From: Gemmatimonadales bacterium
GTDB lineage: Bacteria > Gemmatimonadota > Gemmatimonadetes > Gemmatimonadales > GWC2-71-9
Assembly (NCBI GenBank): GCA_036556625.1
Contig: DATBJC010000118.1
Location: 14,877 to 78,876 of the forward strand
Length of the DNA stretch: 64,000 nucleotides
Direction of reading: 5' to 3'
The position numbers and the translations under genes were made by a program. Below, piece after piece: positions 1 through 64,000 of the stretch (the first letter of the stretch is position 1; every line of letters begins with the position of its first letter). The notes beneath the pieces are model-generated. The model was not told the DNA's origin. It saw nothing but the letters and a program-made list of their open reading frames with translations, and did no database searches.

Positions 1-939
1 CAGCAGCAGATTGGCCACGTTGGTGCAGGCCAGCAGGAGGATGAGACCGGCCGCGGCCATGGCGAGGGCCGCACTCAGGACCAGCGTCTCGTGGGGAGTG
101 AAATCGGGATTGTCGAAGCCGCTGCCACCGGGGAGGATCCGCGTGCCTCGGTCGCGATTGGTATCGGGATGGAGCTGCTCCAGGCGCGCCGCGAAGTCCG
201 CGAGCATGGCGGATGCCGTTTCGCGTCCGAGTCCGGCCCGGAGCCGTCCGGCCACGATGAGCCAGGTGCTCTCACGATCGTCCAGCAGACCCTCAGAGCC
301 CGGGATCACCTGGGGGTGCATCATCATCGGCACCCAGACATCGGGGTGGAATCCGAACTTGCGCACCCCGGTGTACCCCGCGGGGGCGACGCCGATGACG
401 GTGAAGGGATGCCCGTTGAGCCGCAGCACGCGTCCGATCACGCCGGGATCGCCCCCGAACCGGTCGCGCCAGGCGCGATGGCTCAGCACGACCAGAGGAT
501 CGGACCCGGGACCCCGGGCATCTTGAGGCTGGAAGACCCGACCCAGGCTAGGCCGAAGTCCCAGCGCGGAGAAATAGTTCTCGGTGACCAGCTCGCTCCA
601 CACCATCTCCGCGCCGTTCGGCCCTGTCAGGCTCACCGGAAAGCCCTGTTGCGCCACCAGCCCGGCGAAGATGCCGCTGCGGTCGCGGTAGTCGAGGTAC
701 TCCGGGTACGACAGGTTCCGGGTGCGGCCGGTCCGTCGCTCCGTGGCGTAGAGCCCCACCACTTCGCCGGGACGGTCCACCGGCAACGGGCGAAACAACA
801 GCCCGTTCACCATGCTGAAGATGATGGTGTTGGCCCCGACGCCCAGCGCGAGCGTCAGCATGGCGGCCAGGGCGAACCCGGGACTCCTGAGGAGCTGCCG
901 CACTCCATAGCGAAGGTCTCGCAGCAGCCACTCGGTCAT
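1..939 (-). CDS. ADOP-type (duplicated FtsX/MacB-like) ABC permease, 5' part only; gene continues past the left edge
   Basis: Not in the ORF track because it has no stop in the window. My reverse-strand translation from ATG 939-937 gives MTEWLLRDLRYGVRQLLRSPGFALAAMLTLALGVGANTIIFSMVNG... and stays open to nt 1, ending ...LLLACTNVANLLL. These are the same N-terminal and TM motifs as the full-length paralogs upstream. The start overlaps the upstream stop (ATGA, 936-939). Confidence 0.85.
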   Translation of the reverse strand, partial: MTEWLLRDLRYGVRQLLRSPGFALAAMLTLALGVGANTIIFSMVNGLLFRPLPVDRPGEVVGLYATERRTGRTRNLSYPEYLDYRDRSGIFAGLVAQQGFPVSLTGPNGAEMVWSELVTENYFSALGLRPSLGRVFQPQDARGPGSDPLVVLSHRAWRDRFGGDPGVIGRVLRLNGHPFTVIGVAPAGYTGVRKFGFHPDVWVPMMMHPQVIPGSEGLLDDRESTWLIVAGRLRAGLGRETASAMLADFAARLEQLHPDTNRDRGTRILPGGSGFDNPDFTPHETLVLSAALAMAAAGLILLLACTNVANLLL

Positions 940-3356
940 TCCGACCTCAGCGCGATCAGGGGATCGAGCCGCGCGGCGCGGCGCGCGGGAAGCGCGCAGG
1001 CCGCCCAAGCGGCGGCGAGAAGAATCACCGCCACCAGCCCGAACGTCGCCGGATCGTGGAGGCTGACTTCGTAGAGCTCGGGCGCCAATGCGCGGCCCAA
1101 GAGCCAGGCCGCCATCGAGCCCAGCACTACGCCCACTCCGGCCAGCGCCACCGCCGGACGAACCACGGCGCGCCGGATCTCGCGGGCCGCCGCACCCAGC
1201 GCCATACGGATGCCGATCTCACGAGTGCGCTGACTCACGGAGTAGGCGATGACACCGTAGACGCCGACCGCAGCGAGCAGCAGCGCCAGCCCGGCGAAGC
1301 CGCCGAGCAGCAGGAGATTGAAGCGCTGGGGAGAGACCGAGCCGTGGAGCAGTGCCGGCAGGGTGGTCAGATCGGTGATCGGCTGGTCGGAGTCCAGCGC
1401 ATTGATCTCCCGCTTCACCGTGCGCGCAACCGCGGCGGGATCGCCCGCGGCGCGGACCACGACCGTCATCCCGCCGTGGGGATACTGGCGGAACGGGACG
1501 TAGAGCTCCGCCCGGGGCCGCGCCGCGAGACTCCGATGGCGCACGTCGCCCACCAGCCCGACGATGGTCGCGGCGCCGAAGCTTCCGCCGACCCAGACCC
1601 GCCGCCCGACCGGGTCCTCCCCTGGGAAGAACCGGCTCGCCAGCGTCTGATTGACCATCACTACTTTGGCCCCGTCCTCCCGATCGGTGTGATCGAATGC
1701 ACGGCCCCGCATCACCGGTATCCCGAGCGCCCGGAAGTACCGACCCTCGATCACCCGGAAGTCCACTTCCTGGCGATCGGCGGTCGCGGGCGGCGGGCTG
1801 CCATCGGGGGAAAACGGGAGGTCGTAGTCGATGCCCACGGGGTTCATCGGGAGCGTGGTCACCGCACCGGCGGCGGTGATTCCAGGGCGTCGCGCCAGCT
1901 GCTCGACCAGCCGGGAGAAGAAGGCGATCTGCTGCGGGTCTTCGGAGTACTGCGCGCCGGACAGGAACAACGTCGCGGCCACCACCTGCTCGGGGTCGAA
2001 GCCGGGATCGACCTGTTGCAGGCGCAGGAGACTCCGCAGGTGCAGACCAGCCGCCACCAGCAGGACCACCGACAGCGCCACCTCCACCACGATGAGTCCG
2101 CGCCGGGCCCTGCCCCTCTCTCGCCCCGCGGTCAGCCGCTCCCCCGAGCCACTGAGAGGCGCCCGGCGATCGAGACCGATAACCCGTAGCGCCGGAATCA
2201 CGCCGCAGAGGAAGGTGACCGGGATCAGGAGGGCCAGGGTGAAGGCCAGCACTCGCCCGTCGAGGGTGGCTTCGCGCCAGCCGGGAAGGAGGCCGGGGTC
2301 GAACGCCTGGACCAGCGGCACCGCCCACGCGGCGAGCGCGATTCCGCCGGTGGCGCCCATCGCTGCCACCACCGCGCACTCCATGACCATCAGGCGCAGC
2401 AGGCGGGCCGGCGCACCGCCGAGGGCTACCCGGATGGCGAGCTCGCGCTGGCGATCGAGGGCGCGGGCGAGAAAGAGATGACCGACGTTGGCGCAGGCCA
2501 GCAGCAGCACCAGCGCCACCGTGGCCAGCAGGAGCGCGACCGCGGACCGTCCGCCGGCAGCGACCGCCTCGCTCGCGGGGCTGGCGAGGATGGTCCAACC
2601 CCGGTTGGTCTCGGGATGGGCGTCCGCCAGGCGGCCGGCCACTACGTCGAGCTCCGCCGTGGCGTCGGCCAGCGCGGCGCCCGTGGCGAGCCGGGCGAGA
2701 ACGTTGAACCGCCGCTCGGCCCGGCTGACCAGCTCGGACGCATCGAAGGCGAGCGGGTTCCACAGCGCCACCGTGGCATCGTTGGGGAAGCGGAAACCTG
2801 CCGGCATCACCCCGACGATCTCGTAGGGCTCGCCATCGAGCGTCAGCGTCCGTCCTATCGCTTTGGGATCGCCACCCATCCGATCGAGCCAGAATCCGTG
2901 GCTGAGGATCACCACCCGGTCGCGGCCGGCAGTCTCCTCTTCAGGCAGGAAGTCCCGCCCCAGCGCCGGCGAGACGCCCAACATGCGGAACAGGTTGGCC
3001 GAGGCCCGTACCGACGCCAGCTCCTCGGGCTCGCCGGTGCCGCTGAGCGCGAATCCCCAGCTGTCCCAGGCAGCCAGCTCGTCGAACGCTCTCGATTCCC
3101 TCCGCCAGTCGAGGAAGTTGGCCGCGGAGGCCCGCTCCCGCTCCTTGCCGACCGCGGCCTGGCGCTCCCACAGCATGACCAGCCGATCGGCGGTGGAATA
3201 CGGCAGCGGCCGGAGCAGTGCCGCGTCGGCCAGGCTGAAGAACGCGCTGTTGGCACCAATGCCAAGCGCCAGGGTCAGGACCGCCGCCGCCGTGAACCCC
3301 GGACTCCGGCGAAGGCGCCGTATCGCGAGGCGAAGGTCGGGGCCGAGATCGCCCAT
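936..3356 (-). CDS. ADOP-type ABC permease (two FtsX-like 4-TM halves, two periplasmic domains)
   Basis: Track ORF 936..3359. N-terminus MGDLGPDLRLAIRRLRRSPGFTAAAVLTLALGIGANSAFFS, internal LLLACANVGHLFLAR, C-terminus RLDPLIALRSE-stop. ATG at 3356 overlaps the upstream TGA (TGATG); the GTG at 3359 is the alternative start. Confidence 0.9.
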   Translation of the reverse strand: MGDLGPDLRLAIRRLRRSPGFTAAAVLTLALGIGANSAFFSLADAALLRPLPYSTADRLVMLWERQAAVGKERERASAANFLDWRRESRAFDELAAWDSWGFALSGTGEPEELASVRASANLFRMLGVSPALGRDFLPEEETAGRDRVVILSHGFWLDRMGGDPKAIGRTLTLDGEPYEIVGVMPAGFRFPNDATVALWNPLAFDASELVSRAERRFNVLARLATGAALADATAELDVVAGRLADAHPETNRGWTILASPASEAVAAGGRSAVALLLATVALVLLLACANVGHLFLARALDRQRELAIRVALGGAPARLLRLMVMECAVVAAMGATGGIALAAWAVPLVQAFDPGLLPGWREATLDGRVLAFTLALLIPVTFLCGVIPALRVIGLDRRAPLSGSGERLTAGRERGRARRGLIVVEVALSVVLLVAAGLHLRSLLRLQQVDPGFDPEQVVAATLFLSGAQYSEDPQQIAFFSRLVEQLARRPGITAAGAVTTLPMNPVGIDYDLPFSPDGSPPPATADRQEVDFRVIEGRYFRALGIPVMRGRAFDHTDREDGAKVVMVNQTLASRFFPGEDPVGRRVWVGGSFGAATIVGLVGDVRHRSLAARPRAELYVPFRQYPHGGMTVVVRAAGDPAAVARTVKREINALDSDQPITDLTTLPALLHGSVSPQRFNLLLLGGFAGLALLLAAVGVYGVIAYSVSQRTREIGIRMALGAAAREIRRAVVRPAVALAGVGVVLGSMAAWLLGRALAPELYEVSLHDPATFGLVAVILLAAAWAACALPARRAARLDPLIALRSE

Positions 3357-5797
3357 CACTCGGTCCTGAGCGCGCGCATCGGGTCCACCGCGGCAGCCCG
3401 GCTGGCCGGCAGCCAGCTCGCCAGCACCGCCACCACGGCGAAGAGCGCGACGACGGTAACGAGCGTCGTCGGATCGGTCGGGCTCACATCCACCAGGAAC
3501 GCACCCAGCAGCCGGGTGGCGGCCGCAGCGGAGATCAGGCCGATCCCGAGCCCCGCCACGGTGAGTGCCAGAGCCCGGCGGACCACCAGCATCCTGACAT
3601 CGCGCGACCGCGCTCCCAGCGCCATGCGGATGCCGATCTCGGCCGTGCGCTGCGAGACCACGTAGGACATCACGCCATAGAGCCCGAAGGCCGCCAGCAG
3701 CGCCGCGACCAGCCCGAAGACGCCCAACACGGTGGCGCCCACCCGCTGCGGGAGCAGCGCGTACCCCAGATGCTCCGCCATCGTGTTCGCTTCCACCGGC
3801 AGCTCGGGGTCGAGGGCGTGGGCCTCGCGAATGAGCGCCGGCAGGATCGAACGGGCATCGCCGGCGGCTCGCACGACGAGCACCATGTCGGGCTCGTAGG
3901 CCTGAGCGAACGGCTCGTAGAAGTGCGGCTGGGGCGCTTCGGTCAGCGACCAGTACTTGCCATCCTTCGCTACCCCGATGACCTCGCGCGCGCCTCCCCT
4001 CCGGCTGGAGAAGCGACGGCCGATGGGGTTTTCCCCCGGCCAGAACCGGCGGGCGAAGCTCTCATTGACGATAGCCACCGGCGCGGAGCCCTCGCGGTCC
4101 CGGGAATCGAAGCCGCGACCTTGCACCAGCGGGATTTCCATGGTCTCGAAGTACCCGGCATCGACGGTGTTGATGCCGAACTCCATCTCCTCACCCTCTG
4201 CGGGAGCATAGCCTTCGACTTCGATGCCTCGGCGTTGCCGGGAAAACCCCAGGGGCACGATCTCGGTCAGACTCACCGCCTCGACGCCCGGCAGGGATCG
4301 GACCCGGCGCTGGAGCTCGGTGTAGAAGGCCCGGCCGCGCAGCGAGTCGTAGCCCTGGATGCCCAGCTCGAGACGAGCGAGCGCGAGTCCTTCGGCGCGG
4401 AATCCCGGATCGATGCGGGTGGCGTTACGAAGACTGGCGAGAAAGAGACCCGCGGCCGCCAGCACGACCAGCGAGACCGCCACCTGTGCGATGACCAGTC
4501 CGTCGCGCAATCCGATCCGTCGCGGACCTCCGGCAGCGCTCAGGTCCCCACGCAGCGCGGCCGTGCCGTCCAGCCGGGTGGCACGGAGTGCCGGCGCGAG
4601 GCCGGAGAGCAAGACGGTGACGGCCGTGGCCAGCACCGTGAAGAGGAGGATGCGGGTGTCGAGCGGAAAATCGAGGGCGACCGGCACCGGAAGCGGCGGC
4701 TCGAAGCTGGCCAGCGCGCCGGTGGCCCAGGTGGCGAGCACCACGCCGCCTACGGCGCCGGCGGCCGCCAGGACCAGCCCCTCGGTGAGCAGCTGCCGCA
4801 CCAGCCGCGCGCGGCCCCCACCCAGCGCGAGCCGGACCGCGACCTCGCGCCGGCGTGCGGTGCCGCGGGCCAGCAGGAGATTGGCCAGGTTGGCACAGCA
4901 GATCGCCAGCACCAGGCAGGCGACGCCCATCAAGAGTGCCAGGAACTGAGTGACCGGACCGCGGATGGTAGGAAATACCCGCGCGTCCCGTTCCGGAAGC
5001 ACCGTCACCACCCGGGCACTGCCGGTCCGGTCGATCCAGGTCCGGCCATAGGTGCCGTGAAGCCGCGCCGCCACTACGCCGAGCTGGCTCTGCAGCTCGC
5101 CGACACTCACGCCGTCCCGAAGCCGGCCCACCAGGAAGAGCCCGCGGTCACCGCGATTGGTCAGCATGTCGTCCGCCGGCGAGAGCACCCGATTTGCGGC
5201 CAGCGAGGTCCACAGCTCGACCCGGATTCCCCGCATCGCGCCGCTGAAGCTCTCCGGCGCCACCCCGGCGACGGTGAAGCTGGAGCCGGAGACCTTGATG
5301 GTGCGGCCCACGACGTCCGCCGCCCCGCCGAATCGGCGGTGCCACAGGCCGTATCCGATCACCACCTCGGTCTCGGTGGTACCGGGGGCGAATCCGTGAC
5401 CCAGGGCCAGCGGCACGCCCAGCACGCCGAAATAGTTTTCGCTCACCATCTCGCCCATCACGCGGAAGCTCTGTGATCCCCACGCCACGTTGAACGGCTG
5501 GGCCACGAAGGCGGCAAGGCCCTGCAGGCCCGGCGCGCCGGAGGTGAAGTCCACGTAGTCGGCGTAGGACGAGGTGCCGTAGCGAGGCCCGCTGAAATCG
5601 CTGGTGAACACCATCACCAGCCGCTCGGACTGGCGCAGGTGGGCCGGCGGCCGGAGGAACACCGTGTTGATCACGCTGAAGATCGTCGTGGTCGAGCCGA
5701 TGCCGAGGCCGAGCATCGCGATGGCCAGCAGCGCGAAACCCGGCGAGCGAAGCAGCTGGCGGACCGCGAAGCGGAGGTCCTGCCGGAAGGAATCCAT
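3356..5797 (-). CDS. ADOP-type ABC permease
   Basis: Last 813 codons of the 1275-aa track ORF 3356..7183. The family N-terminus MDSFRQDLRFAVRQLLRSPGFALLAIAMLGLGIGSTTTIFSV begins at ATG 5797-5795, overlapping the upstream TGA by 1 nt. Contains ICCANLANLLLARG and ends VDPMRALRTE-stop. Confidence 0.9.
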   Translation of the reverse strand: MDSFRQDLRFAVRQLLRSPGFALLAIAMLGLGIGSTTTIFSVINTVFLRPPAHLRQSERLVMVFTSDFSGPRYGTSSYADYVDFTSGAPGLQGLAAFVAQPFNVAWGSQSFRVMGEMVSENYFGVLGVPLALGHGFAPGTTETEVVIGYGLWHRRFGGAADVVGRTIKVSGSSFTVAGVAPESFSGAMRGIRVELWTSLAANRVLSPADDMLTNRGDRGLFLVGRLRDGVSVGELQSQLGVVAARLHGTYGRTWIDRTGSARVVTVLPERDARVFPTIRGPVTQFLALLMGVACLVLAICCANLANLLLARGTARRREVAVRLALGGGRARLVRQLLTEGLVLAAAGAVGGVVLATWATGALASFEPPLPVPVALDFPLDTRILLFTVLATAVTVLLSGLAPALRATRLDGTAALRGDLSAAGGPRRIGLRDGLVIAQVAVSLVVLAAAGLFLASLRNATRIDPGFRAEGLALARLELGIQGYDSLRGRAFYTELQRRVRSLPGVEAVSLTEIVPLGFSRQRRGIEVEGYAPAEGEEMEFGINTVDAGYFETMEIPLVQGRGFDSRDREGSAPVAIVNESFARRFWPGENPIGRRFSSRRGGAREVIGVAKDGKYWSLTEAPQPHFYEPFAQAYEPDMVLVVRAAGDARSILPALIREAHALDPELPVEANTMAEHLGYALLPQRVGATVLGVFGLVAALLAAFGLYGVMSYVVSQRTAEIGIRMALGARSRDVRMLVVRRALALTVAGLGIGLISAAAATRLLGAFLVDVSPTDPTTLVTVVALFAVVAVLASWLPASRAAAVDPMRALRTE

Positions 5798-8205
5798 CAC
5801 TCGGCCCTGAGTGTTCCCGCGGGATCCACCTGCATGGCGCGCCGGGCCGGCAGCACACACGCCGCGAGCGCGACCGCCGCGATGAGGCAGGAGATCGCGA
5901 CGAAGATGGCCGGGTCGTCGGGCTGGACGGCGTACAACAGCGAGGCCAGGAACCGCGCCAGTCCGGCGGCCGCGAGCACGCCGAGAACGATCCCGACAGC
6001 CACCGTCAGCATCCCCTCTCCCACCACCAGCCGGATGATCTCCGCCCGGCGGGCGCCCAGCGCCATCCGGATCCCGATCTCCTGGGAGCGCTGCACCACA
6101 CCGTAGGAGATGACGCCGTACACCCCGATCGCGGCCAGCGCCAGGGCGACCAGAGCGAACGTCGCCAGGACAATCGCACGGAACCGGTCGGTAGCGATCG
6201 AGGCGCCCTTCACGCGGGTCAGGCTCCGGATGTCGGACACCGGCACCGTCGGATCGAGAGTCGCCACTATTCCCCGGATCGCGGGAGCGAGGGCCGAGGG
6301 ATCCATCGCGGTGCGCACCAGCAACGCCATCTCCGGAAGCCCGACCTGTGCCTGCGAGCCGTACATCTGGGGGCGGCTTTCGGTAGCGAGCGACCGCTGC
6401 TTCACATCGCCGACCACGCCGACCACCGTCATCCAGCCGCCTTCCTCCGGCTCGCCCAGCGTGAGCCGCTTGCCGATGGCGCTCTCGTTGGGCCAGAAGC
6501 GCCGCGCCAGCGACTGGTTGACCACCACCACCGCGGGCGACTCCCACCGGTCCCGCTCCGCCAGATCGCGTCCCTGGAGCAGCGGGATTTCCATGGTGGC
6601 GAAGTAGCCCGGGGTGACGACGTTGAACTCGGTGCGGGGACGCAGCTGCGTTTCGAGCGGCGGCTGCCCTTCGACGCTGAAGGCGTAGCGCGCCCCGTCG
6701 GCCCCCAGCGGCAGGTAGCTCACCGCCGCGGCCGCCGTGACGCCCGGCAGGGCCTCGGCGCGCTCCACCAGCTCGCGGAAGAATCCGATGACTCGAGCCG
6801 TGTCGGGATTCGCCCGGGAAAGGGCGAGCCGGGCGGTGAGGACGCCGTCGGGATTGAATCCGGGATCCACCTCCTGCAAACGGCGGAAGCTCTGCACCAT
6901 CAGGCCGGTGCCGACCAAGAGCAGAAGCGCCAGGGCGATCTCGGTGACCACCAGCACTCGCCGGGTGCGCTGCCGGTGAATGCCCCCCGAGGTGCGGCCC
7001 CCGTCGCGCAGCGAGGCTTCGGCATTCGGCGTCGCCGTATGGGTAGCGGGAAGGAGACCGAACACGAGACTGGTGAGCACTGCCACGCCGAAGGTGAAGC
7101 CGAGCACGGCGCGGTCCAGCACGATGCCTTCGCCGGCCGGCAACTCCTCGGGACCGAGGGCGAGCAACCCGTCCACCCCCCACGCCGCGAGCACCAGGCC
7201 CAGCGCTCCACCCAGCAGCGCGATCACCAGGCTCTCGGTCAACAGCTGACGCACCAGCCGTCCGCGGCTCGCGCCCAACGCGGCCCGGATCGAGAGCTCC
7301 CGTCGCCGAGCCGAGCTTCGAGCCAGCATCATGTTGGCGACGTTGGCGGATGCGATGAGCAGGACGAACCCCACCGCACCGAGGAGCACCAGCAACGTTG
7401 GCCTCAGGTTCTCGACCAGCGACTCGTGCAGCGGACGCAGCGCGATGCCCCAGCCCTTGTTCGACGCCGGATACTCACGGGCCAGACGGTCCGCGACCGG
7501 ATCGAGCCGAGCTGCGGCGCGCTCGACGGTCATCCCGGGTCCCAGGCGGCCGATCACGTCGTAGGCGTGGAGCCCGCGATTGTCCAGAAGCTGGGGATCG
7601 TCGTGCGACACCGGGATCCAGAGATCGACCCTCTCGGGAAAGTGAAAGTCCGCGGTCGCCACACCGACGACCGTCAGACTCCGCCCGTCCACGGTCACGC
7701 TGCGGCCGACCAGGTCCCTCTCGCCCGCGAAGCGGCGCTGCCAAAGATCGCGGCTCAGGACCGCGACGTCGTCGGCGCCTCGGACGTCCTCCCCTTCGGT
7801 GAAGTACCGGCCGTACACCGGCGTGAGCCCCAGCACCCGGAAGAAGTCGGCACTCACCAGCGCGCCGGTGACCCGCTCGGCTTCGTCCGCACCGGTGAGA
7901 TTCAGCGCCTGGGTACGATAGATCGCCGATGACTGGAAGACGCCGCCGCTCTTCTGCCAGTCGCGAAAGTTGGGGTAGGAGACCGTATTGGTAGTGCCGT
8001 CCGGGCGCGCCTCGTTGACCCGCACCAGACGCGACGGCTCCTGGAAGGGCAGCGGCCTGAGCAGGACCGCGTTCACCACGCTGAAGATCGCGCTGTTGGC
8101 GCCGATGCCGAGGCCCAGTGTCAAGACGGCGATGGCGGTGAAACCCGGCGAGCGGATGAGCTGCCTGACGGCGTACCGGAGGTCGCGCCCCAGCTGGTCG
8201 GTCAT
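5797..8205 (-). CDS. ADOP-type ABC permease
   Basis: 802-aa track ORF. MTDQLGRDLRYAVRQLIRSPGFTAIAVLTLGLGIGANSAIFSVVN, LLIASANVANMMLAR, ends QVDPAGTLRAE-stop. The start overlaps the upstream stop (ATGA, 8202-8205). Confidence 0.9.
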   Translation of the reverse strand: MTDQLGRDLRYAVRQLIRSPGFTAIAVLTLGLGIGANSAIFSVVNAVLLRPLPFQEPSRLVRVNEARPDGTTNTVSYPNFRDWQKSGGVFQSSAIYRTQALNLTGADEAERVTGALVSADFFRVLGLTPVYGRYFTEGEDVRGADDVAVLSRDLWQRRFAGERDLVGRSVTVDGRSLTVVGVATADFHFPERVDLWIPVSHDDPQLLDNRGLHAYDVIGRLGPGMTVERAAARLDPVADRLAREYPASNKGWGIALRPLHESLVENLRPTLLVLLGAVGFVLLIASANVANMMLARSSARRRELSIRAALGASRGRLVRQLLTESLVIALLGGALGLVLAAWGVDGLLALGPEELPAGEGIVLDRAVLGFTFGVAVLTSLVFGLLPATHTATPNAEASLRDGGRTSGGIHRQRTRRVLVVTEIALALLLLVGTGLMVQSFRRLQEVDPGFNPDGVLTARLALSRANPDTARVIGFFRELVERAEALPGVTAAAAVSYLPLGADGARYAFSVEGQPPLETQLRPRTEFNVVTPGYFATMEIPLLQGRDLAERDRWESPAVVVVNQSLARRFWPNESAIGKRLTLGEPEEGGWMTVVGVVGDVKQRSLATESRPQMYGSQAQVGLPEMALLVRTAMDPSALAPAIRGIVATLDPTVPVSDIRSLTRVKGASIATDRFRAIVLATFALVALALAAIGVYGVISYGVVQRSQEIGIRMALGARRAEIIRLVVGEGMLTVAVGIVLGVLAAAGLARFLASLLYAVQPDDPAIFVAISCLIAAVALAACVLPARRAMQVDPAGTLRAE

Positions 8206-10658
8206 TCGGCCCTCAGGGAGATCATCGGATCCACTCGGGTCGCCCGCCGTGCGGGAAGCCAGGTCGCGATCAGCGCGACCAGTCCGAGCAGGAACGCGAC
8301 CGCGGCGTAGGTCACCGGGTCCTGGGCACTGGTGTCGAAGAGCTGACTGGCCAGCACCCGGCTCAGGGACCAGGCTCCGACCAGACCGGCGACGAGACCG
8401 ACCAGCACCAGCCGCATCCCCTGTCCCACCACCAGGCGCAACACGTCGCGGGTCCCCGCGCCCAGCGCGAGCCGGATTCCGATCTCGTGTCTTCGCTGGG
8501 TCGTGGTATACGCCATGACGCCATAGATGCCGATCGCGGAGAGGAGCAGCGCCATGCCGGCGAAGAGAAGCAGGAGCACCATGGAGATCCGGCGCTCGGC
8601 GCTGGCGTTCTCGATCACCCGCTCCATGGACATCACGCCGAACACGGGTTGCTCCGGGTCCACGCTGCGGATGGCGGCGGTGACCGCAGCGCCGAGCCGC
8701 TCGGGGTCGTCCTCACCGGTCCGTACCACCATGGACATCTCCTGCGAGCTGACGGCGCGATAGGAGCTGTACACCTCCTCCCGCGGCGGGTCGGCGAGCC
8801 CGATCTGGCGGACATCGCCCACGATGCCGGCCACCGTCAACCATGGTCCGTCGCTCCTGAACCGGACCCGTTGGCCGAGGGGATCGGCGCCGGGCCAGTA
8901 CTTCTCCGCCATGGTGCGGTTCACCACGACCAGCCGCCGGGAGACCGAGTCCTCCAGGTCGGGGAGACCTTCGCCGGCCAGGCGCGGGATTCCCATCGTC
9001 TCGAAGTAGTTCGGGCTCACCAGCCGGCCCTGGGCCGTCATCGGAGGATCGTCGGGCGCGACCGGACGGCCCTCGATCTCGAGACGCAGATCGTTCTCTC
9101 CGCGCAGCGGCAGCTGCGAGATGAGCGCCGCGTTCCGCACGCCGGGCACTGCCTGCACCGCCGCCAGCGCGCGCTCGTAGAAGCTCCGGCGCTGCGCGTG
9201 GGTCTGGAACCGTCCCTTGGAGCGGTCGTTGGGCACCGGCAGCCACATCTGGAGGGTGAGCAGCCGGTCGGGATCGAAGCCGTACTCCACCGCCATGAGC
9301 CGCTGGAAGCTCCGCAGCATGAGCCCCGCACCCGCCAGCAGCATGAGCGCGACCGCTACCTCCGCGACCACCAGCGCGGCCCGCATCCGGGTCCGCGGCG
9401 CGCCGGCGGTGCCGCGGCCCGAGTCCTTTAGCACGCCCTGGAGATCCGCGCGCGACATCTGCAGCGCCGGTAGCAGGCCGAAGACGACGCCGGTGAGAAT
9501 GATCAGAAAGGCGGTGAAGCCCAGCACCGGCAGCGAGAGCTCGATCTCGCCGGCGCGGGGGAGATAGAGCGAAACCAACCTGCCCAGGGCGCTGGAGCCC
9601 CACGCCGCCAGCACGAGGCCCAGTCCGCCACCCAAGGCCGCGAGGACGAGGCTTTCGGTGAGCAGCTGGCGCACCAGCCGTCCGCGGCTGCTCCCGAGTG
9701 CGGTGCGCACCGCGATCTCCCGCTCCCGCACCGTGGAGCGGGCCAGCAGCAGGTTGGCCACGTTGGCGCAGCCGATGAGCAGCACGAACCCGACCGCACC
9801 GAGCAGCACCAGCAGCGCCGGCCGCACGTCGCCCACGACCTGCTCGGCCAGGGGCGTCGCCACCGGGTGCCAGCCCTGGCCGGCGGGATAGGCCTGGGGG
9901 TACTGCTCCCGCAGCCGGACGGTGAGCGCGGCCAGCTCGGCCGAGGCATTGTCCACCGTGCGGCCGGGCTTGAGCCGGCCGATCAGGTCGTAGACCCGTA
10001 GCCCGCGGGCGTTCAGGAAATTGGGATCGGGATTGTCCAGCGCGATCGGGGCCCACACTTCCATCGGCGAAGTTCCGCTCTCCAGCACATGGCGGAAGCC
10101 GCGAGGCATGATCCCGATGATGGTCATCGGGTCGTCGTCCAGCCGCACCGTCTTGCCGATGACGCCCGGGTCGCCGCCGAAGCGCTTCTGCCACAGCTGG
10201 TGGGAGATGATGACGACGTAGCCGATCTGTCCCCGGTCATCGTCCGGGGTGAAGTCGCGGCCCAGAGCAGGCGCGACCCCGAGGAGGCGGAAGTAGTTGT
10301 CCGAGACGACCGAGGCCTGGATCCGCTGGGGCTCGCCCAGTCCGGTCAAGTTGATGCTGATCGGGTAGACCGCGGCGAGGTCCTGCAGCGCGCCGACGCC
10401 CTCGAGGTAGTCATGGTACTCGGGCTGCGAGGCGGGTATGTCCTGGGCGCCGGTGCCCGCGTACGCCGCCCGAATCGAGATCAGCCGCTCGGGCTCGGAG
10501 TAGGCGAGCGGGCGCAGGAGAACGGAGTAGACCACGCTGAAGATCGCCGTGTTCGCGCCGATTCCCAGCGCGAGCGTCAGCACGGCGATCGCGGTGAAGG
10601 CGGGGCTCCGAAGCAGGCTCCGAGCCGTGAAGCGGAGATCACGCCAGAAGACATCCAT
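8202..10658 (-). CDS. ADOP-type ABC permease
   Basis: Track ORF 8202..10661. MDVFWRDLRFTARSLLRSPAFTAIAVLTLALGIGANTAIFSVVY, LLIGCANVANLLLAR, ends RVDPMISLRAE-stop. ATG 10658-10656 overlaps the ATPase TGA by 1 nt (TGATG). Confidence 0.9.
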   Translation of the reverse strand: MDVFWRDLRFTARSLLRSPAFTAIAVLTLALGIGANTAIFSVVYSVLLRPLAYSEPERLISIRAAYAGTGAQDIPASQPEYHDYLEGVGALQDLAAVYPISINLTGLGEPQRIQASVVSDNYFRLLGVAPALGRDFTPDDDRGQIGYVVIISHQLWQKRFGGDPGVIGKTVRLDDDPMTIIGIMPRGFRHVLESGTSPMEVWAPIALDNPDPNFLNARGLRVYDLIGRLKPGRTVDNASAELAALTVRLREQYPQAYPAGQGWHPVATPLAEQVVGDVRPALLVLLGAVGFVLLIGCANVANLLLARSTVREREIAVRTALGSSRGRLVRQLLTESLVLAALGGGLGLVLAAWGSSALGRLVSLYLPRAGEIELSLPVLGFTAFLIILTGVVFGLLPALQMSRADLQGVLKDSGRGTAGAPRTRMRAALVVAEVAVALMLLAGAGLMLRSFQRLMAVEYGFDPDRLLTLQMWLPVPNDRSKGRFQTHAQRRSFYERALAAVQAVPGVRNAALISQLPLRGENDLRLEIEGRPVAPDDPPMTAQGRLVSPNYFETMGIPRLAGEGLPDLEDSVSRRLVVVNRTMAEKYWPGADPLGQRVRFRSDGPWLTVAGIVGDVRQIGLADPPREEVYSSYRAVSSQEMSMVVRTGEDDPERLGAAVTAAIRSVDPEQPVFGVMSMERVIENASAERRISMVLLLLFAGMALLLSAIGIYGVMAYTTTQRRHEIGIRLALGAGTRDVLRLVVGQGMRLVLVGLVAGLVGAWSLSRVLASQLFDTSAQDPVTYAAVAFLLGLVALIATWLPARRATRVDPMISLRAE

Positions 10659-11368
10659 CACGCCACCTCACGGTCGAGGGGTCCACGGGGCACGATCTTG
10701 CCGTCGAAGAGAAAGACGTTGCGATTGGCCCGCCCCAGATAGCGGGGATCGTGCGTGACGATCACGATGGTGGCGCCGTCCCGATTGAGCTCATCCAGCA
10801 GCTCCATCACCTGGGCGCCGTTCCGGGAGTCGAGATTGCCGGTGGGCTCGTCGGCCAGCAGCACCAGCGGCTTGCCCGCCACGGCGCGGGCCACCGCGAC
10901 CCGCTGCTGCTGGCCGCCGGAGAGCTGCGAGGGATAGTGATGGATCCGGTGGAGCAAGCCGACCCGCTGCAGGGCGTCGTGAACCAGCGAGCGCCGCTCC
11001 GCCGCGCCGAGCCCCCGATACTTGAGCGGAAGCTCGACGTTCTGGTAGACGTTCAGATCGCCGATCAGGTTGAAGGCCTGGAAGATGAACCCGATGGCGC
11101 GGCTGCGGACCCGGGCTCGCTGCGCCGGGGAGAGCGTGGCCACCGGCTCTCCGGCGAGCACGTAGCTCCCTTCGCTGGGCGAATCCAGCAGGCCGAGGAT
11201 GGACAGCAGCGTGGTCTTGCCGCAGCCCGATGGGCCGCAGATCGCCACGAACTCGCCGGCCCGGATCTCCAGATCGATCCGGGACAGCGCGTGGGTCTCC
11301 ACATCCTCGGTGTGGAAGATCCGGGAGATGCCGTCCAGCCGGATCAGGGGATCGATCGCGAGTGCCAT
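10658..11368 (-). CDS. ABC transporter ATP-binding protein, MacB/LolD type (stand-alone NBD), copy 2
   Basis: C-terminal 236 codons of track ORF 10658..11926, starting MALAIDPLIRLDGISRIFHTEDVETHAL. Walker A GPSGCGKT, signature [14 protein letters not shown], Walker [13 protein letters not shown]-loop THDPRY. The start lies 2 nt after the upstream permease TAG. Confidence 0.92.
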   Translation of the reverse strand: MALAIDPLIRLDGISRIFHTEDVETHALSRIDLEIRAGEFVAICGPSGCGKTTLLSILGLLDSPSEGSYVLAGEPVATLSPAQRARVRSRAIGFIFQAFNLIGDLNVYQNVELPLKYRGLGAAERRSLVHDALQRVGLLHRIHHYPSQLSGGQQQRVAVARAVAGKPLVLLADEPTGNLDSRNGAQVMELLDELNRDGATIVIVTHDPRYLGRANRNVFLFDGKIVPRGPLDREVA

Positions 11369-11370
11369 GG

Positions 11371-13806
11371 CTACTCGCTCCGGAGCGCGACCATGGGATC
11401 GGTGCGCGCGGCCCGGCGGGCGGGCAGCGCGGCGGCCATGACCGCCACTGTCATGAGAACGACGATGCCGCCGGCGAAGGTTGGCGGATCGGTGGGACTC
11501 ACCCGGAAGAGCAGCGTCGACAGGAGTCCGGACAACGCCAGCGCGCCCGCCAGTCCCACGACCATCCCCACACCCGCGAGCTTGGCGCCGTGGCGCACGA
11601 CCATGGCCAGCACGTCGGCGTGGCGGGCGCCCAGGGCCATACGAATGCCGATCTCCTGGGTTCGCTGCGCCACGCCGTAGGAGATGACGCCGTACACGCC
11701 GATGGCGGCCAGCAGGAGCGCTATCGCGCCGAACACGGTGAGCAGCATCGTGCTGAACCGCGACTCCGCCAGGGAATCCACCAGCCGGCCCTGCATGGTG
11801 CCGAGGTTGTACAGCGGAACCGCGGGGTCGACCTCCGCCACCGCCTGGCGGATCGGAGTCATCAATGGGGCCGGGTCGCCCTGGGCTCGAACCGCGACGG
11901 TCAAGGTGCGGTCGGTCCAGCTCCATGCCGCCGCGGGCGCCTGCAGCATGGGCAGGTAGAACTCGGGCTCCGGCGCCTGGTCCAACCCCTGGGCGCGAAC
12001 ATCGCCCACCACCCCCACCACTTCCTTCCAGTTGGGCGACCCATTGGGCCCGGGCTCGCAGCAGGCTATGCGCTTACCGATCGGGTCCTCACCGCGAAAC
12101 GCCTCCCGCGCGAGCGTCTGGTTGATCACCATCACCAGCGGCGCGCCCCGCCGGTCGTCCGCGGTGAATGTCCGGCCCCGAAGCAGCCGGATCTTCAGGG
12201 TGGCGAAGTACCCGGGCGTCACCAGCCGCAGTTGGGAGTTGATCGCCGAGGCGATGTCGAGCGGGCGGCCTTCCGGCACCAGGCCGTTGCTGCCGCCGCC
12301 CTCCAGCGGCGCGGTCGACACCAGCGCGCCGGCGTCCACCCCCGGCACTGCGGCGATCCGTTCCTCGATGCGCTGGAACGCGCGGGTCACCTGCTCCGGC
12401 GACTGATAGGTCACCGCCGGCAGCGAGACCCGCCCCGCGACTACGCCGCTGGGATCGAATCCCGGATCCACCTGGTTCAGCGCGATGGCGCTGCGGATCA
12501 GGAGCCCCGCGCCGGTGAGCAGCACCAGGGCCACGGCGATCTCGCCGACCACGAGCACGTTACGCACTCGGTCACGGCTGCCGGCCCGCGACCCGCTCCG
12601 ACCTCCCTCCTTCAGCGCTTCGTGCGGCAGCCGGCCGGCCATGCGGAGCGCGGGTGCGAGGCCGAACACCAGTCCGCTCAACAGGGTGAGGCCCACGGCG
12701 AAGGCGAGCGCCGGCCCATCCAGTCGCGCCTGCGCAAGGCGCGGCACATCCTGGGGACCGAACGCCGCCAGTAACGCGACACCCCAGTAGCCCACGATCA
12801 CCCCGAGCAGCCCGCCCGAGACCGCGAGCACCAGGCTCTCGGTGAGCGCCTGGCGGATCAGGTGTCCCCGGCCGGCGCCGACCGCCGCGCGGATGGCCGT
12901 CTCGCGCGAGCGCGCGGCACCGCGGGCCAGCAACAGGTTGGCGATGTTGGCGCAAGCGATGAGCAGCACGAACCCGACGGCCCCCAGCAGCACGAAGAGC
13001 CGGGGCCGATAGTCGCCGACCAGCTCCTCCATGAACGGCGCCATGACGATGCCGCGGTCCCGATTCTCCTTGGGGTACGTCGTCTCGAGCCATCGAGCGA
13101 GGTTCCGCAACTCGGCCTCGGCCTGGAAGACGGTGACCTCCGGCTTGAGCCGGCCCAGCACCGACAGATAGTGCTCGTCGTGCATCGCGAGCCGCTCGGC
13201 CGAGAACGCCGTCGGCACCCAGAGCTCCTCGCCGAACACGGCGTAATCCATGGAAGCCGGCATGACGCCGACCACGCGATGCGGGCGACCGTCGAGCCGG
13301 ACCTCGCGCCCGATCACCCCGGGGTCGGTGCCGAAGCGCCGCCGCCAGAGCGCGTCGCTCAGCACGACGACCTCGCCGCGGCCGGGGGCGTCCTCCTCCG
13401 GGAGAAACGTGCGCCCGAGGGCCGGCGGCACGCCGAGCATCGCGAAGTAGTCGGCACCCACTCGAGCGCCGTCCACGTTCTCCGGTGCGTCGGCGCCGGC
13501 GAGATTGAAGCTCTCGCCGTGACCCGGGACGAAGTACCGGAAGCTTCGCTGCTGCCGGTCCACGTCGGCCCAGTTGCCGGCGGAGAACGAGCTGGCCAGG
13601 TCTTTCCAGGTGGTGCGGACCAGCTGGATCTCCCCGGGGTTCTTGAATGGCAAGGGGCGGAACAGCACGGCGTAGACCACGCTGAAGATGGCCGTCGTGG
13701 CACCGATGCAGAGCGCCAGGGTCAACACCACGGAGACGGTGAGCGCCGGGCTCTTGCGCAGGGAGCGGAAGGCGAAGCGGATGTTCTGAAGCAGGGAGTC
13801 CATCAT
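11371..13806 (-). CDS. ADOP-type ABC permease
   Basis: Last 811 codons of track ORF 11371..13965. The family N-terminus MMDSLLQNIRFAFRSLRKSPALTVSVVLTLALCIGATTAIFSVVY starts at ATG 13806-13804, overlapping the upstream TGA. Contains LLIACANIANLLLARG and ends RTDPMVALRSE-stop. Confidence 0.9.
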   Translation of the reverse strand: MMDSLLQNIRFAFRSLRKSPALTVSVVLTLALCIGATTAIFSVVYAVLFRPLPFKNPGEIQLVRTTWKDLASSFSAGNWADVDRQQRSFRYFVPGHGESFNLAGADAPENVDGARVGADYFAMLGVPPALGRTFLPEEDAPGRGEVVVLSDALWRRRFGTDPGVIGREVRLDGRPHRVVGVMPASMDYAVFGEELWVPTAFSAERLAMHDEHYLSVLGRLKPEVTVFQAEAELRNLARWLETTYPKENRDRGIVMAPFMEELVGDYRPRLFVLLGAVGFVLLIACANIANLLLARGAARSRETAIRAAVGAGRGHLIRQALTESLVLAVSGGLLGVIVGYWGVALLAAFGPQDVPRLAQARLDGPALAFAVGLTLLSGLVFGLAPALRMAGRLPHEALKEGGRSGSRAGSRDRVRNVLVVGEIAVALVLLTGAGLLIRSAIALNQVDPGFDPSGVVAGRVSLPAVTYQSPEQVTRAFQRIEERIAAVPGVDAGALVSTAPLEGGGSNGLVPEGRPLDIASAINSQLRLVTPGYFATLKIRLLRGRTFTADDRRGAPLVMVINQTLAREAFRGEDPIGKRIACCEPGPNGSPNWKEVVGVVGDVRAQGLDQAPEPEFYLPMLQAPAAAWSWTDRTLTVAVRAQGDPAPLMTPIRQAVAEVDPAVPLYNLGTMQGRLVDSLAESRFSTMLLTVFGAIALLLAAIGVYGVISYGVAQRTQEIGIRMALGARHADVLAMVVRHGAKLAGVGMVVGLAGALALSGLLSTLLFRVSPTDPPTFAGGIVVLMTVAVMAAALPARRAARTDPMVALRSE

Positions 13807-16226
13807 CACTCGTTCCTCAGGGCGACCATCGGGTCGGACTGGGCCGCCCGTCGCGCCGGGAGATAGATCGCGGCGAGCGCCACCGCGACGAGAAAGCAGG
13901 TCACCGCGACGAAGGTCGCCGGGTCCGCGGCGCCGACCCCGAAGAGCAGACTGCGAAGCACCCATCCTCCGGTGAGGGCGCCGGCCACGCCGAGGGCCAT
14001 GCCGGCAAGCACCGGCCGCATGCCCTGTCGGATCACCATCCGCAACAGCGTGCCGCCGCCCGCACCCAGCGCCATCCGAATGCCGAGCTCGCGGGTGCGC
14101 TGCACCACGCCATACGCCACGACTCCGTAGATTCCCACCGAGGCGAGCACCAGCGCGGCGAGCGCGAAGCCGGCGAGCACCGAGGCGTTGATCCGGGGCC
14201 GGGCGAGCGAAGCCGCCTTGCGCTCATCCAGGGTGGCCACATCGGCGAGAGGGAGCTCGGGATCCAGCGACGCCAGCGACCGGCGCAGCGCCGGGATCAG
14301 CGCGGCCGGCTCACCCTGAGTCCGGACGGTGAGGACCACGGAGCGGGTCGGGGCCTGGCTGAACGGGAGGTAGAGCTGGGGATAGCCCTGCTCGCTGAGT
14401 CGTTCGTGGCGGACGTCGCCCGCCACACCCACGATCGTCATCCAGACGGCCTCGGGATCCCGGGGATCGCCCAGCGTGATCCGAGCGCCGATGGCGCGGC
14501 CGCGCTCCCAGAAGCGATCGGCCAGGCTCTGGCTGATGACGGCGACCCGCTCGCCATCGGGACGATCGCCGCCGTCGTAGAAGCGCCCGGCGAGCAAGGG
14601 AATGCGCAGGGTCTGGAAGTAGCCCGCGCTGGTGGTGAACACGGCCGCGTCCTGCACCGCGCCTTCCGGAGCCGTCTCCTTACCCTGGATCTCGAAGCTG
14701 AAGTACGGCGGTGAGTCGCCCAGCGGCGCGTCGGAGACCAGCGCGGCGGCGCGTACCCCGGGCTGAGCGGCCGCGTGCGACAGCAACTGCTCACCGAAGG
14801 CGGCCCACTGATTCTCCTCGGGGTACTTGAGACGAGGCAGGGTCACCCGCGCGGTGAGCACCCGATCAGTCGAGAAGCCGGGATCCACCTGCTGGAGGCG
14901 GTCGAAGCTGCGAAGCAGGAGCGTCGCGCCGATCAGCAACACGAACGCCAGCGCCACCTCGGCCAGCACCAGCGCCGATCGGGCTCGGTGGATGCCGCTC
15001 CCGCCGGCGACGCCCCGGCTCCCTTCGATGAGACCGTCACTCAAGTCGCGTCCGGAGAGCCGCCACACCGGCGCGAGCCCGAAGAGCAGGCCGGCCAGCA
15101 GCGAGAGTCCCAGGGTGAAGCCGAGGACCCGGAGGTCGAGCCCGATCTCCTGGATGCGCGGTATGGTCCCCGGCTCCAGCGAGCGCAACGCCTCGATGCC
15201 CCAGAACGCCAGGAGCAGGCCGAGGCCGCCCCCGATCAGGCCGAGCACCACGCTTTCCAGCAGCAACTCGCCGCCCAGCCGTGCGCGCGAGGCACCCAGC
15301 GCGGATCGGATCGTCACTTCGCGAGACCGCTGGGCGGCGCGAGCCAGCATGAGGTTGGCTACGTTGGCGCAGGCGATCAGCAGCACCAGGGCCACGGCGC
15401 CCATGAAGACGAGGAGCGCGGGGCGGATCTCCCCCACTACCTGCTCGCGCAGCGCGACCACCTCCGCGCTCCAATTGGCATTGGTTTCCGGGTACTGACT
15501 CTCCAGCCGGGCGGCGATCGTGGCCATCTCCTGCTGGGCCCGTTCCAGGCTCACCCCCGGCCGGAGTCGCCCGAAGACCGTGAGGAAGTCGGCCCGGCGG
15601 GGACGGGTCGTATCGGTGGCCAGCGGGGTCCACACGTCCACCCGGCGCTCGAACCGGAGCTCGGTGGGCACGATGCCGATCACGGTGTAAGGCATGCCGC
15701 TCAGCAGGATCTGCCGACCCACGATGTCCTGCTGGCCGCCGAACCGCCGGAGCCAATACCCCTCGCCCAGCATCGCCACCTTCGGCGCGGCACCGCGCTC
15801 CTCGCCCTCCCGGAACCCACGGCCGATGGTCGGCGTGACCCCGAACACGGTGAAGAGGGCGGCCGTAGCGATTCCGCCCGATACCACCTCCGGCTCACCC
15901 TGGCCGGTGAGGTTGAACCGGGTGTAGGTCATCGCCGCCATGCCCTGGAAGGAGCGCGCCTGACTCCTCCAGTCGAGGAAGTCCGGCAGCGATGCGGTCT
16001 CCCGGCCGATCGCGGAATGGCGTCCCCACACGACGACGAGGCGATCGGGATCGGGATAGCCCAGGGGGTCGAGCAGGACACCATTGACGACGCTGAAGAC
16101 GACCGTGTTGGCGCCGATGCCCAGCGCGAGCGTGGCCACCGCGGCCAGACTGAACGCGGGAGCGCGGCGCAGCGAGCGGATGGCGCGGCGGAGGCCGGCG
16201 AGCGGAGCAAGCATGCGCTCGATCAC
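13806..16226 (-). CDS. ADOP-type ABC permease
   Basis: 806-aa track ORF. GTG start 16226 is preceded by AAGGAG (complement of 16233-16238). ...LRRAIRSLRRAPAFSLAAVATLALGIGANTVVFSVVN, LLIACANVANLMLAR, ends QSDPMVALRNE-stop. Confidence 0.9.
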   Translation of the reverse strand: MIERMLAPLAGLRRAIRSLRRAPAFSLAAVATLALGIGANTVVFSVVNGVLLDPLGYPDPDRLVVVWGRHSAIGRETASLPDFLDWRSQARSFQGMAAMTYTRFNLTGQGEPEVVSGGIATAALFTVFGVTPTIGRGFREGEERGAAPKVAMLGEGYWLRRFGGQQDIVGRQILLSGMPYTVIGIVPTELRFERRVDVWTPLATDTTRPRRADFLTVFGRLRPGVSLERAQQEMATIAARLESQYPETNANWSAEVVALREQVVGEIRPALLVFMGAVALVLLIACANVANLMLARAAQRSREVTIRSALGASRARLGGELLLESVVLGLIGGGLGLLLAFWGIEALRSLEPGTIPRIQEIGLDLRVLGFTLGLSLLAGLLFGLAPVWRLSGRDLSDGLIEGSRGVAGGSGIHRARSALVLAEVALAFVLLIGATLLLRSFDRLQQVDPGFSTDRVLTARVTLPRLKYPEENQWAAFGEQLLSHAAAQPGVRAAALVSDAPLGDSPPYFSFEIQGKETAPEGAVQDAAVFTTSAGYFQTLRIPLLAGRFYDGGDRPDGERVAVISQSLADRFWERGRAIGARITLGDPRDPEAVWMTIVGVAGDVRHERLSEQGYPQLYLPFSQAPTRSVVLTVRTQGEPAALIPALRRSLASLDPELPLADVATLDERKAASLARPRINASVLAGFALAALVLASVGIYGVVAYGVVQRTRELGIRMALGAGGGTLLRMVIRQGMRPVLAGMALGVAGALTGGWVLRSLLFGVGAADPATFVAVTCFLVAVALAAIYLPARRAAQSDPMVALRNE

Positions 16227-16237
16227 GGCAGTCTCCT

Positions 16238-16936
<699 letters not shown>

Positions 16937-16975
16937 TGGATGTCCGGGGTACGGGGTTAGTTGGGGTCCGGCTGA

Positions 16976-17068
16976 GAGCTATCAGCTATCAGCCATCAGA
17001 CATGCACACCTGCCATCATGGTCACGTCGTCTGATTGACGTTGTCTGACGGCTGATAGCTGATAGCTC
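16976..17068 (-). other. Intercistronic 27-bp stem / 39-nt loop hairpin built from tandem heptads, between the adaptor and ATPase genes
   Basis: Left arm 16976-17002 is gagctatcagctatcagccatcagaca. Right arm 17042-17068 is tgtctgacggctgatagctgatagctc. The arms are reverse complements except one position (16995 a / 17049 c). That position is a U-G wobble only in the minus-strand (operon-sense) RNA. No U-tract follows. Confidence 0.8.
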
Positions 17069-17071
17069 ATC

Positions 17072-18319
17072 TCAATTGATCCGCACTCGATCATGTCCGT
17101 CCCATCGCGACATGTCCGAGATGATCACCTTGTCGCCCGGCTGGAGACCTCCGGCGATCTCGACCGTATTCACCGAGGTGCGGCCCAGGCGGACGTTGAC
17201 CCGGCCCGCCTCGCTGCCGTCCGGCGTCAGCTTGAACAGGCCGACCGCGCTGTTGGCCTGACCGTAGGCCGGTCGGCCCACGTGCAGCACGTTTTCCAGC
17301 CGCTCGACCTGGATGGTGCCGTCCACCGAGAGATCGGGCCGGGCGCCTCGAGGCATCTCGCCCTCGAGCGACACGTCCACCGTCACGGTGCCGTTCTGGA
17401 CCGCAGGGTCGATCCGATAGACCTTGCCCTTCACGATCCCGTTCCGGGTATCGATCGCTGCCGGCTGACCGATGGCGACGTCCTTGGCCTGCGTCTCGGG
17501 AATCCGAAGCACTGCCTTCAGCTTTCCCGGTTCGACCAGTCGCGCCAGGGTGGCCCCGGACTGGGCCCACTGCCCCACTTCCAGCGGCAGCTCCTGGAGG
17601 ATGCCGTCCGCGCCGGCCAACACCTTCATCGAGCGGACCCGGCCCCGTTGGAACTCGGTCACCGCCCGGAGCCGGCCCACCTGCGCCTTCTGCAGTGTCA
17701 GCTGCGAGTCCGCCGCGCCCACCATCACCGCAAGCCGCTGTTCTTCTACCTTGTATCGGGTCTCGAGCTCCTCGACCCGGTCCTTGGCCCGGCTCGCCTC
17801 CATCGCCGAGATCAGCTCCTTGGTGGCGAGTCCTTCTGCCGCTTCGGCGTTCCGCTTGGCGTCTTGATACGCGGCCTTGGCCGCGGCGACCGCGGCCTCC
17901 TGATTCAAGCGCTGGGTCACCAGGTCGGTCTGCAGGTTGACCCGGTCGGCCTGGGCCACGGTGAGTTGGCGCTCCGATTCCAGCGCCTCCAGCTGCACAT
18001 CGGGATTGCTCAGCTCCAGCAGCACGGTCTCGGGGTGAACTTCCTGGCCTGGTTCCGCCAGGCGCCGCTCGACACGACCGGCCGTCACCGCGGAGATGTA
18101 CCGGACCCGCTCCGGCACCAACGTGCCGGGGCCGCGAACCTCGATCACCAGCGGACCCTTCTGCACCGAGTCGATCCACACCGACGCCCGGTCCACTCGA
18201 GGCGCGGCCGGCTTCAGACTGCGAAGGCCGAGCGTGGCCGCCACCAGACCGACCAGTGCCAGACCGCCGTAGATCAGCCGCTTGCGGTTGCGATTGACCG
18301 GTGCCCGGGGAATGTCCAC
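17072..18319 (-). CDS. HlyD/MacA-family periplasmic adaptor (membrane fusion protein)
   Basis: 415-aa track ORF, GTG start with AAGGA upstream. N-terminal anchor LIYGGLALVGLVAATLGL. Long alpha-helical hairpin segments (DVQLEALESERQLTVAQADRVNLQ..., KDRVEELETRYKVEEQRLAVM). C-terminal beta-domains (VKGKVYRIDPAVQNGTVTVDV). First gene of the ABC operon. Confidence 0.85.
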   Translation of the reverse strand: MDIPRAPVNRNRKRLIYGGLALVGLVAATLGLRSLKPAAPRVDRASVWIDSVQKGPLVIEVRGPGTLVPERVRYISAVTAGRVERRLAEPGQEVHPETVLLELSNPDVQLEALESERQLTVAQADRVNLQTDLVTQRLNQEAAVAAAKAAYQDAKRNAEAAEGLATKELISAMEASRAKDRVEELETRYKVEEQRLAVMVGAADSQLTLQKAQVGRLRAVTEFQRGRVRSMKVLAGADGILQELPLEVGQWAQSGATLARLVEPGKLKAVLRIPETQAKDVAIGQPAAIDTRNGIVKGKVYRIDPAVQNGTVTVDVSLEGEMPRGARPDLSVDGTIQVERLENVLHVGRPAYGQANSAVGLFKLTPDGSEAGRVNVRLGRTSVNTVEIAGGLQPGDKVIISDMSRWDGHDRVRIN

Positions 18320-18589
18320 GCCTATTCCTTATTAAAGTGTTCCATCTCTGCTTTGCCGCCGGCTGCTCCAGCGGCCGGCGCCGGGCTGCAGAGGGAAGGA
18401 CCGTGCCGGACCCACGCTCATCTTCAACGAATTGGAGAATCACGACTTGCGAAAACCGGTCGGGCGAGCGGCCGGGCTCGAAATGTTCGCTCCCGGGATG
18501 TTCGAATCCCGGAATCGAACACTTGGGTGTGTGCACCAGTGCTGCTCGGTCGTCCCCCTCACAATTCCCGCCCTTCTCCAGGTCCCCGC

Positions 18590-19720
18590 ATGCCCCATTG
18601 CTCGACTCCAAGACCTACCGGGTGGACTGCGTCCACCATGCTGTGCCTGGTTTCCCTTGCCGCCGCCTGCAGCCACAGCGAGCCCTTCTCCAACCCTCAA
18701 GGCAACGATCGGCCGTTCGATCCGGGACCACCCGCTCGGCTGACCTTGAACCCGGCCCACGACGGCAATCCGGCCTGGCTGGCCGACGGGTCGGGCATCG
18801 TTTACTCGGCCCAGCAGCTCGAGCGGACAGACAACGACGTCTGCCTGGCTGAGCTGCCTCCAGGAGGCGGAAGCCATCTCCGGCTCGACTGCGACATTCC
18901 CGGAGAGAGGACCACTACCGACGCGGTGCAGTCCCCGGCGCCGGCCCTCGATGGGCGGCTGGCGTTCGTCAGTGCGGGGAACGGCGGGATCGGCGGACCC
19001 ACTCCGGTCCTGCTGGGCATCGCGGTATCTCCCACCTTGGATGCCGTGAACGGCCAAACGGTTCGCAGCCTCCCCTTTGCGCCCGACGGCGGCACCACCC
19101 AGGCCTACGCCGGTTACCTCCGCTGGCTGACCTCCGAGCGGCTGGTCTACGTAGGCCAGCGCTTCCAGACCTTTCTTCCCTGCCGTGGCTGCATCCTCGA
19201 CACCCTGATCTCGGGCACCGAGGTCACCGTGCTCGACGTCGGCGGGGGAACGGGAAGCGCCCTACCGGGAACTCTGAGCGCGACCGGGGTCGCCCCGATC
19301 CAGGAGGGCGCCGCGATCCTGTACACCTTGTTCGGCGATACTCGCATCTACACGCGGGCCCTCTCCAGCGGTGCGGTCGGTGTATTCCATGACTTCGGTC
19401 CCGGCCAGGTGGTGCGCGACGTTCACGCGGGGGGCAATCGAGTGGCGGCAGTGGTCGGCGGGCGCATCGGATTTTCGGTGGTGCCCGACATCGGCGCTAC
19501 CCAGTGGGACAGCGGCGGGGTGCTGCATGTACTCGACTCCGACGGCGGCGGCGAAGTGGTGCTGGACACGCCCGGGCGGCTGTACCGCCGGCCAGCCGTC
19601 TCGCCCGATGGCAGTCGGGTGGTGGCTGAAGGGCTCCCGCTGATTGTCACCGCAACCGGCATGGGAGTGGACACGACGGTGAGCCGGAGCGGCGACCTCT
19701 ACCTCTTCGGAGCCGAGTGA
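18590..19720 (+). CDS. Lipoprotein with TolB-like (PD40/WD40-like) beta-propeller repeats
   Basis: 3' part of the 875-aa track ORF 17093..19720; the upstream part is antisense shadow of the adaptor gene. Lipobox LVSLAAAC. PD40-like motifs NPAHDGNPAWLADGSGIVYSA and RRPAVSPDGSRVVAEG. Start is ATG 18590 or in-frame ATG 18638. Confidence 0.7.
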   Translation: MPHCSTPRPTGWTASTMLCLVSLAAACSHSEPFSNPQGNDRPFDPGPPARLTLNPAHDGNPAWLADGSGIVYSAQQLERTDNDVCLAELPPGGGSHLRLDCDIPGERTTTDAVQSPAPALDGRLAFVSAGNGGIGGPTPVLLGIAVSPTLDAVNGQTVRSLPFAPDGGTTQAYAGYLRWLTSERLVYVGQRFQTFLPCRGCILDTLISGTEVTVLDVGGGTGSALPGTLSATGVAPIQEGAAILYTLFGDTRIYTRALSSGAVGVFHDFGPGQVVRDVHAGGNRVAAVVGGRIGFSVVPDIGATQWDSGGVLHVLDSDGGGEVVLDTPGRLYRRPAVSPDGSRVVAEGLPLIVTATGMGVDTTVSRSGDLYLFGAE

Positions 19721-22503
19721 TGACCAGGCCCTGGTTTCCCCTCGGCGTCGCGATCGGTCTCGCTGGCGCGATCGCCGTCGCGCCCCGGCTGGCGGCGCAG
19801 GCCGAGGGCGCCATCGCGGGGCAAGCGCGAGAGGCGGATTCACGGGCCGGTCTTCCGGCCGTGCAGGTGCTGGTGGACAATCGGATCGGTGCGGTCACCG
19901 ACACGGCCGGCCGGTACCGGGTGCGCGCGGTTCGCACCGGCTGGCACCGGATCGCCGCGCGACTCATCGGCTACCGGGGCGTGGTGCTCGACAGCGTCTT
20001 CGTGCCCGCCGGAGCGACGGTCACCCTGAACTTCGATCTGGCGGCCAATCCTCAGGAGCTGGAGCCTCTGGTGGTCACCGCTCCCTACGACGCGGTGCTC
20101 GACCCGCTGGCGACGAGCACAGAGCAGAAGATCAGCGCCGAGGACCTGCGCGATCTTCCGATCAGCTCGCTGGACGAGGCCCTGGCCCTCTCCGCCGGCA
20201 GCGTCGGCACCAGCTACCGCGGCGGACGGATCGGGCAGGAATCCTTCATCCTCGATGGCCTCGGCGTGAAGAACCAGCTGGACGCCTCGAGCAACGGGCT
20301 GGGCCTCCAGATCCCGCCCGACCTCCTGAGCGAAGCCTCGCTGGTGACCAACGGGTTCTCCGCCCGGTTCGGTCAGGCCTTGTCGGGGCTGGTGAACGTG
20401 GTGACCCGGGAGCCGGGCGAGAGCTGGGAAGGTCGTGTCGCGTACGAGGGTGACCGGCCCTTCGGGGGCGGACTGGATCGGGGACTCGACCGGCTCATGC
20501 TCCGCGCCGGCGGGCCGCTCTCGGGCCGATTCGGACTGGTCGGCGCGGTGGATGTCTCGGGGCGGATGGACGCCGATCCGGTCGGTGCGCCTGCGCCAAC
20601 CGATCCGCGCGATCCCCGGTCTGCCACGCCGTATCCCCTGCCGCACAACAGCGGCGAGCTGTGGACCGGGGCGGCCAAGGCGGTCCTGCCGGTGACCGAC
20701 CGCGTCACGGTCCGGACCCTGGGCATGCACTCGGAAGATCAGCGCCTGCTCTACGATCCCGCCTACAAGTACGACCCGGAGTTCGCACCGGCGCAGCGGC
20801 TCCGGGGAGATCTGTTCAGTGGACACGTGCAGTACACCAGCGACCCGCGGGCCGGGTTGCCGCTGGTGCTCGACTTGCGGGTGGGGCGCTACGTCCGCGA
20901 GTTCCTGCGGGGTGAGCTGGTGGAGCAGCCCGACTACGCCGTAGGTGCGCTCACCGGATCGCGCTTCCACTTCATCGGCGAAGACCTGGCGCGGGCCCAG
21001 ACGACGTCCGGCGAGCCGATTCCCGGACTCCATGAGCCGGATGCCAGTGTGCGGGCCCCCTGGGGCGTCCCCGGGTTCTTCATGGGGAGCGCCTCCCGCG
21101 GTGAGCTGGCCTGGAACCGGTTCGGCGAGACCCGGTTCCAGCTCGACGGCACCATCGGCGCCATGCCCGGAATCGATCTCTATGCCGGCGGCGAATACGT
21201 CGCGCAGCAGGTGCGGACCTTCCAGCGCGTGCTGGGCTACCTCTCGGTGGGAGACACGGTGCCGGAGGCGGCCCGGTCCGCCTTTTCTCCCAGGAGCGCC
21301 GCGGCGTATGGCGAGGCTCAGCTCCGGATCGAGGACATCGCGGTGACCGCCGGTCTCAGGTACGATCGGTTCGACGCCGGGAGCAGCCTGCCGGGAGAAT
21401 CGCGCGGGGCGCAGAACTCGGTGAGCCCACGGTTCGCCGTCAGCACCGTAGTGAGTGGCGCCACCCTGGTGGCGAGCTACGGGCGGTTCAGCCAGGCACC
21501 CGATTACCAGTTTCTGGTGGACGCGGCCTTCGACGACACCACCCGCACGGGGCGGTTTCGCCGGGGCAACCCCAATCTCGGGTTCGAGAAGGCCACCCAG
21601 TACGAGTTCAGCGCTCGAGTGCGGCCCAAGGAGGAGCTCTCCCTCCGGCTCGGGGTGTATTTCAAGCGGCTCACCGGCCTGGTGGCCTCGGTGCCCATCG
21701 GTGTAGACCCGGATTCCACGGTGTTCGGCAATGCGGACGCGGGCACCGTGAAAGGTGCCGAGCTGCTGTTCGAGCGGGAGCTGCGAGGAGGATTCGGCTT
21801 CCGCCTCGCCTACACGCTTCAGGAGGCCGAGGCCACCGCCACCGACCCCTTCCTGCTGAACCGGCTGATCGTGGTGGACCCGATGACCGGCGACACCACC
21901 CGACCGACCCGGGCCGAGTTCCCGCTCGACTTCGACCAGCGGCATACGCTCACCGCCATCGCGCGCGGGCAGGTTCCGGAGCAGGCGGGGCCGGCCATCG
22001 CCGGGGTGCGGCCGCTGGCCGGGCTGGAAGGCGCCGTGATCCTTCGCCTCGCTTCCGGCCTGCCTTTCTCCAGGAGCGACAGCACCGGTGATTCGCTGAT
22101 CGGCCTCCCCAACGGCTCCCGCCTGCCGAGCGCATCCTCGCTCGATCTGCTGATCCGTCGCTCGCTCAAGCTGGCCGGTACCACCGGCGGCATCTATCTC
22201 GACGTCCGCAATGTCCTGAACCGGCGCAACGTCGTCGCGGTGCGCCGCGATACCGGGCAGCCTCAGGCCGATGCCGCCGCGATCACCCGGATGGCCGAGC
22301 AGGCCTACCAGGACAATCCGGATCCGATTCCCTTCGAGTCGGCTCGCTATCGGACGGAGGCGGATCTCAATGGCGACGGATTCGTCGCCGGGCGGGAGGA
22401 GCTGTTTCCGATGTACGTGGCGGCGGCCACGGACTATGCGCAGCCGATCTTCGCCTACGGACCGCCGCGCCTGGTGCGGTTAGGAGTGGAGCTGATGTTT
22501 TAG
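19720..22503 (+). CDS. TonB-dependent-receptor-like outer-membrane protein with N-terminal carboxypeptidase-regulatory-like domain
   Basis: Track ORF 19717..22503. ATG 19720 overlaps the upstream TGA by 1 nt. Signal peptide ...AVAPRLAAQA. CarbopepD_reg-like segment (IAGQAREADSRAGLPAVQVLVDN..TDTAGRYRVRAVRTGWHRI). Plug-like segment (ISAEDLRDLPISSLDEALALSAGSV...FILDGLGVKN). Beta-barrel C-terminus RLGVELMF. Confidence 0.8.
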   Translation: MTRPWFPLGVAIGLAGAIAVAPRLAAQAEGAIAGQAREADSRAGLPAVQVLVDNRIGAVTDTAGRYRVRAVRTGWHRIAARLIGYRGVVLDSVFVPAGATVTLNFDLAANPQELEPLVVTAPYDAVLDPLATSTEQKISAEDLRDLPISSLDEALALSAGSVGTSYRGGRIGQESFILDGLGVKNQLDASSNGLGLQIPPDLLSEASLVTNGFSARFGQALSGLVNVVTREPGESWEGRVAYEGDRPFGGGLDRGLDRLMLRAGGPLSGRFGLVGAVDVSGRMDADPVGAPAPTDPRDPRSATPYPLPHNSGELWTGAAKAVLPVTDRVTVRTLGMHSEDQRLLYDPAYKYDPEFAPAQRLRGDLFSGHVQYTSDPRAGLPLVLDLRVGRYVREFLRGELVEQPDYAVGALTGSRFHFIGEDLARAQTTSGEPIPGLHEPDASVRAPWGVPGFFMGSASRGELAWNRFGETRFQLDGTIGAMPGIDLYAGGEYVAQQVRTFQRVLGYLSVGDTVPEAARSAFSPRSAAAYGEAQLRIEDIAVTAGLRYDRFDAGSSLPGESRGAQNSVSPRFAVSTVVSGATLVASYGRFSQAPDYQFLVDAAFDDTTRTGRFRRGNPNLGFEKATQYEFSARVRPKEELSLRLGVYFKRLTGLVASVPIGVDPDSTVFGNADAGTVKGAELLFERELRGGFGFRLAYTLQEAEATATDPFLLNRLIVVDPMTGDTTRPTRAEFPLDFDQRHTLTAIARGQVPEQAGPAIAGVRPLAGLEGAVILRLASGLPFSRSDSTGDSLIGLPNGSRLPSASSLDLLIRRSLKLAGTTGGIYLDVRNVLNRRNVVAVRRDTGQPQADAAAITRMAEQAYQDNPDPIPFESARYRTEADLNGDGFVAGREELFPMYVAAATDYAQPIFAYGPPRLVRLGVELMF

Positions 22504-23396
22504 ACCAGGTCTTCCTCCAGCAGCGCCTTGTGGATGGCCATTCCCGCCTCGGTGCCTTCCGCCGCGGCCACCACGACGAACTGCGCTTCCTTCGAGGCAT
22601 CGCCGGCCACGTAGAGGCCCGACACGTTGGTGGCCTCGCACTTTCCGGTGTCCACGGTGCCCTTTTCGCTGAAGCGGCAGCCGAGCCGCTCGGGAAGCGG
22701 ACTCCGCTGCCGCTGCCCGCAGGCCAGGAACAGCGCGCTGCGGGACACCGCGGGGCCCTCCGCGAACACGATCCGCTGGAGCATGCCATCCGTCCCCTCG
22801 AGCCGGACGATCGGCTCCTCCCGCACGACGATTCCCGAAACCCGCAGCCGCTCGGCCATGCGGGCGCCGACCGGCGAGCCGTGGGTGCACAGGAGCACAT
22901 CCTCCGACCAGACGGTGAGGCTCAGGGCCAGTCCGGCGCCCTCGTCGTCACAGCCAGAGACGGCGAGTGGCCGATCGCGCCACTCCCACGCATCGCAAAA
23001 AGGGCAGTGATGGACGCTGGTGCCGTAGAGCGCCCCGAGTCCCTCGATGTCGGGCAGGATGTCCTGGACGCCGGTGGCGAAGAGCAGCTTTCTCGCCTCG
23101 TATCGCGAGCCGTCGGCGGCCAGCACCTGAAAGCGTTTCCCGTCGCGGCAGGCATCCACCACCTCGAGCTCGACGCACTCGATGGTGCCGTAGCGGCCCA
23201 GCTCGGCGCGGGCGAGGCGGAGGTATTCGCCCGGGGAGATCCCGTCCCGGGTGAGGTACCCGTGAATCTTCCGGGCGCGCCGGTTCCGGTATTCGCCCCG
23301 ATCACAGAGTAAAACGCGGCGGCGGCACCGGCCGAGCATGAGCGCCGCGCTCAGCCCGGCGGGGCCCCCGCCGACGATGATGCAGTCGTAGGTCAC
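22500..23396 (-). CDS. Thioredoxin-reductase-like NAD(P)/FAD-dependent oxidoreductase
   Basis: 298 aa. YDCIIVGGGPAGLSAAL dinucleotide fold, CPFCD redox-type motif, GLYVAGDAS near the C-terminus. The GTG start overlaps the upstream stop (GTGA, 23393-23396). Confidence 0.8.
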   Translation of the reverse strand: MTYDCIIVGGGPAGLSAALMLGRCRRRVLLCDRGEYRNRRARKIHGYLTRDGISPGEYLRLARAELGRYGTIECVELEVVDACRDGKRFQVLAADGSRYEARKLLFATGVQDILPDIEGLGALYGTSVHHCPFCDAWEWRDRPLAVSGCDDEGAGLALSLTVWSEDVLLCTHGSPVGARMAERLRVSGIVVREEPIVRLEGTDGMLQRIVFAEGPAVSRSALFLACGQRQRSPLPERLGCRFSEKGTVDTGKCEATNVSGLYVAGDASKEAQFVVVAAAEGTEAGMAIHKALLEEDLV

Positions 23397-24136
23397 ACGG
23401 CTTCGCCGGCCTCAACGACCTGCTTGAGCCGGCGGAGGTCCTCCGCGATCTGGCGGGACGGCTCCTCGCCCAGCAGCCCCGCGATCGCAGCCCCGAGTCG
23501 GCCGGCCGGCGGATGGTAGCGCATCACCACCCGCACTTCCGTATCGCCGTTCTCGGTGGGGATGAAGTACACCGAGCCCGCGTTGGCGACCTCGGAGCCC
23601 GGGAGCGAGCGCCAGGCGATGACCTGGTTGGGGACTTCGTTGTGGATCTCAGCGTCCCACTCCACCCGGGTGCCGGCCGGCCCTTTGGCGATCCAGTGCG
23701 AGCGCGACTCGTCCAGCACGGTGACCGACTCGAGGTGATCCATGAAGCGAGGCAGGTTCTCGAAGTTGCGCCAGAACCGATACACCTCGTGCCGGGGCCG
23801 GTTGAGGACGATCCGTTCGTCCACCCGGATGTCCTCACCGGTGCCCAGCCTGGCGACCGAGCCGACCGGTTCGTCGCCCAGTGCCGAGTTGCGTCCCAGC
23901 ATCTCGTTCACCGGGCAGCGTCCACTCAGCGCCCGACCGATGAGGGCGCCCGCGATCGGGAGAAGAACCTTCCGGCGCCGCCCGCCGCGAAGCCCATACA
24001 CGGTCACTGCGGCGGCCGCGAGCGCGGAGATCCAACGTTCGTTTCGTCCCACGTTGACGTCGGATCGCGCGGGCTCGTGCCGCCTGAGGTTCTCCCACTC
24101 TTCGGTACTGCCGATCCCATCGTAGGTCGCCGTCAT
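23393..24136 (-). CDS. SRPBCC (cyclase/dehydrase-fold) protein with N-terminal YgaP/DUF2892-like membrane segment
   Basis: Track ORF 23393..24142. ATG 24136 is preceded by AGGAAG. N-terminal part ...LLPIAGALIGRALSGRCPVNEMLG. SRPBCC core NRPRHEVYRFWRNFENLPRFMDHLESV...WIAKGPAGTRVEWDAEI. Confidence 0.75.
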   Translation of the reverse strand: MTATYDGIGSTEEWENLRRHEPARSDVNVGRNERWISALAAAAVTVYGLRGGRRRKVLLPIAGALIGRALSGRCPVNEMLGRNSALGDEPVGSVARLGTGEDIRVDERIVLNRPRHEVYRFWRNFENLPRFMDHLESVTVLDESRSHWIAKGPAGTRVEWDAEIHNEVPNQVIAWRSLPGSEVANAGSVYFIPTENGDTEVRVVMRYHPPAGRLGAAIAGLLGEEPSRQIAEDLRRLKQVVEAGEAV

Positions 24137-24166
24137 CCTCACTTCCTCTCTGCCCTGCCGGGCCGT

Positions 24167-25195
24167 TCAGGCATTCACGCGCTCTTCCGGGGCAACCTGA
24201 TTGAACTGCCGCGCCGCCTGGTCGCCCGGCCTGGTGAGCCAGGACGGAGAGAAGGCGGACTGACTCTCCTTGCCCCGGCGTCGTCCGGTCGCCCGGGGGG
24301 GCGCTCCGGGCATCAGCCGGTCGGCCAGCGCGAGCGCGGAGGCGGTCAGGTTCGGCGCCACCGCCGAGGCGACCACGGCCGCCTTGGCCACGGTGGGAAA
24401 GAGTACTTGCGCATCTCCCCGCCGTGCGGCGGAGAGAATCCGGCGCGAGGCCGAGTTGGCGCTCACCGACAGCCCCGGTAGGGAATCGGCGATGCTGAAC
24501 CAGGCATACTCCGCCCGATGCTTGCCCCGGACGATGGCGTTGCGGGGGCTGCCGGTCCGCATGAGGCCGGGGATGGCCGTGGTCACCGTCACGCCGTCAG
24601 CAGCCACTTCGGCCCGCAGCCCCTGGGAGAAGCCCAACGCCGCGAACTTGCTGGCGCTGTACGGCAACAGATGGGGCACGCCGAGCCTGCCGCCGATGGA
24701 GGTGATGTTGATGATCCGTCCGCTGCCGCGCTCCCGCATGGAGGCCAGCACCTCGAGCGTGGGATAGACCGTACCCCAGAAGTTGACGCTCATCGCCTCC
24801 TCGTAGTCGGCGATCGTCATCGTCTCCGCGGGGCCGACCTCGATGACGCCGGCGTTGTTGACCAGTACATCGATCGGTCCCACCCTGCCGCTCACGCTCT
24901 GAATGAGGTTGCGCACCGACTCCCGGTCGGCGACATCGGCCTGCTCCGCCACCACCGTGGCCCCGATGCGGCGGAGCGCAGCCTCCGCGCGCCGCAGCGC
25001 ACCCTGGTCACGCCCGCAGATCGCCACCCGCGCACCCGCCGCCGCCAGGTCGCGGGCCAGCACCAGCCCCAGCCCGCGGGATCCACCGGTGATGAGCGCG
25101 GTTTTCCCATCGAAGGAGAACGAATCCCCGGAGCGGAGCCGCCGCATCGCTGCCCAGCCCGCCAGGACTGCGAGGACTCCCAGCCGCCGGTTCAC
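24167..25195 (-). CDS. SDR-family oxidoreductase with N-terminal hydrophobic anchor
   Basis: 342 aa. TGGSRGLG (TGxxxGxG), NNAG, YSASK (YxxxK). The GTG start overlaps the upstream stop (GTGA, 25192-25195). Confidence 0.85.
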   Translation of the reverse strand: MNRRLGVLAVLAGWAAMRRLRSGDSFSFDGKTALITGGSRGLGLVLARDLAAAGARVAICGRDQGALRRAEAALRRIGATVVAEQADVADRESVRNLIQSVSGRVGPIDVLVNNAGVIEVGPAETMTIADYEEAMSVNFWGTVYPTLEVLASMRERGSGRIINITSIGGRLGVPHLLPYSASKFAALGFSQGLRAEVAADGVTVTTAIPGLMRTGSPRNAIVRGKHRAEYAWFSIADSLPGLSVSANSASRRILSAARRGDAQVLFPTVAKAAVVASAVAPNLTASALALADRLMPGAPPRATGRRRGKESQSAFSPSWLTRPGDQAARQFNQVAPEERVNA

Positions 25196-25440
25196 TTGGT
25201 CCGACGCGGCTGCTTCTTGTCCCGCGACCGCGCCTCCTTCCGTACCTTCTTCACGTGCTGGAGGTCGTCCACCAGGGCGCCGGTGCCGTCGCGATCCTCC
25301 AGATCGGCCTTGGTCCGCTCGTGGTCGCGCCTCGGGTCGTCGAACGCCAGCTCGCCGCCGGCCTGGTCCTGCTCCAGGGCGAAGCGGCGCCGCTCCTCCT
25401 CGCTCATCCTCGCGAACTTACTCCCCAGATTTTCTCCCAT
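25192..25440 (-). CDS. Small highly charged hypothetical protein (start uncertain: ATG 25440 or 25407)
   Basis: Track ORF 25192..25461. MGENLGSKFARMSEEERRRFALEQDQAGGELAFDDPRRDHERTKADLEDRDG...KKVRKEARSRDKKQPRRTK. AGGAG sits 10 nt upstream of ATG 25440. Embedded between overlapping neighbours in the same operon. Confidence 0.5.
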   Translation of the reverse strand: MGENLGSKFARMSEEERRRFALEQDQAGGELAFDDPRRDHERTKADLEDRDGTGALVDDLQHVKKVRKEARSRDKKQPRRTK

Positions 25441-26284
25441 AGGAATCACTCTCCTGCACACCCTCGAGCAAAGCCTTGAGCCGCCCGAGATCTTCGTTCA
25501 ATTTCGCTCGCGGGTCGGCTCCCAGCAGCTCCGCGACCGCCTGGCCCGCGCCGCCCGCGGGCGGAAAATAGCAGAACCGGAGATCCACCCGGGTGCCCTC
25601 GCCTTCGGGGCGGAACCGGACCACGCCTGCGTTCTCCAGCATCGAGCCGGGTCGGCTCCGCCAGGCCAGCGATTCGCCGGGAATCTGCTCGGTCAGCATC
25701 GAGAACCATTCGATGGGAACGCCGCCCGGTCCACTCACCACCCAATGCGATCGGCCTCCGCCCATGTCCCGTACTTCGCGTACGTTCGACATGAACAGCG
25801 GGAAGTTTTCGTAGTCGGTCCAGAACTGGTACACCCGGTCTACCGGCGCGGCGATGAACAGGGTCTTCTGGATGTCGACGGTGCGTCGCCGCTCGCGCCC
25901 GGTGTGTACGGCGTCCCTGGGCTCGCGGAACTCGCTCCAGACCATGCCGGCGCCGATCGTCTGGGCGGCAGCCCCGATGACCCCCTTTCGGGCCAGACCG
26001 TAGAGCGCCAGGGCACCGCCGAGGAGGGCCAGCAGCCGATCCTTGGACTCGCTGCTCGCCCGCCGGGCCAGGGTGGCGCCTTCGAGGCCCACGATATCGC
26101 CCTGCCGCGAGCCGTAGTGGCCGACCGGAAGGGTCAAGGCCGGCTCCTCGCCCTGGTCTTCGCCCCACCGGTCCCGGATACGCTGCCGCAACCGGCTGCG
26201 CCGGCGCTCGCCCGACTCGGGATCCAGCAGAAAGATCAGGCCCGCACCGATGGCCATCCCGACCAACAGTCCGCCCTTTCGCAT
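25418..26284 (-). CDS. SRPBCC (cyclase/dehydrase-fold) protein with N-terminal YtxH-like helix
   Basis: Track ORF 25418..26341. ATG 26284 (MRKGGLLVGMAIGAGLIFLLDPESGERRRSRL) is preceded by GAGGAG. Core IAAPVDRVYQFWTDYENFPLFMSNVREV...HWVVSGPGGVPIEWFSML is paralogous to 23393-24136. Confidence 0.75.
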   Translation of the reverse strand: MRKGGLLVGMAIGAGLIFLLDPESGERRRSRLRQRIRDRWGEDQGEEPALTLPVGHYGSRQGDIVGLEGATLARRASSESKDRLLALLGGALALYGLARKGVIGAAAQTIGAGMVWSEFREPRDAVHTGRERRRTVDIQKTLFIAAPVDRVYQFWTDYENFPLFMSNVREVRDMGGGRSHWVVSGPGGVPIEWFSMLTEQIPGESLAWRSRPGSMLENAGVVRFRPEGEGTRVDLRFCYFPPAGGAGQAVAELLGADPRAKLNEDLGRLKALLEGVQESDSYGRKSGE

Positions 26285-26470
26285 ATTCGACTCCTCGGGA
26301 ATGGGGGGGATGCGCCTGCCGCGCGGATGGACTGCCAGCAAACCTGACGATTTGCCGCCTCACTTCCGTGAGCCCGCTCACACGCGAAACCCGGCAACCG
26401 GTGAATGATTGGCAAGCGCCGGCCCAATGCTAGCTTTGTGCAGGCGCCACCTTCAACCGAGCGGCCGAGC

Positions 26471-26971
26471 ATGACTGCCCCGCGCGACGATTCCCCGACG
26501 CGACGCCTGACACTCACGACGCCGGCGTTTCGCGACGGCGAGCCGATTCCGAAGCGACATGCCTGTGACGGCGAGGACGAATCACCGCCGCTCGCCTGGA
26601 CCGGCGTGCCGGTGGAAACCCGCTCGTTCGCTCTCATCTGCGACGATCCCGACGCACCGCGCGGCACCTGGGTGCACTGGCTGCTGTGGAACCTGCCCCC
26701 GGACGTGGTGGAGGTGAAACAGGGCATGCCGCCAAGCCCGGAGCTGCCGTCCGGCGCTCGGCAAGGGTTGAACGACGCGGGCGACCTGGGCTACGGGGGA
26801 CCGTGCCCTCCCCCGGGCAAGCCGCACCGCTACTTTTTCCGGTTGTTCGCGCTCGACTCGGCCCTCAGTCTGGCTCCGGGGGTCGACCGCTCCGACCTGG
26901 AGGCCGCGATGAAGGGCCATGTGCTCGCTGAGGGCACCGTCATGGGAACCTACGAGCGGCGAACGCGGTGA
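26471..26971 (+). CDS. YbhB/YbcL-family PEBP (Raf-kinase-inhibitor-like) protein
   Basis: Track ORF 26405..26971. SPPLAWTGVP..FALICDDPDAP.GTWVHWLLWNLP...GYGGPCPPPGKPHRYFFRLFALD. Start is ATG 26471 or upstream 26405. Confidence 0.85.
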   Translation: MTAPRDDSPTRRLTLTTPAFRDGEPIPKRHACDGEDESPPLAWTGVPVETRSFALICDDPDAPRGTWVHWLLWNLPPDVVEVKQGMPPSPELPSGARQGLNDAGDLGYGGPCPPPGKPHRYFFRLFALDSALSLAPGVDRSDLEAAMKGHVLAEGTVMGTYERRTR

Positions 26972-27002
26972 GGGGGACCAGTTGAACCCCGGGACCCATC
27001 CC

Positions 27003-27548
27003 ATGCTCAGCGCTCCCGCCGCGGCACTGTGCGCGGCCATCACCATCGCGGCGTGCGGCGGCCAGGCGCGCGGCCCGGGCGGTACGGCGCTGCCGGACCC
27101 GACCGCCGAGGCGAGTCTCTTCGATAGTGCGGGTACGCGGGTAGGAGTGGCGACCTTCACGGAGTCGGAGGGATCGGCCCGTCTGGGCATCAGCGTCTCA
27201 GGCCTGACTCCGGGCCAGCACGGCATGCACATCCACGAGAACGGCGCCTGCAGGCTGCCGGGCTTCGAGTCGGCCGGCGGGCATTTCAATCCTGGATCCA
27301 GGCATCACGGCCTGCTCAATCCGGAAGGCCCTCACGCCGGCGATCTGCCCAACCTGGCGGCGAAGGCCGATGGCAGCGCCGACACGACCTTCACCGTCTC
27401 CGCCAGCCTGCTGGCCCAGGGGTCGGGCTCGATGATCGGGGTCCGGAAGCGGGCGTTCGTGATTCATGCCGATCCCGACGACCAGCGCAACGATCCCAGC
27501 GGCAATTCCGGCCGTCGCGTCGTCTGCGGGGTGATCGAGCGCCGCTGA
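27003..27548 (+). CDS. sodC: Superoxide dismutase [Cu-Zn], lipoprotein-type signal
   Basis: Track ORF 26919..27548. Start ATG 27003 gives MLSAPAAALCAAITIAACGG (lipobox). Metal-site motifs HGMHIHENGAC, GGHFNP, HAGDLPNL, FVIHADPDD, RVVCGVI. Confidence 0.9.
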   Translation: MLSAPAAALCAAITIAACGGQARGPGGTALPDPTAEASLFDSAGTRVGVATFTESEGSARLGISVSGLTPGQHGMHIHENGACRLPGFESAGGHFNPGSRHHGLLNPEGPHAGDLPNLAAKADGSADTTFTVSASLLAQGSGSMIGVRKRAFVIHADPDDQRNDPSGNSGRRVVCGVIERR

Positions 27549-27551
27549 GCT

Positions 27552-30134
27552 TCACTCCGCCTTGATGGCGGCGATCGGATCGGTGCGGACCGCGCGGAGC
27601 GCAGGGAACCAGCACCCGGCCGCCGCCATGGCCAGACACAGCGCGCCGGCCACCAGCAGCGTCACGCCGTCCGCCGGCCCCACGCTGGCAAGCAGGGCAG
27701 CCATGCCACGGGCCGCCGAGTAGGCCAGGGCGACCCCGAGCAGCACTCCGACGCCGGCCAGCCGAACCGCCTGACCCAGCACCATTCTCAGGATATCCCG
27801 CCGCTGGGCCCCCAACGCGATACGCACGCCCAGCTCCCTCGCGCGAGTGGATACGGAGTACGACAGCAGGCCGTGAATGCCGACGCCGGCGAGCAGCAGC
27901 GCCAGCGCCGCCAGCGACCCCAGCAGCCGCACCTGCACCGCGCGCGAGGTGGTCTCCTCGGCGACGATCTCCCCCATGGTCCGGACGTTGGAGATCGGCT
28001 GCTCGGGGTCCGCCCGCCGGACGATGTTCCGAATCGCGGGCACCAGGCTGGTGGGATCGAAGGAGGATCGCACCACCAGGTCCTTGGGCGTGTAGAAGAT
28101 GATGGAGCTGTCGGGCACCTGGGTGGCCGGGAGGTACACCTGCGGCTCACTGCTGCGCTCGAGACCTCGCACCATGACGTCGCCGACTACGCCGACCACG
28201 GTGCGCTTCTGAAACGCGAAATCGAAGCTGCGACCGATGGGATCGGCGTTCGGCCAGTACCGCCGGACGAACGATTCGCTCACCACAGCCACCGCCAGGG
28301 CGTCGGATCGGTCCGTCTCCATGACATCGCGTCCAGTTCGGAGCGGAATCTCCAGGGTTCCGAAGAACCCCGGCGTGATGAACCGGAGACTGGCGCTGTG
28401 CTTGCCCTGGCCGTCGGCCTCCCCGCCGTCGAGACCTACCGGCCAGATTCCGCCGGGCATCGCCATCGGTAGGAAGCTGATGTACGCCGCGCGCTCCACG
28501 CCGGGGATGGCCCTGACTTCCGTCAGGACCCGCCGATAGAACTCCACCCGGTCGGCCGTGTGGATGTATTTCGGCCAGGGCAGCGCGGTCCGGAGGGTGA
28601 GCACGCCTTCGGCCCGGAATCCTGGATCCACCGACTGAATGCGCCACAGGGCCCGCAGCAGCAGACCGGAGGACACCAACAGCGCTACCGACGCCATCAC
28701 CTCGGCGATGACCAGAGCGGAGCGAAGCCGTTGCTTCGGCCCGGCCCCTGACCTCGCCCCTTCGCGAAGACCCTCGAGCCCGGTATCGCGCCCGGCGCGC
28801 AGCGCGGGGAGAACACCGAAGCCCAGCGCGGTGATCCCGGTGATGAGCCCGGCGACGAGCAGCACCCTGAGGTCGAGCGCAGGCGACTGGCCGATCGGCA
28901 GCGTGTCCGGCACCAGCCTGGCGAGCAGCGGCAGCGCGGCCGCGGCTACCAGCGTACCGAGCCCGCCGCCCACGCCTGCGAGCACGATGGTCTCGGTGAG
29001 CAGCTGCCGGACCAGCCGCTCGCGGCCGGCGCCGAGGGCGGTGCGCAGGGCCAGCTCCTTCTGCCGGGCGAGCGTGCGGGCCAGCAGCAGATTGGCCAGA
29101 TTGGCGCAGGCGATCAGCAGGATGCAGAGCGCCGCCCCACAGAGCCCGAGCAGCAGGAGCCGGGAGCGCTCCGGCAGGTAGTCCCGCAGCGGCAAGAGCA
29201 TCGCTCCGGTCTGCTCGTTCTCCTTGGGATACTCCCGCTCCAGCCGCGCGGTGATGACCCCCATCTCCGCCTCGGCCTCCTCCAGCGAGACTCCCGGCCG
29301 GAGCCGTCCCAGCACGTGGAGGTAGTTGTTGTCCCGGTCCTCGTAGTCGTCGGGTCGCAACGGCATCGGTCGCCACAGCGCGATCTCCCGGCTGGGAAAG
29401 TGAAAGCCTGGCGGCATGACCCCGATGACCACGTGAGGCTCCCCGTCGAGCAGCAGGCGGCGGCCGAGGACGGCCCCGTCGCCGCCGAAGCGGGACTGCC
29501 AGACGCCGTAACTCAGCACCACCGTGCCCACAGCACCCTCTCGATCGTCCGCCGGGGCGAACACCCGGCCCAGCGCCGGAGTCACGCCGAGCATGGTGAG
29601 GATGTCGGAGGTGACCGAGGCGGCGGGGAGGCGCTCCGGATCGCCTTCTCCTACCAGATTGACTTCGATCGGGAGATAGGCCCCCATGCTCTCGAAGACG
29701 GTGCTCGCCGCCCGCCAGTCGCGGTAGTTGGCGGGGGACAGTTCCACTTGGTACTCGGGGACCCGCTCCCAGAGCTTCACCAGGCGATCGGAATCGGGAT
29801 ACGGGAGCGGACGCACCAGCACGAAGTCGGCAACGGAGAAGGCCGCGGTGTTGGCTCCGACGCCGAGGGCGATCACCAGGACGGCGGTGAGCGCGAAGCC
29901 CGGCGTGCGCCGGAGGGCGCGGGCGGTGAAGCGGAGATCCTGTCGCGCCAGGTCCCAGTGCACCGCCGCGGCGTTGGCCAGCAGGCCGGCCACTTCACCG
30001 AACCAGACCAGGACCCGCTGGGCCGGGCGCCCGGCGGCCCGGCGCCGCTGCTCGAACACCGCGCACATCTCCCCACCGTACTCGGCACGGAAGGATCGGG
30101 GGTACAGGGTGAGCAGGGCCCGGTACAGCCGCAT
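27552..30134 (-). CDS. ADOP-type ABC permease with N-terminal 'permease prefix' extension (PadR-linked)
   Basis: 860 aa. About 60-aa extension MRLYRALLTLYPRSFRAEYGGEMCAVFEQRRR..., then DLRFTARALRRTPGFALTAVLVIALGVGANTAAFSV. Contains LLIACANLANLLLAR and ends RTDPIAAIKAE-stop. The ATG overlaps the padR stop by 1 nt (30134). Confidence 0.9.
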   Translation of the reverse strand: MRLYRALLTLYPRSFRAEYGGEMCAVFEQRRRAAGRPAQRVLVWFGEVAGLLANAAAVHWDLARQDLRFTARALRRTPGFALTAVLVIALGVGANTAAFSVADFVLVRPLPYPDSDRLVKLWERVPEYQVELSPANYRDWRAASTVFESMGAYLPIEVNLVGEGDPERLPAASVTSDILTMLGVTPALGRVFAPADDREGAVGTVVLSYGVWQSRFGGDGAVLGRRLLLDGEPHVVIGVMPPGFHFPSREIALWRPMPLRPDDYEDRDNNYLHVLGRLRPGVSLEEAEAEMGVITARLEREYPKENEQTGAMLLPLRDYLPERSRLLLLGLCGAALCILLIACANLANLLLARTLARQKELALRTALGAGRERLVRQLLTETIVLAGVGGGLGTLVAAAALPLLARLVPDTLPIGQSPALDLRVLLVAGLITGITALGFGVLPALRAGRDTGLEGLREGARSGAGPKQRLRSALVIAEVMASVALLVSSGLLLRALWRIQSVDPGFRAEGVLTLRTALPWPKYIHTADRVEFYRRVLTEVRAIPGVERAAYISFLPMAMPGGIWPVGLDGGEADGQGKHSASLRFITPGFFGTLEIPLRTGRDVMETDRSDALAVAVVSESFVRRYWPNADPIGRSFDFAFQKRTVVGVVGDVMVRGLERSSEPQVYLPATQVPDSSIIFYTPKDLVVRSSFDPTSLVPAIRNIVRRADPEQPISNVRTMGEIVAEETTSRAVQVRLLGSLAALALLLAGVGIHGLLSYSVSTRARELGVRIALGAQRRDILRMVLGQAVRLAGVGVLLGVALAYSAARGMAALLASVGPADGVTLLVAGALCLAMAAAGCWFPALRAVRTDPIAAIKAE

Positions 30135-30490
30135 CAGGCGCTCCCCGGCACGATGCCGTGCGCCCGGGCCAGCTTGACCAGCTGGTCCAGCCGGCGAGCC
30201 TCCGCCCGCGCCACGGCGCGCCCGCGGGGCGTGATGCGGTAGTAGCGCCGCCGTTGGTCGTCGAGTTCGGGAGCGGGCCGCTCCCTGGTCTCCAGGATCA
30301 ATCCCTGCTCCAGCAGCCGCTGGATGGAGCGGTACAGCGTACCGGCGCTGAGCGTGACCCGGCCGTCGGTGCGCGAGGCGACCTCCTGGATGATGGCGTA
30401 GCCATGCCGATCATCGTCGGCGAGCGCGACCAGGATGTGAAAGGCGGCGGGGGCCAGAGGCAGGAATGCGTCGAGGGACTCGGCGGGCAT
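30134..30490 (-). CDS. PadR-family transcriptional regulator
   Basis: 118 aa. FHILVALADDDRHGYAIIQEVASRTDGRVTLSAGTLYRSIQRLLEQGLILE...RRYYRITPRGR (winged helix plus C-terminal helix). Confidence 0.9.
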   Translation of the reverse strand: MPAESLDAFLPLAPAAFHILVALADDDRHGYAIIQEVASRTDGRVTLSAGTLYRSIQRLLEQGLILETRERPAPELDDQRRRYYRITPRGRAVARAEARRLDQLVKLARAHGIVPGSA

Positions 30491-30494
30491 CTCG

Positions 30495-30524
30495 ATACTA
30501 TATCCGATGTGGATATAATATCAA
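30495..30524 (-). promoter_or_regulatory. Candidate sigma70-type promoter with overlapping palindromic (PadR-type) operator; predicted leaderless transcript
   Basis: Minus-strand reading: TTGATA (30524-30519), 16 nt, TATAGT (30502-30497), 6 nt, then the padR ATG (30490), with no SD. An inverted repeat ATACTATATCC/GGATATAATAT (30495-30505 / 30511-30521, 10 of 11 paired) covers the spacer and -10. This is an AT-rich island in a high-GC genome. Confidence 0.55.
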
Positions 30525-30545
30525 TGGGTATAGTGAGCAGATCGG

Positions 30546-31151
30546 CTAGGCGCCGGCCCGCGGCTCCCGGCGAAGCAGCGGGATCCGCTCGCCACGCGCG
30601 GAGCAGGAGCGCAGCGTCTCGAAGCGTCGCTGCCGGGTGTCCTCCCGCTTCGCCTCCATCACCCAGAACGTGCTGGTTCGGCGGTACCAGGGCGCCTGGG
30701 ACTGGAAGAAGTCCCAGGCCCGCTGGTCCTGCCGGAAGCGCCCCTCGAATGCAGGATCGAGTCCGGCCGGTTGCGACTCGTACGAATACCGCCGCGAGGC
30801 TCGCGTCTCCCGTGCGGCGAACGCCGCCCGGCCGGCAGGTTGCATCCGGCCGGCCGCCTCGAGCGCGGCCGCCTTCCGGATGTTGACGGCGCTCCAGACG
30901 CTGTTCGGCCTTCGGGGACTGAACCGCACGCTGAAGCTCTCGGCGTCCACCTTGTGCCGTACCCCGTCGATCCAGCCGAAACAGATCGCTTCATCCACCG
31001 CTTCGGCGTAGGTGAGACCCCGCCGCTCTGCCCCGGTCTTGTAGCAGCGCACCAGCAGCTCGCTCGCGTCCCGATGATGTCTGGCGAGCCAGCGGTGGAA
31101 CCCGCGGGCGGAGTCGAAGGTGGCCGGATCTTGCGCTGCGGCTCGGCCCAC
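30546..31151 (-). CDS. YdeI/OmpD-associated family protein
   Basis: Track ORF 30546..31193. FHRWLARHHRDASELLVRCYK......TYAEAVDEAICFGWIDGVRHKVDAESFSVRFSPRRPNSVWS. GTG 31151 lies 4 nt after the DinB-gene stop; ATG 31193 would overlap it. Confidence 0.75.
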   Translation of the reverse strand: MGRAAAQDPATFDSARGFHRWLARHHRDASELLVRCYKTGAERRGLTYAEAVDEAICFGWIDGVRHKVDAESFSVRFSPRRPNSVWSAVNIRKAAALEAAGRMQPAGRAAFAARETRASRRYSYESQPAGLDPAFEGRFRQDQRAWDFFQSQAPWYRRTSTFWVMEAKREDTRQRRFETLRSCSARGERIPLLRREPRAGA

Positions 31152-31155
31152 CGGC

Positions 31156-31677
31156 TCAGGGGGCGCGCGCGGGCGTTCCCGAGGGAGCGCCACGGGTGTA
31201 GGCCATGGCCGGCTTGCCGATCTGCCGGCGGAGAAACGCCGCCTGCCCTAGGTGATAGGAATCGTGCTGGGTCAAGAACGCGATGAGACCCAGTCGGGTA
31301 TCGTCGCCGATCGGGAACCGGTGGACCCCGCCCTCATTGAGCTCCTCGTTGGTGAGCACGGGCAGCACCGCGTTGAGATGGTCGCTGATGGCGCACCAGG
31401 CGGCCCGCAGCTCGTCGACCGGCGGCCAGCCCCGGATGTCGTCGATACTGCGCGCGTCGGCCAGGAGTGAAGTGAGGGGATTGGGCAGCGGGCGCCTGAG
31501 GCGGATCGCCATGAAATGCCTGGTATCGGTCAAGTGGGCGATGAGAAAGGCCAGGCTGTTGCCGCCGCCCTGGAGGCGGTGCTGCACCTCCGCCTCGGAC
31601 AGGCCGTCGAGGCAATTGAGGAGCAGATCGGTATTGAGATCCAGGATCGCAGCCAGCGGTGCGACTGCCGGGTTCAT
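31156..31677 (-). CDS. DinB-family protein
   Basis: 173 aa. LLLNCLDGLSEAEVQHRL.GGGNSLAFLIAHLTDTRHF...FLTQHDSYHLGQAAFLRR. GGAGG RBS. Confidence 0.8.
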   Translation of the reverse strand: MNPAVAPLAAILDLNTDLLLNCLDGLSEAEVQHRLQGGGNSLAFLIAHLTDTRHFMAIRLRRPLPNPLTSLLADARSIDDIRGWPPVDELRAAWCAISDHLNAVLPVLTNEELNEGGVHRFPIGDDTRLGLIAFLTQHDSYHLGQAAFLRRQIGKPAMAYTRGAPSGTPARAP

Positions 31678-31714
31678 CGAGCCTCCGCTCCGATTTTGGT
31701 TCGCCTGAGCCCTT

Positions 31715-31948
31715 TCAGGCGTGATCGGCTACCGCGGTGACGCCTTCCTTTCGGGCACAATGGGCGCAGCAGAAGAAGGTCCCATTCGCCTCGATGCCGT
31801 GTCCCACGATCTTACAGCTGCAGTGCTGGCAGATCGGGGCGAGCTTGTGAATCGCGCATTCGAAGCTGTCGAAGGTGTGAGTGTGTCCGGCGGCGACCAC
31901 CTGAAACGAGAGATAGTAGTCGTTGCCGCAGACTTCGCAGACGGCCAT
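31715..31948 (-). CDS. Small Cys/His-rich (putative metal-binding) protein
   Basis: Track ORF 31715..31960. ATG 31948 is preceded by GGAGGA. MAVCEVCGNDYYLSFQVVAAGHTHTFDSFECAIHKLAPICQHCSCKIVGHGIEANGTFFCCAHCARKEG. Nine Cys in 77 aa, arranged as CxxC, CxxC, CC and CxxC-like pairs. Confidence 0.65.
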   Translation of the reverse strand: MAVCEVCGNDYYLSFQVVAAGHTHTFDSFECAIHKLAPICQHCSCKIVGHGIEANGTFFCCAHCARKEGVTAVADHA

Positions 31949-32004
31949 GATGTCCTCCACGTCGGGGCGGCCCGATGCCGCCTTCCGGGAAGTTACTTTC
32001 CGTC

Positions 32005-32835
32005 ATGCCGAACTGCATCTGCACCACCTGTGGGGTCCAGTACGCCGAGACAGCGTCCCCGCCGGCATCCTGCATCATCTGCTCCGAAGAGCGCCAGTAC
32101 ATCGGCTGGCAGGGTCAGTGGTGGACCACGCTGGACCAGCTCCGAAGAGACCACCGGAGCCGGGTCTCGCCCGAAGGGCCCGGTCTCACCGGCGTCGGCA
32201 TCGACCCGGCGTTCGCCATCGGACAGCGGGCGCTGCACGTTCGCAGCGCCTCCGGGGGATTTCTCTGGGACTCGACCAGTCTGGTGGACGACGCGGCGGT
32301 CGCCGCGCTGCAGCAGCTCGGCGGCGTCCGGGCGATGGCGATCTCCCATCCCCACTTCTACTCGTCGATGGTGGAGTGGAGCCGTGCCCTGGGCGGGATC
32401 CCGATCTACCTGCACGAGGCCGACCGCGCCTGGGTGATGCGGGACGACTCCGCCATCGCGTTCTGGGGCGGGGCGTCGCTGGAGCTGGCACCCGGCGTCA
32501 CCTTGATCCACTGTGGCGGCCATTTCGCCGGGAGCACCGTCCTTCACTGGGCCGACGGCGCCGACGGGCTGGGCGCGCTCCTCACCGGCGACTCGGTCAT
32601 GGTGGCGCAGGATCGGCGCACGGTCAGCTTCATGTACAGCTATCCGAACCTGATCCCACTGGACGCCCTGGCGGTCCGGAAGATCGTCGAGGCGCTGGAA
32701 CCTTACGAATTCGAGCAGATCTACGGCGGCTGGACCGGCAAGAACGTGCTGGAATCGGGCAAGCAGGCGGTCCGTTACTCGGCCCGGCGTTATCTTCGGG
32801 CTATCGGCCAGTCCGGCCGGGACTCCACGAGGTGA
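32005..32835 (+). CDS. MBL-fold metallo-hydrolase
   Basis: Track ORF 31975..32835. MPNCICTTCGVQYAETASPPASCIICSEERQY N-terminus, MAISHPHFYSSM metal-motif region, LIHCGGHFAGSTVLH. Confidence 0.7.
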   Translation: MPNCICTTCGVQYAETASPPASCIICSEERQYIGWQGQWWTTLDQLRRDHRSRVSPEGPGLTGVGIDPAFAIGQRALHVRSASGGFLWDSTSLVDDAAVAALQQLGGVRAMAISHPHFYSSMVEWSRALGGIPIYLHEADRAWVMRDDSAIAFWGGASLELAPGVTLIHCGGHFAGSTVLHWADGADGLGALLTGDSVMVAQDRRTVSFMYSYPNLIPLDALAVRKIVEALEPYEFEQIYGGWTGKNVLESGKQAVRYSARRYLRAIGQSGRDSTR

Positions 32836-33356
32836 TCCCATGACCAGCCTCAAGGTGCGGACCCCGCGGCTCGATCTCACCCCCATGACGGCCGAGGTGA
32901 TCGAAGCGCTGCTCGCGGCCGATGCCCCCCGCCTGCTGGCATTGACCGGCGCGCGGTTTCGCCAGCCGTCCCCTCCCCCCCACATGGCCGAGGCGCTGCC
33001 GGTGGTACGCGACCGGCTGCACCTCCATCCTGCGGAGGCGCCCTGGTGGAACTGGCTCATCGTGAACCGGACGTCCGGCGAGGCGGTGGGATCGGTGGCG
33101 TTCGGGGGACCGGTGGACCAGGAGGGCGCCGTGCTGGTGGGCTACGCGATCTACACCGACTACGAAGGCCGGGGCTACGCCACCGAGGGGGTCAAGGCGC
33201 TGGTCGGGTGGGCCTTCGAGCAGCCGGGCGTGCGCGAGGTCCGCGCCCTGGCGCCGGTGTGGAACACCCCGGCCCTGCGGGTGGCGGAGAACGTCGGCAT
33301 GCGGCCGGTCGCCTCCGAGGAGGACGACGACGTGGGTGAAGTGCTGCTCTACGCCG

Positions 33357-34904
<1,548 letters not shown>

Positions 34905-34906
34905 GA

Positions 34907-35965
34907 TCAGCCCTTTCTCTTCCCCAGAATGTCCTGCAACACGACGCGATCAATCTTGCCGTCCATCCGCACCCGTACGTCGTAGTTCTCCCAGTACATG
35001 AAGTTCTTGAGCGCCTCGAGGAACTGCTTATTGGCGCTGCCCTGCTTGGCGGCCAGCCACTTCTCGGGCTGCCCCGCCGGCTCGGTCAGGAGAATCGGCT
35101 CCAGTTGCGCCACCAGCGCCGGCGTGATCGGAAGCAGGTCCTTGGGCTCGCTGGGGAAGAAGTGCAGCTTGTGCAGGGCCAGCAGGCGCTCCAGCTCGGC
35201 GATCGGGTCGGCCGCATCGTACACCCGGATATCGATGAACCGGTCATTGGCGCCGAGGTATCCCGCGTTCTTGCGGACGACGAGCAACGCCGCGGACTGC
35301 ATGCCGCGCTTGTCGCCGCCACCCGCCTGACCGGCCTTGAGCGCGGCCATGAGCCGGTCGGCCAGAGAGCCCCGGGTGCGCTCGAAGGTCTCCGCCAGGT
35401 TCTTCACCGTCTGGTCGGACACCATGATGTTGGCCTGCGCGCTGAAGGTGCGGCCCACCAGCACCTCCCCCTTCCCTCCGGCGAGGTTGCCCTGTCCGCT
35501 CGGGGCCCCGACCCGGCCGCCACTCCAGTCGAACGTAGTCTTGCCGCTGAAGCTCGCCGCGTTCCCTCGCGCGTCCACCATCCCGACCTGCCGGTCCTGC
35601 AGCATGGTATCGGTGCGCATCACCGACCGGAGCGCCTCCTCCGCGGTCGCGCCCTTGGCGATCAACTCGAGCCCTCGCTCGCCGTACGCCGTGTTGCTCA
35701 GACTCTGGGTGGCGACCGCGCCGACTCCGGCGCGGGCCCACGGGACGATGCCGCCCACGTTGGGAAACTTGGACTGGACCACCACGCCCAGATCACCGTT
35801 GGCGGAGTCCCAGGCGACGATACTGTAGGTGTGCGCCAGCTTGGCGAAGTGCGACGGGGGATTAGTAGGTGTCTGAGCGGAAAGGCGTGAAGTGTGAAGG
35901 GGGAAGAGTGAAACGGAAAGACATAGCCAAGCCGCCGCCCAGCGTGGTTGATGGCGGCACCTCAT
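34907..35965 (-). CDS. Secreted DUF1028 (Ntn-hydrolase-fold) protein with C-terminal PG_binding_2-like domain
   Basis: Track ORF 34907..35989. I prefer ATG 35965 (MRCRHQPRWAAAWLCLSVSLFPL..., GAGGAGG RBS). HTYSIVAWDSANGDLGVVVQSKFPNVGGIVPWARAGVGAVATQS; C-terminus ...FLEALKNFMYWENYD. Confidence 0.8.
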   Translation of the reverse strand: MRCRHQPRWAAAWLCLSVSLFPLHTSRLSAQTPTNPPSHFAKLAHTYSIVAWDSANGDLGVVVQSKFPNVGGIVPWARAGVGAVATQSLSNTAYGERGLELIAKGATAEEALRSVMRTDTMLQDRQVGMVDARGNAASFSGKTTFDWSGGRVGAPSGQGNLAGGKGEVLVGRTFSAQANIMVSDQTVKNLAETFERTRGSLADRLMAALKAGQAGGGDKRGMQSAALLVVRKNAGYLGANDRFIDIRVYDAADPIAELERLLALHKLHFFPSEPKDLLPITPALVAQLEPILLTEPAGQPEKWLAAKQGSANKQFLEALKNFMYWENYDVRVRMDGKIDRVVLQDILGKRKG

Positions 35966-36007
35966 AGGAGCCTCCTCTTCACGTTTCACGCTTTACGCTT
36001 CACGCTG

Positions 36008-36574
36008 TTATTTGTCCTTCCTCATCTTCTTCTTCAAGTACTCGAGCTGGGCCTCGATCGCTTCGTCCCGCTTCCGCCGGTCGAAATCGGCCGCCATCCG
36101 ATCCGACTCATCGGAGGGGCGAGACCCGCCCGCGGCCTCGAGGTCCCGCCATGCTGCATCGACGGATTCCGAGCGCGGTCCGCCCTGAGTGGCCGAGCGG
36201 AGCTGGCCGGTCATCTCCTGGACCTCCCGTTCCGCCAGCCCGAGCTCGTCCCCCTGGACCGCGACCTTCCGCTCCAGCACCAGGATTCGTTCCCGGTGGC
36301 GGGCGGCGAATCGCTCCGCCACCGCTACCGTCTCGGCATCGGGCACGGCAGCGGCCAGACGACCCCGCCGCTCGGCGTCGGCCAGCTGCTTTCGCTCGGC
36401 TTCCAGCTCCGCCTCGGCCGCAGCCAGCGCCCGGCGCAGGTCGGTGATCCCGAGCCGCGCCTCGATGAGGGCTTCCCGCAGGCCGGCGGCGAACGCCCGC
36501 GGGTCCGACTGTCCGCGCTCGCGCAGGAGTCTGTCGAGCCGGGCTTTCAAGCCCTCGAACACGGCCGCGACCAC
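36008..36574 (-). CDS. Coiled-coil hypothetical protein (PspA/IM30-like architecture, unverified)
   Basis: 188 aa, GTG start. Ala/Glu/Arg/Leu heptad-like sequence (LRRALAAAEAELEAERKQLADAERR...) with a Lys-rich tail EYLKKKMRKDK. The overlapping frame 36108..36614 is an Arg/Gly-rich shadow. Confidence 0.55.
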   Translation of the reverse strand: MVAAVFEGLKARLDRLLRERGQSDPRAFAAGLREALIEARLGITDLRRALAAAEAELEAERKQLADAERRGRLAAAVPDAETVAVAERFAARHRERILVLERKVAVQGDELGLAEREVQEMTGQLRSATQGGPRSESVDAAWRDLEAAGGSRPSDESDRMAADFDRRKRDEAIEAQLEYLKKKMRKDK

Positions 36575-36746
36575 CTCTCATGAACCCCGGGAAATCGGAC
36601 GCCGGGTCCGGCATCCGCTGTTGGAAATCGAATGCTAGAGCCGGGGTTCGACACCGTCAAGCGAGTTGACCCAACGCTGACCACTTCCCCGGGGCGGAGC
36701 CGACGCATAGCCTACGGGCGTATCTCATCCGGGGAGACCCGCCGGC

Positions 36747-37223
36747 ATGTCATCCATGCCCTGCAGCATCTGCGAGCAAGTGGCCGGCCGCATCACGGCT
36801 CCGGGCGGCCCGATCCATGATGACGGCCTCTGGCTGGTGAGCCACCACACCGGACCCCATACCGACCCCGGCGAGCTGATGGTCCAGCTGCGCCGCCATT
36901 GCGAGTCCTTGGCGGAGCTCACCGCGGCGGAGGCGGCGGCGCTCGGTCCGGTGCTGCGCGATGCGGTAGCCGGGATCGAGCGCGTCGTCCGGCCGGAGCG
37001 CACCTACGTCGCCAGCTACGGCGAGCGAGTGCGCCACGTGCATTTTTTCCTGCTGCCCAGAACCCGAGGCCTGCCTCCGGGCCACGTCACCTCGGATCTC
37101 TATCGCAAGCTCCGCATGTGGCTCCGGCGCGCCCGCCTGGCCCGGAACCCGACCGCCGCAGAGCGTGCCGACGCGGCCGGCCGCATTCGGGAGGACCCCG
37201 CATGGAGACGGTCGAGCACCTGA
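36747..37223 (+). CDS. HIT-family protein
   Basis: 158 aa. N-terminal CSIC, ...HHTGPH..., histidine-triad-like RVRHVHFFLLPR. Confidence 0.65.
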   Translation: MSSMPCSICEQVAGRITAPGGPIHDDGLWLVSHHTGPHTDPGELMVQLRRHCESLAELTAAEAAALGPVLRDAVAGIERVVRPERTYVASYGERVRHVHFFLLPRTRGLPPGHVTSDLYRKLRMWLRRARLARNPTAAERADAAGRIREDPAWRRSST

Positions 37224-38239
37224 TCGCCGGAGCCGGCCCGGCCGGACTGCGCGCGGGCCAGGTGCTCGCCGAGGCCGGCCGCGAGGTGCTGGTGGTAGAG
37301 AAGCACGCGGAGATCGGGCCCAAGACCTGCGCCGGAGGTCTCACCCGCAAGGCAGTCACGCTGCTCCGGGAGCTCGGCCTGCCGGAGAGAGCCGGCCTCA
37401 GCCGAATCGGCCAGGTCGCGTTTGCGGCGGGGCCAGCGGTCGTGCTCGACCCCGAGCGCACCATCGTCGTCACCCTATCGCGCCGGGAGCTCGGCCGGTA
37501 CCAGGCGGGCTGGACCCGTGCGGCCGGCGCCGAGGTGCGGGCGGACTGCCCGCTGCGCGAACTGGACCTGGCGCGTCGGACCGCGCTCGCCGGCGACACG
37601 CGGGTGCAGTGGCGGCACCTCATCGGCGCCGACGGCGCCGACTCCGCGGTCCGCCGCGCGCTCGGTCTTCCCTCGCCGCGGGTGTACTTCGCGGCGGAAT
37701 ACAACCTCCGCGGCGTGCGCCTGGAGCCGCTCCGGGTCGAGTGCGATCCGAGGCTGGGTGGCGGCTACTTCTGGGTGTTCCCCCACCAGGACTACACCTC
37801 GGTCGGCGCGGTCGCGTCCAAGCACATCGTCCGTCCGGCGCTGCTCCGCGCCTATCTCGACTCGCGACTGGATGGCCTCGGGCTGGCCCGCCGGGGCGAG
37901 CCGTTCGAGGGCGCCACGCTCGAGGTTGATTTCCGCGGGCTCCACTTCGATGGCAGGGTTCATCTCGCGGGGGATGCTGCCGGCGTTCCGTCGTCACTGA
38001 CTGCGGAGGGAATCTACTCGGCACTGCTCACCGGACAGGAAGTCGCCCGCGGGATCCTCGATCCCTCCTACGTCTCTCACCGGCTGAACCGGTGGCTGCG
38101 GGTCAAGCGGCGGCACGACCGCTTCGCGACCTTTCTGCAGCGGCCCTCGGCGCGTGCCGTGGCCCTGCCGGTGCTGGACCGGCTGGCCCGCTGGCAACCG
38201 GCCCGGCGACCGATGGCCGACTGGTTCCTCGCGGGATGA
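37202..38239 (+). CDS. Geranylgeranyl-reductase-family NAD(P)/FAD-dependent oxidoreductase
   Basis: 3' part of track ORF 36899..38239. Start METVEHLIAGAGPAGLRAGQVLAEAGREVLVVEKHAEIGPKTCAGGL; later GDAAGVPSSLTAEGIYSAL. Confidence 0.75.
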   Translation: METVEHLIAGAGPAGLRAGQVLAEAGREVLVVEKHAEIGPKTCAGGLTRKAVTLLRELGLPERAGLSRIGQVAFAAGPAVVLDPERTIVVTLSRRELGRYQAGWTRAAGAEVRADCPLRELDLARRTALAGDTRVQWRHLIGADGADSAVRRALGLPSPRVYFAAEYNLRGVRLEPLRVECDPRLGGGYFWVFPHQDYTSVGAVASKHIVRPALLRAYLDSRLDGLGLARRGEPFEGATLEVDFRGLHFDGRVHLAGDAAGVPSSLTAEGIYSALLTGQEVARGILDPSYVSHRLNRWLRVKRRHDRFATFLQRPSARAVALPVLDRLARWQPARRPMADWFLAG

Positions 38240-38865
38240 GCCCGGAATCCCTGAGCGATCGGTTTGATCGGATCTGGAGACGGGTGGGCGCCACGGACAC
38301 AACCCACGAGGTCTTCCACGACCTCTATCGCGCCTGGACCGAGCCTCACCGCCGCTATCATGGGGCGGACCACCTGCGCGACTGTCTGACCCAGCTCGAT
38401 GACGCGCCCGCCGGCGCAGTGAATCGGGACCTGGCGGAGATTGCGCTCTGGTTCCACGATGCGGTGTACCTGCCCGGCTCGCCGGACAATGAGACGCGGA
38501 GTGCGGAGTGGGCCGCCCGGGCGCTGCTCGAGGCCGGCGGGTCCCAGGCGAAGGCGGACGAGGTGGCCAGACTGGTTCGGCTGACCGATCATACTCAGCC
38601 GGCGGAGGATCCCACCGGCGCGCTGGTCTGCGACGTGGACCTCTCAATTCTTGGCCGACCCTTCGCGGAGTTCGCCGAGTACGAGCGGGGGATCCGCGCC
38701 GAGTACGGTTCCGTCCCGGACCAGCTGTACCGACTGGGTCGCTCGGCGGTGCTGCAACGCTTCCTGGCCCGCGATCGGCTGTATCGAACCGCGCACTTCA
38801 GCGATCGGTACGAAGCCGCCGCCCGACGGAACCTGCTGCGCTCACTGGAGACACTCGGCCGCTGA
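38236..38865 (+). CDS. Predicted HD-superfamily metal-dependent phosphohydrolase (COG4339-like)
   Basis: 3' part of track ORF 38092..38865. The ATG overlaps the upstream stop (ATGA, 38236-38239). ...LYRAWTEPHRRYHGADHLRDCL...ALWFHDAVY... Confidence 0.6.
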   Translation: MSPESLSDRFDRIWRRVGATDTTHEVFHDLYRAWTEPHRRYHGADHLRDCLTQLDDAPAGAVNRDLAEIALWFHDAVYLPGSPDNETRSAEWAARALLEAGGSQAKADEVARLVRLTDHTQPAEDPTGALVCDVDLSILGRPFAEFAEYERGIRAEYGSVPDQLYRLGRSAVLQRFLARDRLYRTAHFSDRYEAAARRNLLRSLETLGR

Positions 38866-38883
38866 GCCTATCTTTCCCCAACA

Positions 38884-39375
38884 ATGCGCCGGCTCTGCAT
38901 CACGCTTTCCCTGGTTGCCCTTCTCTCGGGCTGCGACCGCCCCTCCGGCGGAACGCCTCCGACCTGTGGCGTAGCGGCTCTCGCCGCAGCCACCACGCTG
39001 CTCGAGCAGTTCACCATTCCCAATCAGACACTGGCGGCGCCGCCGGGCTCGCTGCCCGAGCGGACGGTGGCCCGAGTCATCGCCGACGGCGCGTTTCCCG
39101 CTGTCGTCGGGCGAACCGACTCCCTGCTGATCATCGGCGTGGAGGGCAACCTGCCCGCCACCGCCAAGCCGGGGTTCGGCGTGCTGGTGGCCGACCCGCA
39201 GGACCGGCTGATCGGCGTCGCGCTGTACGAAGGCAGGCCGATCACCGGCGCGCCCCGACTCGGAGAGGTATCGGTGGCGGGGAGTACGGTTCCTCTGATC
39301 GGAGTGCAAGTGGATCCCGCGAAGATCACCGACCCGAGCTGTCCCTTTCTGTTTCCGGACTCGATTCTCCGGTGA
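38884..39375 (+). CDS. Hypothetical lipoprotein
   Basis: 163 aa. MRRLCITLSLVALLSGCDRP (lipobox LSGC). Confidence 0.6.
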   Translation: MRRLCITLSLVALLSGCDRPSGGTPPTCGVAALAAATTLLEQFTIPNQTLAAPPGSLPERTVARVIADGAFPAVVGRTDSLLIIGVEGNLPATAKPGFGVLVADPQDRLIGVALYEGRPITGAPRLGEVSVAGSTVPLIGVQVDPAKITDPSCPFLFPDSILR

Positions 39376-40112
39376 GAACACCGCGCATCGCACTCGGCGG
39401 GGTGGTGCGCATCTGGGATGCTGCCGAGCGGACCGGCCTCAACTCGGCGTACGTGCGCTCGGTGAGCCTGGCCGGCGGCGTGCCGGTCATGCTGAGCCCG
39501 CTCATCGGCCCCTCGTACGCGGCGCGAGCGCTGGATGGGGTAGACGGCCTGGTGCTGACCGGCGGCGAAGATGTGGATCCAGCCTGGTACAACGCCGATC
39601 GGTCGCCGCTCCTCAATCCCCCCAGCCGGGAGCGGGATCTCTTCGAGCTGGCGCTCTTCGCCGCCGCCCGCCAGCGCGAGCTGCCGATTCTGGGCATCTG
39701 CCGCGGCATCCAGCTCATCAACGTCGCGCTGGGCGGTACCCTGCATCAGGACCTGCCCACCGAACGACCCGGACCGGTCGACCACAATCGCGCCGGCACC
39801 CGTACCGACCGAAGCCATGCCGTCCGCCTCGAGCCGGGAAGCCTCGCGGCTGAAGTGCTCGGCGCCACCGAGGTGAGAGTGAATTCCTTCCACCACCAGG
39901 GCATTCGTGACCTGGCTCCGGGGCTGGTCGCCACGGGCTGGAGCGAGGACGGGCTGATCGAGGTGGTCGAGGGTACGGCGGGGCAACCCTGGATGCTCGC
40001 GGTGCAATGGCACCCGGAGGAGATGCACGCCGAGAAGGCAGCCCCGGAGCGGGGGCTCTTCAGGGCGTTGGTGGAGCGGGCAGGAACGTTCGCGGCCTCA
40101 GTGGATTCCTAG
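39372..40112 (+). CDS. Class-I glutamine amidotransferase, gamma-glutamyl-GABA hydrolase/peptidase C26 family
   Basis: Last 246 codons of track ORF 38508..40112. The GTG start overlaps the upstream stop (GTGA, 39372-39375). GLVLTGGEDVDP..Y, LPILGICRGIQLINVALGGTLHQDL, NSFHHQGI, AVQWHPE. Confidence 0.85.
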   Translation: MRTPRIALGGVVRIWDAAERTGLNSAYVRSVSLAGGVPVMLSPLIGPSYAARALDGVDGLVLTGGEDVDPAWYNADRSPLLNPPSRERDLFELALFAAARQRELPILGICRGIQLINVALGGTLHQDLPTERPGPVDHNRAGTRTDRSHAVRLEPGSLAAEVLGATEVRVNSFHHQGIRDLAPGLVATGWSEDGLIEVVEGTAGQPWMLAVQWHPEEMHAEKAAPERGLFRALVERAGTFAASVDS

Positions 40113-40805
40113 GTCGCGAACGGCCCGGTCGGTACCGCCGCCGGGGAAGAAGACCCGATCGCTCACCCCGTTGAGCGCGCTGCGTAGCGAAGGAAACCGC
40201 TCTGCCGCCGTGCGCAGCACGGGGCCGAGACCGTACTGATTGGCCAGCGCGTGATCCGACGCCATCCCGAACCCTCTCCGCCCCAGCGCGTCGTAGTAGC
40301 TGACGTCCGGCCCCGCTTTTCGCAGATGGCGCGCCGCGATATAATCGGGAAACAGCCCGGCGAGCCACAGGGAGTAATTGCCGAGGTGCACCATCACCCG
40401 GAACCGGCGGTCGCCCTCGGTCGCCTCCAGATCGGTCAGGATGTCCACCAGATACTGGTGCCGCTGGTCGTCGTGCCAGTCGATCCGCCACGCCCGGTCG
40501 CGCTGCCCGAACTCGAGCAGCAGCGCGGCCAGGTAGTCGGACAGGTCGCGGTCGTCGATACCGGCACGGCGCAGCGCGTGGCGAACCATCACGTAGAAGA
40601 ACAGCGTCTCGGACGGCACCAGCATGGTGCGGACGGTGAGCAGTCGCTCCAGCAGCTCGGGGGCATCGAGCAGCTGATCCGGGCCTTCGGTGGCGAGCCG
40701 GCGCTCGAGCGACGCCCGCCGGTGCGCGGAGCCCCGGCTCAGCAGCAGGACCACCAGCTGGAGGTCCGCCGCCGTGAGACGGCCGCGCGCATTGGCCTGA
40801 ATCAT
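40098..40805 (-). CDS. Conserved hypothetical protein
   Basis: Track ORF 40098..40943. I prefer ATG 40805 (MIQANARGRLTAADLQLVVLLLSRG...). No recognisable motif. Divergent from the histidine kinase gene. Confidence 0.5.
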   Translation of the reverse strand: MIQANARGRLTAADLQLVVLLLSRGSAHRRASLERRLATEGPDQLLDAPELLERLLTVRTMLVPSETLFFYVMVRHALRRAGIDDRDLSDYLAALLLEFGQRDRAWRIDWHDDQRHQYLVDILTDLEATEGDRRFRVMVHLGNYSLWLAGLFPDYIAARHLRKAGPDVSYYDALGRRGFGMASDHALANQYGLGPVLRTAAERFPSLRSALNGVSDRVFFPGGGTDRAVRDLGIH

Positions 40806-42801
40806 GACTAGCCCTCCTCGGGGAGACGACTTGACGATGGTCCGCCGGGTGACCGCGTTCGGCCAGGAGCTGGCCGGTACGCTGCGGCGTGCCTCAGTGG
40901 TGGACGCGCTGCTGCGACACGTCCGGCAAAACCTCGCCCCCACCGAGATCGCGCTTTCCCTGCCCCATCACGACGTCGATGCCCGTGACACCCTGCACGC
41001 TTGGCCGGGCCAGGGTTCCCACCGCCAGCAGCTCCTGGAGTACGTCTCCCGAAGCGGCGCGCTGCTCCTCTCGGACGGCCTGGAGCCGCTCACCCGCGAC
41101 GGCTCCCTGCCCCCTCAGCCGGACTCCGCCGGAAGCTGGCTGTTCGCTCCGTTGATCGCCAAAGGGAGAGTAACCGGGGCGATCGCGGTTCGCGGTGAGC
41201 CGGGTCGCTACACGCCACAGGACCTCGCGCTGCTCGAAGGCCTGGTGAGCCAGGCCAGCATCGCGCTCGAGAGCGCCCGCCTGGTGGACCTGCACGACGA
41301 CGGCCGGCGGTCCTGGCAGGAGGTGGTGGACGCGATCTCGCCGGCGCTCTGCATCGTGGATCGCGGGGGCCGTATCCGCCGGGCCAACCGCGCCTTTGCC
41401 GACTTGGTGAACGCCCCACCCGCCAGCCTGATCGGCCGCCCGTGGCAGGCCTTTGCGCCACCCGAATGGGCCACCGAGCTGCAGCGGGCCTTGGACCAGC
41501 AAGGAGCGGGCCGCGAGGTGGAGCTTCGCACGGGCGACCAGACCTATGCGGTGACGGCCGTGCCGATTAGCAGTACCGACCGCTCCGCCGTGGTGCTCCT
41601 GTTCGACGACCAGACCGAGCGCCGCCGGCTGCAGGACCAGCTCATCCAGTCGGAGAAAATGTCGGCCATCGGGCAGCTCATCGCCGGGATCGCCCACGAT
41701 CTGAACAACCCCCTGGCCTCGGTGGTCGGCTTCGCCGACTACCTGACCGAGGTGCCCAATGTCCCGCCGCCCTTGCGGGAGCCGCTGACCGTCATCCAGG
41801 AGGAAGCCGAGCGGGCCTCGAGCATCGTGAAGAATCTGCTCAGCTTCGCGCGAAAGCAGGAGCACCAGCGTCGCCCCACCGCGCTCAAGCCGCTCCTCGA
41901 CGCGACCTTTCTGCTGCTGCGGAACAATCTGATGGCCTACCGGGTGGAGGCCACGCTGGAGATCGAACCCGATCTCCCCATGCCCGACATCGATCCCAAC
42001 CAGATTCAACAGGTCTTCGTCAATCTCATCAATAACGCGGCCCAGGCAATCGCCAGCACCGGCCGGCCGGGCACTGTCACGGTGCGCGCCCGGCGCTGGC
42101 TCGACGGCGTGGCGGTGGATGTGGCGGACGATGGCCCCGGGATGTCCGAGGCCCTGGCGGCGCAGGTGTTCGAGCCGTTCTTCACCACCAAGCCCGAGGG
42201 CGAAGGCACCGGCCTCGGGCTGTCCATCAGTCAGGGCATCGTGCGGGAGCACGGCGGCCGCATCATGCTCGCCACCGAGGAAGAGAAGGGATCGGTTTTC
42301 ACCGTCCAGTTGCCCCTGGCCACCCGGCCGCCTGCACCGGTGCCGGACGAGGATCAGCGGGTGCCCACCCGGCGCCTGCGGGTGCTGGTGGTGGACGACG
42401 AGCCCCACATTCTGCACTACATGCGGGCCACGCTGGAGGCCTGGGGCCACATCCCCGTGGTTGCGAGCGACGGCGCGGAGGCCCTGGCCGTCGCGGCCGA
42501 AGACACCTTCGACCTGGTGATCTCCGACCTCCGGATGCCGCGGCTCAGCGGCCGCGAGTTCTACGAGGAACTCGCCCGGCGGCGGCCAGAGCTCGCCGAC
42601 CGGCTGGTCTTCAGCACCGGCGACACGGTCCGCGGCGACACGCTGGCGTTCCTCGAGTCGTTGGACCGTCCGTATCTGCACAAGCCGTTCAGTCTGGCCG
42701 AACTTCGCGGGCTGCTGCGTGAGGTCGCCCGCGAAGGTGGTCCCTACCTCCGGCGCCGCGAGAGCGGCAGCCGGCCGGTCGAAGCCCTCCCGGAGACGTG
42801 A
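40804..42801 (+). CDS. Hybrid sensor histidine kinase/response regulator (GAF-PAS-HisKA-HATPase-REC)
   Basis: 665 aa. H-box IAGIAHDLNNPLASV, N-box FVNLINNAAQAI, G1 DDGPGM, G2 GTGLGLSIS. Receiver LRVLVVDDEPHIL...DLVISDLRMPRLSG. Alternative start ATG 40837. Confidence 0.9.
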   Translation: MTSPPRGDDLTMVRRVTAFGQELAGTLRRASVVDALLRHVRQNLAPTEIALSLPHHDVDARDTLHAWPGQGSHRQQLLEYVSRSGALLLSDGLEPLTRDGSLPPQPDSAGSWLFAPLIAKGRVTGAIAVRGEPGRYTPQDLALLEGLVSQASIALESARLVDLHDDGRRSWQEVVDAISPALCIVDRGGRIRRANRAFADLVNAPPASLIGRPWQAFAPPEWATELQRALDQQGAGREVELRTGDQTYAVTAVPISSTDRSAVVLLFDDQTERRRLQDQLIQSEKMSAIGQLIAGIAHDLNNPLASVVGFADYLTEVPNVPPPLREPLTVIQEEAERASSIVKNLLSFARKQEHQRRPTALKPLLDATFLLLRNNLMAYRVEATLEIEPDLPMPDIDPNQIQQVFVNLINNAAQAIASTGRPGTVTVRARRWLDGVAVDVADDGPGMSEALAAQVFEPFFTTKPEGEGTGLGLSISQGIVREHGGRIMLATEEEKGSVFTVQLPLATRPPAPVPDEDQRVPTRRLRVLVVDDEPHILHYMRATLEAWGHIPVVASDGAEALAVAAEDTFDLVISDLRMPRLSGREFYEELARRRPELADRLVFSTGDTVRGDTLAFLESLDRPYLHKPFSLAELRGLLREVAREGGPYLRRRESGSRPVEALPET

Positions 42802-43880
42802 GCGCGACCGTGGTCCACGTCGCGTCCGGCCGCGAGTGGCGCGGCGGACAGCGTCAGGTATTCCTGCTCGCCCGAGCGCTGCGGGCCGGGGGGCTCACCG
42901 ACCAGGTGGTGGTGACCGGCGCGGGGACCGAGCTGGCGTACCGCCTCAAGCACGAAGGCATCCGGGTGCACGAAGCCAGCTGGAGCTATGGGCTGGATCC
43001 CAGAGTGCTCCTGCCGATCCTCCGGGAGATTCGCGCCGGCGGCGCACTGTTGCACGCGCACGACTCACACGCGGTGACCCTCGCCGGCCTCTGTGGGCTG
43101 GTCACTCGGGTGCCGGTGGTGGCCACCCGGCGGGTGGATTTTCACCTGCGTCGTCGGGGATTCTGGAGCCGGGCTGCGCGCGTCATCGCGGTCTCCGCCG
43201 CCGTCGCCGACGTGCTCTCCGACGATGGCATCGATCCCAGCCGGGTGGTGGTGGTGCACTCCGGCATCGACCTCGAGGCGGCACGACAGGTGGAGCCCCT
43301 GGGCTTGCGCGAGCGGCTGGAGCTTCCGCCCGAGGCCACCCTCGCGTGCACCGTCGGCGCGCTGGTACCCCACAAGGATCACGTTACCCTGCTGCACGCC
43401 GCCCGCCGGCTGGTTCCCAGCTTCCCGCTGCTCCACTGGGTGATCGCCGGGGAAGGCCCTCTGCGGCCGCTGCTGGAATGGCTCCGCCGAGAGCTGGACC
43501 TCACCGACCGAGTCCACTTGTTGGGACAGGTGGCCTACCCGCTGCGAATCATTGCAGATGCCGACGTCTACGTCATGAGCAGCCGGGAAGAAGGCCTTGG
43601 GACCTCGGTACTGGACGCTATGGCCCGTGGCATCCCCGTTGCGTCAACCTCGGCGGGGGGCCTCCCCGAGATGCTGATCCAGGGGGCCGGACTTCTGGTT
43701 CCACCTCGAAATCCGGAGGCGTTGGCCGGTGCGGTCCGGCGGCTGATCTGCGACGGCGACCTGCGTCGCAGGGTGATCGAACAGGCCCGACGCACTGTCG
43801 AGCGATTCAGCGCGGACCGCATGGCAGGCGAGGTCAGATCGGTGTATCGTTCGTGCGCCCCAGCGATTGACGGATCATGA
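42798..43880 (+). CDS. Glycosyltransferase family 4
   Basis: 360 aa. The GTG start overlaps the HK stop (GTGA). ...VMSSREEGLGTSVLDAMARGIPVASTSAGGLPEML (GT4 EX7E region). Confidence 0.85.
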   Translation: MSATVVHVASGREWRGGQRQVFLLARALRAGGLTDQVVVTGAGTELAYRLKHEGIRVHEASWSYGLDPRVLLPILREIRAGGALLHAHDSHAVTLAGLCGLVTRVPVVATRRVDFHLRRRGFWSRAARVIAVSAAVADVLSDDGIDPSRVVVVHSGIDLEAARQVEPLGLRERLELPPEATLACTVGALVPHKDHVTLLHAARRLVPSFPLLHWVIAGEGPLRPLLEWLRRELDLTDRVHLLGQVAYPLRIIADADVYVMSSREEGLGTSVLDAMARGIPVASTSAGGLPEMLIQGAGLLVPPRNPEALAGAVRRLICDGDLRRRVIEQARRTVERFSADRMAGEVRSVYRSCAPAIDGS

Positions 43881-44665
43881 TTTACGTCTGCATACCGAGC
43901 CACAACGAAGCGGCGACGATCGGCCTGCTGCTGTGGAAGATTCGCCAGGTGTTCGTGGGCTTTCCGAGGGAGTATCAGCTCCTGGTGCTGGATGACGCCT
44001 CGACCGATCCCACCAGCGAAGTCCTCGAGCCCTACACCCGGGTCCTGCCGCTCACGCTGGTCCGGCATCCGGAGCGCCGGGGTTACTCCGCGTCGGTCCA
44101 GCAACTGCTCCGCACCGCCATCGACCTGACCGACCGGCCCAAGCGGGACGCGGCGATCCTGATGCACGCCGATTTCACCCATAATCCCCAGGTGATCCCT
44201 GATCTGGTGCGCCGGATCGAGAGCGGCGCGGACCTGGTGGTGGCGGAAGGCCGGTTGGAGGGCGAGCCCTCGCGGCCTCAGCGCATGCTGCGACGCTACG
44301 CGCCCCACCTGCTCCGGGGGATCGTGGCGGTGCCCGGCGTCCGGGACGTAGTATCGGGGTTCGCCATCATCCGGCTGGTGGCGCTCAGGAACGCGATGCG
44401 GAGCCACGGTGGAAGATTTCTGGTGACCGATGGATGGGCCGCGAACGCGGAGCTGTACTGGCGCACCGGCCGCTACGCCCGCCGGGTCGAGTCGGTGGCC
44501 TCGATTGAGCGGCACGACCTGCGGCAGCGGCCCAGCCGGCTGCGGCCGGCCGACGAGATGATGAATCTGTGGCGCGCGCGATCGAGCTTCCGCGCCACGC
44601 CTATCGCGCCACCGACCGAACCGGCGGCGCGTGACGCGGAGCGGCATGTGGAGGCGGTATCCTGA
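43877..44665 (+). CDS. Glycosyltransferase family 2
   Basis: 262 aa. ATGA overlap with the upstream gene. MIYVCIPSHNEAATIGLLL...LLVLDDASTD. Confidence 0.8.
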   Translation: MIYVCIPSHNEAATIGLLLWKIRQVFVGFPREYQLLVLDDASTDPTSEVLEPYTRVLPLTLVRHPERRGYSASVQQLLRTAIDLTDRPKRDAAILMHADFTHNPQVIPDLVRRIESGADLVVAEGRLEGEPSRPQRMLRRYAPHLLRGIVAVPGVRDVVSGFAIIRLVALRNAMRSHGGRFLVTDGWAANAELYWRTGRYARRVESVASIERHDLRQRPSRLRPADEMMNLWRARSSFRATPIAPPTEPAARDAERHVEAVS

Positions 44666-45426
44666 TGATGCGTTCGATCCTGCTGCTGGCCGGACTGTTC
44701 CAGGGGAACGCGGCACCCGACCCGCCGGCGAACGACGGCGAGTATCCCTTCGCGGTGGGCGAGACGCTCACCTACAGCGCCAAGCTGGGGATGCTGACCC
44801 TGGGCTCCGGTACGCTCCAGGTGGCCGCGATCGATTCGGTGCGCGGGGTGGAGACCTTTCGCCTCCGGTTCCGGCTGCGGGGCAAGACGGTCTTCTACTC
44901 GCTGGACGACGTGCTCGAGTCCTGGGTGGCCACCGAGGACTTCGCCTCCCATCGGTTCGTCCAGGACTTCGTCGAAAACGACAAGCCGAAGCACCGGACC
45001 TTCGAGATCTTTCCCGACTCCGGGTTCTATCGCGAGAAGGGGCGCGACACCACGTTCTCCAGCCCCACCGATCCCCTGGATGACGCCGCGTTCTTCTACT
45101 TCGTAAGGATCACTCCGCTCGAGGTGGGCAAGAAGTACGTCTTCGATCGCTACTTCAAGAAGGAGAAGAATCCGGTCACCGTCGAGGTGGTAAAGCGCGA
45201 GAAGATGGAGCTGCCCGACGGCAGCAAGGTGCAATGTCTCGTGCTCCACCCGGTCATCGATACCAAGGGACTGTTTTCCAAGCGGTCCGACACCCGCATC
45301 TGGTTGACCGACGACGCACGCCGGCTGCCGGTGCAGATCCGCAGCAAATTCCCCTTCGGCACCATCACGCTCCGGCTCAAGGAGATGGTGGTGCCCGGCG
45401 GCGCCGCTTCGACCAGCGGCGCCTGA
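44665..45426 (+). CDS. DUF3108 domain-containing protein
   Basis: 253 aa. Signal-like MMRSILLLAGLFQG. FAVGETLTYSAKLGMLTLGSGTLQV..., beta-rich. 1-nt overlap with the upstream stop. Confidence 0.65.
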   Translation: MMRSILLLAGLFQGNAAPDPPANDGEYPFAVGETLTYSAKLGMLTLGSGTLQVAAIDSVRGVETFRLRFRLRGKTVFYSLDDVLESWVATEDFASHRFVQDFVENDKPKHRTFEIFPDSGFYREKGRDTTFSSPTDPLDDAAFFYFVRITPLEVGKKYVFDRYFKKEKNPVTVEVVKREKMELPDGSKVQCLVLHPVIDTKGLFSKRSDTRIWLTDDARRLPVQIRSKFPFGTITLRLKEMVVPGGAASTSGA

Positions 45427-45428
45427 GC

Positions 45429-46385
45429 GTGGCCTACCAGGAGGCCGATCTCGGCCGGGTCCGGACGGTCGCGGTGGCCACCAGGCGCAACAAGGTGGAC
45501 TCCTCACTGCTCGCCGCTCCGCCCGGCGGGCATCGATCCTTCCAAGCCTTCCTCGACAGCCTTCCCGACGTGCTGGCCGCGCGCGATCTGCGCGCCGTGA
45601 TACGCGGGGTAGCCCGCGCGGCCCGGCAGCGCCGGGGCGTGGTGCTCCTGGTGGGGGGGCACGTGATCAAGGTCGGGATCGGCCCCCTGATCGTCGCCTG
45701 GGTGCAGCGGGGGATCGTTTCCCACCTGGCGCTCAACGGCGCCGCGGCGATTCACGACTACGAGCTGGCTGCGTTCGGCGGGACCAGTGAAGACGTGGAG
45801 AGCGGGCTGGCGGACGGCACCTTCGGGATGGCGGACGAGACCGGAGCCGAGATGAACGCGGCCATCGCCAAGGCCGCGAAGGCTCAGCAGGGGATGGGAG
45901 AAGGACTGGCGCGCTCGCTGGCGGGGCGATCAGGCTTACCCGGAGGCGGCAGCTCGATTCTTCTGGCGGCGCTGCGGCACGACGTGCCGGTGACCGTGCA
46001 CCCGGCCATCGGTGCGGAGATCATCCACCAGCATCCGACCACCGACGGAGCTGCGCTCGGTGCGACCAGCCACCGGGACTTCCGCCGCCTGGCCGGATCG
46101 CTCCCCGCGATGGACCAGGGCGGCGCCGTGCTGAATCTGGGAAGCGCGGTGGTGCTGCCGGAGGTGTTTCTGAAGGCGCTGGCCGTCGCGCGCAACCTCC
46201 ATGGGGGCGCGCCCACGCATTTCCTGGCAGCGGACTTCGATATGCAGCGGCAGTACCGCCCGCGGGTGAACGTGGTGCAGCGCCCGACCCGCGCCGGCGG
46301 TGAGGGGTATCTCCTCACCGGGCATCACGAGCTGATGATTCCGCTGCTGGTCTGGGGGGTGATGGAGGAGCTGGAGGGATCCTGA
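45429..46385 (+). CDS. Conserved hypothetical protein (Rossmann-like; family not recognised)
   Basis: 3' part of track ORF 45234..46385. GTG 45429 lies 2 nt after the upstream stop. VVLLVGGHVIKVGIGPLIVAWVQRGIVSHLALNGAAAIHDYELAAFGGTSEDV. Confidence 0.5.
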   Translation: MAYQEADLGRVRTVAVATRRNKVDSSLLAAPPGGHRSFQAFLDSLPDVLAARDLRAVIRGVARAARQRRGVVLLVGGHVIKVGIGPLIVAWVQRGIVSHLALNGAAAIHDYELAAFGGTSEDVESGLADGTFGMADETGAEMNAAIAKAAKAQQGMGEGLARSLAGRSGLPGGGSSILLAALRHDVPVTVHPAIGAEIIHQHPTTDGAALGATSHRDFRRLAGSLPAMDQGGAVLNLGSAVVLPEVFLKALAVARNLHGGAPTHFLAADFDMQRQYRPRVNVVQRPTRAGGEGYLLTGHHELMIPLLVWGVMEELEGS

Positions 46386-46404
46386 GCAGGAGTACCTCAC
46401 GGCC

Positions 46405-46485
46405 TCATCCCGAGCGAACGCGAAGGATCTGCCCCGGGGGGAGTGCCACCCGGCATAGCAGATCCTTCGCGTTCGCTCAGGATGA
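46405..46485. repeat. 81-nt palindromic intergenic element (TCATCC-GAGCGAACGCGAAGGATC family) between convergent genes
   Basis: Perfect 21-bp arms 46412-46432 / 46458-46478 (gagcgaacgcgaaggatctgc / gcagatccttcgcgttcgctc). Six further bp pair at 46405-46410 / 46480-46485 after one mismatch (46411 c / 46479 a), which is G-U only in minus-strand RNA. 25-nt loop. No U-tract. Confidence 0.8.
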
Positions 46486-46509
46486 AGTACGGCGCGACGT
46501 CCCGCCCTA

Positions 46510-46716
46510 CTATCTGCCCGACACCATCTCCCGTACCCGCGCTGCCGTGTCCGGCGCGAACACCTTCAGGATCAGGTAGATCACGAATCCCACCAGGGCC
46601 AGCCACAGGAGCGTGCCCAGCAGGCCGAGGACCAGGCCGAACAGACCGAAGAACACTTTGATCAGGAAGATCGAGATCACCGCGAAGATCGCGAACCCGA
46701 TGAGACTCCTGAGCAT
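46510..46716 (-). CDS. Small hydrophobic membrane protein (2 predicted TM)
   Basis: 68 aa MLRSLIGFAIFAVISIFLIKVFFGLFGLVLGLLGTLLWLALVGFVIYLILKVF.... Strong GGAGGA RBS 7 nt upstream. Locally lower GC. Confidence 0.65.
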   Translation of the reverse strand: MLRSLIGFAIFAVISIFLIKVFFGLFGLVLGLLGTLLWLALVGFVIYLILKVFAPDTAARVREMVSGR

Positions 46717-46789
46717 GGTAACTTCCTCCAGACGACGGGACAGCGCGCAGTACGCCCTTGCGTTTCAAATAGTTTCATAGGGAAGATAA

Positions 46790-47896
46790 GTGACTACTGC
46801 CTACGATGTTATCGTGGTGGGTGGTGGGCCGATAGGTGCTGCCTGCGCTCGGGAGCTGGCGCTGGTCGGCAAGCGGGTGCTGGTGCTGGATCCCGACGGC
46901 GAGAACGGCCAGGCGTGGAAGGCGGCGGCCGGAATGCTGGCCCCTCAGATGGAGGCCGACCCGGAGGACCCGCTGCTGGAGGTGGGTCTGGCAGCCCGGG
47001 AGCACTACGGACCGCTTGCCGACGCCCTGCGCGAGACGACCGGCTGCGACATCGGGCTCTGGCGCGAGGGGATCGCCTGGGTCGCGGCGGACGAGGGCGA
47101 GGCGGCCGATCTCCGGTCGAAGGTGGCCTGGCAGCGGCAGCAGGGCCACCTGGCGGACTGGCTGGACGCCGACGAGGTGGCCACCAGATGGCCCTGGCTG
47201 GGCCCGACCGCCGGCGCGCTCTGGGCCCCGCATGAGGGTGCCTTGGAGCCGGCGCGGCTGGTGACCGCCCTTCGCGAGGATGCTACCCGGCTCGGCACGA
47301 TCTTCGAGCAGGACGCCGCGGTGAGCATCGAATCGCGGGGCGACAATGTCACCGGGGTGGTCGGCCGGCAGGGCCGCTACGTAGCGGGCGATGTCCTCCT
47401 CGCCGCCGGGGCATGGTCGGGAACCATCGGGGGCGTGCCCCGCCCGGTTGCCGTAGCACCCGTCCGGGGTCAGATGGCCGCGTTTCCCTGGCCCGCCGCC
47501 GGCCGCCGGGCGATCGTCTACGGTCGCGGCGGATATCTCGTGGCCCGCGGCGATGAAGCGATCGCCGGCTCGACCATGGAGTATGCCGGCTTCCACCCCG
47601 AGGTGACCTCGGCAGGATTGGCCCGGGTGTTCGCATCGGCCACCGCGCTGTGCCCCACCCTGACCAGCGCCGAGGTGAGGAGGACGTGGGCGGGACTCCG
47701 GCCGGTCACGCCCGACGGGCTTCCCATCATCGGCGCCGAGCCGCGGCTGCGCGGGCTGTGGTATGCGACCGGACACGGCCGCAACGGCGTCCTGCTCGCC
47801 GGGCTCACCGGCGTGCTGGTGCGGCAACTCGTCACCGGCGACACGCCGATGGAAGATCTCGGTCCCTTTGCCCCCGACCGATTCTGGAGATGGTGA
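46790..47896 (+). CDS. FAD-dependent oxidoreductase, glycine oxidase (ThiO)/DAO family
   Basis: 368 aa, GTG start. YDVIVVGGGPIGAACARELA, GLRPVTPDGLPIIG, ATGHGRNGVLLAGLTG. Confidence 0.7.
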   Translation: MTTAYDVIVVGGGPIGAACARELALVGKRVLVLDPDGENGQAWKAAAGMLAPQMEADPEDPLLEVGLAAREHYGPLADALRETTGCDIGLWREGIAWVAADEGEAADLRSKVAWQRQQGHLADWLDADEVATRWPWLGPTAGALWAPHEGALEPARLVTALREDATRLGTIFEQDAAVSIESRGDNVTGVVGRQGRYVAGDVLLAAGAWSGTIGGVPRPVAVAPVRGQMAAFPWPAAGRRAIVYGRGGYLVARGDEAIAGSTMEYAGFHPEVTSAGLARVFASATALCPTLTSAEVRRTWAGLRPVTPDGLPIIGAEPRLRGLWYATGHGRNGVLLAGLTGVLVRQLVTGDTPMEDLGPFAPDRFWRW

Positions 47897-48172
47897 TGCG
47901 ACAGCGATGAATGCCGGCGACCGGCCTCCAGTGGAGCGTAGAGCAGTAGAACCAATGGAACCCTCTGAAGACCGGCCGCCGCCACTCCCCACACCTACGT
48001 CTGGCCACCTCGAACGGACGTAGTCCCTGCCGCACACGATCGCGGTCACCCCACCGCCGAGCTTCACAGCGAGCCATCCGAGAGATCCGTTCTCCCTCCG
48101 GGGGCGTAGGCCAGTCACGGACGCGCAAACCTCACGTGCCGTCACGCCACCCCGTCAAGGAGATCGAAGGTC

Positions 48173-48916
48173 ATGAGCGTCAGACCCACCACACGCCGGC
48201 GCAGGGTCGCCGCCGGGCTCCTGCTGCTGGCCGGCGCGGCCGGCGGCGTCGGGCTCGCCACCGGATCGGATCACCAGGACACCCGCGAAGTCGAGCTGGA
48301 CAATCCCAAGCTGGACATGACCGACGTCTATGCGTTCCCCGGCTCTTCCACCGGACGCATCGTGCTGGTGATGAACAGCCGGGCCTTCCTCACCCCCGGC
48401 GCGACCGCGGCGGATGCCTCGTTCGACCCCGCGCTGCTCTACCAGTTCAAGATCGACAACGACGGCGATGCCCGGGAGGACCGGGTCGTCCAGGTCACGT
48501 TCAGCGGCACCGGTGCCAACCAGCAGGTGCAGGTGCGCGGGCCGATCGAGCCGCCGGTCCAGGGCGCAACCGACAACGAGATCGCCGACGTCTCGCCCGC
48601 GGTGAGCGGAGTGATCGCTACGCCCCTTGGCAGCAGCGACAATCTCCAGGTCTTCGCGGGTCCGAGAGACGATCCCTTCTTCATCGACCTCGAGGCCGCC
48701 TTCTGCATCCTGCCCGACCGCAAGCCCGAGGGCGGTGAGCTCTCGCAGCCCTGCGCGCTCGACCCCAATCCCTCGGCGCCGTTCTTCTTCCGCAGCCCCG
48801 GCATCAACTACGTCGACGGGTTCAACGTCCTGTCGATCGTCATCGAGCTGCCGAGCTCGCTGATCGAGAACGGGGCACCCGGCAAGCTGGGGATCTGGGG
48901 CACCATCAGCCGATGA
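48173..48916 (+). CDS. DUF4331 protein, N-terminal-half homolog, with Arg-rich (Tat-like) signal
   Basis: 247 aa, AAGGAG RBS. MSVRPTTRRRRVAAGLLLLAGAAGG. DMTDVYAFPG, LYQFKIDNDGDAREDRV, FAGPRDDPFFIDL, NVLSIVIELP, LGIWGTISR-stop. Confidence 0.75.
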   Translation: MSVRPTTRRRRVAAGLLLLAGAAGGVGLATGSDHQDTREVELDNPKLDMTDVYAFPGSSTGRIVLVMNSRAFLTPGATAADASFDPALLYQFKIDNDGDAREDRVVQVTFSGTGANQQVQVRGPIEPPVQGATDNEIADVSPAVSGVIATPLGSSDNLQVFAGPRDDPFFIDLEAAFCILPDRKPEGGELSQPCALDPNPSAPFFFRSPGINYVDGFNVLSIVIELPSSLIENGAPGKLGIWGTISR

Positions 48917-48948
48917 CACCGACCATGGCACACACAAGGGAGACTCTC

Positions 48949-49533
48949 ATGCAGCGCACCACCCCGGGGCATCGGCTCCGCCGCCTGACGCTGGGAGCCG
49001 CCGCGGCGGCGCTCGCGGTCATCGCGGCCGCGTGCAGTGATGACAGCGGCCCCAGCACGCCGGCGACCTTCGATCAGATCCAGCGGCTGGGCAATCCGCT
49101 GGTGAGCGAAGTGCTGTTGAGCAAGGCCAGCCACCCCACTCACGGCACCATCGGTCCCGACGCTGACGCGGCGACCATCGGCCCGGAGATCCTGTCGTTC
49201 CTCACCGGCCCCAGCAGCGTCGCCGGCCGATCAGAGGCGTACGCCAACACGCTCGGCAGCGTGCTCCTGCCGGACATCCTGGTTGTCCAGACCAATCGGG
49301 ATCCGGGCAGCGCCGGGTGGCTCACCTGGCTTCCGCTGGCTCCGTTCGCGGACGGTTGGGGCGGCCGCAAGCTGAACGATGACGTGGTGGACCTCGCGCT
49401 CCTCGCGGTGTTCGGCGATCCCTTCGGCGCCGACCCCGACGGGGCGGCCGGCAAGGCGGCGCTCACCACCGACAACGTGGCCAGCGACTCTCCGTTCTCC
49501 GCGGCGTTTCCCTATCTGGGAGCGCCCAACTGA
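48949..49533 (+). CDS. DUF4331 protein, C-terminal-half homolog, with its own lipoprotein signal
   Basis: Track ORF 48913..49533. I prefer ATG 48949 (AAGGGAG RBS): MQRTTPGHRLRRLTLGAAAAALAVIAAACSDD. QRLGNPLVSEVLL, LLPDILVVQTN, GGRKLNDDVVDLALL, FPYLGAPN. Confidence 0.7.
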   Translation: MQRTTPGHRLRRLTLGAAAAALAVIAAACSDDSGPSTPATFDQIQRLGNPLVSEVLLSKASHPTHGTIGPDADAATIGPEILSFLTGPSSVAGRSEAYANTLGSVLLPDILVVQTNRDPGSAGWLTWLPLAPFADGWGGRKLNDDVVDLALLAVFGDPFGADPDGAAGKAALTTDNVASDSPFSAAFPYLGAPN

Positions 49534-49556
49534 TCCCCCTGGCCGCCGGACGGCTG

Positions 49557-50843
49557 ATGCTCACCGCGCTCTTTCTGGGCGCGGTGAGCGCGGCGTTGGT
49601 GATGGCCCGCTCGCTCGGGAGCGCCGAGGCTTCGGCCACACCGCGTCTCCCGGAAACCCGGGTGCTGCAGATGGACATCGGGTTCTTCCAGGCTCGGGTG
49701 GCGCGGGACCCGCGCTCCGCTCGGGATTTCGCCGAGCTGGCCCGCCTCTTTCTCCAGCGGGGACGGCTCGGGGGTGGCGACGGAGACTTCCGGCGCGCGG
49801 AAGGCCACGCGCGACATTCGCTCGAGCTTCGCAGGGGGCGAAACGGAACGGCGTTTCAGGTGCTGGCGGCGAGCCTGATGGGGCAACACCGGTTCCCGGA
49901 GGCACGCTCGGTGGCCGAGGGGCTGCTGGCGCTGGATTCAACCTCGACCTCGGCGCGGTCACTGCTGGGCGAGATCCAGCTCGAGCTGGGCGCGTACGAC
50001 CAGGCCCGGCGCACCTTCGGAATGCTGTACACCGTCCGCGACGACCTGACGGTCGCGGCTCGCTACGCCCGATGGGAAGAGCTGCGCGGACGGCCTGAGG
50101 CGGCCCGGCGGCTGCTTCGCGAAGCGCGTGACCGGGCATCCCGGCTCCACGGCATGTCCCCCTCGCACATCGCCTGGTTCCAGTGGCGCCTGGGCGACCT
50201 GGCCCTCCGGTATGGCCGCCTGGGCGAGGCGGAGCGCGAGCTGCAAGCCGGACTCGCCGGCATGCCGGATGACCACCGGCTGCTGGAGGCGCGAGCCCGC
50301 GTCGCAGCCGCGCGCGGCCGTTGGGGCGAGGCGATCGAGTACGGGGAGCGAGCTCTCGCGAGGAGCCTCGATCCGGCGACGCTCGGCTTCCTGTACCAGG
50401 CCTATGCTGCCTCGGGTGACAGCCTCAAGGCGGAGGAGTACTACCGCGCGCTGTCGGTCAGCGTGCTCGAGCAGGACACTTTCCATCGGCTTTGGGGGCT
50501 GCTGCTGCTCGATCGCGGGAAGGAAGTGCCCAGCGTACTCGCCCGGGCGGAACGGGAGATCGCCGTGCGCCAGGACATCTACGGGTGGGACCTGCTCGCC
50601 TGGGCGCTCTACCGGTCGGGCCGGGCAGCGGAAGCGCATGAGAGGATGCGGCGCGCCCTCGCTCTGGGCACCCGCGATCCGACGCTCTACTTCCACGCCG
50701 GCACCATCGAGGCGGCGCTCGGCTACCGCGCGGATTCCCGCCGGCATCTGAGAGCCGCGCTGGCGATCAATCCCCACTGGGATCCCTTCCAGCCTGCCGA
50801 GGCGAGAGCTACGCTCGCGCGGCTCGATGCAACCGAGGAATGA
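49557..50843 (+). CDS. Tetratricopeptide-repeat protein (membrane-anchored or secreted)
   Basis: 428 aa. N-terminal hydrophobic MLTALFLGAVSAALVMA. Repeated A/L/R-rich helical pairs (..YGRLGEAERELQAGLAGMPDDHRLLEARARV.., ..GRAAEAHERMRRALALGTRDP..). Confidence 0.7.
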   Translation: MLTALFLGAVSAALVMARSLGSAEASATPRLPETRVLQMDIGFFQARVARDPRSARDFAELARLFLQRGRLGGGDGDFRRAEGHARHSLELRRGRNGTAFQVLAASLMGQHRFPEARSVAEGLLALDSTSTSARSLLGEIQLELGAYDQARRTFGMLYTVRDDLTVAARYARWEELRGRPEAARRLLREARDRASRLHGMSPSHIAWFQWRLGDLALRYGRLGEAERELQAGLAGMPDDHRLLEARARVAAARGRWGEAIEYGERALARSLDPATLGFLYQAYAASGDSLKAEEYYRALSVSVLEQDTFHRLWGLLLLDRGKEVPSVLARAEREIAVRQDIYGWDLLAWALYRSGRAAEAHERMRRALALGTRDPTLYFHAGTIEAALGYRADSRRHLRAALAINPHWDPFQPAEARATLARLDATEE

Positions 50844-51421
50844 GTTACGTGTCCGAGCTCCTTGCCTACGTCGGCCTGGGATTCCATCACATCGCTGATC
50901 CGGCCGCATGGGATCATCTCCTCTTTCTGTTCGCGCTGGCCGCGATCTATCGCGGCCGGGACTGGCGCAGTGCGGCCTGGGTGGTCACCGCATTCACGGC
51001 CGGGCACTCGGCGACATTGGCGCTCGCCGTGACGGGAGCCGTGGTCCTTCCGACCGCCCTCATCGAGTTCCTGATTCCTCTGACCATCGTGGCGACCGGA
51101 GTCGAGAACCTGCTGATGCGCGACCGAGGGGCCGGGACGATCCGCGGCCGCTCCCGGCCGGTCTTCGCCGGGGTCTTCGGTCTGGTTCATGGCGCCGGCT
51201 TCGCGAACTACCTGCGGAGCCTCTTCACCGGCTCGATCGCGGTGCCCTTGCTCGGCTTCAACCTGGGAATCGAGCTGGGGCAGCTGGCAATTCTCGCCGG
51301 CGCGGCCGTCGTGCTCGCAGGCATGGACCAGCTGGTGGGCCATCGGCGCCGGGTGGTGGCGGTATCGGCGGTGGTCGTGCTGCTGGCGCTGCCGATGGCG
51401 GTGTCGCGGCTGCCATGGTGA
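50840..51421 (+). CDS. HupE/UreJ-family membrane protein
   Basis: 193 aa, ATGA overlap with the upstream gene. GFHHIADPAAWDHLLFLFALAA, AFTAGHSATLA, FGLVHGAGFA, GFNLGIELGQL. Confidence 0.8.
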   Translation: MSYVSELLAYVGLGFHHIADPAAWDHLLFLFALAAIYRGRDWRSAAWVVTAFTAGHSATLALAVTGAVVLPTALIEFLIPLTIVATGVENLLMRDRGAGTIRGRSRPVFAGVFGLVHGAGFANYLRSLFTGSIAVPLLGFNLGIELGQLAILAGAAVVLAGMDQLVGHRRRVVAVSAVVVLLALPMAVSRLPW

Positions 51422-51846
51422 ACGGGTCATGGATCGTCGCGCTGACGGTGGCGCTGCTGGCGCCGCGATCGATCGCGCATCCCACGCACAGCTCCTCGGC
51501 CGAGCTGGTGCAGGAGGCCGACTCGGTGCGGGTGGTGCTTCGGGTGTTCGCGGACGACCTGGCCACGGTCGGCGCGGTAGGTCCCTACATCGCGGAGCGC
51601 TTCGCGCTGGCGGATCGGAGCGGTGCACCGGTCCGGCTGGAATGGGCCGGCGCCGACACGGGTGCGGACGTCGTCACCATCCGGCTTCGCGGGCGGATGG
51701 CGGCCGGCCTTTCGGGCGCGAAGGTGAGCAACCGGGTTCTCACCGATCGGTTCGCCGATCAGGTCAACCTGGTTCGTGCGAGCTACCAGCGCCGCACGGC
51801 CACACTCATCTTCACCCGAGGGGATGGGCCGAAGGCGCTGCCATGA
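51415..51846 (+). CDS. Secreted hypothetical protein, DUF6702-like
   Basis: 3' part of track ORF 50908..51846. ATG 51415 overlaps the HupE end. MVNGSWIVALTVALLAPRSIAHPTHSSSAELVQEADSVRVVLRVFADDLA (H-x-x-H-x-S..E then F-x-DDL pattern). Confidence 0.6.
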   Translation: MVNGSWIVALTVALLAPRSIAHPTHSSSAELVQEADSVRVVLRVFADDLATVGAVGPYIAERFALADRSGAPVRLEWAGADTGADVVTIRLRGRMAAGLSGAKVSNRVLTDRFADQVNLVRASYQRRTATLIFTRGDGPKALP

Positions 51847-52517
51847 TTAGACTCATGGTCGAGAGTCAAAGCCCGATGAGCGAGTCGACCTCTCCCCGCC
51901 ACCCAGGGCTGATGCGCAGCACCGCGACCGGACCCACACCTACCAGCGACACCGATCTCGTCGCCCGGGCCGCCGAGGGCGACGAGCGTGCCATGGGTCA
52001 CCTGTACGACCGGTATGGTCAGATGCTCTATGCCGTAGCCTATCGGATCGTGGGTCAGCGGGCGGACGCCGAGGAGGTGGTGCTCGACGCCTTCGCCCAG
52101 GCGTGGCGGGAGGCGGGCAAGTTCGAGATCAACCGTGGCTCGGTGCCAGGCTGGCTGACCACGATCGCACGCAGCCGGGCGCTGGATCTGGTGCGGGCCC
52201 GGAGCCGTAGGGATCGCATCACCGCCACGGCGGCGGCGGACCGCCCCGACTCGTCCCCGGCGATGGGCGGCTGGAAGGCGGACCCCTCGAGTGGAGTGGA
52301 TCTTGCCGAGCGACGGGCCCAGGTACAACAGGCACTGGAGACCCTCTCGCCACCTCAGCGGAGGGCGATCGAGCTGGCGTTCTTCGAGGGCCTTTCGCAG
52401 TCGGAGATCGCCGAGCTGCTTCAGGAGCCGCTCGGCACCATCAAGACCCGGGTGCGTCTGGGTATGCAGAAGCTGCGGGAGCATCTCCGGCCGTTCTACT
52501 TCGAGCGTGGGCAATGA
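51843..52517 (+). CDS. ECF-type RNA polymerase sigma-70 factor
   Basis: 3' part of track ORF 51189..52517, ATGA overlap. Region 2 LYDRYGQMLYAVAYRIVGQRADAEEVVLDAFAQAWR. Region 4 LSPPQRRAIELAFFEGLSQSEIAELLQEPLGTIKTRVRLGMQKLR. Confidence 0.9.
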   Translation: MIRLMVESQSPMSESTSPRHPGLMRSTATGPTPTSDTDLVARAAEGDERAMGHLYDRYGQMLYAVAYRIVGQRADAEEVVLDAFAQAWREAGKFEINRGSVPGWLTTIARSRALDLVRARSRRDRITATAAADRPDSSPAMGGWKADPSSGVDLAERRAQVQQALETLSPPQRRAIELAFFEGLSQSEIAELLQEPLGTIKTRVRLGMQKLREHLRPFYFERGQ

Positions 52518-53311
52518 GTCCGTCCCGCCAGGAATCGCCCCAGGATCTGGCCGCGGCGTACGCGCTCGGGGCGCTCTCGCCCGAGGAGGCAAGGCAATTC
52601 GAGGCCTTCCTCACCGGCTCGCCCGAGACCCAGCGCGAAGTGGCGGAGTACCGCGAAGTGGCGGCACTCCTGGCCCTGGCCGGACCGGAGGCCGCCCCCT
52701 CGCCCGACCTCCGCGAGCGGGTGCTGTCACGAATGCATGGGCCGCTGGTGCATTCGATTCCGCCGGCTCGCATCTCCGGGCCGGTGCGGCGTCCGGGCCC
52801 GGCCTGGGGTGCGCTGGCCGCCGGGTTGATCGCCGCCGTAGGGCTGGGCTTCGGCTACGTGCAGCTGCGGGAGGCGGAGGACCTTCGGGAGCAGCTCCGA
52901 AGCACCATGTCACGCCTGGCCGAAACGTCGAACCTGCTCACCCAGCGGGAGGCCACGCTCAATGCGATCTTCGAGCCCGGGGTGCAGATGTTCCAGCTCA
53001 CCTCGAGCGGCGATCCCGATCCCGGTATCCAGTTGTTCTGGGACCGGCAGCGCCATCGCGCGATCGTTCACGGATTCCGGATCAAGCCGGTCCCCGAGGG
53101 CCGCGCGTACCAGCTCTGGTTCATCAAGGACGGCTCGCCGGTGCCTTCGGTGACGTTCAAGCCGGAGCCCGACGGGCACGTGAAGGTGGAGCAGATTCCG
53201 GTTCCACCCGATGGCGAGGTGAGCGCGGCCGCGGTGACGGTGGAGCCGGAGTCAGGCTCGTCCCAGCCCACTTCACCCATTCTGCTGGTCGGTCCGCTCA
53301 AGCGCTCGTGA
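52514..53311 (+). CDS. Anti-sigma factor (RskA/anti-sigma-K type)
   Basis: 265 aa, ATGA overlap. LAAAYALGALSPEEARQFEAFL, a single TM (WGALAAGLIAAVGLGFGYV), C-terminal YQLWFIKDGSPVPSVTF...VTVEPESGS. Confidence 0.85.
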   Translation: MSPSRQESPQDLAAAYALGALSPEEARQFEAFLTGSPETQREVAEYREVAALLALAGPEAAPSPDLRERVLSRMHGPLVHSIPPARISGPVRRPGPAWGALAAGLIAAVGLGFGYVQLREAEDLREQLRSTMSRLAETSNLLTQREATLNAIFEPGVQMFQLTSSGDPDPGIQLFWDRQRHRAIVHGFRIKPVPEGRAYQLWFIKDGSPVPSVTFKPEPDGHVKVEQIPVPPDGEVSAAAVTVEPESGSSQPTSPILLVGPLKRS

Positions 53312-54165
53312 TCTGCCGCCGGGCCGGGGTGCAGGCGCTGACAGCCCTGGTCGCGCTCGCCGCTCCGCTCCTCTCCCAGGACGTGCCCCCTGACATCGAA
53401 CGGGAGCGCTCGGGCTACGCCGAGTGGCTCGCCACCGCACCGAATTCGCCGCTGGCCGCGCTCGCGCAGCAGCCCATCGGCAGCGGTATCCGGCTGGGCC
53501 CGCCCGATGCGGACGTGCCGCTCGAGGGAGTGGCCGAGCACCGGGTGACCGAGCGGGCCGGGAGAGTGACTTTGGCGGGTGGATCCGGCAGCCGGCTCGT
53601 TCCGCCGGGTCGCCCCCTCGCGCTGGGTTCGTACTTCGTGACATCGGGAGGCGTGAGCGGACGCCGCGTGATCACGGTATACGGCCCGAATCGCGAGCGC
53701 AAAGCCACGGAGTACTATGAGTACGACCCGACACTGGTGTTCGTGGGGCCCATCACGCCCCCGGAGGAGCCGGGGGAGGTCCGTGTCCTCGCGGTGGACG
53801 GCATCGAGGTCGACGCTGCGGAGGCCGGCACGGTAGTGATCCCGATCGATGGACGCCCGGTGCGACTTCGAGTCCGGCGGATTCCGACCGGCATCGAAGA
53901 GGAGTCGGAGCTGGAGGTCTATTTCCGGGATGGCACCAACGGTCAGGGCTCGTACCCCGCGGGCCGGTTTCTCTCCCTGGTACCCGCGGGCGAAGGCCGG
54001 TATCGGCTGGACTTCAATCGGGCACGAAATCCGTTCTGCGCCTACAGCTCGGCCTTTCCCTGCCCCGCCCCCTGGCGAGGGAATTCCATCCCGGCGAAGG
54101 TCGAGGCCGGGGAGCGCTATCTGGGCGGCGGGCTGAGTACGCCGGGCGGACTGGAGCCGCGGTGA
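53308..54165 (+). CDS. DUF1684 domain-containing protein
   Basis: 3' part of track ORF 52291..54165, GTGA overlap. ...YFRDGTNGQGSYPAGRFLSLVPAGEGRYRLDFNRARNPFCAYSSAFPCPAPWRGNSIPAKVEAGE. Confidence 0.8.
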   Translation: MICRRAGVQALTALVALAAPLLSQDVPPDIERERSGYAEWLATAPNSPLAALAQQPIGSGIRLGPPDADVPLEGVAEHRVTERAGRVTLAGGSGSRLVPPGRPLALGSYFVTSGGVSGRRVITVYGPNRERKATEYYEYDPTLVFVGPITPPEEPGEVRVLAVDGIEVDAAEAGTVVIPIDGRPVRLRVRRIPTGIEEESELEVYFRDGTNGQGSYPAGRFLSLVPAGEGRYRLDFNRARNPFCAYSSAFPCPAPWRGNSIPAKVEAGERYLGGGLSTPGGLEPR

Positions 54166-55376
54166 GGTCCTGGGCCCCGGTGCTCGTCCTCGCCCTGGCC
54201 GCTCCAACGACCACCTCGCCGGCCGGTGAGTGGCGGGCGGCCTTGGACCTCGCGGGCGGCGAGCTGCGATTCGGGATGGCCTTAGAACGAAGCGGCGCCG
54301 GCTGGCGCGGCCAGCTCTGCAACGGGGACAAGTGCCAGCCATTCTCCGGGGTGACCGTGGCCGGCGACAGTGTGGCACTGGAGATAGCCGACTACGGGGC
54401 CACCATCACCGCCCGGCTGAAGGGCGACTCCCTAACCGGCTCCTATCGCAACGTCGGGAACCGGGGGCCGCGGGTGATTCCGTTTCGCGCCGGCCGTGGT
54501 CGGTGGCCGGTGAGCCGAGGGCCAGAGCGGCTGATCGGTCGCTGGGACGCGCTCTGGATGGGTGACTTCGGTACCAGCCCCCGGGTGCTGGAACTGCGGA
54601 ACGGCAGCGCCGGTCTCGAGGGAACCATCATCTCCAACACCGGCGACTACGGACACTTCGCGGGTGGGGTCCAGGGCGACAGCTTCGCCCTGGCCCACTT
54701 CGATGGATCCTACGTGTACCTGCTCACCGGCGCGCTCAACCGCAGCGGCACCACGCCGGACACCCTGCGGGGACTCTTTCACGCGGGCCTTCGAACGCAG
54801 ACCCCCTTCCTGGCGGCCCGAAGCACCGGCGCACCACACCTCAGGTCAGTCACGGAGAACACCCAGGCGGACACGACCGAGCCCTTCCGCTTTGCCTTTC
54901 CCGATCTCGAGGGCCGCATCGTCACCCAGCAGGATCCCAGGTTCAAGGACAAGGTGGTCATGGTGGACGTATTCGGCACCTGGTGTCCGACCTGTCATGA
55001 CGCGGCGCCCGAGCTGGTCAAGCTCCACCGGAAATATCGCAGCCGCGGGCTGGAGATCGTGGGGCTGGCCTATGAGGTCTCGGGCGACACGGCGGTGGAC
55101 CGTCGCCTGGTCCGGCGGTACCGGAAGAAGTTCGGGATCGAGTTTCCTCTCCTGCTCGCGGGCATCAACGACACCGAGGCCGCGGCGGCGACTCTGCCCC
55201 AGCTTCGCGGCTTCACCTCGTTTCCCACCACGATCTTTCTGGGACGGGACGGCAAGGTGCGCCGGATCCACGCGGGCTTCTACGGTCCGGCCACCGGCGC
55301 GCAGCACGCGAAGCAGGTGAGGGATTGGGAACGGGAGGTGGAAGCGCTCCTGAACGAGCGTGGGGGAGAGGGATGA
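54162..55376 (+). CDS. TlpA-family thiol:disulfide oxidoreductase with ~250-aa N-terminal unknown domain
   Basis: 404 aa, GTGA overlap. Thioredoxin-fold C-terminus VVMVDVFGTWCPTCHDAAPELVKLHRKY...FPTTIFLGRDGKV. Confidence 0.85.
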   Translation: MRSWAPVLVLALAAPTTTSPAGEWRAALDLAGGELRFGMALERSGAGWRGQLCNGDKCQPFSGVTVAGDSVALEIADYGATITARLKGDSLTGSYRNVGNRGPRVIPFRAGRGRWPVSRGPERLIGRWDALWMGDFGTSPRVLELRNGSAGLEGTIISNTGDYGHFAGGVQGDSFALAHFDGSYVYLLTGALNRSGTTPDTLRGLFHAGLRTQTPFLAARSTGAPHLRSVTENTQADTTEPFRFAFPDLEGRIVTQQDPRFKDKVVMVDVFGTWCPTCHDAAPELVKLHRKYRSRGLEIVGLAYEVSGDTAVDRRLVRRYRKKFGIEFPLLLAGINDTEAAAATLPQLRGFTSFPTTIFLGRDGKVRRIHAGFYGPATGAQHAKQVRDWEREVEALLNERGGEG

Positions 55377-55387
55377 GAGGATACCGA

Positions 55388-55457
55388 GGTGTCATCCTGG
55401 GCGCAGCGAAGGGGAGCATCGCCAGATGGTCCCCTTCACTCCGTTCAGGGTGACACC
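55388..55457 (+). repeat. 70-nt imperfect palindromic element of the same family as 46405-46485; possible 3' hairpin of the plus-strand operon
   Basis: Arms 55388-55420 (ggtgtcatcctgggcgcagcgaaggggagcatc) and 55425-55457. By my hand pairing there are 27 Watson-Crick pairs, 3 G-U pairs and 3 mismatches out of 33 in plus-strand RNA. The G-U pairs become C-A on the minus strand. A T-rich run lies at 55465-55474, 7 nt downstream. Confidence 0.65.
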
Positions 55458-55987
55458 GGCGAGCTTTTCTTTTTCACCCCCACCGTCGTCGCCTCCGGAT
55501 CCACCCGCAGCCCGATCCATTCTCCGACCAGCGCGTGCCCCGGCACACCGCAGAGCAGCCAGTACCAGCCCGGTTGATCCGCTTCGAACGTGGTATGATC
55601 CACCTGTCCGGCGGAAAGACCGGTGGTCACCGAGCGGCTCATCGCGTTGGTGAACGCCGGGGATCCCCCCTCGGTGGGCAACTTTTCGCGCTCCACCATC
55701 ACGACCAGGCTGTGCTTCCCCGTCGAGTCCGCCGAGCGCCAGTCCCAGGTGACGGTCCAACGGAGTGGGACGATCAGCTGGACGCCGCCGTCGCGAGAGC
55801 CGTTGAGCAGCGCGGATGGTGAGCCGGCCGGGGCGGTGACCTCGAGCGCGATGGTCACCCGGCGGGCCGCGGGGTCAGCCTTGAGCCAGGGCACCGACTC
55901 GGTGGTAGCCGCGGCTTGTGCCCCGAGCGTGGCGGCGGGTACCGGCGCCAGACCGGCCACGATGAGGAAGTATGCGGACGCCCGCAT
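55445..55987 (-). CDS. Cupredoxin-fold (sulfocyanin/plastocyanin-like) secreted protein
   Basis: 180 aa. Signal MRASAYFLIVAGLAPVPAATLGAQA. C-terminal loop GWYWLLCGVPGHALVGEWIGLRV (Cys-x4-His motif). Confidence 0.7.
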   Translation of the reverse strand: MRASAYFLIVAGLAPVPAATLGAQAAATTESVPWLKADPAARRVTIALEVTAPAGSPSALLNGSRDGGVQLIVPLRWTVTWDWRSADSTGKHSLVVMVEREKLPTEGGSPAFTNAMSRSVTTGLSAGQVDHTTFEADQPGWYWLLCGVPGHALVGEWIGLRVDPEATTVGVKKKSSPVSP

Positions 55988-56057
55988 GCGCGCTCTGGCC
56001 TCGTTCAGCGGTGATCGGTAGCTTCCCTCGGTCGAAAACTACATCAGGAGACCGGGG

Positions 56058-57575
56058 ATGGCGGGTTTGCTCTCGCGCGAACGGATCATCGCGAAGCCGA
56101 GCTTCAACCGATGGCTGGTCCCACCCGCGGCGCTGGCGATTCACCTGTCCATCGGGATGGCATACGGATTCAGCGTGTTCTGGCTGCCGTTGAGCCGGGC
56201 AATCGGCATCACCGAGCCGGTGGCCTGCCCCGCCGGCATGGGCTTCTTCGAGATGATGGTGACCCGCTCGTGCGACTGGAAGATCAGCACGCTCGGGTGG
56301 ATGTACACCCTCTTTTTCGTCTTCCTCGGCTCCTCGGCCGCCGTGTTCGGCAGATGGCTGGAGCACGCCGGTCCTCGGAAGGCCGGCGTCGTCGCGGCGT
56401 TCTGCTGGGCCGGCGGGTTCGTGATCTCGGCCCTGGGCGTCCACCTGCACCAGATCTGGCTGCTGTGGCTGGGCTCGGGCGTGATCGGCGGATGTGGCCT
56501 CGGACTGGGCTACATCTCGCCGGTCTCCACTCTCATCAAGTGGTTCCCCGATCGGCGCGGGATGGCCACCGGCATGGCGATCATGGGCTTCGGCGGCGGC
56601 GCTATGATCGGCGCCCCACTCGCGGACATCCTGATGAAGCACTTCGCCGGCCCGACGTCGGTGGGCGTGGAGGAGACCTTCCTCACCATGGGAGCGATCT
56701 ACTTCGTCGCGATGCTGGCGGGAGCCTTCGGCTATCGGCTGCCGCCGCCGGGATGGACGGTCGTGCCGCGTAGCCCCCGGCACCGGGCGCTCACCACGGA
56801 GCACGCGGCGCTCAGGAGCGGGATGATCACCGCCCGGCACGTCCACGTCGACCAGGCCTGGAAGACGCCGCAGTTCTGGCTGCTGTGGGGCGTGCTCTGC
56901 CTCAATGTGAGCGCCGGGATCGGCGTCATCGGGATGGCCTCGCCCATGATTCAGGAAGTGTTCGGCGGCCGCTTCGTGGGCATGCCGGGGGTGGCGCTCA
57001 AGGAGCTGGGCGACGCGCAGAAGGCCCAGCTCGCCACCATCGGCGCGGCTTTCGCCGCTCTGCTCAGCGTCTTCAACATCGCCGGCCGGATCAGCTGGGC
57101 GTCCCTGTCCGACTACATCGGCCGGAAGCGGACCTATGCCATCTTCTTCGCGCTGGGCACCGCGCTCTACGCCGCGGCCCCCTTCGCCGGGCGGATCGGG
57201 AATGTGGCGCTGTTCGTGGTGATCTTCTGCGTGATCCTGACGATGTACGGCGGCGGCTTCGCCACCGTGCCCGCCTACCTCGCCGACCTGTTCGGCACCC
57301 AGTTCGTCGGCGCGATCCACGGGCGGCTGCTCACCGCGTGGTCGGCGGCGGGGATTCTGGGGCCGGTGCTGGTCAACTACATCCGGGAGTACCAGATCCA
57401 GCAGGGTGTCCCGGCGGCTCAGGCCTACAACGTGACGATGTATGTGCTGGCCGGACTGCTGGTGGCGGGCTTCTTCTGCAACCTGGCGCTGCGGCCGGTC
57501 AACGAGCGCTACTACATGAGCGACGCGGAGCTGGAACAGGAGCGCTCGATGGGCGCGGCCCTGCGGCGGGCCTGA
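56058..57575 (+). CDS. MFS transporter, oxalate/formate antiporter (OFA) family
   Basis: 505 aa, CAGGAG RBS. NRWLVPPAALAIHLSIGMAYGFSVFWLPL, PDRRGMATGMAIMGFGGGAMIGAPLA, 12 predicted TM. Confidence 0.85.
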   Translation: MAGLLSRERIIAKPSFNRWLVPPAALAIHLSIGMAYGFSVFWLPLSRAIGITEPVACPAGMGFFEMMVTRSCDWKISTLGWMYTLFFVFLGSSAAVFGRWLEHAGPRKAGVVAAFCWAGGFVISALGVHLHQIWLLWLGSGVIGGCGLGLGYISPVSTLIKWFPDRRGMATGMAIMGFGGGAMIGAPLADILMKHFAGPTSVGVEETFLTMGAIYFVAMLAGAFGYRLPPPGWTVVPRSPRHRALTTEHAALRSGMITARHVHVDQAWKTPQFWLLWGVLCLNVSAGIGVIGMASPMIQEVFGGRFVGMPGVALKELGDAQKAQLATIGAAFAALLSVFNIAGRISWASLSDYIGRKRTYAIFFALGTALYAAAPFAGRIGNVALFVVIFCVILTMYGGGFATVPAYLADLFGTQFVGAIHGRLLTAWSAAGILGPVLVNYIREYQIQQGVPAAQAYNVTMYVLAGLLVAGFFCNLALRPVNERYYMSDAELEQERSMGAALRRA

Positions 57576-57658
57576 GGCGGGCAGCTCGGTGAGATTGCAT
57601 AAAATCACGATGTCCCGAATATTGTTTCATCAGGGAACTCTGCGGCGGGGAGGTCGGC

Positions 57659-57796
57659 ATGACACCTACTGACGAGCCGGTCGCGCCGTCGCGCGCGAGC
57701 TGGTTCCTGGTCGGCATCGCGTGGTTGCTGGTCTCGGTGCCGCTCCTCTGGGGCATCTGGACCACCCTGGCCAAGGCCGCGGTACTGTTCCGCTGA
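57659..57796 (+). CDS. 45-aa single-TM small ORF, candidate MFS-transporter small subunit
   Basis: Below the track cut-off; my own translation is MTPTDEPVAPSRASWFLVGIAWLLVSVPLLWGIWTTLAKAAVLFR-stop. GGGGAGG RBS 5 nt upstream. GC-rich third codon positions. Lies directly downstream of the OFA gene. Confidence 0.6.
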   Translation: MTPTDEPVAPSRASWFLVGIAWLLVSVPLLWGIWTTLAKAAVLFR

Positions 57797-58225
57797 GCCG
57801 GGCGGCCCGCCCCGAGTCCCTGGTTGGGAAGCGCAAGTTTTTGCACCGTAAAGAGTTGGATGAACTGGATCGGGCTAAGCTGGCCCACTGTCGGAATTTC
57901 GGGGACTTGACGCCCGGACCGCCCGAAACAGTATTGTAAGCCGTTAAATCACTTACCAATTCGTCGAAACCGCCCGGCGTCGCTGCCGAACGCCGCTCCT
58001 GCGGCCACCAGGGCCGCATCTTCGACATCGTACAAATGCAGCGGCACGCAGGTGTCGTCCGCCGGTTCCGCGGCAGACGTCCGGCGCCATGTTGACGGGC
58101 TACTCATTCGGAAGGTATTGCTCGCGGAAGGTATCGCTCGCGCGACCCGACCCGGTCGCCTGAGTCCGGAAGCCGGGCCGTCACCGACGGCCGAGGCGAA
58201 CCTTGACCCCCGAGGGAGAGTGCGT

Positions 58226-59884
58226 ATGACGATGAGGCCGGGATGGTCGGTGGTCCCGCTGCTGCTCCTGCTGGCCGGCCCGCTCGCCGCACAGGGCGGC
58301 GACTGGACGACCTACGGCGGCAACGATTGGAATCAGCGGTACTCCCCGCTCAAGCAGATCAGCACCGCCAATGTGGCGCAGCTGGTGCCCCGCAAGATCT
58401 TCCAGACCGGCATCGAGAAGCTGGGCTCCTTCGAGAACACGCCCATCGTGCAGAACGGGGTCATGTACGTCACCACTCCCTACAACACCGCGATGGCGTA
58501 CGATCTGAATACCAACAAGGAGCTGTGGCGCTACACCCACAAGCTGGGCACCACCATCTTCTGCTGCGGGCCCAACAACCGCGGCGTCGGGATTCACGGC
58601 GGGGCCCATGTCTACATGGGGACTCTGGATGCCCACCTGGTCGCGCTCGACGCCAAGAAGGGCGAAGTCCTGTGGGACAAGGAAGTGGCCGATCCGACCT
58701 TCGGCTACAGCATCACCCACGCGCCGCTGGTGGTGGGCGACAACGTCATCGTGGGCGTGTCCGGCGGTGAGTACGGCATCCGGGGCCACGTGACCGCTTA
58801 CAATGCCGGCAGCGGCGAGCAGGTCTGGCGCTGGTACTCCATCCCGGCCCCCAAGGGCGATCCCACCTTCGACGACAAGGCGCCCAACGGCTGGTTCGGC
58901 ACCTGGACGCCGACCACGCCCGAGGGCAACAATCTCAATCGCGACATCGCCAAGGAGAAGGCGGACAGCGGCAAGTACGCCGATTCGTGGCAGCGGGGCG
59001 GCGGCGGCGTGTGGATGACGCCGGCATACGACAAGGCGTCCAACAGCATCTTCGTCGCGGTGGGGAATCCGTCACCGGACCTCGACGGCAGCCTGCGGCC
59101 GGGCGACAATCTCTACACCGACGCCGTGGTGGCGATCGACGCCACCAGCGGCAAGACCAAATGGTATTACCAGACCGTCCCCCACGACGTGTGGGACCTG
59201 GATGCCGTCTCTCCGCCGGTGGTCGCCAAGGTGGGCAACCAGACGGTGGTGGTGCACGCGGGCAAGACCGGCTGGGTGTACGTGCTCGACGCGGCCACGG
59301 GCAAGCTGGTCCGCAAGAGCGACAACTTCGTGCCCCACGAGAACATCTTCGCGCTGCCCACGCCGGAGGGCACCCGGATGCTGCCGGGCGCCAACGGCGG
59401 CGCGGAATGGTCGCCGATCGCCATCGATCCCAGCCTGGGCTACGCCTTCGTGGCCGCGCTGCACCAGCCGATGCACTACAAGGTGCACAGCGCGCCGTGG
59501 GAGAAGGGCCGGCTGTGGCTCGGCTCCGCCTTCGTGGCGATACCGGGCGAAGAGCAGTACGGGCTCTACAGCGCGGTGGACCTCAAGACCGGGAAGATCG
59601 CGTGGCAGAACAAGGTGCCTCAGCCGATGATGGGGGGCGCGCTGGCCACCGCGGGCAACCTCACTTTCACCGGTGAAGGCAACGGCAACTTCAACGCGTA
59701 CAACTCGAGGACCGGCAAGCTGCTGTGGCAGTTCAACGCCGGCGCGGGCTGCAATTCCGCGCCCATGACCTTCACCCACGGGGGCGAGCAGTTCGTGGCG
59801 GTGGCGTGCGGTGGCAATTTCCAGCTGAGCTTCCCGCTCGGCGACGCGGTACTGGTTTTCGGCCTCCCCAAGGCCCGGAAGTAA
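58226..59884 (+). CDS. PQQ-dependent dehydrogenase, methanol/ethanol family (lanthanide-type signature)
   Basis: Track ORF 58052..59884. I prefer ATG 58226 (GAGGGAG RBS; signal MTMRPGWSVVPLLLLLAGPLAAQ). DWTTYGGNDWNQRYSPL, vicinal FCCGPNNRG (58562-58567), TVPHDVWDLDA (W-D-L-D at 59192-59203), GGAEWSP. Confidence 0.9.
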   Translation: MTMRPGWSVVPLLLLLAGPLAAQGGDWTTYGGNDWNQRYSPLKQISTANVAQLVPRKIFQTGIEKLGSFENTPIVQNGVMYVTTPYNTAMAYDLNTNKELWRYTHKLGTTIFCCGPNNRGVGIHGGAHVYMGTLDAHLVALDAKKGEVLWDKEVADPTFGYSITHAPLVVGDNVIVGVSGGEYGIRGHVTAYNAGSGEQVWRWYSIPAPKGDPTFDDKAPNGWFGTWTPTTPEGNNLNRDIAKEKADSGKYADSWQRGGGGVWMTPAYDKASNSIFVAVGNPSPDLDGSLRPGDNLYTDAVVAIDATSGKTKWYYQTVPHDVWDLDAVSPPVVAKVGNQTVVVHAGKTGWVYVLDAATGKLVRKSDNFVPHENIFALPTPEGTRMLPGANGGAEWSPIAIDPSLGYAFVAALHQPMHYKVHSAPWEKGRLWLGSAFVAIPGEEQYGLYSAVDLKTGKIAWQNKVPQPMMGGALATAGNLTFTGEGNGNFNAYNSRTGKLLWQFNAGAGCNSAPMTFTHGGEQFVAVACGGNFQLSFPLGDAVLVFGLPKARK

Positions 59885-59896
59885 CCCGTTGCACTC

Positions 59897-59933
59897 GGCC
59901 GGCGGGTGACCCGATGCCGGGTCCCTGCCGGCC
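59897..59933 (+). other. GC-rich hairpin between the PQQ-dehydrogenase gene and the next ORF (possible attenuator or weak terminator)
   Basis: ggccggcgggtgacccg-atgc-cgggtccctgccggcc. About 16 bp including a G-U pair, with a 1-nt bulge. Followed by acttcgtttcgc, which is only a weak U-tract. Ends 13 nt before ATG 59946. Confidence 0.4.
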
Positions 59934-59945
59934 ACTTCGTTTCGC

Positions 59946-60377
59946 ATGATGACTCGCTGGTGGTGGATGGCGTTGGGGGCAGTGGGAGCGCTCGCCGTAC
60001 AGGCGTGGTCGGCGCAGGACCCGGCCCGTCACTGGATCGAGCGCGACGGCACCGATTGGGGCCGGCTGGGGCATGAAGCACAGACCGCATACGTGGAGGG
60101 ATTCCTGGCCGGCGCGGCATTGGGCCAGGCGGCGGAGCAAGCCTGCTCCCAGCAGGAGCTCCGAGCGCAGCGACAGGGCTGCGAATGGGCCGGCGACTCG
60201 GCCGGTCTGACACGGACACTCGGAGAGCGCCGCCGCTCAGGCGGGTTCCGCTTTCCGTACGGCGCAAATGTCTACGCGAGCCGGATCAGCGATTACTACT
60301 GGTGGCACAACCACCGCCCCTTGCCGATCTGGTACGCGTTCTGGGAGGTGAATGCGGTCCTCACTCGCCCCCAATGA
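59946..60377 (+). CDS. Secreted hypothetical protein
   Basis: 143 aa. Signal MMTRWWWMALGAVGALAVQAWSAQ. No recognisable motif. Confidence 0.55.
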   Translation: MMTRWWWMALGAVGALAVQAWSAQDPARHWIERDGTDWGRLGHEAQTAYVEGFLAGAALGQAAEQACSQQELRAQRQGCEWAGDSAGLTRTLGERRRSGGFRFPYGANVYASRISDYYWWHNHRPLPIWYAFWEVNAVLTRPQ

Positions 60378-60475
60378 CATCCGCGTCCGCGCGCGGTCCG
60401 AGTTGCAGGTGCAGGAATTCGTCCCGGAGGTTGACTGTCGTTGGCGGTCATTTCTTCACTGAGGGAGACGCACCT

Positions 60476-61696
60476 ATGAAGCGAGTCGCACTGTTGTGCA
60501 TGGGTCTGGCGTTAGGCGCGGCGTCGATTGCCGAAGCCCAGCTCACGATGCAGATGAGCAACGGCTGGAGCTTCACCTTCGCCGGCAATGTGAACGCGTT
60601 CGCGGTCTACGACGACGTGAGCGATGGAGGCACGGCCACTCCCGGCGGCATCGTGCCCGCCGCCGATCCGCTGAGCGGCAAGGGCGCGTTCGGCATCCGA
60701 ACCGGCCTGCTGCCCGCATTCGCGGTGCTCGACGCCAAGGGCAAGGAAGGCGAGACCGACCTGGGCGTGCACTTCGGCTTCGCCCCGCAGATTCAATGCG
60801 CGTACTCCGGTGGCCAGAACCCCAGCGTGGGTGGTCAGGGCCACGACTGCTTCGGGGCCCAGATCGACATGCGTCAGGTCTTCCTGACCGTGGGCGGGGC
60901 CTGGGGCCAGATCCTCGCCGGCCGCGAGCTCGGCCTGTTCGGCCGTCAGGCCATCCTGAGCGACCAGACGCTCTTCGGCGTCGGCGCCACGGGCGGCCCC
61001 GATGGCGGCGGCACGACCCTCGGCCGCATCGGCTTCGGCTACATCTATCCGCAGTTCAAGGCCCAGCTCACGTACTCCACGGCGGCCGGCCGGCCCGGAC
61101 AGCTCTCGATCGGTCTCTTCCAGCCCGCCACCAACCCGCCCTACACCACCGTGCAGCTTCCGCGGGTGGAGGCCGAAGGCGTGTGGAGCTCCGGCAACAC
61201 CAAGATCTGGGTCGGTGCGCTGGCTCAGAACAACAAGACTCCGGAGCCCGCCAGCGAGACCGGGTTTGCCTGGGGTGGCAACGCCGGAGTTCGCTTTGGC
61301 ACTCCGACGGTTTCCGTGACGGCGACCGGCTACTATGGCAAGGGCATCGGCACCACCCTGATGTTCCTGGGCGGAGCCGGCGGGTCCGGGTCTGGTGGCG
61401 ACGACCTCCGCAAGTCCCTGGGCGGCTACGGCCAGGTCACGCTGACTCCGGCCAACAGCAAGGTCACCGTCGCCGGCAGCTGGGGCATCAGCATTCTGGA
61501 CGCCTCCACCGACGAAGAGACCCTCGCGGATTTCAAGACCAAGAACTGGCTGGCGTCCGGGGGGATCTACTACCAGGCCACCAAGTCGCTCAAGGTCGTC
61601 GGCGAGTTCAACTACGCCGTCACCGAGGGCAACGTTGACGGGGTCGACAAGAACAAGGAGATCGCTCCTGCGTTCGGCCTGATGCTCTTCTTCTGA
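60476..61696 (+). CDS. Outer-membrane beta-barrel porin
   Basis: 3' part of track ORF 60185..61696. ATG 60476 with GAGGGAG RBS. Signal MKRVALLCMGLALGAASIAEAQ. Alternating beta-strand pattern. C-terminal ...APAFGLMLFF. Confidence 0.8.
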   Translation: MKRVALLCMGLALGAASIAEAQLTMQMSNGWSFTFAGNVNAFAVYDDVSDGGTATPGGIVPAADPLSGKGAFGIRTGLLPAFAVLDAKGKEGETDLGVHFGFAPQIQCAYSGGQNPSVGGQGHDCFGAQIDMRQVFLTVGGAWGQILAGRELGLFGRQAILSDQTLFGVGATGGPDGGGTTLGRIGFGYIYPQFKAQLTYSTAAGRPGQLSIGLFQPATNPPYTTVQLPRVEAEGVWSSGNTKIWVGALAQNNKTPEPASETGFAWGGNAGVRFGTPTVSVTATGYYGKGIGTTLMFLGGAGGSGSGGDDLRKSLGGYGQVTLTPANSKVTVAGSWGISILDASTDEETLADFKTKNWLASGGIYYQATKSLKVVGEFNYAVTEGNVDGVDKNKEIAPAFGLMLFF

Positions 61697-61718
61697 TCGA
61701 ATCGTACGTCCTCGCAGC

Positions 61719-61756
61719 AACCGGCGGCCTCCTCGGGGGGCCGCCGGTTCTTTTGT
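61719..61756 (+). terminator. Rho-independent terminator
   Basis: aaccggcggcc (61719-61729), a 9-nt loop, ggccgccggtt (61739-61749), then cttttgt. Lies 23 nt after the porin stop. Confidence 0.8.
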
Positions 61757-61825
61757 CTCCCTGCTCCCCTTACATTTGGCGGCGCGACGACTCTCTTTCT
61801 CTCTTCTGACGAGGCGCTCTTGCCG

Positions 61826-62272
61826 ATGCGCTCCCCCGCCTGCCTGGTAGCCCTTGGCCTGCTGGCCGGCTGCAGCAACCCCCCGCTGGCCACGACGCTC
61901 ACCGCGACCAGTCCGTCACCGGCGCCGGACGTGTTCCAGTGTGCCCGCAACCAGCTCAAGGCGGTCAAGTTCAACCAGAGCTCGATCGATCTGGACGCGC
62001 AGCGCGTCACGGCCCGGCGCTACGACGAGACGGTGCGCCGGCCCGACGTGCAGTTCCGCCGGCTGGTCCATCGCCTGGAGATCGAGGCGGTGCCGTCGGG
62101 TGAGGACGCGGTCACCAGGCTCGAGATCACGGCGCGCACCTTCGGCGAGTATACCACCCAGCGAGGCCCGACCGAAACGCAGGAGAAGACCTCGGACGCC
62201 GCGCTCGCCGCCGCAGAAACCATCCTGCAGCGGTGCAGCCGTCCGGTGGATTCCCTCTCCGTCCCGGGCTAG
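61826..62272 (+). CDS. Hypothetical lipoprotein
   Basis: Track ORF 61820..62272 (TTG). ATG 61826 gives MRSPACLVALGLLAGCSNPP (lipobox LAGC). Confidence 0.6.
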   Translation: MRSPACLVALGLLAGCSNPPLATTLTATSPSPAPDVFQCARNQLKAVKFNQSSIDLDAQRVTARRYDETVRRPDVQFRRLVHRLEIEAVPSGEDAVTRLEITARTFGEYTTQRGPTETQEKTSDAALAAAETILQRCSRPVDSLSVPG

Positions 62273-62316
62273 CTTTCGCGCAACCGAAGCGATCCGCGAT
62301 TCCGGAGAGTGAACGA

Positions 62317-63315
62317 GTGGCGGTTCCGTTGGTCCAACTGACCCGCTCGGCGCCTGACGCGCCGGGTGGCCCTTCCCCCACCGCGCCGGCCCCGGCGCCG
62401 GTTCGCAAGCCGTCGTGGCTCAAGGTGAAAGCCCCGGGTGGCCCCAACTACACGCACATCAAGACCATGATGCGCGAGCTGGGGCTGCACACGGTGTGCG
62501 AGGAGGCCCGCTGTCCCAACATCGGGGAGTGCTGGGAGCACAAGGCCGCCACGTTCATGATCCTGGGCGACGTGTGCACCCGGAACTGCACCTACTGCGC
62601 CGTGGCGCACGGCACGCCGACGGCATTCGACCCGCTGGAGCCGGTCCGTCTGGCCGACGCCGTGGAATCCATGGGGCTGGAGCACGTGGTGATCACCTCG
62701 GTGGACCGGGACGATCTGCCCAACGGCGGCGCCGAGGCGTTCGCCGGCTGCATCCGCGAGATCCGCCGGCGGCTGCCGGCGACGACGGTCGAGGTGCTGA
62801 TCCCGGACTTCAAGGGCTCCGAGCGCGCGCTCCGGATCGTGATGGACGCCCGGCCCGACATCCTCAACCACAACCTGGAGACCGCGGAGCGGCTCTATCG
62901 CCTGGCCCGGCCGGGAGGCCGCTACGACCGCGCCCTCCAGCTGCTGGCCCGTGCCCGCCGGATGGTGCCCCAGGGACTGACCAAGTCGGGGATCATCGTC
63001 GGGATGGGTGAAGAGTGGGACGAGCTGCTGGTCTGCCTGCGGGACCTCCGGCGCAGTGACGTGAACATCCTCACGCTGGGCCAGTACCTGCGCCCCTCGA
63101 CCGGACACCTGCCGGTCGCCCGCTACTACGCGCCCGACGAGTTTGCCGAGCTGCGCGAGATCGGCATGCGGATGGGGTTCACCCACGTGCAGGCGAGCCC
63201 GCTGACGCGGTCGTCCTATCACGCCTGGGAGCAAGTGATCGCCGCCAAGAGCGGCGACCATCCCGAGCTCGAGCCTGGCGAGGACGAGGGACCTCTCCGC
63301 GCGGTGACCGTCTGA
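62317..63315 (+). CDS. lipA: Lipoyl synthase
   Basis: Track ORF 62233..63315. I prefer GTG 62317 (GGAGAG RBS, no overlap with the upstream gene). [23 protein letters not shown], radical-SAM [19 protein letters not shown]. Confidence 0.92.
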
Positions 63316-64000
63316 TGGCCACCGCCACCCGCGTCCGCCCCCGCCCCCGCGGCGGCCTCGACCCGGATCGGGCCGATGTCTACCGCGACTGGCTTCGCCA
63401 GATGCTGCTCATCCGCCGCTTCGAAGAGAAGGCGGGCGAGGCCTACAGCCTCGGTAAGATCGGCGGCTTCTGTCACCTGTACATCGGACAGGAGGCCGTC
63501 GCGGTAGGGAGCCTCGCCGCATTGGGCCCCGACGACTACATCACCTGTTCCTACCGCGAGCACGGCCACGCCCTGGCGCGGGGCATGAGCGCCCGGACGG
63601 TGATGGCGGAGCTGTTCGGCAAGGCCGAGGGCTGCTCCAAGGGCAAGGGCGGCTCGATGCACCTGTTCGACGCCTCGCTCGGCTTCCTCGGCGGGCACGG
63701 GATCGTCGGCGGTCACATCCCGCTGGCCACCGGGATGGCCTTCGCCGCCAAGTACCGCAACACCGAACAGGTGGCGGTCTGCTACTTCGGGGAGGCCGCG
63801 GTGAACAACGGTGCCTTCCACGAAGCCCTCAATATGGCCGCGCTCTGGAAGCTCCCCTGCATCTACCTCTGCGAGAACAACCGCTACGGCATGGGGACCG
63901 CCCTGGAGCGGGCCAGCGCGATCTACGACATCTCCGAGCGCGCTTCTTCCTACGACATGGCGAACGAGGTGGTGGACGGCCAGGACGTCCTGATCATGCA
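63315..64000 (+). CDS. pdhA: Pyruvate dehydrogenase (acetyl-transferring) E1 component alpha subunit, 5' part; runs off the right edge
   Basis: Not in the track because it is open to the window end. My own translation from ATG 63315, which overlaps the lipA TGA: ...[36 protein letters not shown]...[11 protein letters not shown]...[10 protein letters not shown]...[16 protein letters not shown]. Confidence 0.9.

Follow-up and report, generated by a model that had tools for sequence, protein, structure and literature searches.

The locus analysed here raises the question of how the permeases of one gene array are energised when at least seven of them, all of the ADOP family, are encoded beside only two ATPases and a single adaptor. 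ADOPs are reportedly described as 'orphan' in the original TIGR03434 family description, i.e., they are said to lack an adjacent ABC ATPase gene. ADOP-like permeases are among the largest uncharacterised membrane-protein families of soil bacteria (75,740 cluster representatives, clustered at 50% identity, matched with E <= 1e-30), with dozens of ADOP copies per genome having been reported, and we found almost nothing published on ADOPs and no literature on PadR-linked FtsX proteins or on FtsX/MacB paralogs in Acidobacteria. The array, which comes from a soil Gemmatimonadales bacterium and occupies positions 1-18319 on the minus strand of the window (the whole stretch of 64,000 nucleotides that was analysed), is a real, large example of a widespread and experimentally unstudied variant of MacB-type pumps. 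It is also a compact and testable one, since all parts except the outer-membrane channel sit together.

Organization of the array

Read along the minus strand, the array begins with the gene of an adaptor of the MFP/HlyD family (415 aa; 17072-18319), which is followed by a 93-nt intercistronic hairpin (16976-17068), a stand-alone MacB/LolD/DarD-type ABC nucleotide-binding protein (ATPase1, 232 aa; 16238-16936), two ADOPs (perm1, 806 aa, 13806-16226; perm2, 812 aa, 11371-13809), a second stand-alone ABC nucleotide-binding protein (ATPase2, 236 aa; 10658-11368) and four complete ADOPs (perm3, 819 aa, 8202-10661; perm4, 802 aa, 5797-8205; perm5, 814 aa, 3356-5800; perm6, 807 aa, 936-3359). A truncated seventh ADOP (perm7; 1-939) is an open frame without a stop codon that leaves the window after its N-terminal 313 aa. 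Outside the array, an eighth ADOP (perm8, 860 aa; 27552-30134, minus strand) has its start overlapped by the gene of a PadR-family regulator (30134-30490, minus strand; Pfam PadR, 63 bits). Re-derivation gave a gene order and coordinates identical to those of the preliminary description, and the junctions read off the sequence and the total of about 18 kb of ADOP genes in the window likewise agree with it.

The junctions comprise GTGATG/TGATG overlaps at 13806 (where the perm2 start overlaps the perm1 stop), 10658, 5797 and 3356, ATGA overlaps at 8202 and 936, a 2-nt gap (TAG CC ATG) preceding ATPase2 and an 11-nt gap after ATPase1, whose stop codon is overlapped by AAGGAG. The sole sizeable gap, of 135 nt between the adaptor and ATPase1, contains the hairpin. 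No sigma-70-like promoter was found in 1-19800, terminator-like sites were not in excess over the same region (two versus 4.3 expected) and the whole window, including the hairpin, gave zero matches to Rfam families. The array is probably a chromosomal, co-transcribed unit. Exact-sequence look-ups of perm6 and perm4 returned no matching record, and the genomic context was therefore taken from homologs, referred to below by locus identifiers (L001 and so on).

The hairpin has a predicted folding energy (MFE) of -66.2 kcal/mol (z = -7.3), and its arms consist of heptamer repeats, (GCTATCA)n in one and (TGATAGC)n in the other; no U-tract follows it. The corresponding arms in L001 and L002 are (GCTATGA)n and (TCATAGC)n; they differ from those of the window in a matched fashion and thus both arms have changed together. 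The control region from which the adaptor gene and a lipoprotein gene diverge (18320-18637; the lipoprotein start, MLCLVSLAAAC, was read from the sequence at 18638 on the plus strand) has blocks conserved in the alignment with L001 and L002, namely an inverted repeat at 18484-18521 and a GGCACG-containing block at 18393-18408. A canonical sigma-54 promoter upstream of the adaptor was considered and rejected, the only site there being CGGCACGGTCCTTCCC, which has three mismatches to the sigma-54 consensus and is without the -12 GC. Sigma-54 sites occur at chance level across the window (16 found versus 20 expected), and a good site is present at 10 of 45 related loci against a background of 5.6%.

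Domain architecture and structure of the permeases

In profile searches, all complete permeases scored well above the curated cutoff of the NCBIfam ADOP model TIGR03434 (622.3 bits), with scores of 837-997 bits (perm1, 948.6; perm2, 965.7; perm3, 956.4; perm4, 997.3; perm5, 837; perm6, 906.4; perm8, 893.5), and they align to it from model positions 1-5 to 803, which confirms their earlier assignment to this family. In each of them, Pfam MacB_PCD and FtsX both match two stretches, and no ABC_tran match indicative of a fused ATPase domain was found in any complete permease. Orphan status is a descriptive feature that lies outside the TIGR03434 model, and the ADOPs of the array do not share it, having two ATPase genes in cis, as is also the case for the ADOPs of L005, L008 and L075. 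On the other hand, perm8, which has an N-terminal extension of ~58 aa, fits an orphan, PadR-linked pattern together with L085, where the PadR-ADOP pair recurs.

The AF2 model of perm4 (pLDDT 86.5, pTM 0.81) shows 4+4 membrane helices, which are also seen in the hydrophobicity profile, two coupling helices and two periplasmic domains. The first half has membrane helices at 20-49, 259-299, 314-350 and 365-390, with a large periplasmic domain between the first and second and a coupling helix (301-309) between the second and third, and this arrangement is repeated in the second half after a short linker (391-414; 26% identity, low pLDDT). A Foldseek search initiated with the model found YbbP as the top match (9ge6_A, 1.8e-20) and MacB next, and LolCDE, HrtBA and BceAB were also found.

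The three motifs previously proposed to be shared by the permeases are all visible in their alignment, and perm7 shows the N-terminal motif and that of the second membrane helix. Neither the C-terminal DPxxALRxE motif nor the coupling helix is specific to the array, both being general features of the FtsX/MacB family. In an alignment of 71 sequences, 12 of the 43 invariant residues fall in two short coupling-helix segments (R296, R300, E303, R307 and G311; R706, E709, G711, R713, A715, G717 and A718), and the same motifs occur in perm1-perm6 and in the distant perm8. Thus, as judged from the alignment, the predicted docking surfaces of the permeases are conserved. The periplasmic domains had been said to diverge much more than the motifs; they do diverge more (34-35% identity among paralogs versus 48-59% for the membrane segments), though the difference is moderate and not dramatic.

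ATPases and adaptor

Both ATPases are ABC_tran proteins with MacB, LolD and DarD as their best named relatives (ATPase1, ABC_tran 122.8 bits; best NCBIfam models DarD and MacB NBD). They have canonical Walker A, Q-loop, signature, Walker B-E and H-loop motifs and, on this basis, both look active. They are 68.5% identical to each other; ATPase1 is 95% identical to its ortholog in L001, and distinct counterparts of ATPase2 are kept in L001, L003 and L084 (dN 0.05-0.07 versus those of L001 and L003).

One could read the array as two fused operons encoding separate pump sets, in which an ATPase1 homodimer and the adaptor would serve perm1 and perm2 only and an ATPase2 homodimer would serve perm3 onward, given that each ATPase gene directly precedes a permease block, that the ATPases have been kept as distinct paralogs, each with a close counterpart in relatives, and that L084 likewise has permeases on both sides of ATPase2. 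However, the coupling-helix motifs fail to split perm1 and perm2 from perm3-perm6, the second block has no second adaptor gene, the 2 nt between perm2 and ATPase2 offer no promoter- or terminator-like site, and each ATPase would still be common to several permeases. We consider this reading unlikely.

It also appears improbable that ATPase1 and ATPase2 form one heterodimeric motor that matches the two non-identical halves of every ADOP. The halves do carry distinct, separately conserved coupling helices, and many relatives keep two ATPase paralogs near one adaptor, the second being of the NBD2 type and the paired genes often being adjacent (L007, L012, L013, L015 and L017). The NBD2-type ATPases of relatives have LSGGQQQL and an NLH D-loop, but ATPase2 of the window is not of this type: it is fully canonical and close to ATPase1, and in the tree it is basal within the ATPase1 clade and outside the NBD2 clade. 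Furthermore, homodimeric ATPases serve asymmetric partners, viz., LolD on LolC/LolE and YbbA on YbbP, and many loci with duplicated permeases have one ATPase gene only.

The adaptor matches TIGR01730 with 105.7 bits (cutoff 94.9) as well as Pfam HlyD_3 and HlyD_D23. Its AF2 model has an N-terminal membrane helix (10-32) and a long alpha-hairpin (106-166/172-226) with pLDDT 84-92; outside the hairpin the model is poor, and with an overall pLDDT of 60 and pTM of 0.32 it was unsuited to a fold search. Many metagenome proteins of Gemmatimonadales are 85-94% identical to the adaptor, and the identity in close relatives is 92%.

Conservation of the module in related genomes

The order of the array is conserved in the close relatives L001, L003 and L084, with individual permeases coming and going; perm4 is missing from L001 and perm5 from L003. 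The orthologs of perm1 and perm2 in L001 are 76% and 79% identical, respectively, and those of perm3 are 68% (L001) and 89% (L003) identical. In L003, the perm6 ortholog (77-79% identity) has one frameshift, and the perm7 ortholog, which also contains a frameshift, extends over the full length; at least four further ADOP genes come after it. The truncated perm7, used as query, gave only fragmentary close matches, and a truncated perm7 gene in L003 was rejected as tblastn shows the frameshifts to lie within a full-length ortholog. The frameshifts of L003 may reflect genuine decay or errors in a long-read assembly. Members of Acidobacteriota arrays show the same 40-48% identity to each of the window paralogs; these arrays therefore cannot be homologised gene by gene, and positional orthology of permeases outside the order was rejected.

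GTDB loci were sampled by ATPase identity, 49 at >=52% and 31 below 52%. Among the former, an adaptor is present at 39, at least one duplicated permease at 32 and at least two at 24, and the 32 loci encode one to four or more such permeases each, of ~800 aa. Among the latter, a duplicated permease occurs at a single locus and ordinary single FtsX permeases at 20. Loci with an adaptor and duplicated permeases span Acidobacteriota, Verrucomicrobiota, Gammaproteobacteria and Bacteroidota, though the duplicated permeases of the sampled Bacteroidota loci score below the ADOP cutoff. The ATPase and adaptor genes are conserved with the array in close relatives, and in four other phyla the nearest relatives of the ATPases have adaptor and duplicated-permease genes as neighbours. 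Some related loci also carry a TolC-type gene or a sigma-54 two-component pair, and in L013, L025, L031 and L032 the gene immediately upstream of the adaptor is of the OEP/TolC type. None of the window genes scanned matched Pfam OEP, in agreement with the absence of TolC noted at the outset. Five Acidobacteriota loci (L006, L007, L012, L015 and L017) have an adaptor and one or more ATPases and no FtsX-type permease within 10 kb. Masked sequence was rejected as the cause, there being no run of >=20 N in any locus.

Evolutionary rates

The ATPases and the adaptor evolve much slower than the permeases, with dN/dS values of 0.04-0.12 (ATPase1, 0.043; ATPase2, 0.09-0.12; adaptor, 0.066) as against 0.12-0.33 over all permease ortholog pairs tested (0.21 and 0.17 for perm1 and perm2 versus L001). 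All values are below 1, which indicates that the permeases are maintained genes. Within the permeases, dN/dS is 0.13-0.44 for the periplasmic domains and 0.10-0.21 for the membrane parts, and no positive selection was detected in these domain-averaged values; the greater periplasmic divergence is modest and may simply reflect weaker constraint.

These rates bear on another explanation, according to which only the permease or permeases beside an ATPase form a working pump and the remaining copies are either a redundant or decaying birth-and-death reservoir or ATP-independent proteins such as sensors or scaffolds. Array contents do vary among close relatives, frameshifted copies are present in L003, nine consecutive ADOPs without an ATPase are found in L086, and the original TIGR03434 description reportedly called the family members orphans. 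Purifying selection in every ortholog pair tested argues against this, as do the invariance of the coupling-helix residues across 71 family members from many contexts and the abundance in the proteome of the proteins of a Psychroflexus ADOP cluster (PMC3914696). We regard a reservoir of this kind as very unlikely.

A probable shared motor and adaptor

We consider it probable that the array encodes MacB-type pumps whose motor and adaptor are common to its ADOPs. For envelope pumps of the MacB type (type VII ABC), the array would supply the parts located in the inner membrane and the periplasm. Each ADOP joins two MacB-like permease units covalently into one pseudo-dimer and lacks an ATPase of its own. 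It would dock two copies of the stand-alone ATPases, the precedent being YbbA on YbbP (2:1), and would cooperate with the one adaptor, which is anchored in the membrane, and with an outer-membrane channel of the TolC type whose gene lies elsewhere. That the motor and adaptor are shared by the array permeases is suggested by the presence of two ATPase genes and one adaptor gene against at least seven, and probably at least 11, permeases. Such counts do not in themselves prove sharing, as the genome may hold more ATPase genes, either past the window edge or at other sites. Different substrate or partner specificities would come from the permeases, whose differences are greatest in the periplasmic parts, and a likely task is to clear the periplasm, or the outer leaflet of the inner membrane, of amphipathic toxins or peptides of diverse kinds. 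ADOPs encoded outside the array, e.g., perm8, are probably driven by the same motor as well.

A shared engine with diversified permeases had already been suggested in the preliminary description. The conserved adaptor and ATPases in cis, the retained coupling motifs, the faster evolution of the permeases, the variable array contents and the permease-less loci are all consistent with it, while the physical sharing itself is what we infer from them. If demonstrated, a shared ATPase and adaptor would explain the 'orphan' puzzle, extend the type VII ABC repertoire by a modular mode with multiple permeases, and offer a way into the question of how Acidobacteriota, Gemmatimonadota and Bacteroidota withstand chemical warfare in soil.

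Comparison with known systems

The architecture had been thought undescribed, which is not borne out: it is a widespread genomic module, and two comparable systems, the Psychroflexus cluster and DarBCD, have already been published. The MacAB-TolC pump of E. coli and other bacteria, of the type VII ABC group, resembles the array in several parts: the ADOP halves match the membrane and periplasmic domains of MacB by sequence (5nik, E = 1e-15) and by fold, the ATPases match the MacB NBD, and the adaptor belongs to the same PAP superfamily, with an N-terminal membrane helix; TolC-type genes accompany relatives of the array module. Unlike in MacAB-TolC, the NBDs of the array are separate genes and not fused to the permease, the ADOP is a fused pseudo-dimer where MacB is a homodimer, and there are many permease genes per ATPase or adaptor gene with no TolC in cis.

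YbbP of the E. coli YbbAP-TesA system (cryo-EM structures 9GE6-9GE8) is the best full-length structural match to the perm4 model. YbbP, too, consists of two fused permease units with two periplasmic domains, and it binds a separate ATPase at a YbbA:YbbP stoichiometry of 2:1 (PMC12646458); permeases in which two units are fused invariably have a separate NBD (PMC5985334). However, YbbP has 10 membrane helices, including two linker helices, whereas the ADOP has eight (4+4) and a cytoplasmic linker, the sequence identity is only 16%, and the YbbAP partner is a periplasmic hydrolase instead of an adaptor, with a single permease gene.

The darobactin exporter DarBCD of Photorhabdus has an equal parts list, viz., an MFP adaptor, a stand-alone ATPase and a duplicated permease of ~780 aa, and single deletions of darB, darC or darD lower the darobactin titre 2-4 fold (PMC8442675). 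DarD is the top-scoring NCBIfam model for both window ATPases, and DarB is matched over its full length by Bacteroidota relatives of the ADOPs. The window proteins nevertheless fall below the DarBCD equivalog cutoffs (NF038007/NF038008/NF038010; scores and cutoffs of 254.8 and 375 for DarD, 41.1 and 450 for DarC, and ~26 and 700 for DarB), and DarBCD has one permease and is located inside a RiPP biosynthetic cluster. The radical SAM gene nearest the array (62425-63315, LIAS_N match) is 44 kb away, and no peptide precursor gene was seen among the window genes scanned. In genomic island 43 of Psychroflexus torquis, a 42-kb cluster contains 8-10 ADOP paralogs, among which other transporter genes, some of them ATP-binding, are scattered; this cluster belongs to another phylum (Bacteroidota) and a mobile island, and its account is purely descriptive, with no proposal of a shared motor (PMC3914696, 2014).

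LolCDE resembles the array in having one ATPase gene for two different permease units and in its type VII fold and coupling helices, but its two separate 4-helix permeases form one fixed heterodimer with a single dedicated function and without an adaptor. In group II ECF transporters and the MsiK/MsmK sugar importers, many membrane components, each specific for its substrate, draw on one energising module, whether their genes lie in cis or at scattered sites, and module sharing has been demonstrated experimentally. These are importers of unrelated folds without a periplasmic adaptor or outer-membrane channel, and the likeness of sharing logic, which for the array we infer, is a functional analogy and not homology. 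We tentatively entertain the wider possibility that the ADOPs of Gemmatimonadota, Acidobacteriota and beyond are not orphans and instead form interchangeable, substrate-specific front ends of one conserved, trans-acting motor and adaptor, often with TolC and sigma-54 two-component control. Large arrays and permease-less Acidobacteriota loci would then be the two extremes of one system, which would apply to export the module sharing known from ECF importers.

Organization of the array and its upstream region

Ten reading frames lie in a row on the minus strand at positions 1-18319, with the same codon bias as the rest of the window, whose G+C content is ~70%. They encode a MacA-like adaptor (17072-18319), a stand-alone MacB-type ATPase, ATPase1 (16238-16936), the ADOP permeases perm1 (13806-16226) and perm2 (11371-13809), a second ATPase, ATPase2 (10658-11368), and five further ADOP permeases, perm3 (8202-10661), perm4 (5797-8205), perm5 (3356-5800), perm6 (936-3359) and perm7 (1-939), the last with an open frame that runs past the window edge. 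The gene order and coordinates, and the junctions and gaps, are as given in the preliminary description. Four junctions are GTGATG overlaps and two are ATGA overlaps, a 2-nt spacer precedes ATPase2, an 11-nt spacer lies downstream of ATPase1, whose stop codon is spanned by AAGGAG, and the sole real gap, of 135 nt, separates the adaptor from ATPase1. Given these junctions, and since no promoter-like sites were found across the array region and terminator-like sites were not above chance, the layout fits a single transcription unit. A gene order in which each ATPase precedes a run of permeases might also be read as two dedicated sub-operons, one for each ATPase, which we consider improbable.

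Between the adaptor and ATPase1 lies a hairpin (16976-17068, minus strand) with a 27-bp stem (-66 kcal/mol, z = -7.3), the arms of which are tandem heptamers, (GCTATCA)n and (TGATAGC)n. The corresponding hairpins of two close relatives (L001:11249-11405 and L002:1563-1719) are built of (GCTATGA)n and (TCATAGC)n in another repeat number; thus, both arms have changed together. The window hairpin, for which neither a U-tract nor an Rfam match was found, may be a site of RNA processing or may govern how much adaptor is expressed relative to the pump.

Upstream of the adaptor, an inverted repeat, TGTTCG...CGAACA (18484-18521), is conserved with L001 and L002, as is CGGCACGGTCCTTCCC (18393-18408), ~80-110 bp downstream of the repeat. 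The latter is similar to a sigma-54 -24 element and lacks the -12 GC; the spacing of the two blocks is like that of an enhancer and a sigma-54 promoter, although the match is a weak one. In 10 of 45 loci a sigma-54-type promoter is found immediately upstream of the adaptor, compared with a background of 5.6%; a sigma-54-dependent response regulator and a histidine kinase adjoin the module in L012, L021 and L044, and a histidine kinase does so in L074 and L082. Divergent from the adaptor (18638-22503, plus strand) are two genes, which are also neighbours in L001. One is for a lipoprotein that starts with MLCLVSLAAAC and contains a PD40-like repeat; the product of the other is an outer-membrane protein of 928 aa, whose domains are CarboxypepD_reg and a TonB-dependent-receptor barrel. 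A redox/stress-type block (22500-27548), syntenic in L001, separates the array from a PadR-ADOP pair. Encoded in this block are a pyridine-nucleotide disulphide oxidoreductase, a short-chain dehydrogenase, a Cu/Zn superoxide dismutase and a PEBP, along with two membrane proteins of the SRPBCC/polyketide-cyclase-like type.

Structure of the ADOP permeases

The six complete array permeases and perm8, the PadR-linked copy at 27552-30134, score 837-997 bits against the NCBIfam ADOP model TIGR03434 (cutoff 622), confirming their earlier assignment to this family, and in every one both MacB_PCD and FtsX occur as two stretches. The AlphaFold2 model of perm4, built from 71 family sequences (pLDDT 86.5, pTM 0.81), has eight long membrane helices (4+4). 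In either half a beta-rich periplasmic domain follows helix 1, and a short coupling helix (residues 301-309 and 707-715) sits between helices 2 and 3; the cytoplasmic linker is short and of low confidence. In a Foldseek search of the PDB the best match is E. coli YbbP over the full length (9ge6_A, E = 1.8e-20), followed by MacB, the pneumococcal Spr0694/5 transporter, LolCDE, HrtBA and BceAB, and in sequence searches either ADOP half matches MacB (5nik, E = 1e-15). Thus, the predicted fold together with the MacB match of each half indicates that an ADOP is a covalently joined pseudo-dimer of two MacB-type units.

The two coupling-helix segments hold 12 of the 43 residues invariant in the 71-sequence alignment, and their motifs are also found in perm1-6 and perm8, which argues that all of these permeases dock an ATPase. 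The paralogs share 35-46% identity pairwise and are old; their periplasmic domains (34-35% identity) have diverged more than the membrane segments (48-59%), while the coupling helices are kept, a pattern that had been put forward for testing. We also note that perm8 (27552-30490, minus strand, with PadR; compare L085:9655-12697) carries some 58 additional residues at its N terminus, and its gene overlaps that of PadR. A similar extension occurs in many ADOP family members of 870-900 aa, and one Opitutales protein matches the NCBIfam 'permease prefix domain 1'.

The ATPases and the adaptor

ATPase1 and ATPase2, 68.5% identical to each other, are ordinary ABC_tran proteins. In both, the motifs (Walker A, Q-loop, signature, Walker B-glutamate and H-loop) are canonical, and the named families that they match best, DarD, the MacB NBD and LolD, all score below equivalog cutoffs. 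A separate ATPase clade, which we term NBD2, shares 40-46% identity with the window ATPases and is distinguished by LSGGQQQL in place of LSGGQQQR, together with NLH in the D-loop and THS/THN in the H-loop. It lies near an adaptor in ten loci, and is found beside the adaptor or among ADOPs in Acidobacteriota, Gemmatimonadales and one gammaproteobacterium (for example, L004:13229-14062, L007:10963-11628, L008:7523-8188 and L012:10858-11526, among others); in the Gemmatimonadales locus L004 it is placed between ADOPs, as ATPase2 is in the window. ATPase2 itself belongs to the other clade and is not of the NBD2 type. The recurrence of NBD2 next to adaptors and ADOPs hints at heterodimeric motors, and a single ATPase1/ATPase2 heterodimer, which is compatible with motor sharing, is an unlikely but conceivable arrangement for the window array.

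The adaptor scores above threshold for TIGR01730 and Pfam HlyD_3. Many proteins from soil metagenomes are 85-94% identical to it, the named ones being labelled Gemmatimonadales. Its AlphaFold2 model is poor overall (pLDDT 60), and the confident parts, a membrane helix at the N terminus and a hairpin with two helices of ~55-60 residues each, fit a membrane-anchored adaptor reaching an outer-membrane channel.

Turnover and rates of evolution

L001, with an adaptor 92% identical to that of the window, has the same gene order and lacks perm4, in the expected place of which is an 82-aa ORF (L001:20125-20373). In L003 (7248-12130) perm5 is absent and perm6 and perm7 carry frameshifts, which may be true decay or long-read assembly errors. 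Beyond the point matching the window end, L003 has at least four more ADOP genes. L084, which covers 22.4 kb and is open at both ends, shows three or more permeases ahead of ATPase2 and seven or more behind it. Thus, the full window array probably numbers eleven permeases or more, with a content that changes from one near relative to the next.

Between the window and L001/L003, dN/dS is 0.043 for ATPase1, 0.066 for the adaptor, 0.09-0.12 for ATPase2 and 0.12-0.33 for whole permease genes (0.13-0.44 in periplasmic domains, 0.10-0.21 in membrane/cytoplasmic parts). The permeases therefore evolve several-fold faster than the motor, and fastest in their periplasmic domains. Purifying selection acts on all of the permeases tested, which are therefore maintained genes. 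That only the proximal permeases are active, the others being redundant or ATP-independent, seems to us quite unlikely.

Distribution and a proposed shared motor

A scan of the ATPase alignment against one genome per GTDB species returned 80 loci, which were annotated with HMMs made from the window proteins. Among 20 loci whose ATPase is at least 69% identical to that of the window, 15 have an adaptor, 13 at least one duplicated (~800 aa) permease and nine at least two; the corresponding counts are 24, 19 and 15 for the 29 loci at 52-68%, and four, one and one for the 31 loci below 52%, where ordinary ~400-aa FtsX permeases occur in 20. Loci with duplicated permeases are from Acidobacteriota (Pyrinomonadaceae, Terriglobia, Acidiferrales), Verrucomicrobiota (Opitutales), Gammaproteobacteria (Lysobacteraceae, Steroidobacteraceae, Chiayiivirga) and Bacteroidota (Cyclobacteriaceae, Flavobacteriales, Dyadobacter, Aquimarina, Chryseobacterium, Bacteroidales). 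L005, L008, L025, L026, L032 and L044 reach four permeases before the 10-kb flanks come to an end, and in L013, L025, L031 and L032 a TolC/OEP gene immediately precedes that of the adaptor. Permeases of L005 and L075 are above the ADOP cutoff; those of Bacteroidota align with the whole of the ADOP model at 268-353 bits, below the cutoff, and are also DarB-like. Adaptors and duplicated permeases thus recur beside related ATPases across phyla, and the architecture is not unusual but a widespread genomic module.

In five loci of Acidobacteriota whose 10-kb flanks are complete (L006, L007, L012, L015 and L017), an adaptor is accompanied by an ATPase that shares 74-79% identity with ATPase1, at ~8500-14500 in each, and no FtsX-type permease lies on either strand of the flanks; a second ATPase type is present in all but L006. 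Runs of N were ruled out as the cause. Conversely, L086 has nine ADOPs in a row and no ATPase in 22 kb, and L085 has a lone PadR-ADOP pair like that of perm8. Motor-only and permease-only loci in the same lineages are what a shared motor acting in trans predicts, and the shared-engine part of the earlier interpretation fits them. We also observe that in L012 a sigma-54 response regulator and histidine kinase follow, that L007 and L015 have ORFs of the same size, and that in L018 (Vicinamibacterales) ORFs of 767 aa (6170-8473) and 661 aa (10882-12867), without Pfam matches, flank an adaptor-ATPase pair at the expected permease places.

We favour, with reasonable though not full confidence, a family of MacB-type pumps in which the array ADOPs would have in common the two ATPases, the single adaptor and an outer-membrane channel encoded elsewhere, and each ADOP would bring its own periplasmic specificity. 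The PadR-linked perm8 would probably be driven by the same motor. The PadR link, the sigma-54 two-component link in relatives and the precedents of MacB, DarBCD and YbbAP point to inducible removal of envelope-active compounds as a putative role.

Comparison with known systems

ADOPs resemble YbbP in fusing two units but lack its two linker helices. By the published rule, the NBD of a fused permease of this type is in every case the product of a separate gene (PMC5985334), and YbbA binds YbbP 2:1 via the two coupling helices (PMC12646458). Literature searches found no functional or structural study of ADOPs or of a multi-permease array. A 42-kb cluster of Psychroflexus torquis has been described that holds 8-10 ADOP paralogs and ATP-binding transporter genes, with abundant protein products (PMC3914696), and DarBCD is an exporter of the adaptor/ATPase/permease type (PMC8442675); given these, the earlier statement that no system of this architecture had been described was too strong. 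The earlier observation itself is accurate, and its interpretation holds in part. The array offers a testable case for the 'orphan permease' question in a family of tens of thousands of distinct clusters. Large and clean, it exemplifies a widespread module and is a variant of a familiar kind of pump rather than a new kind of system.
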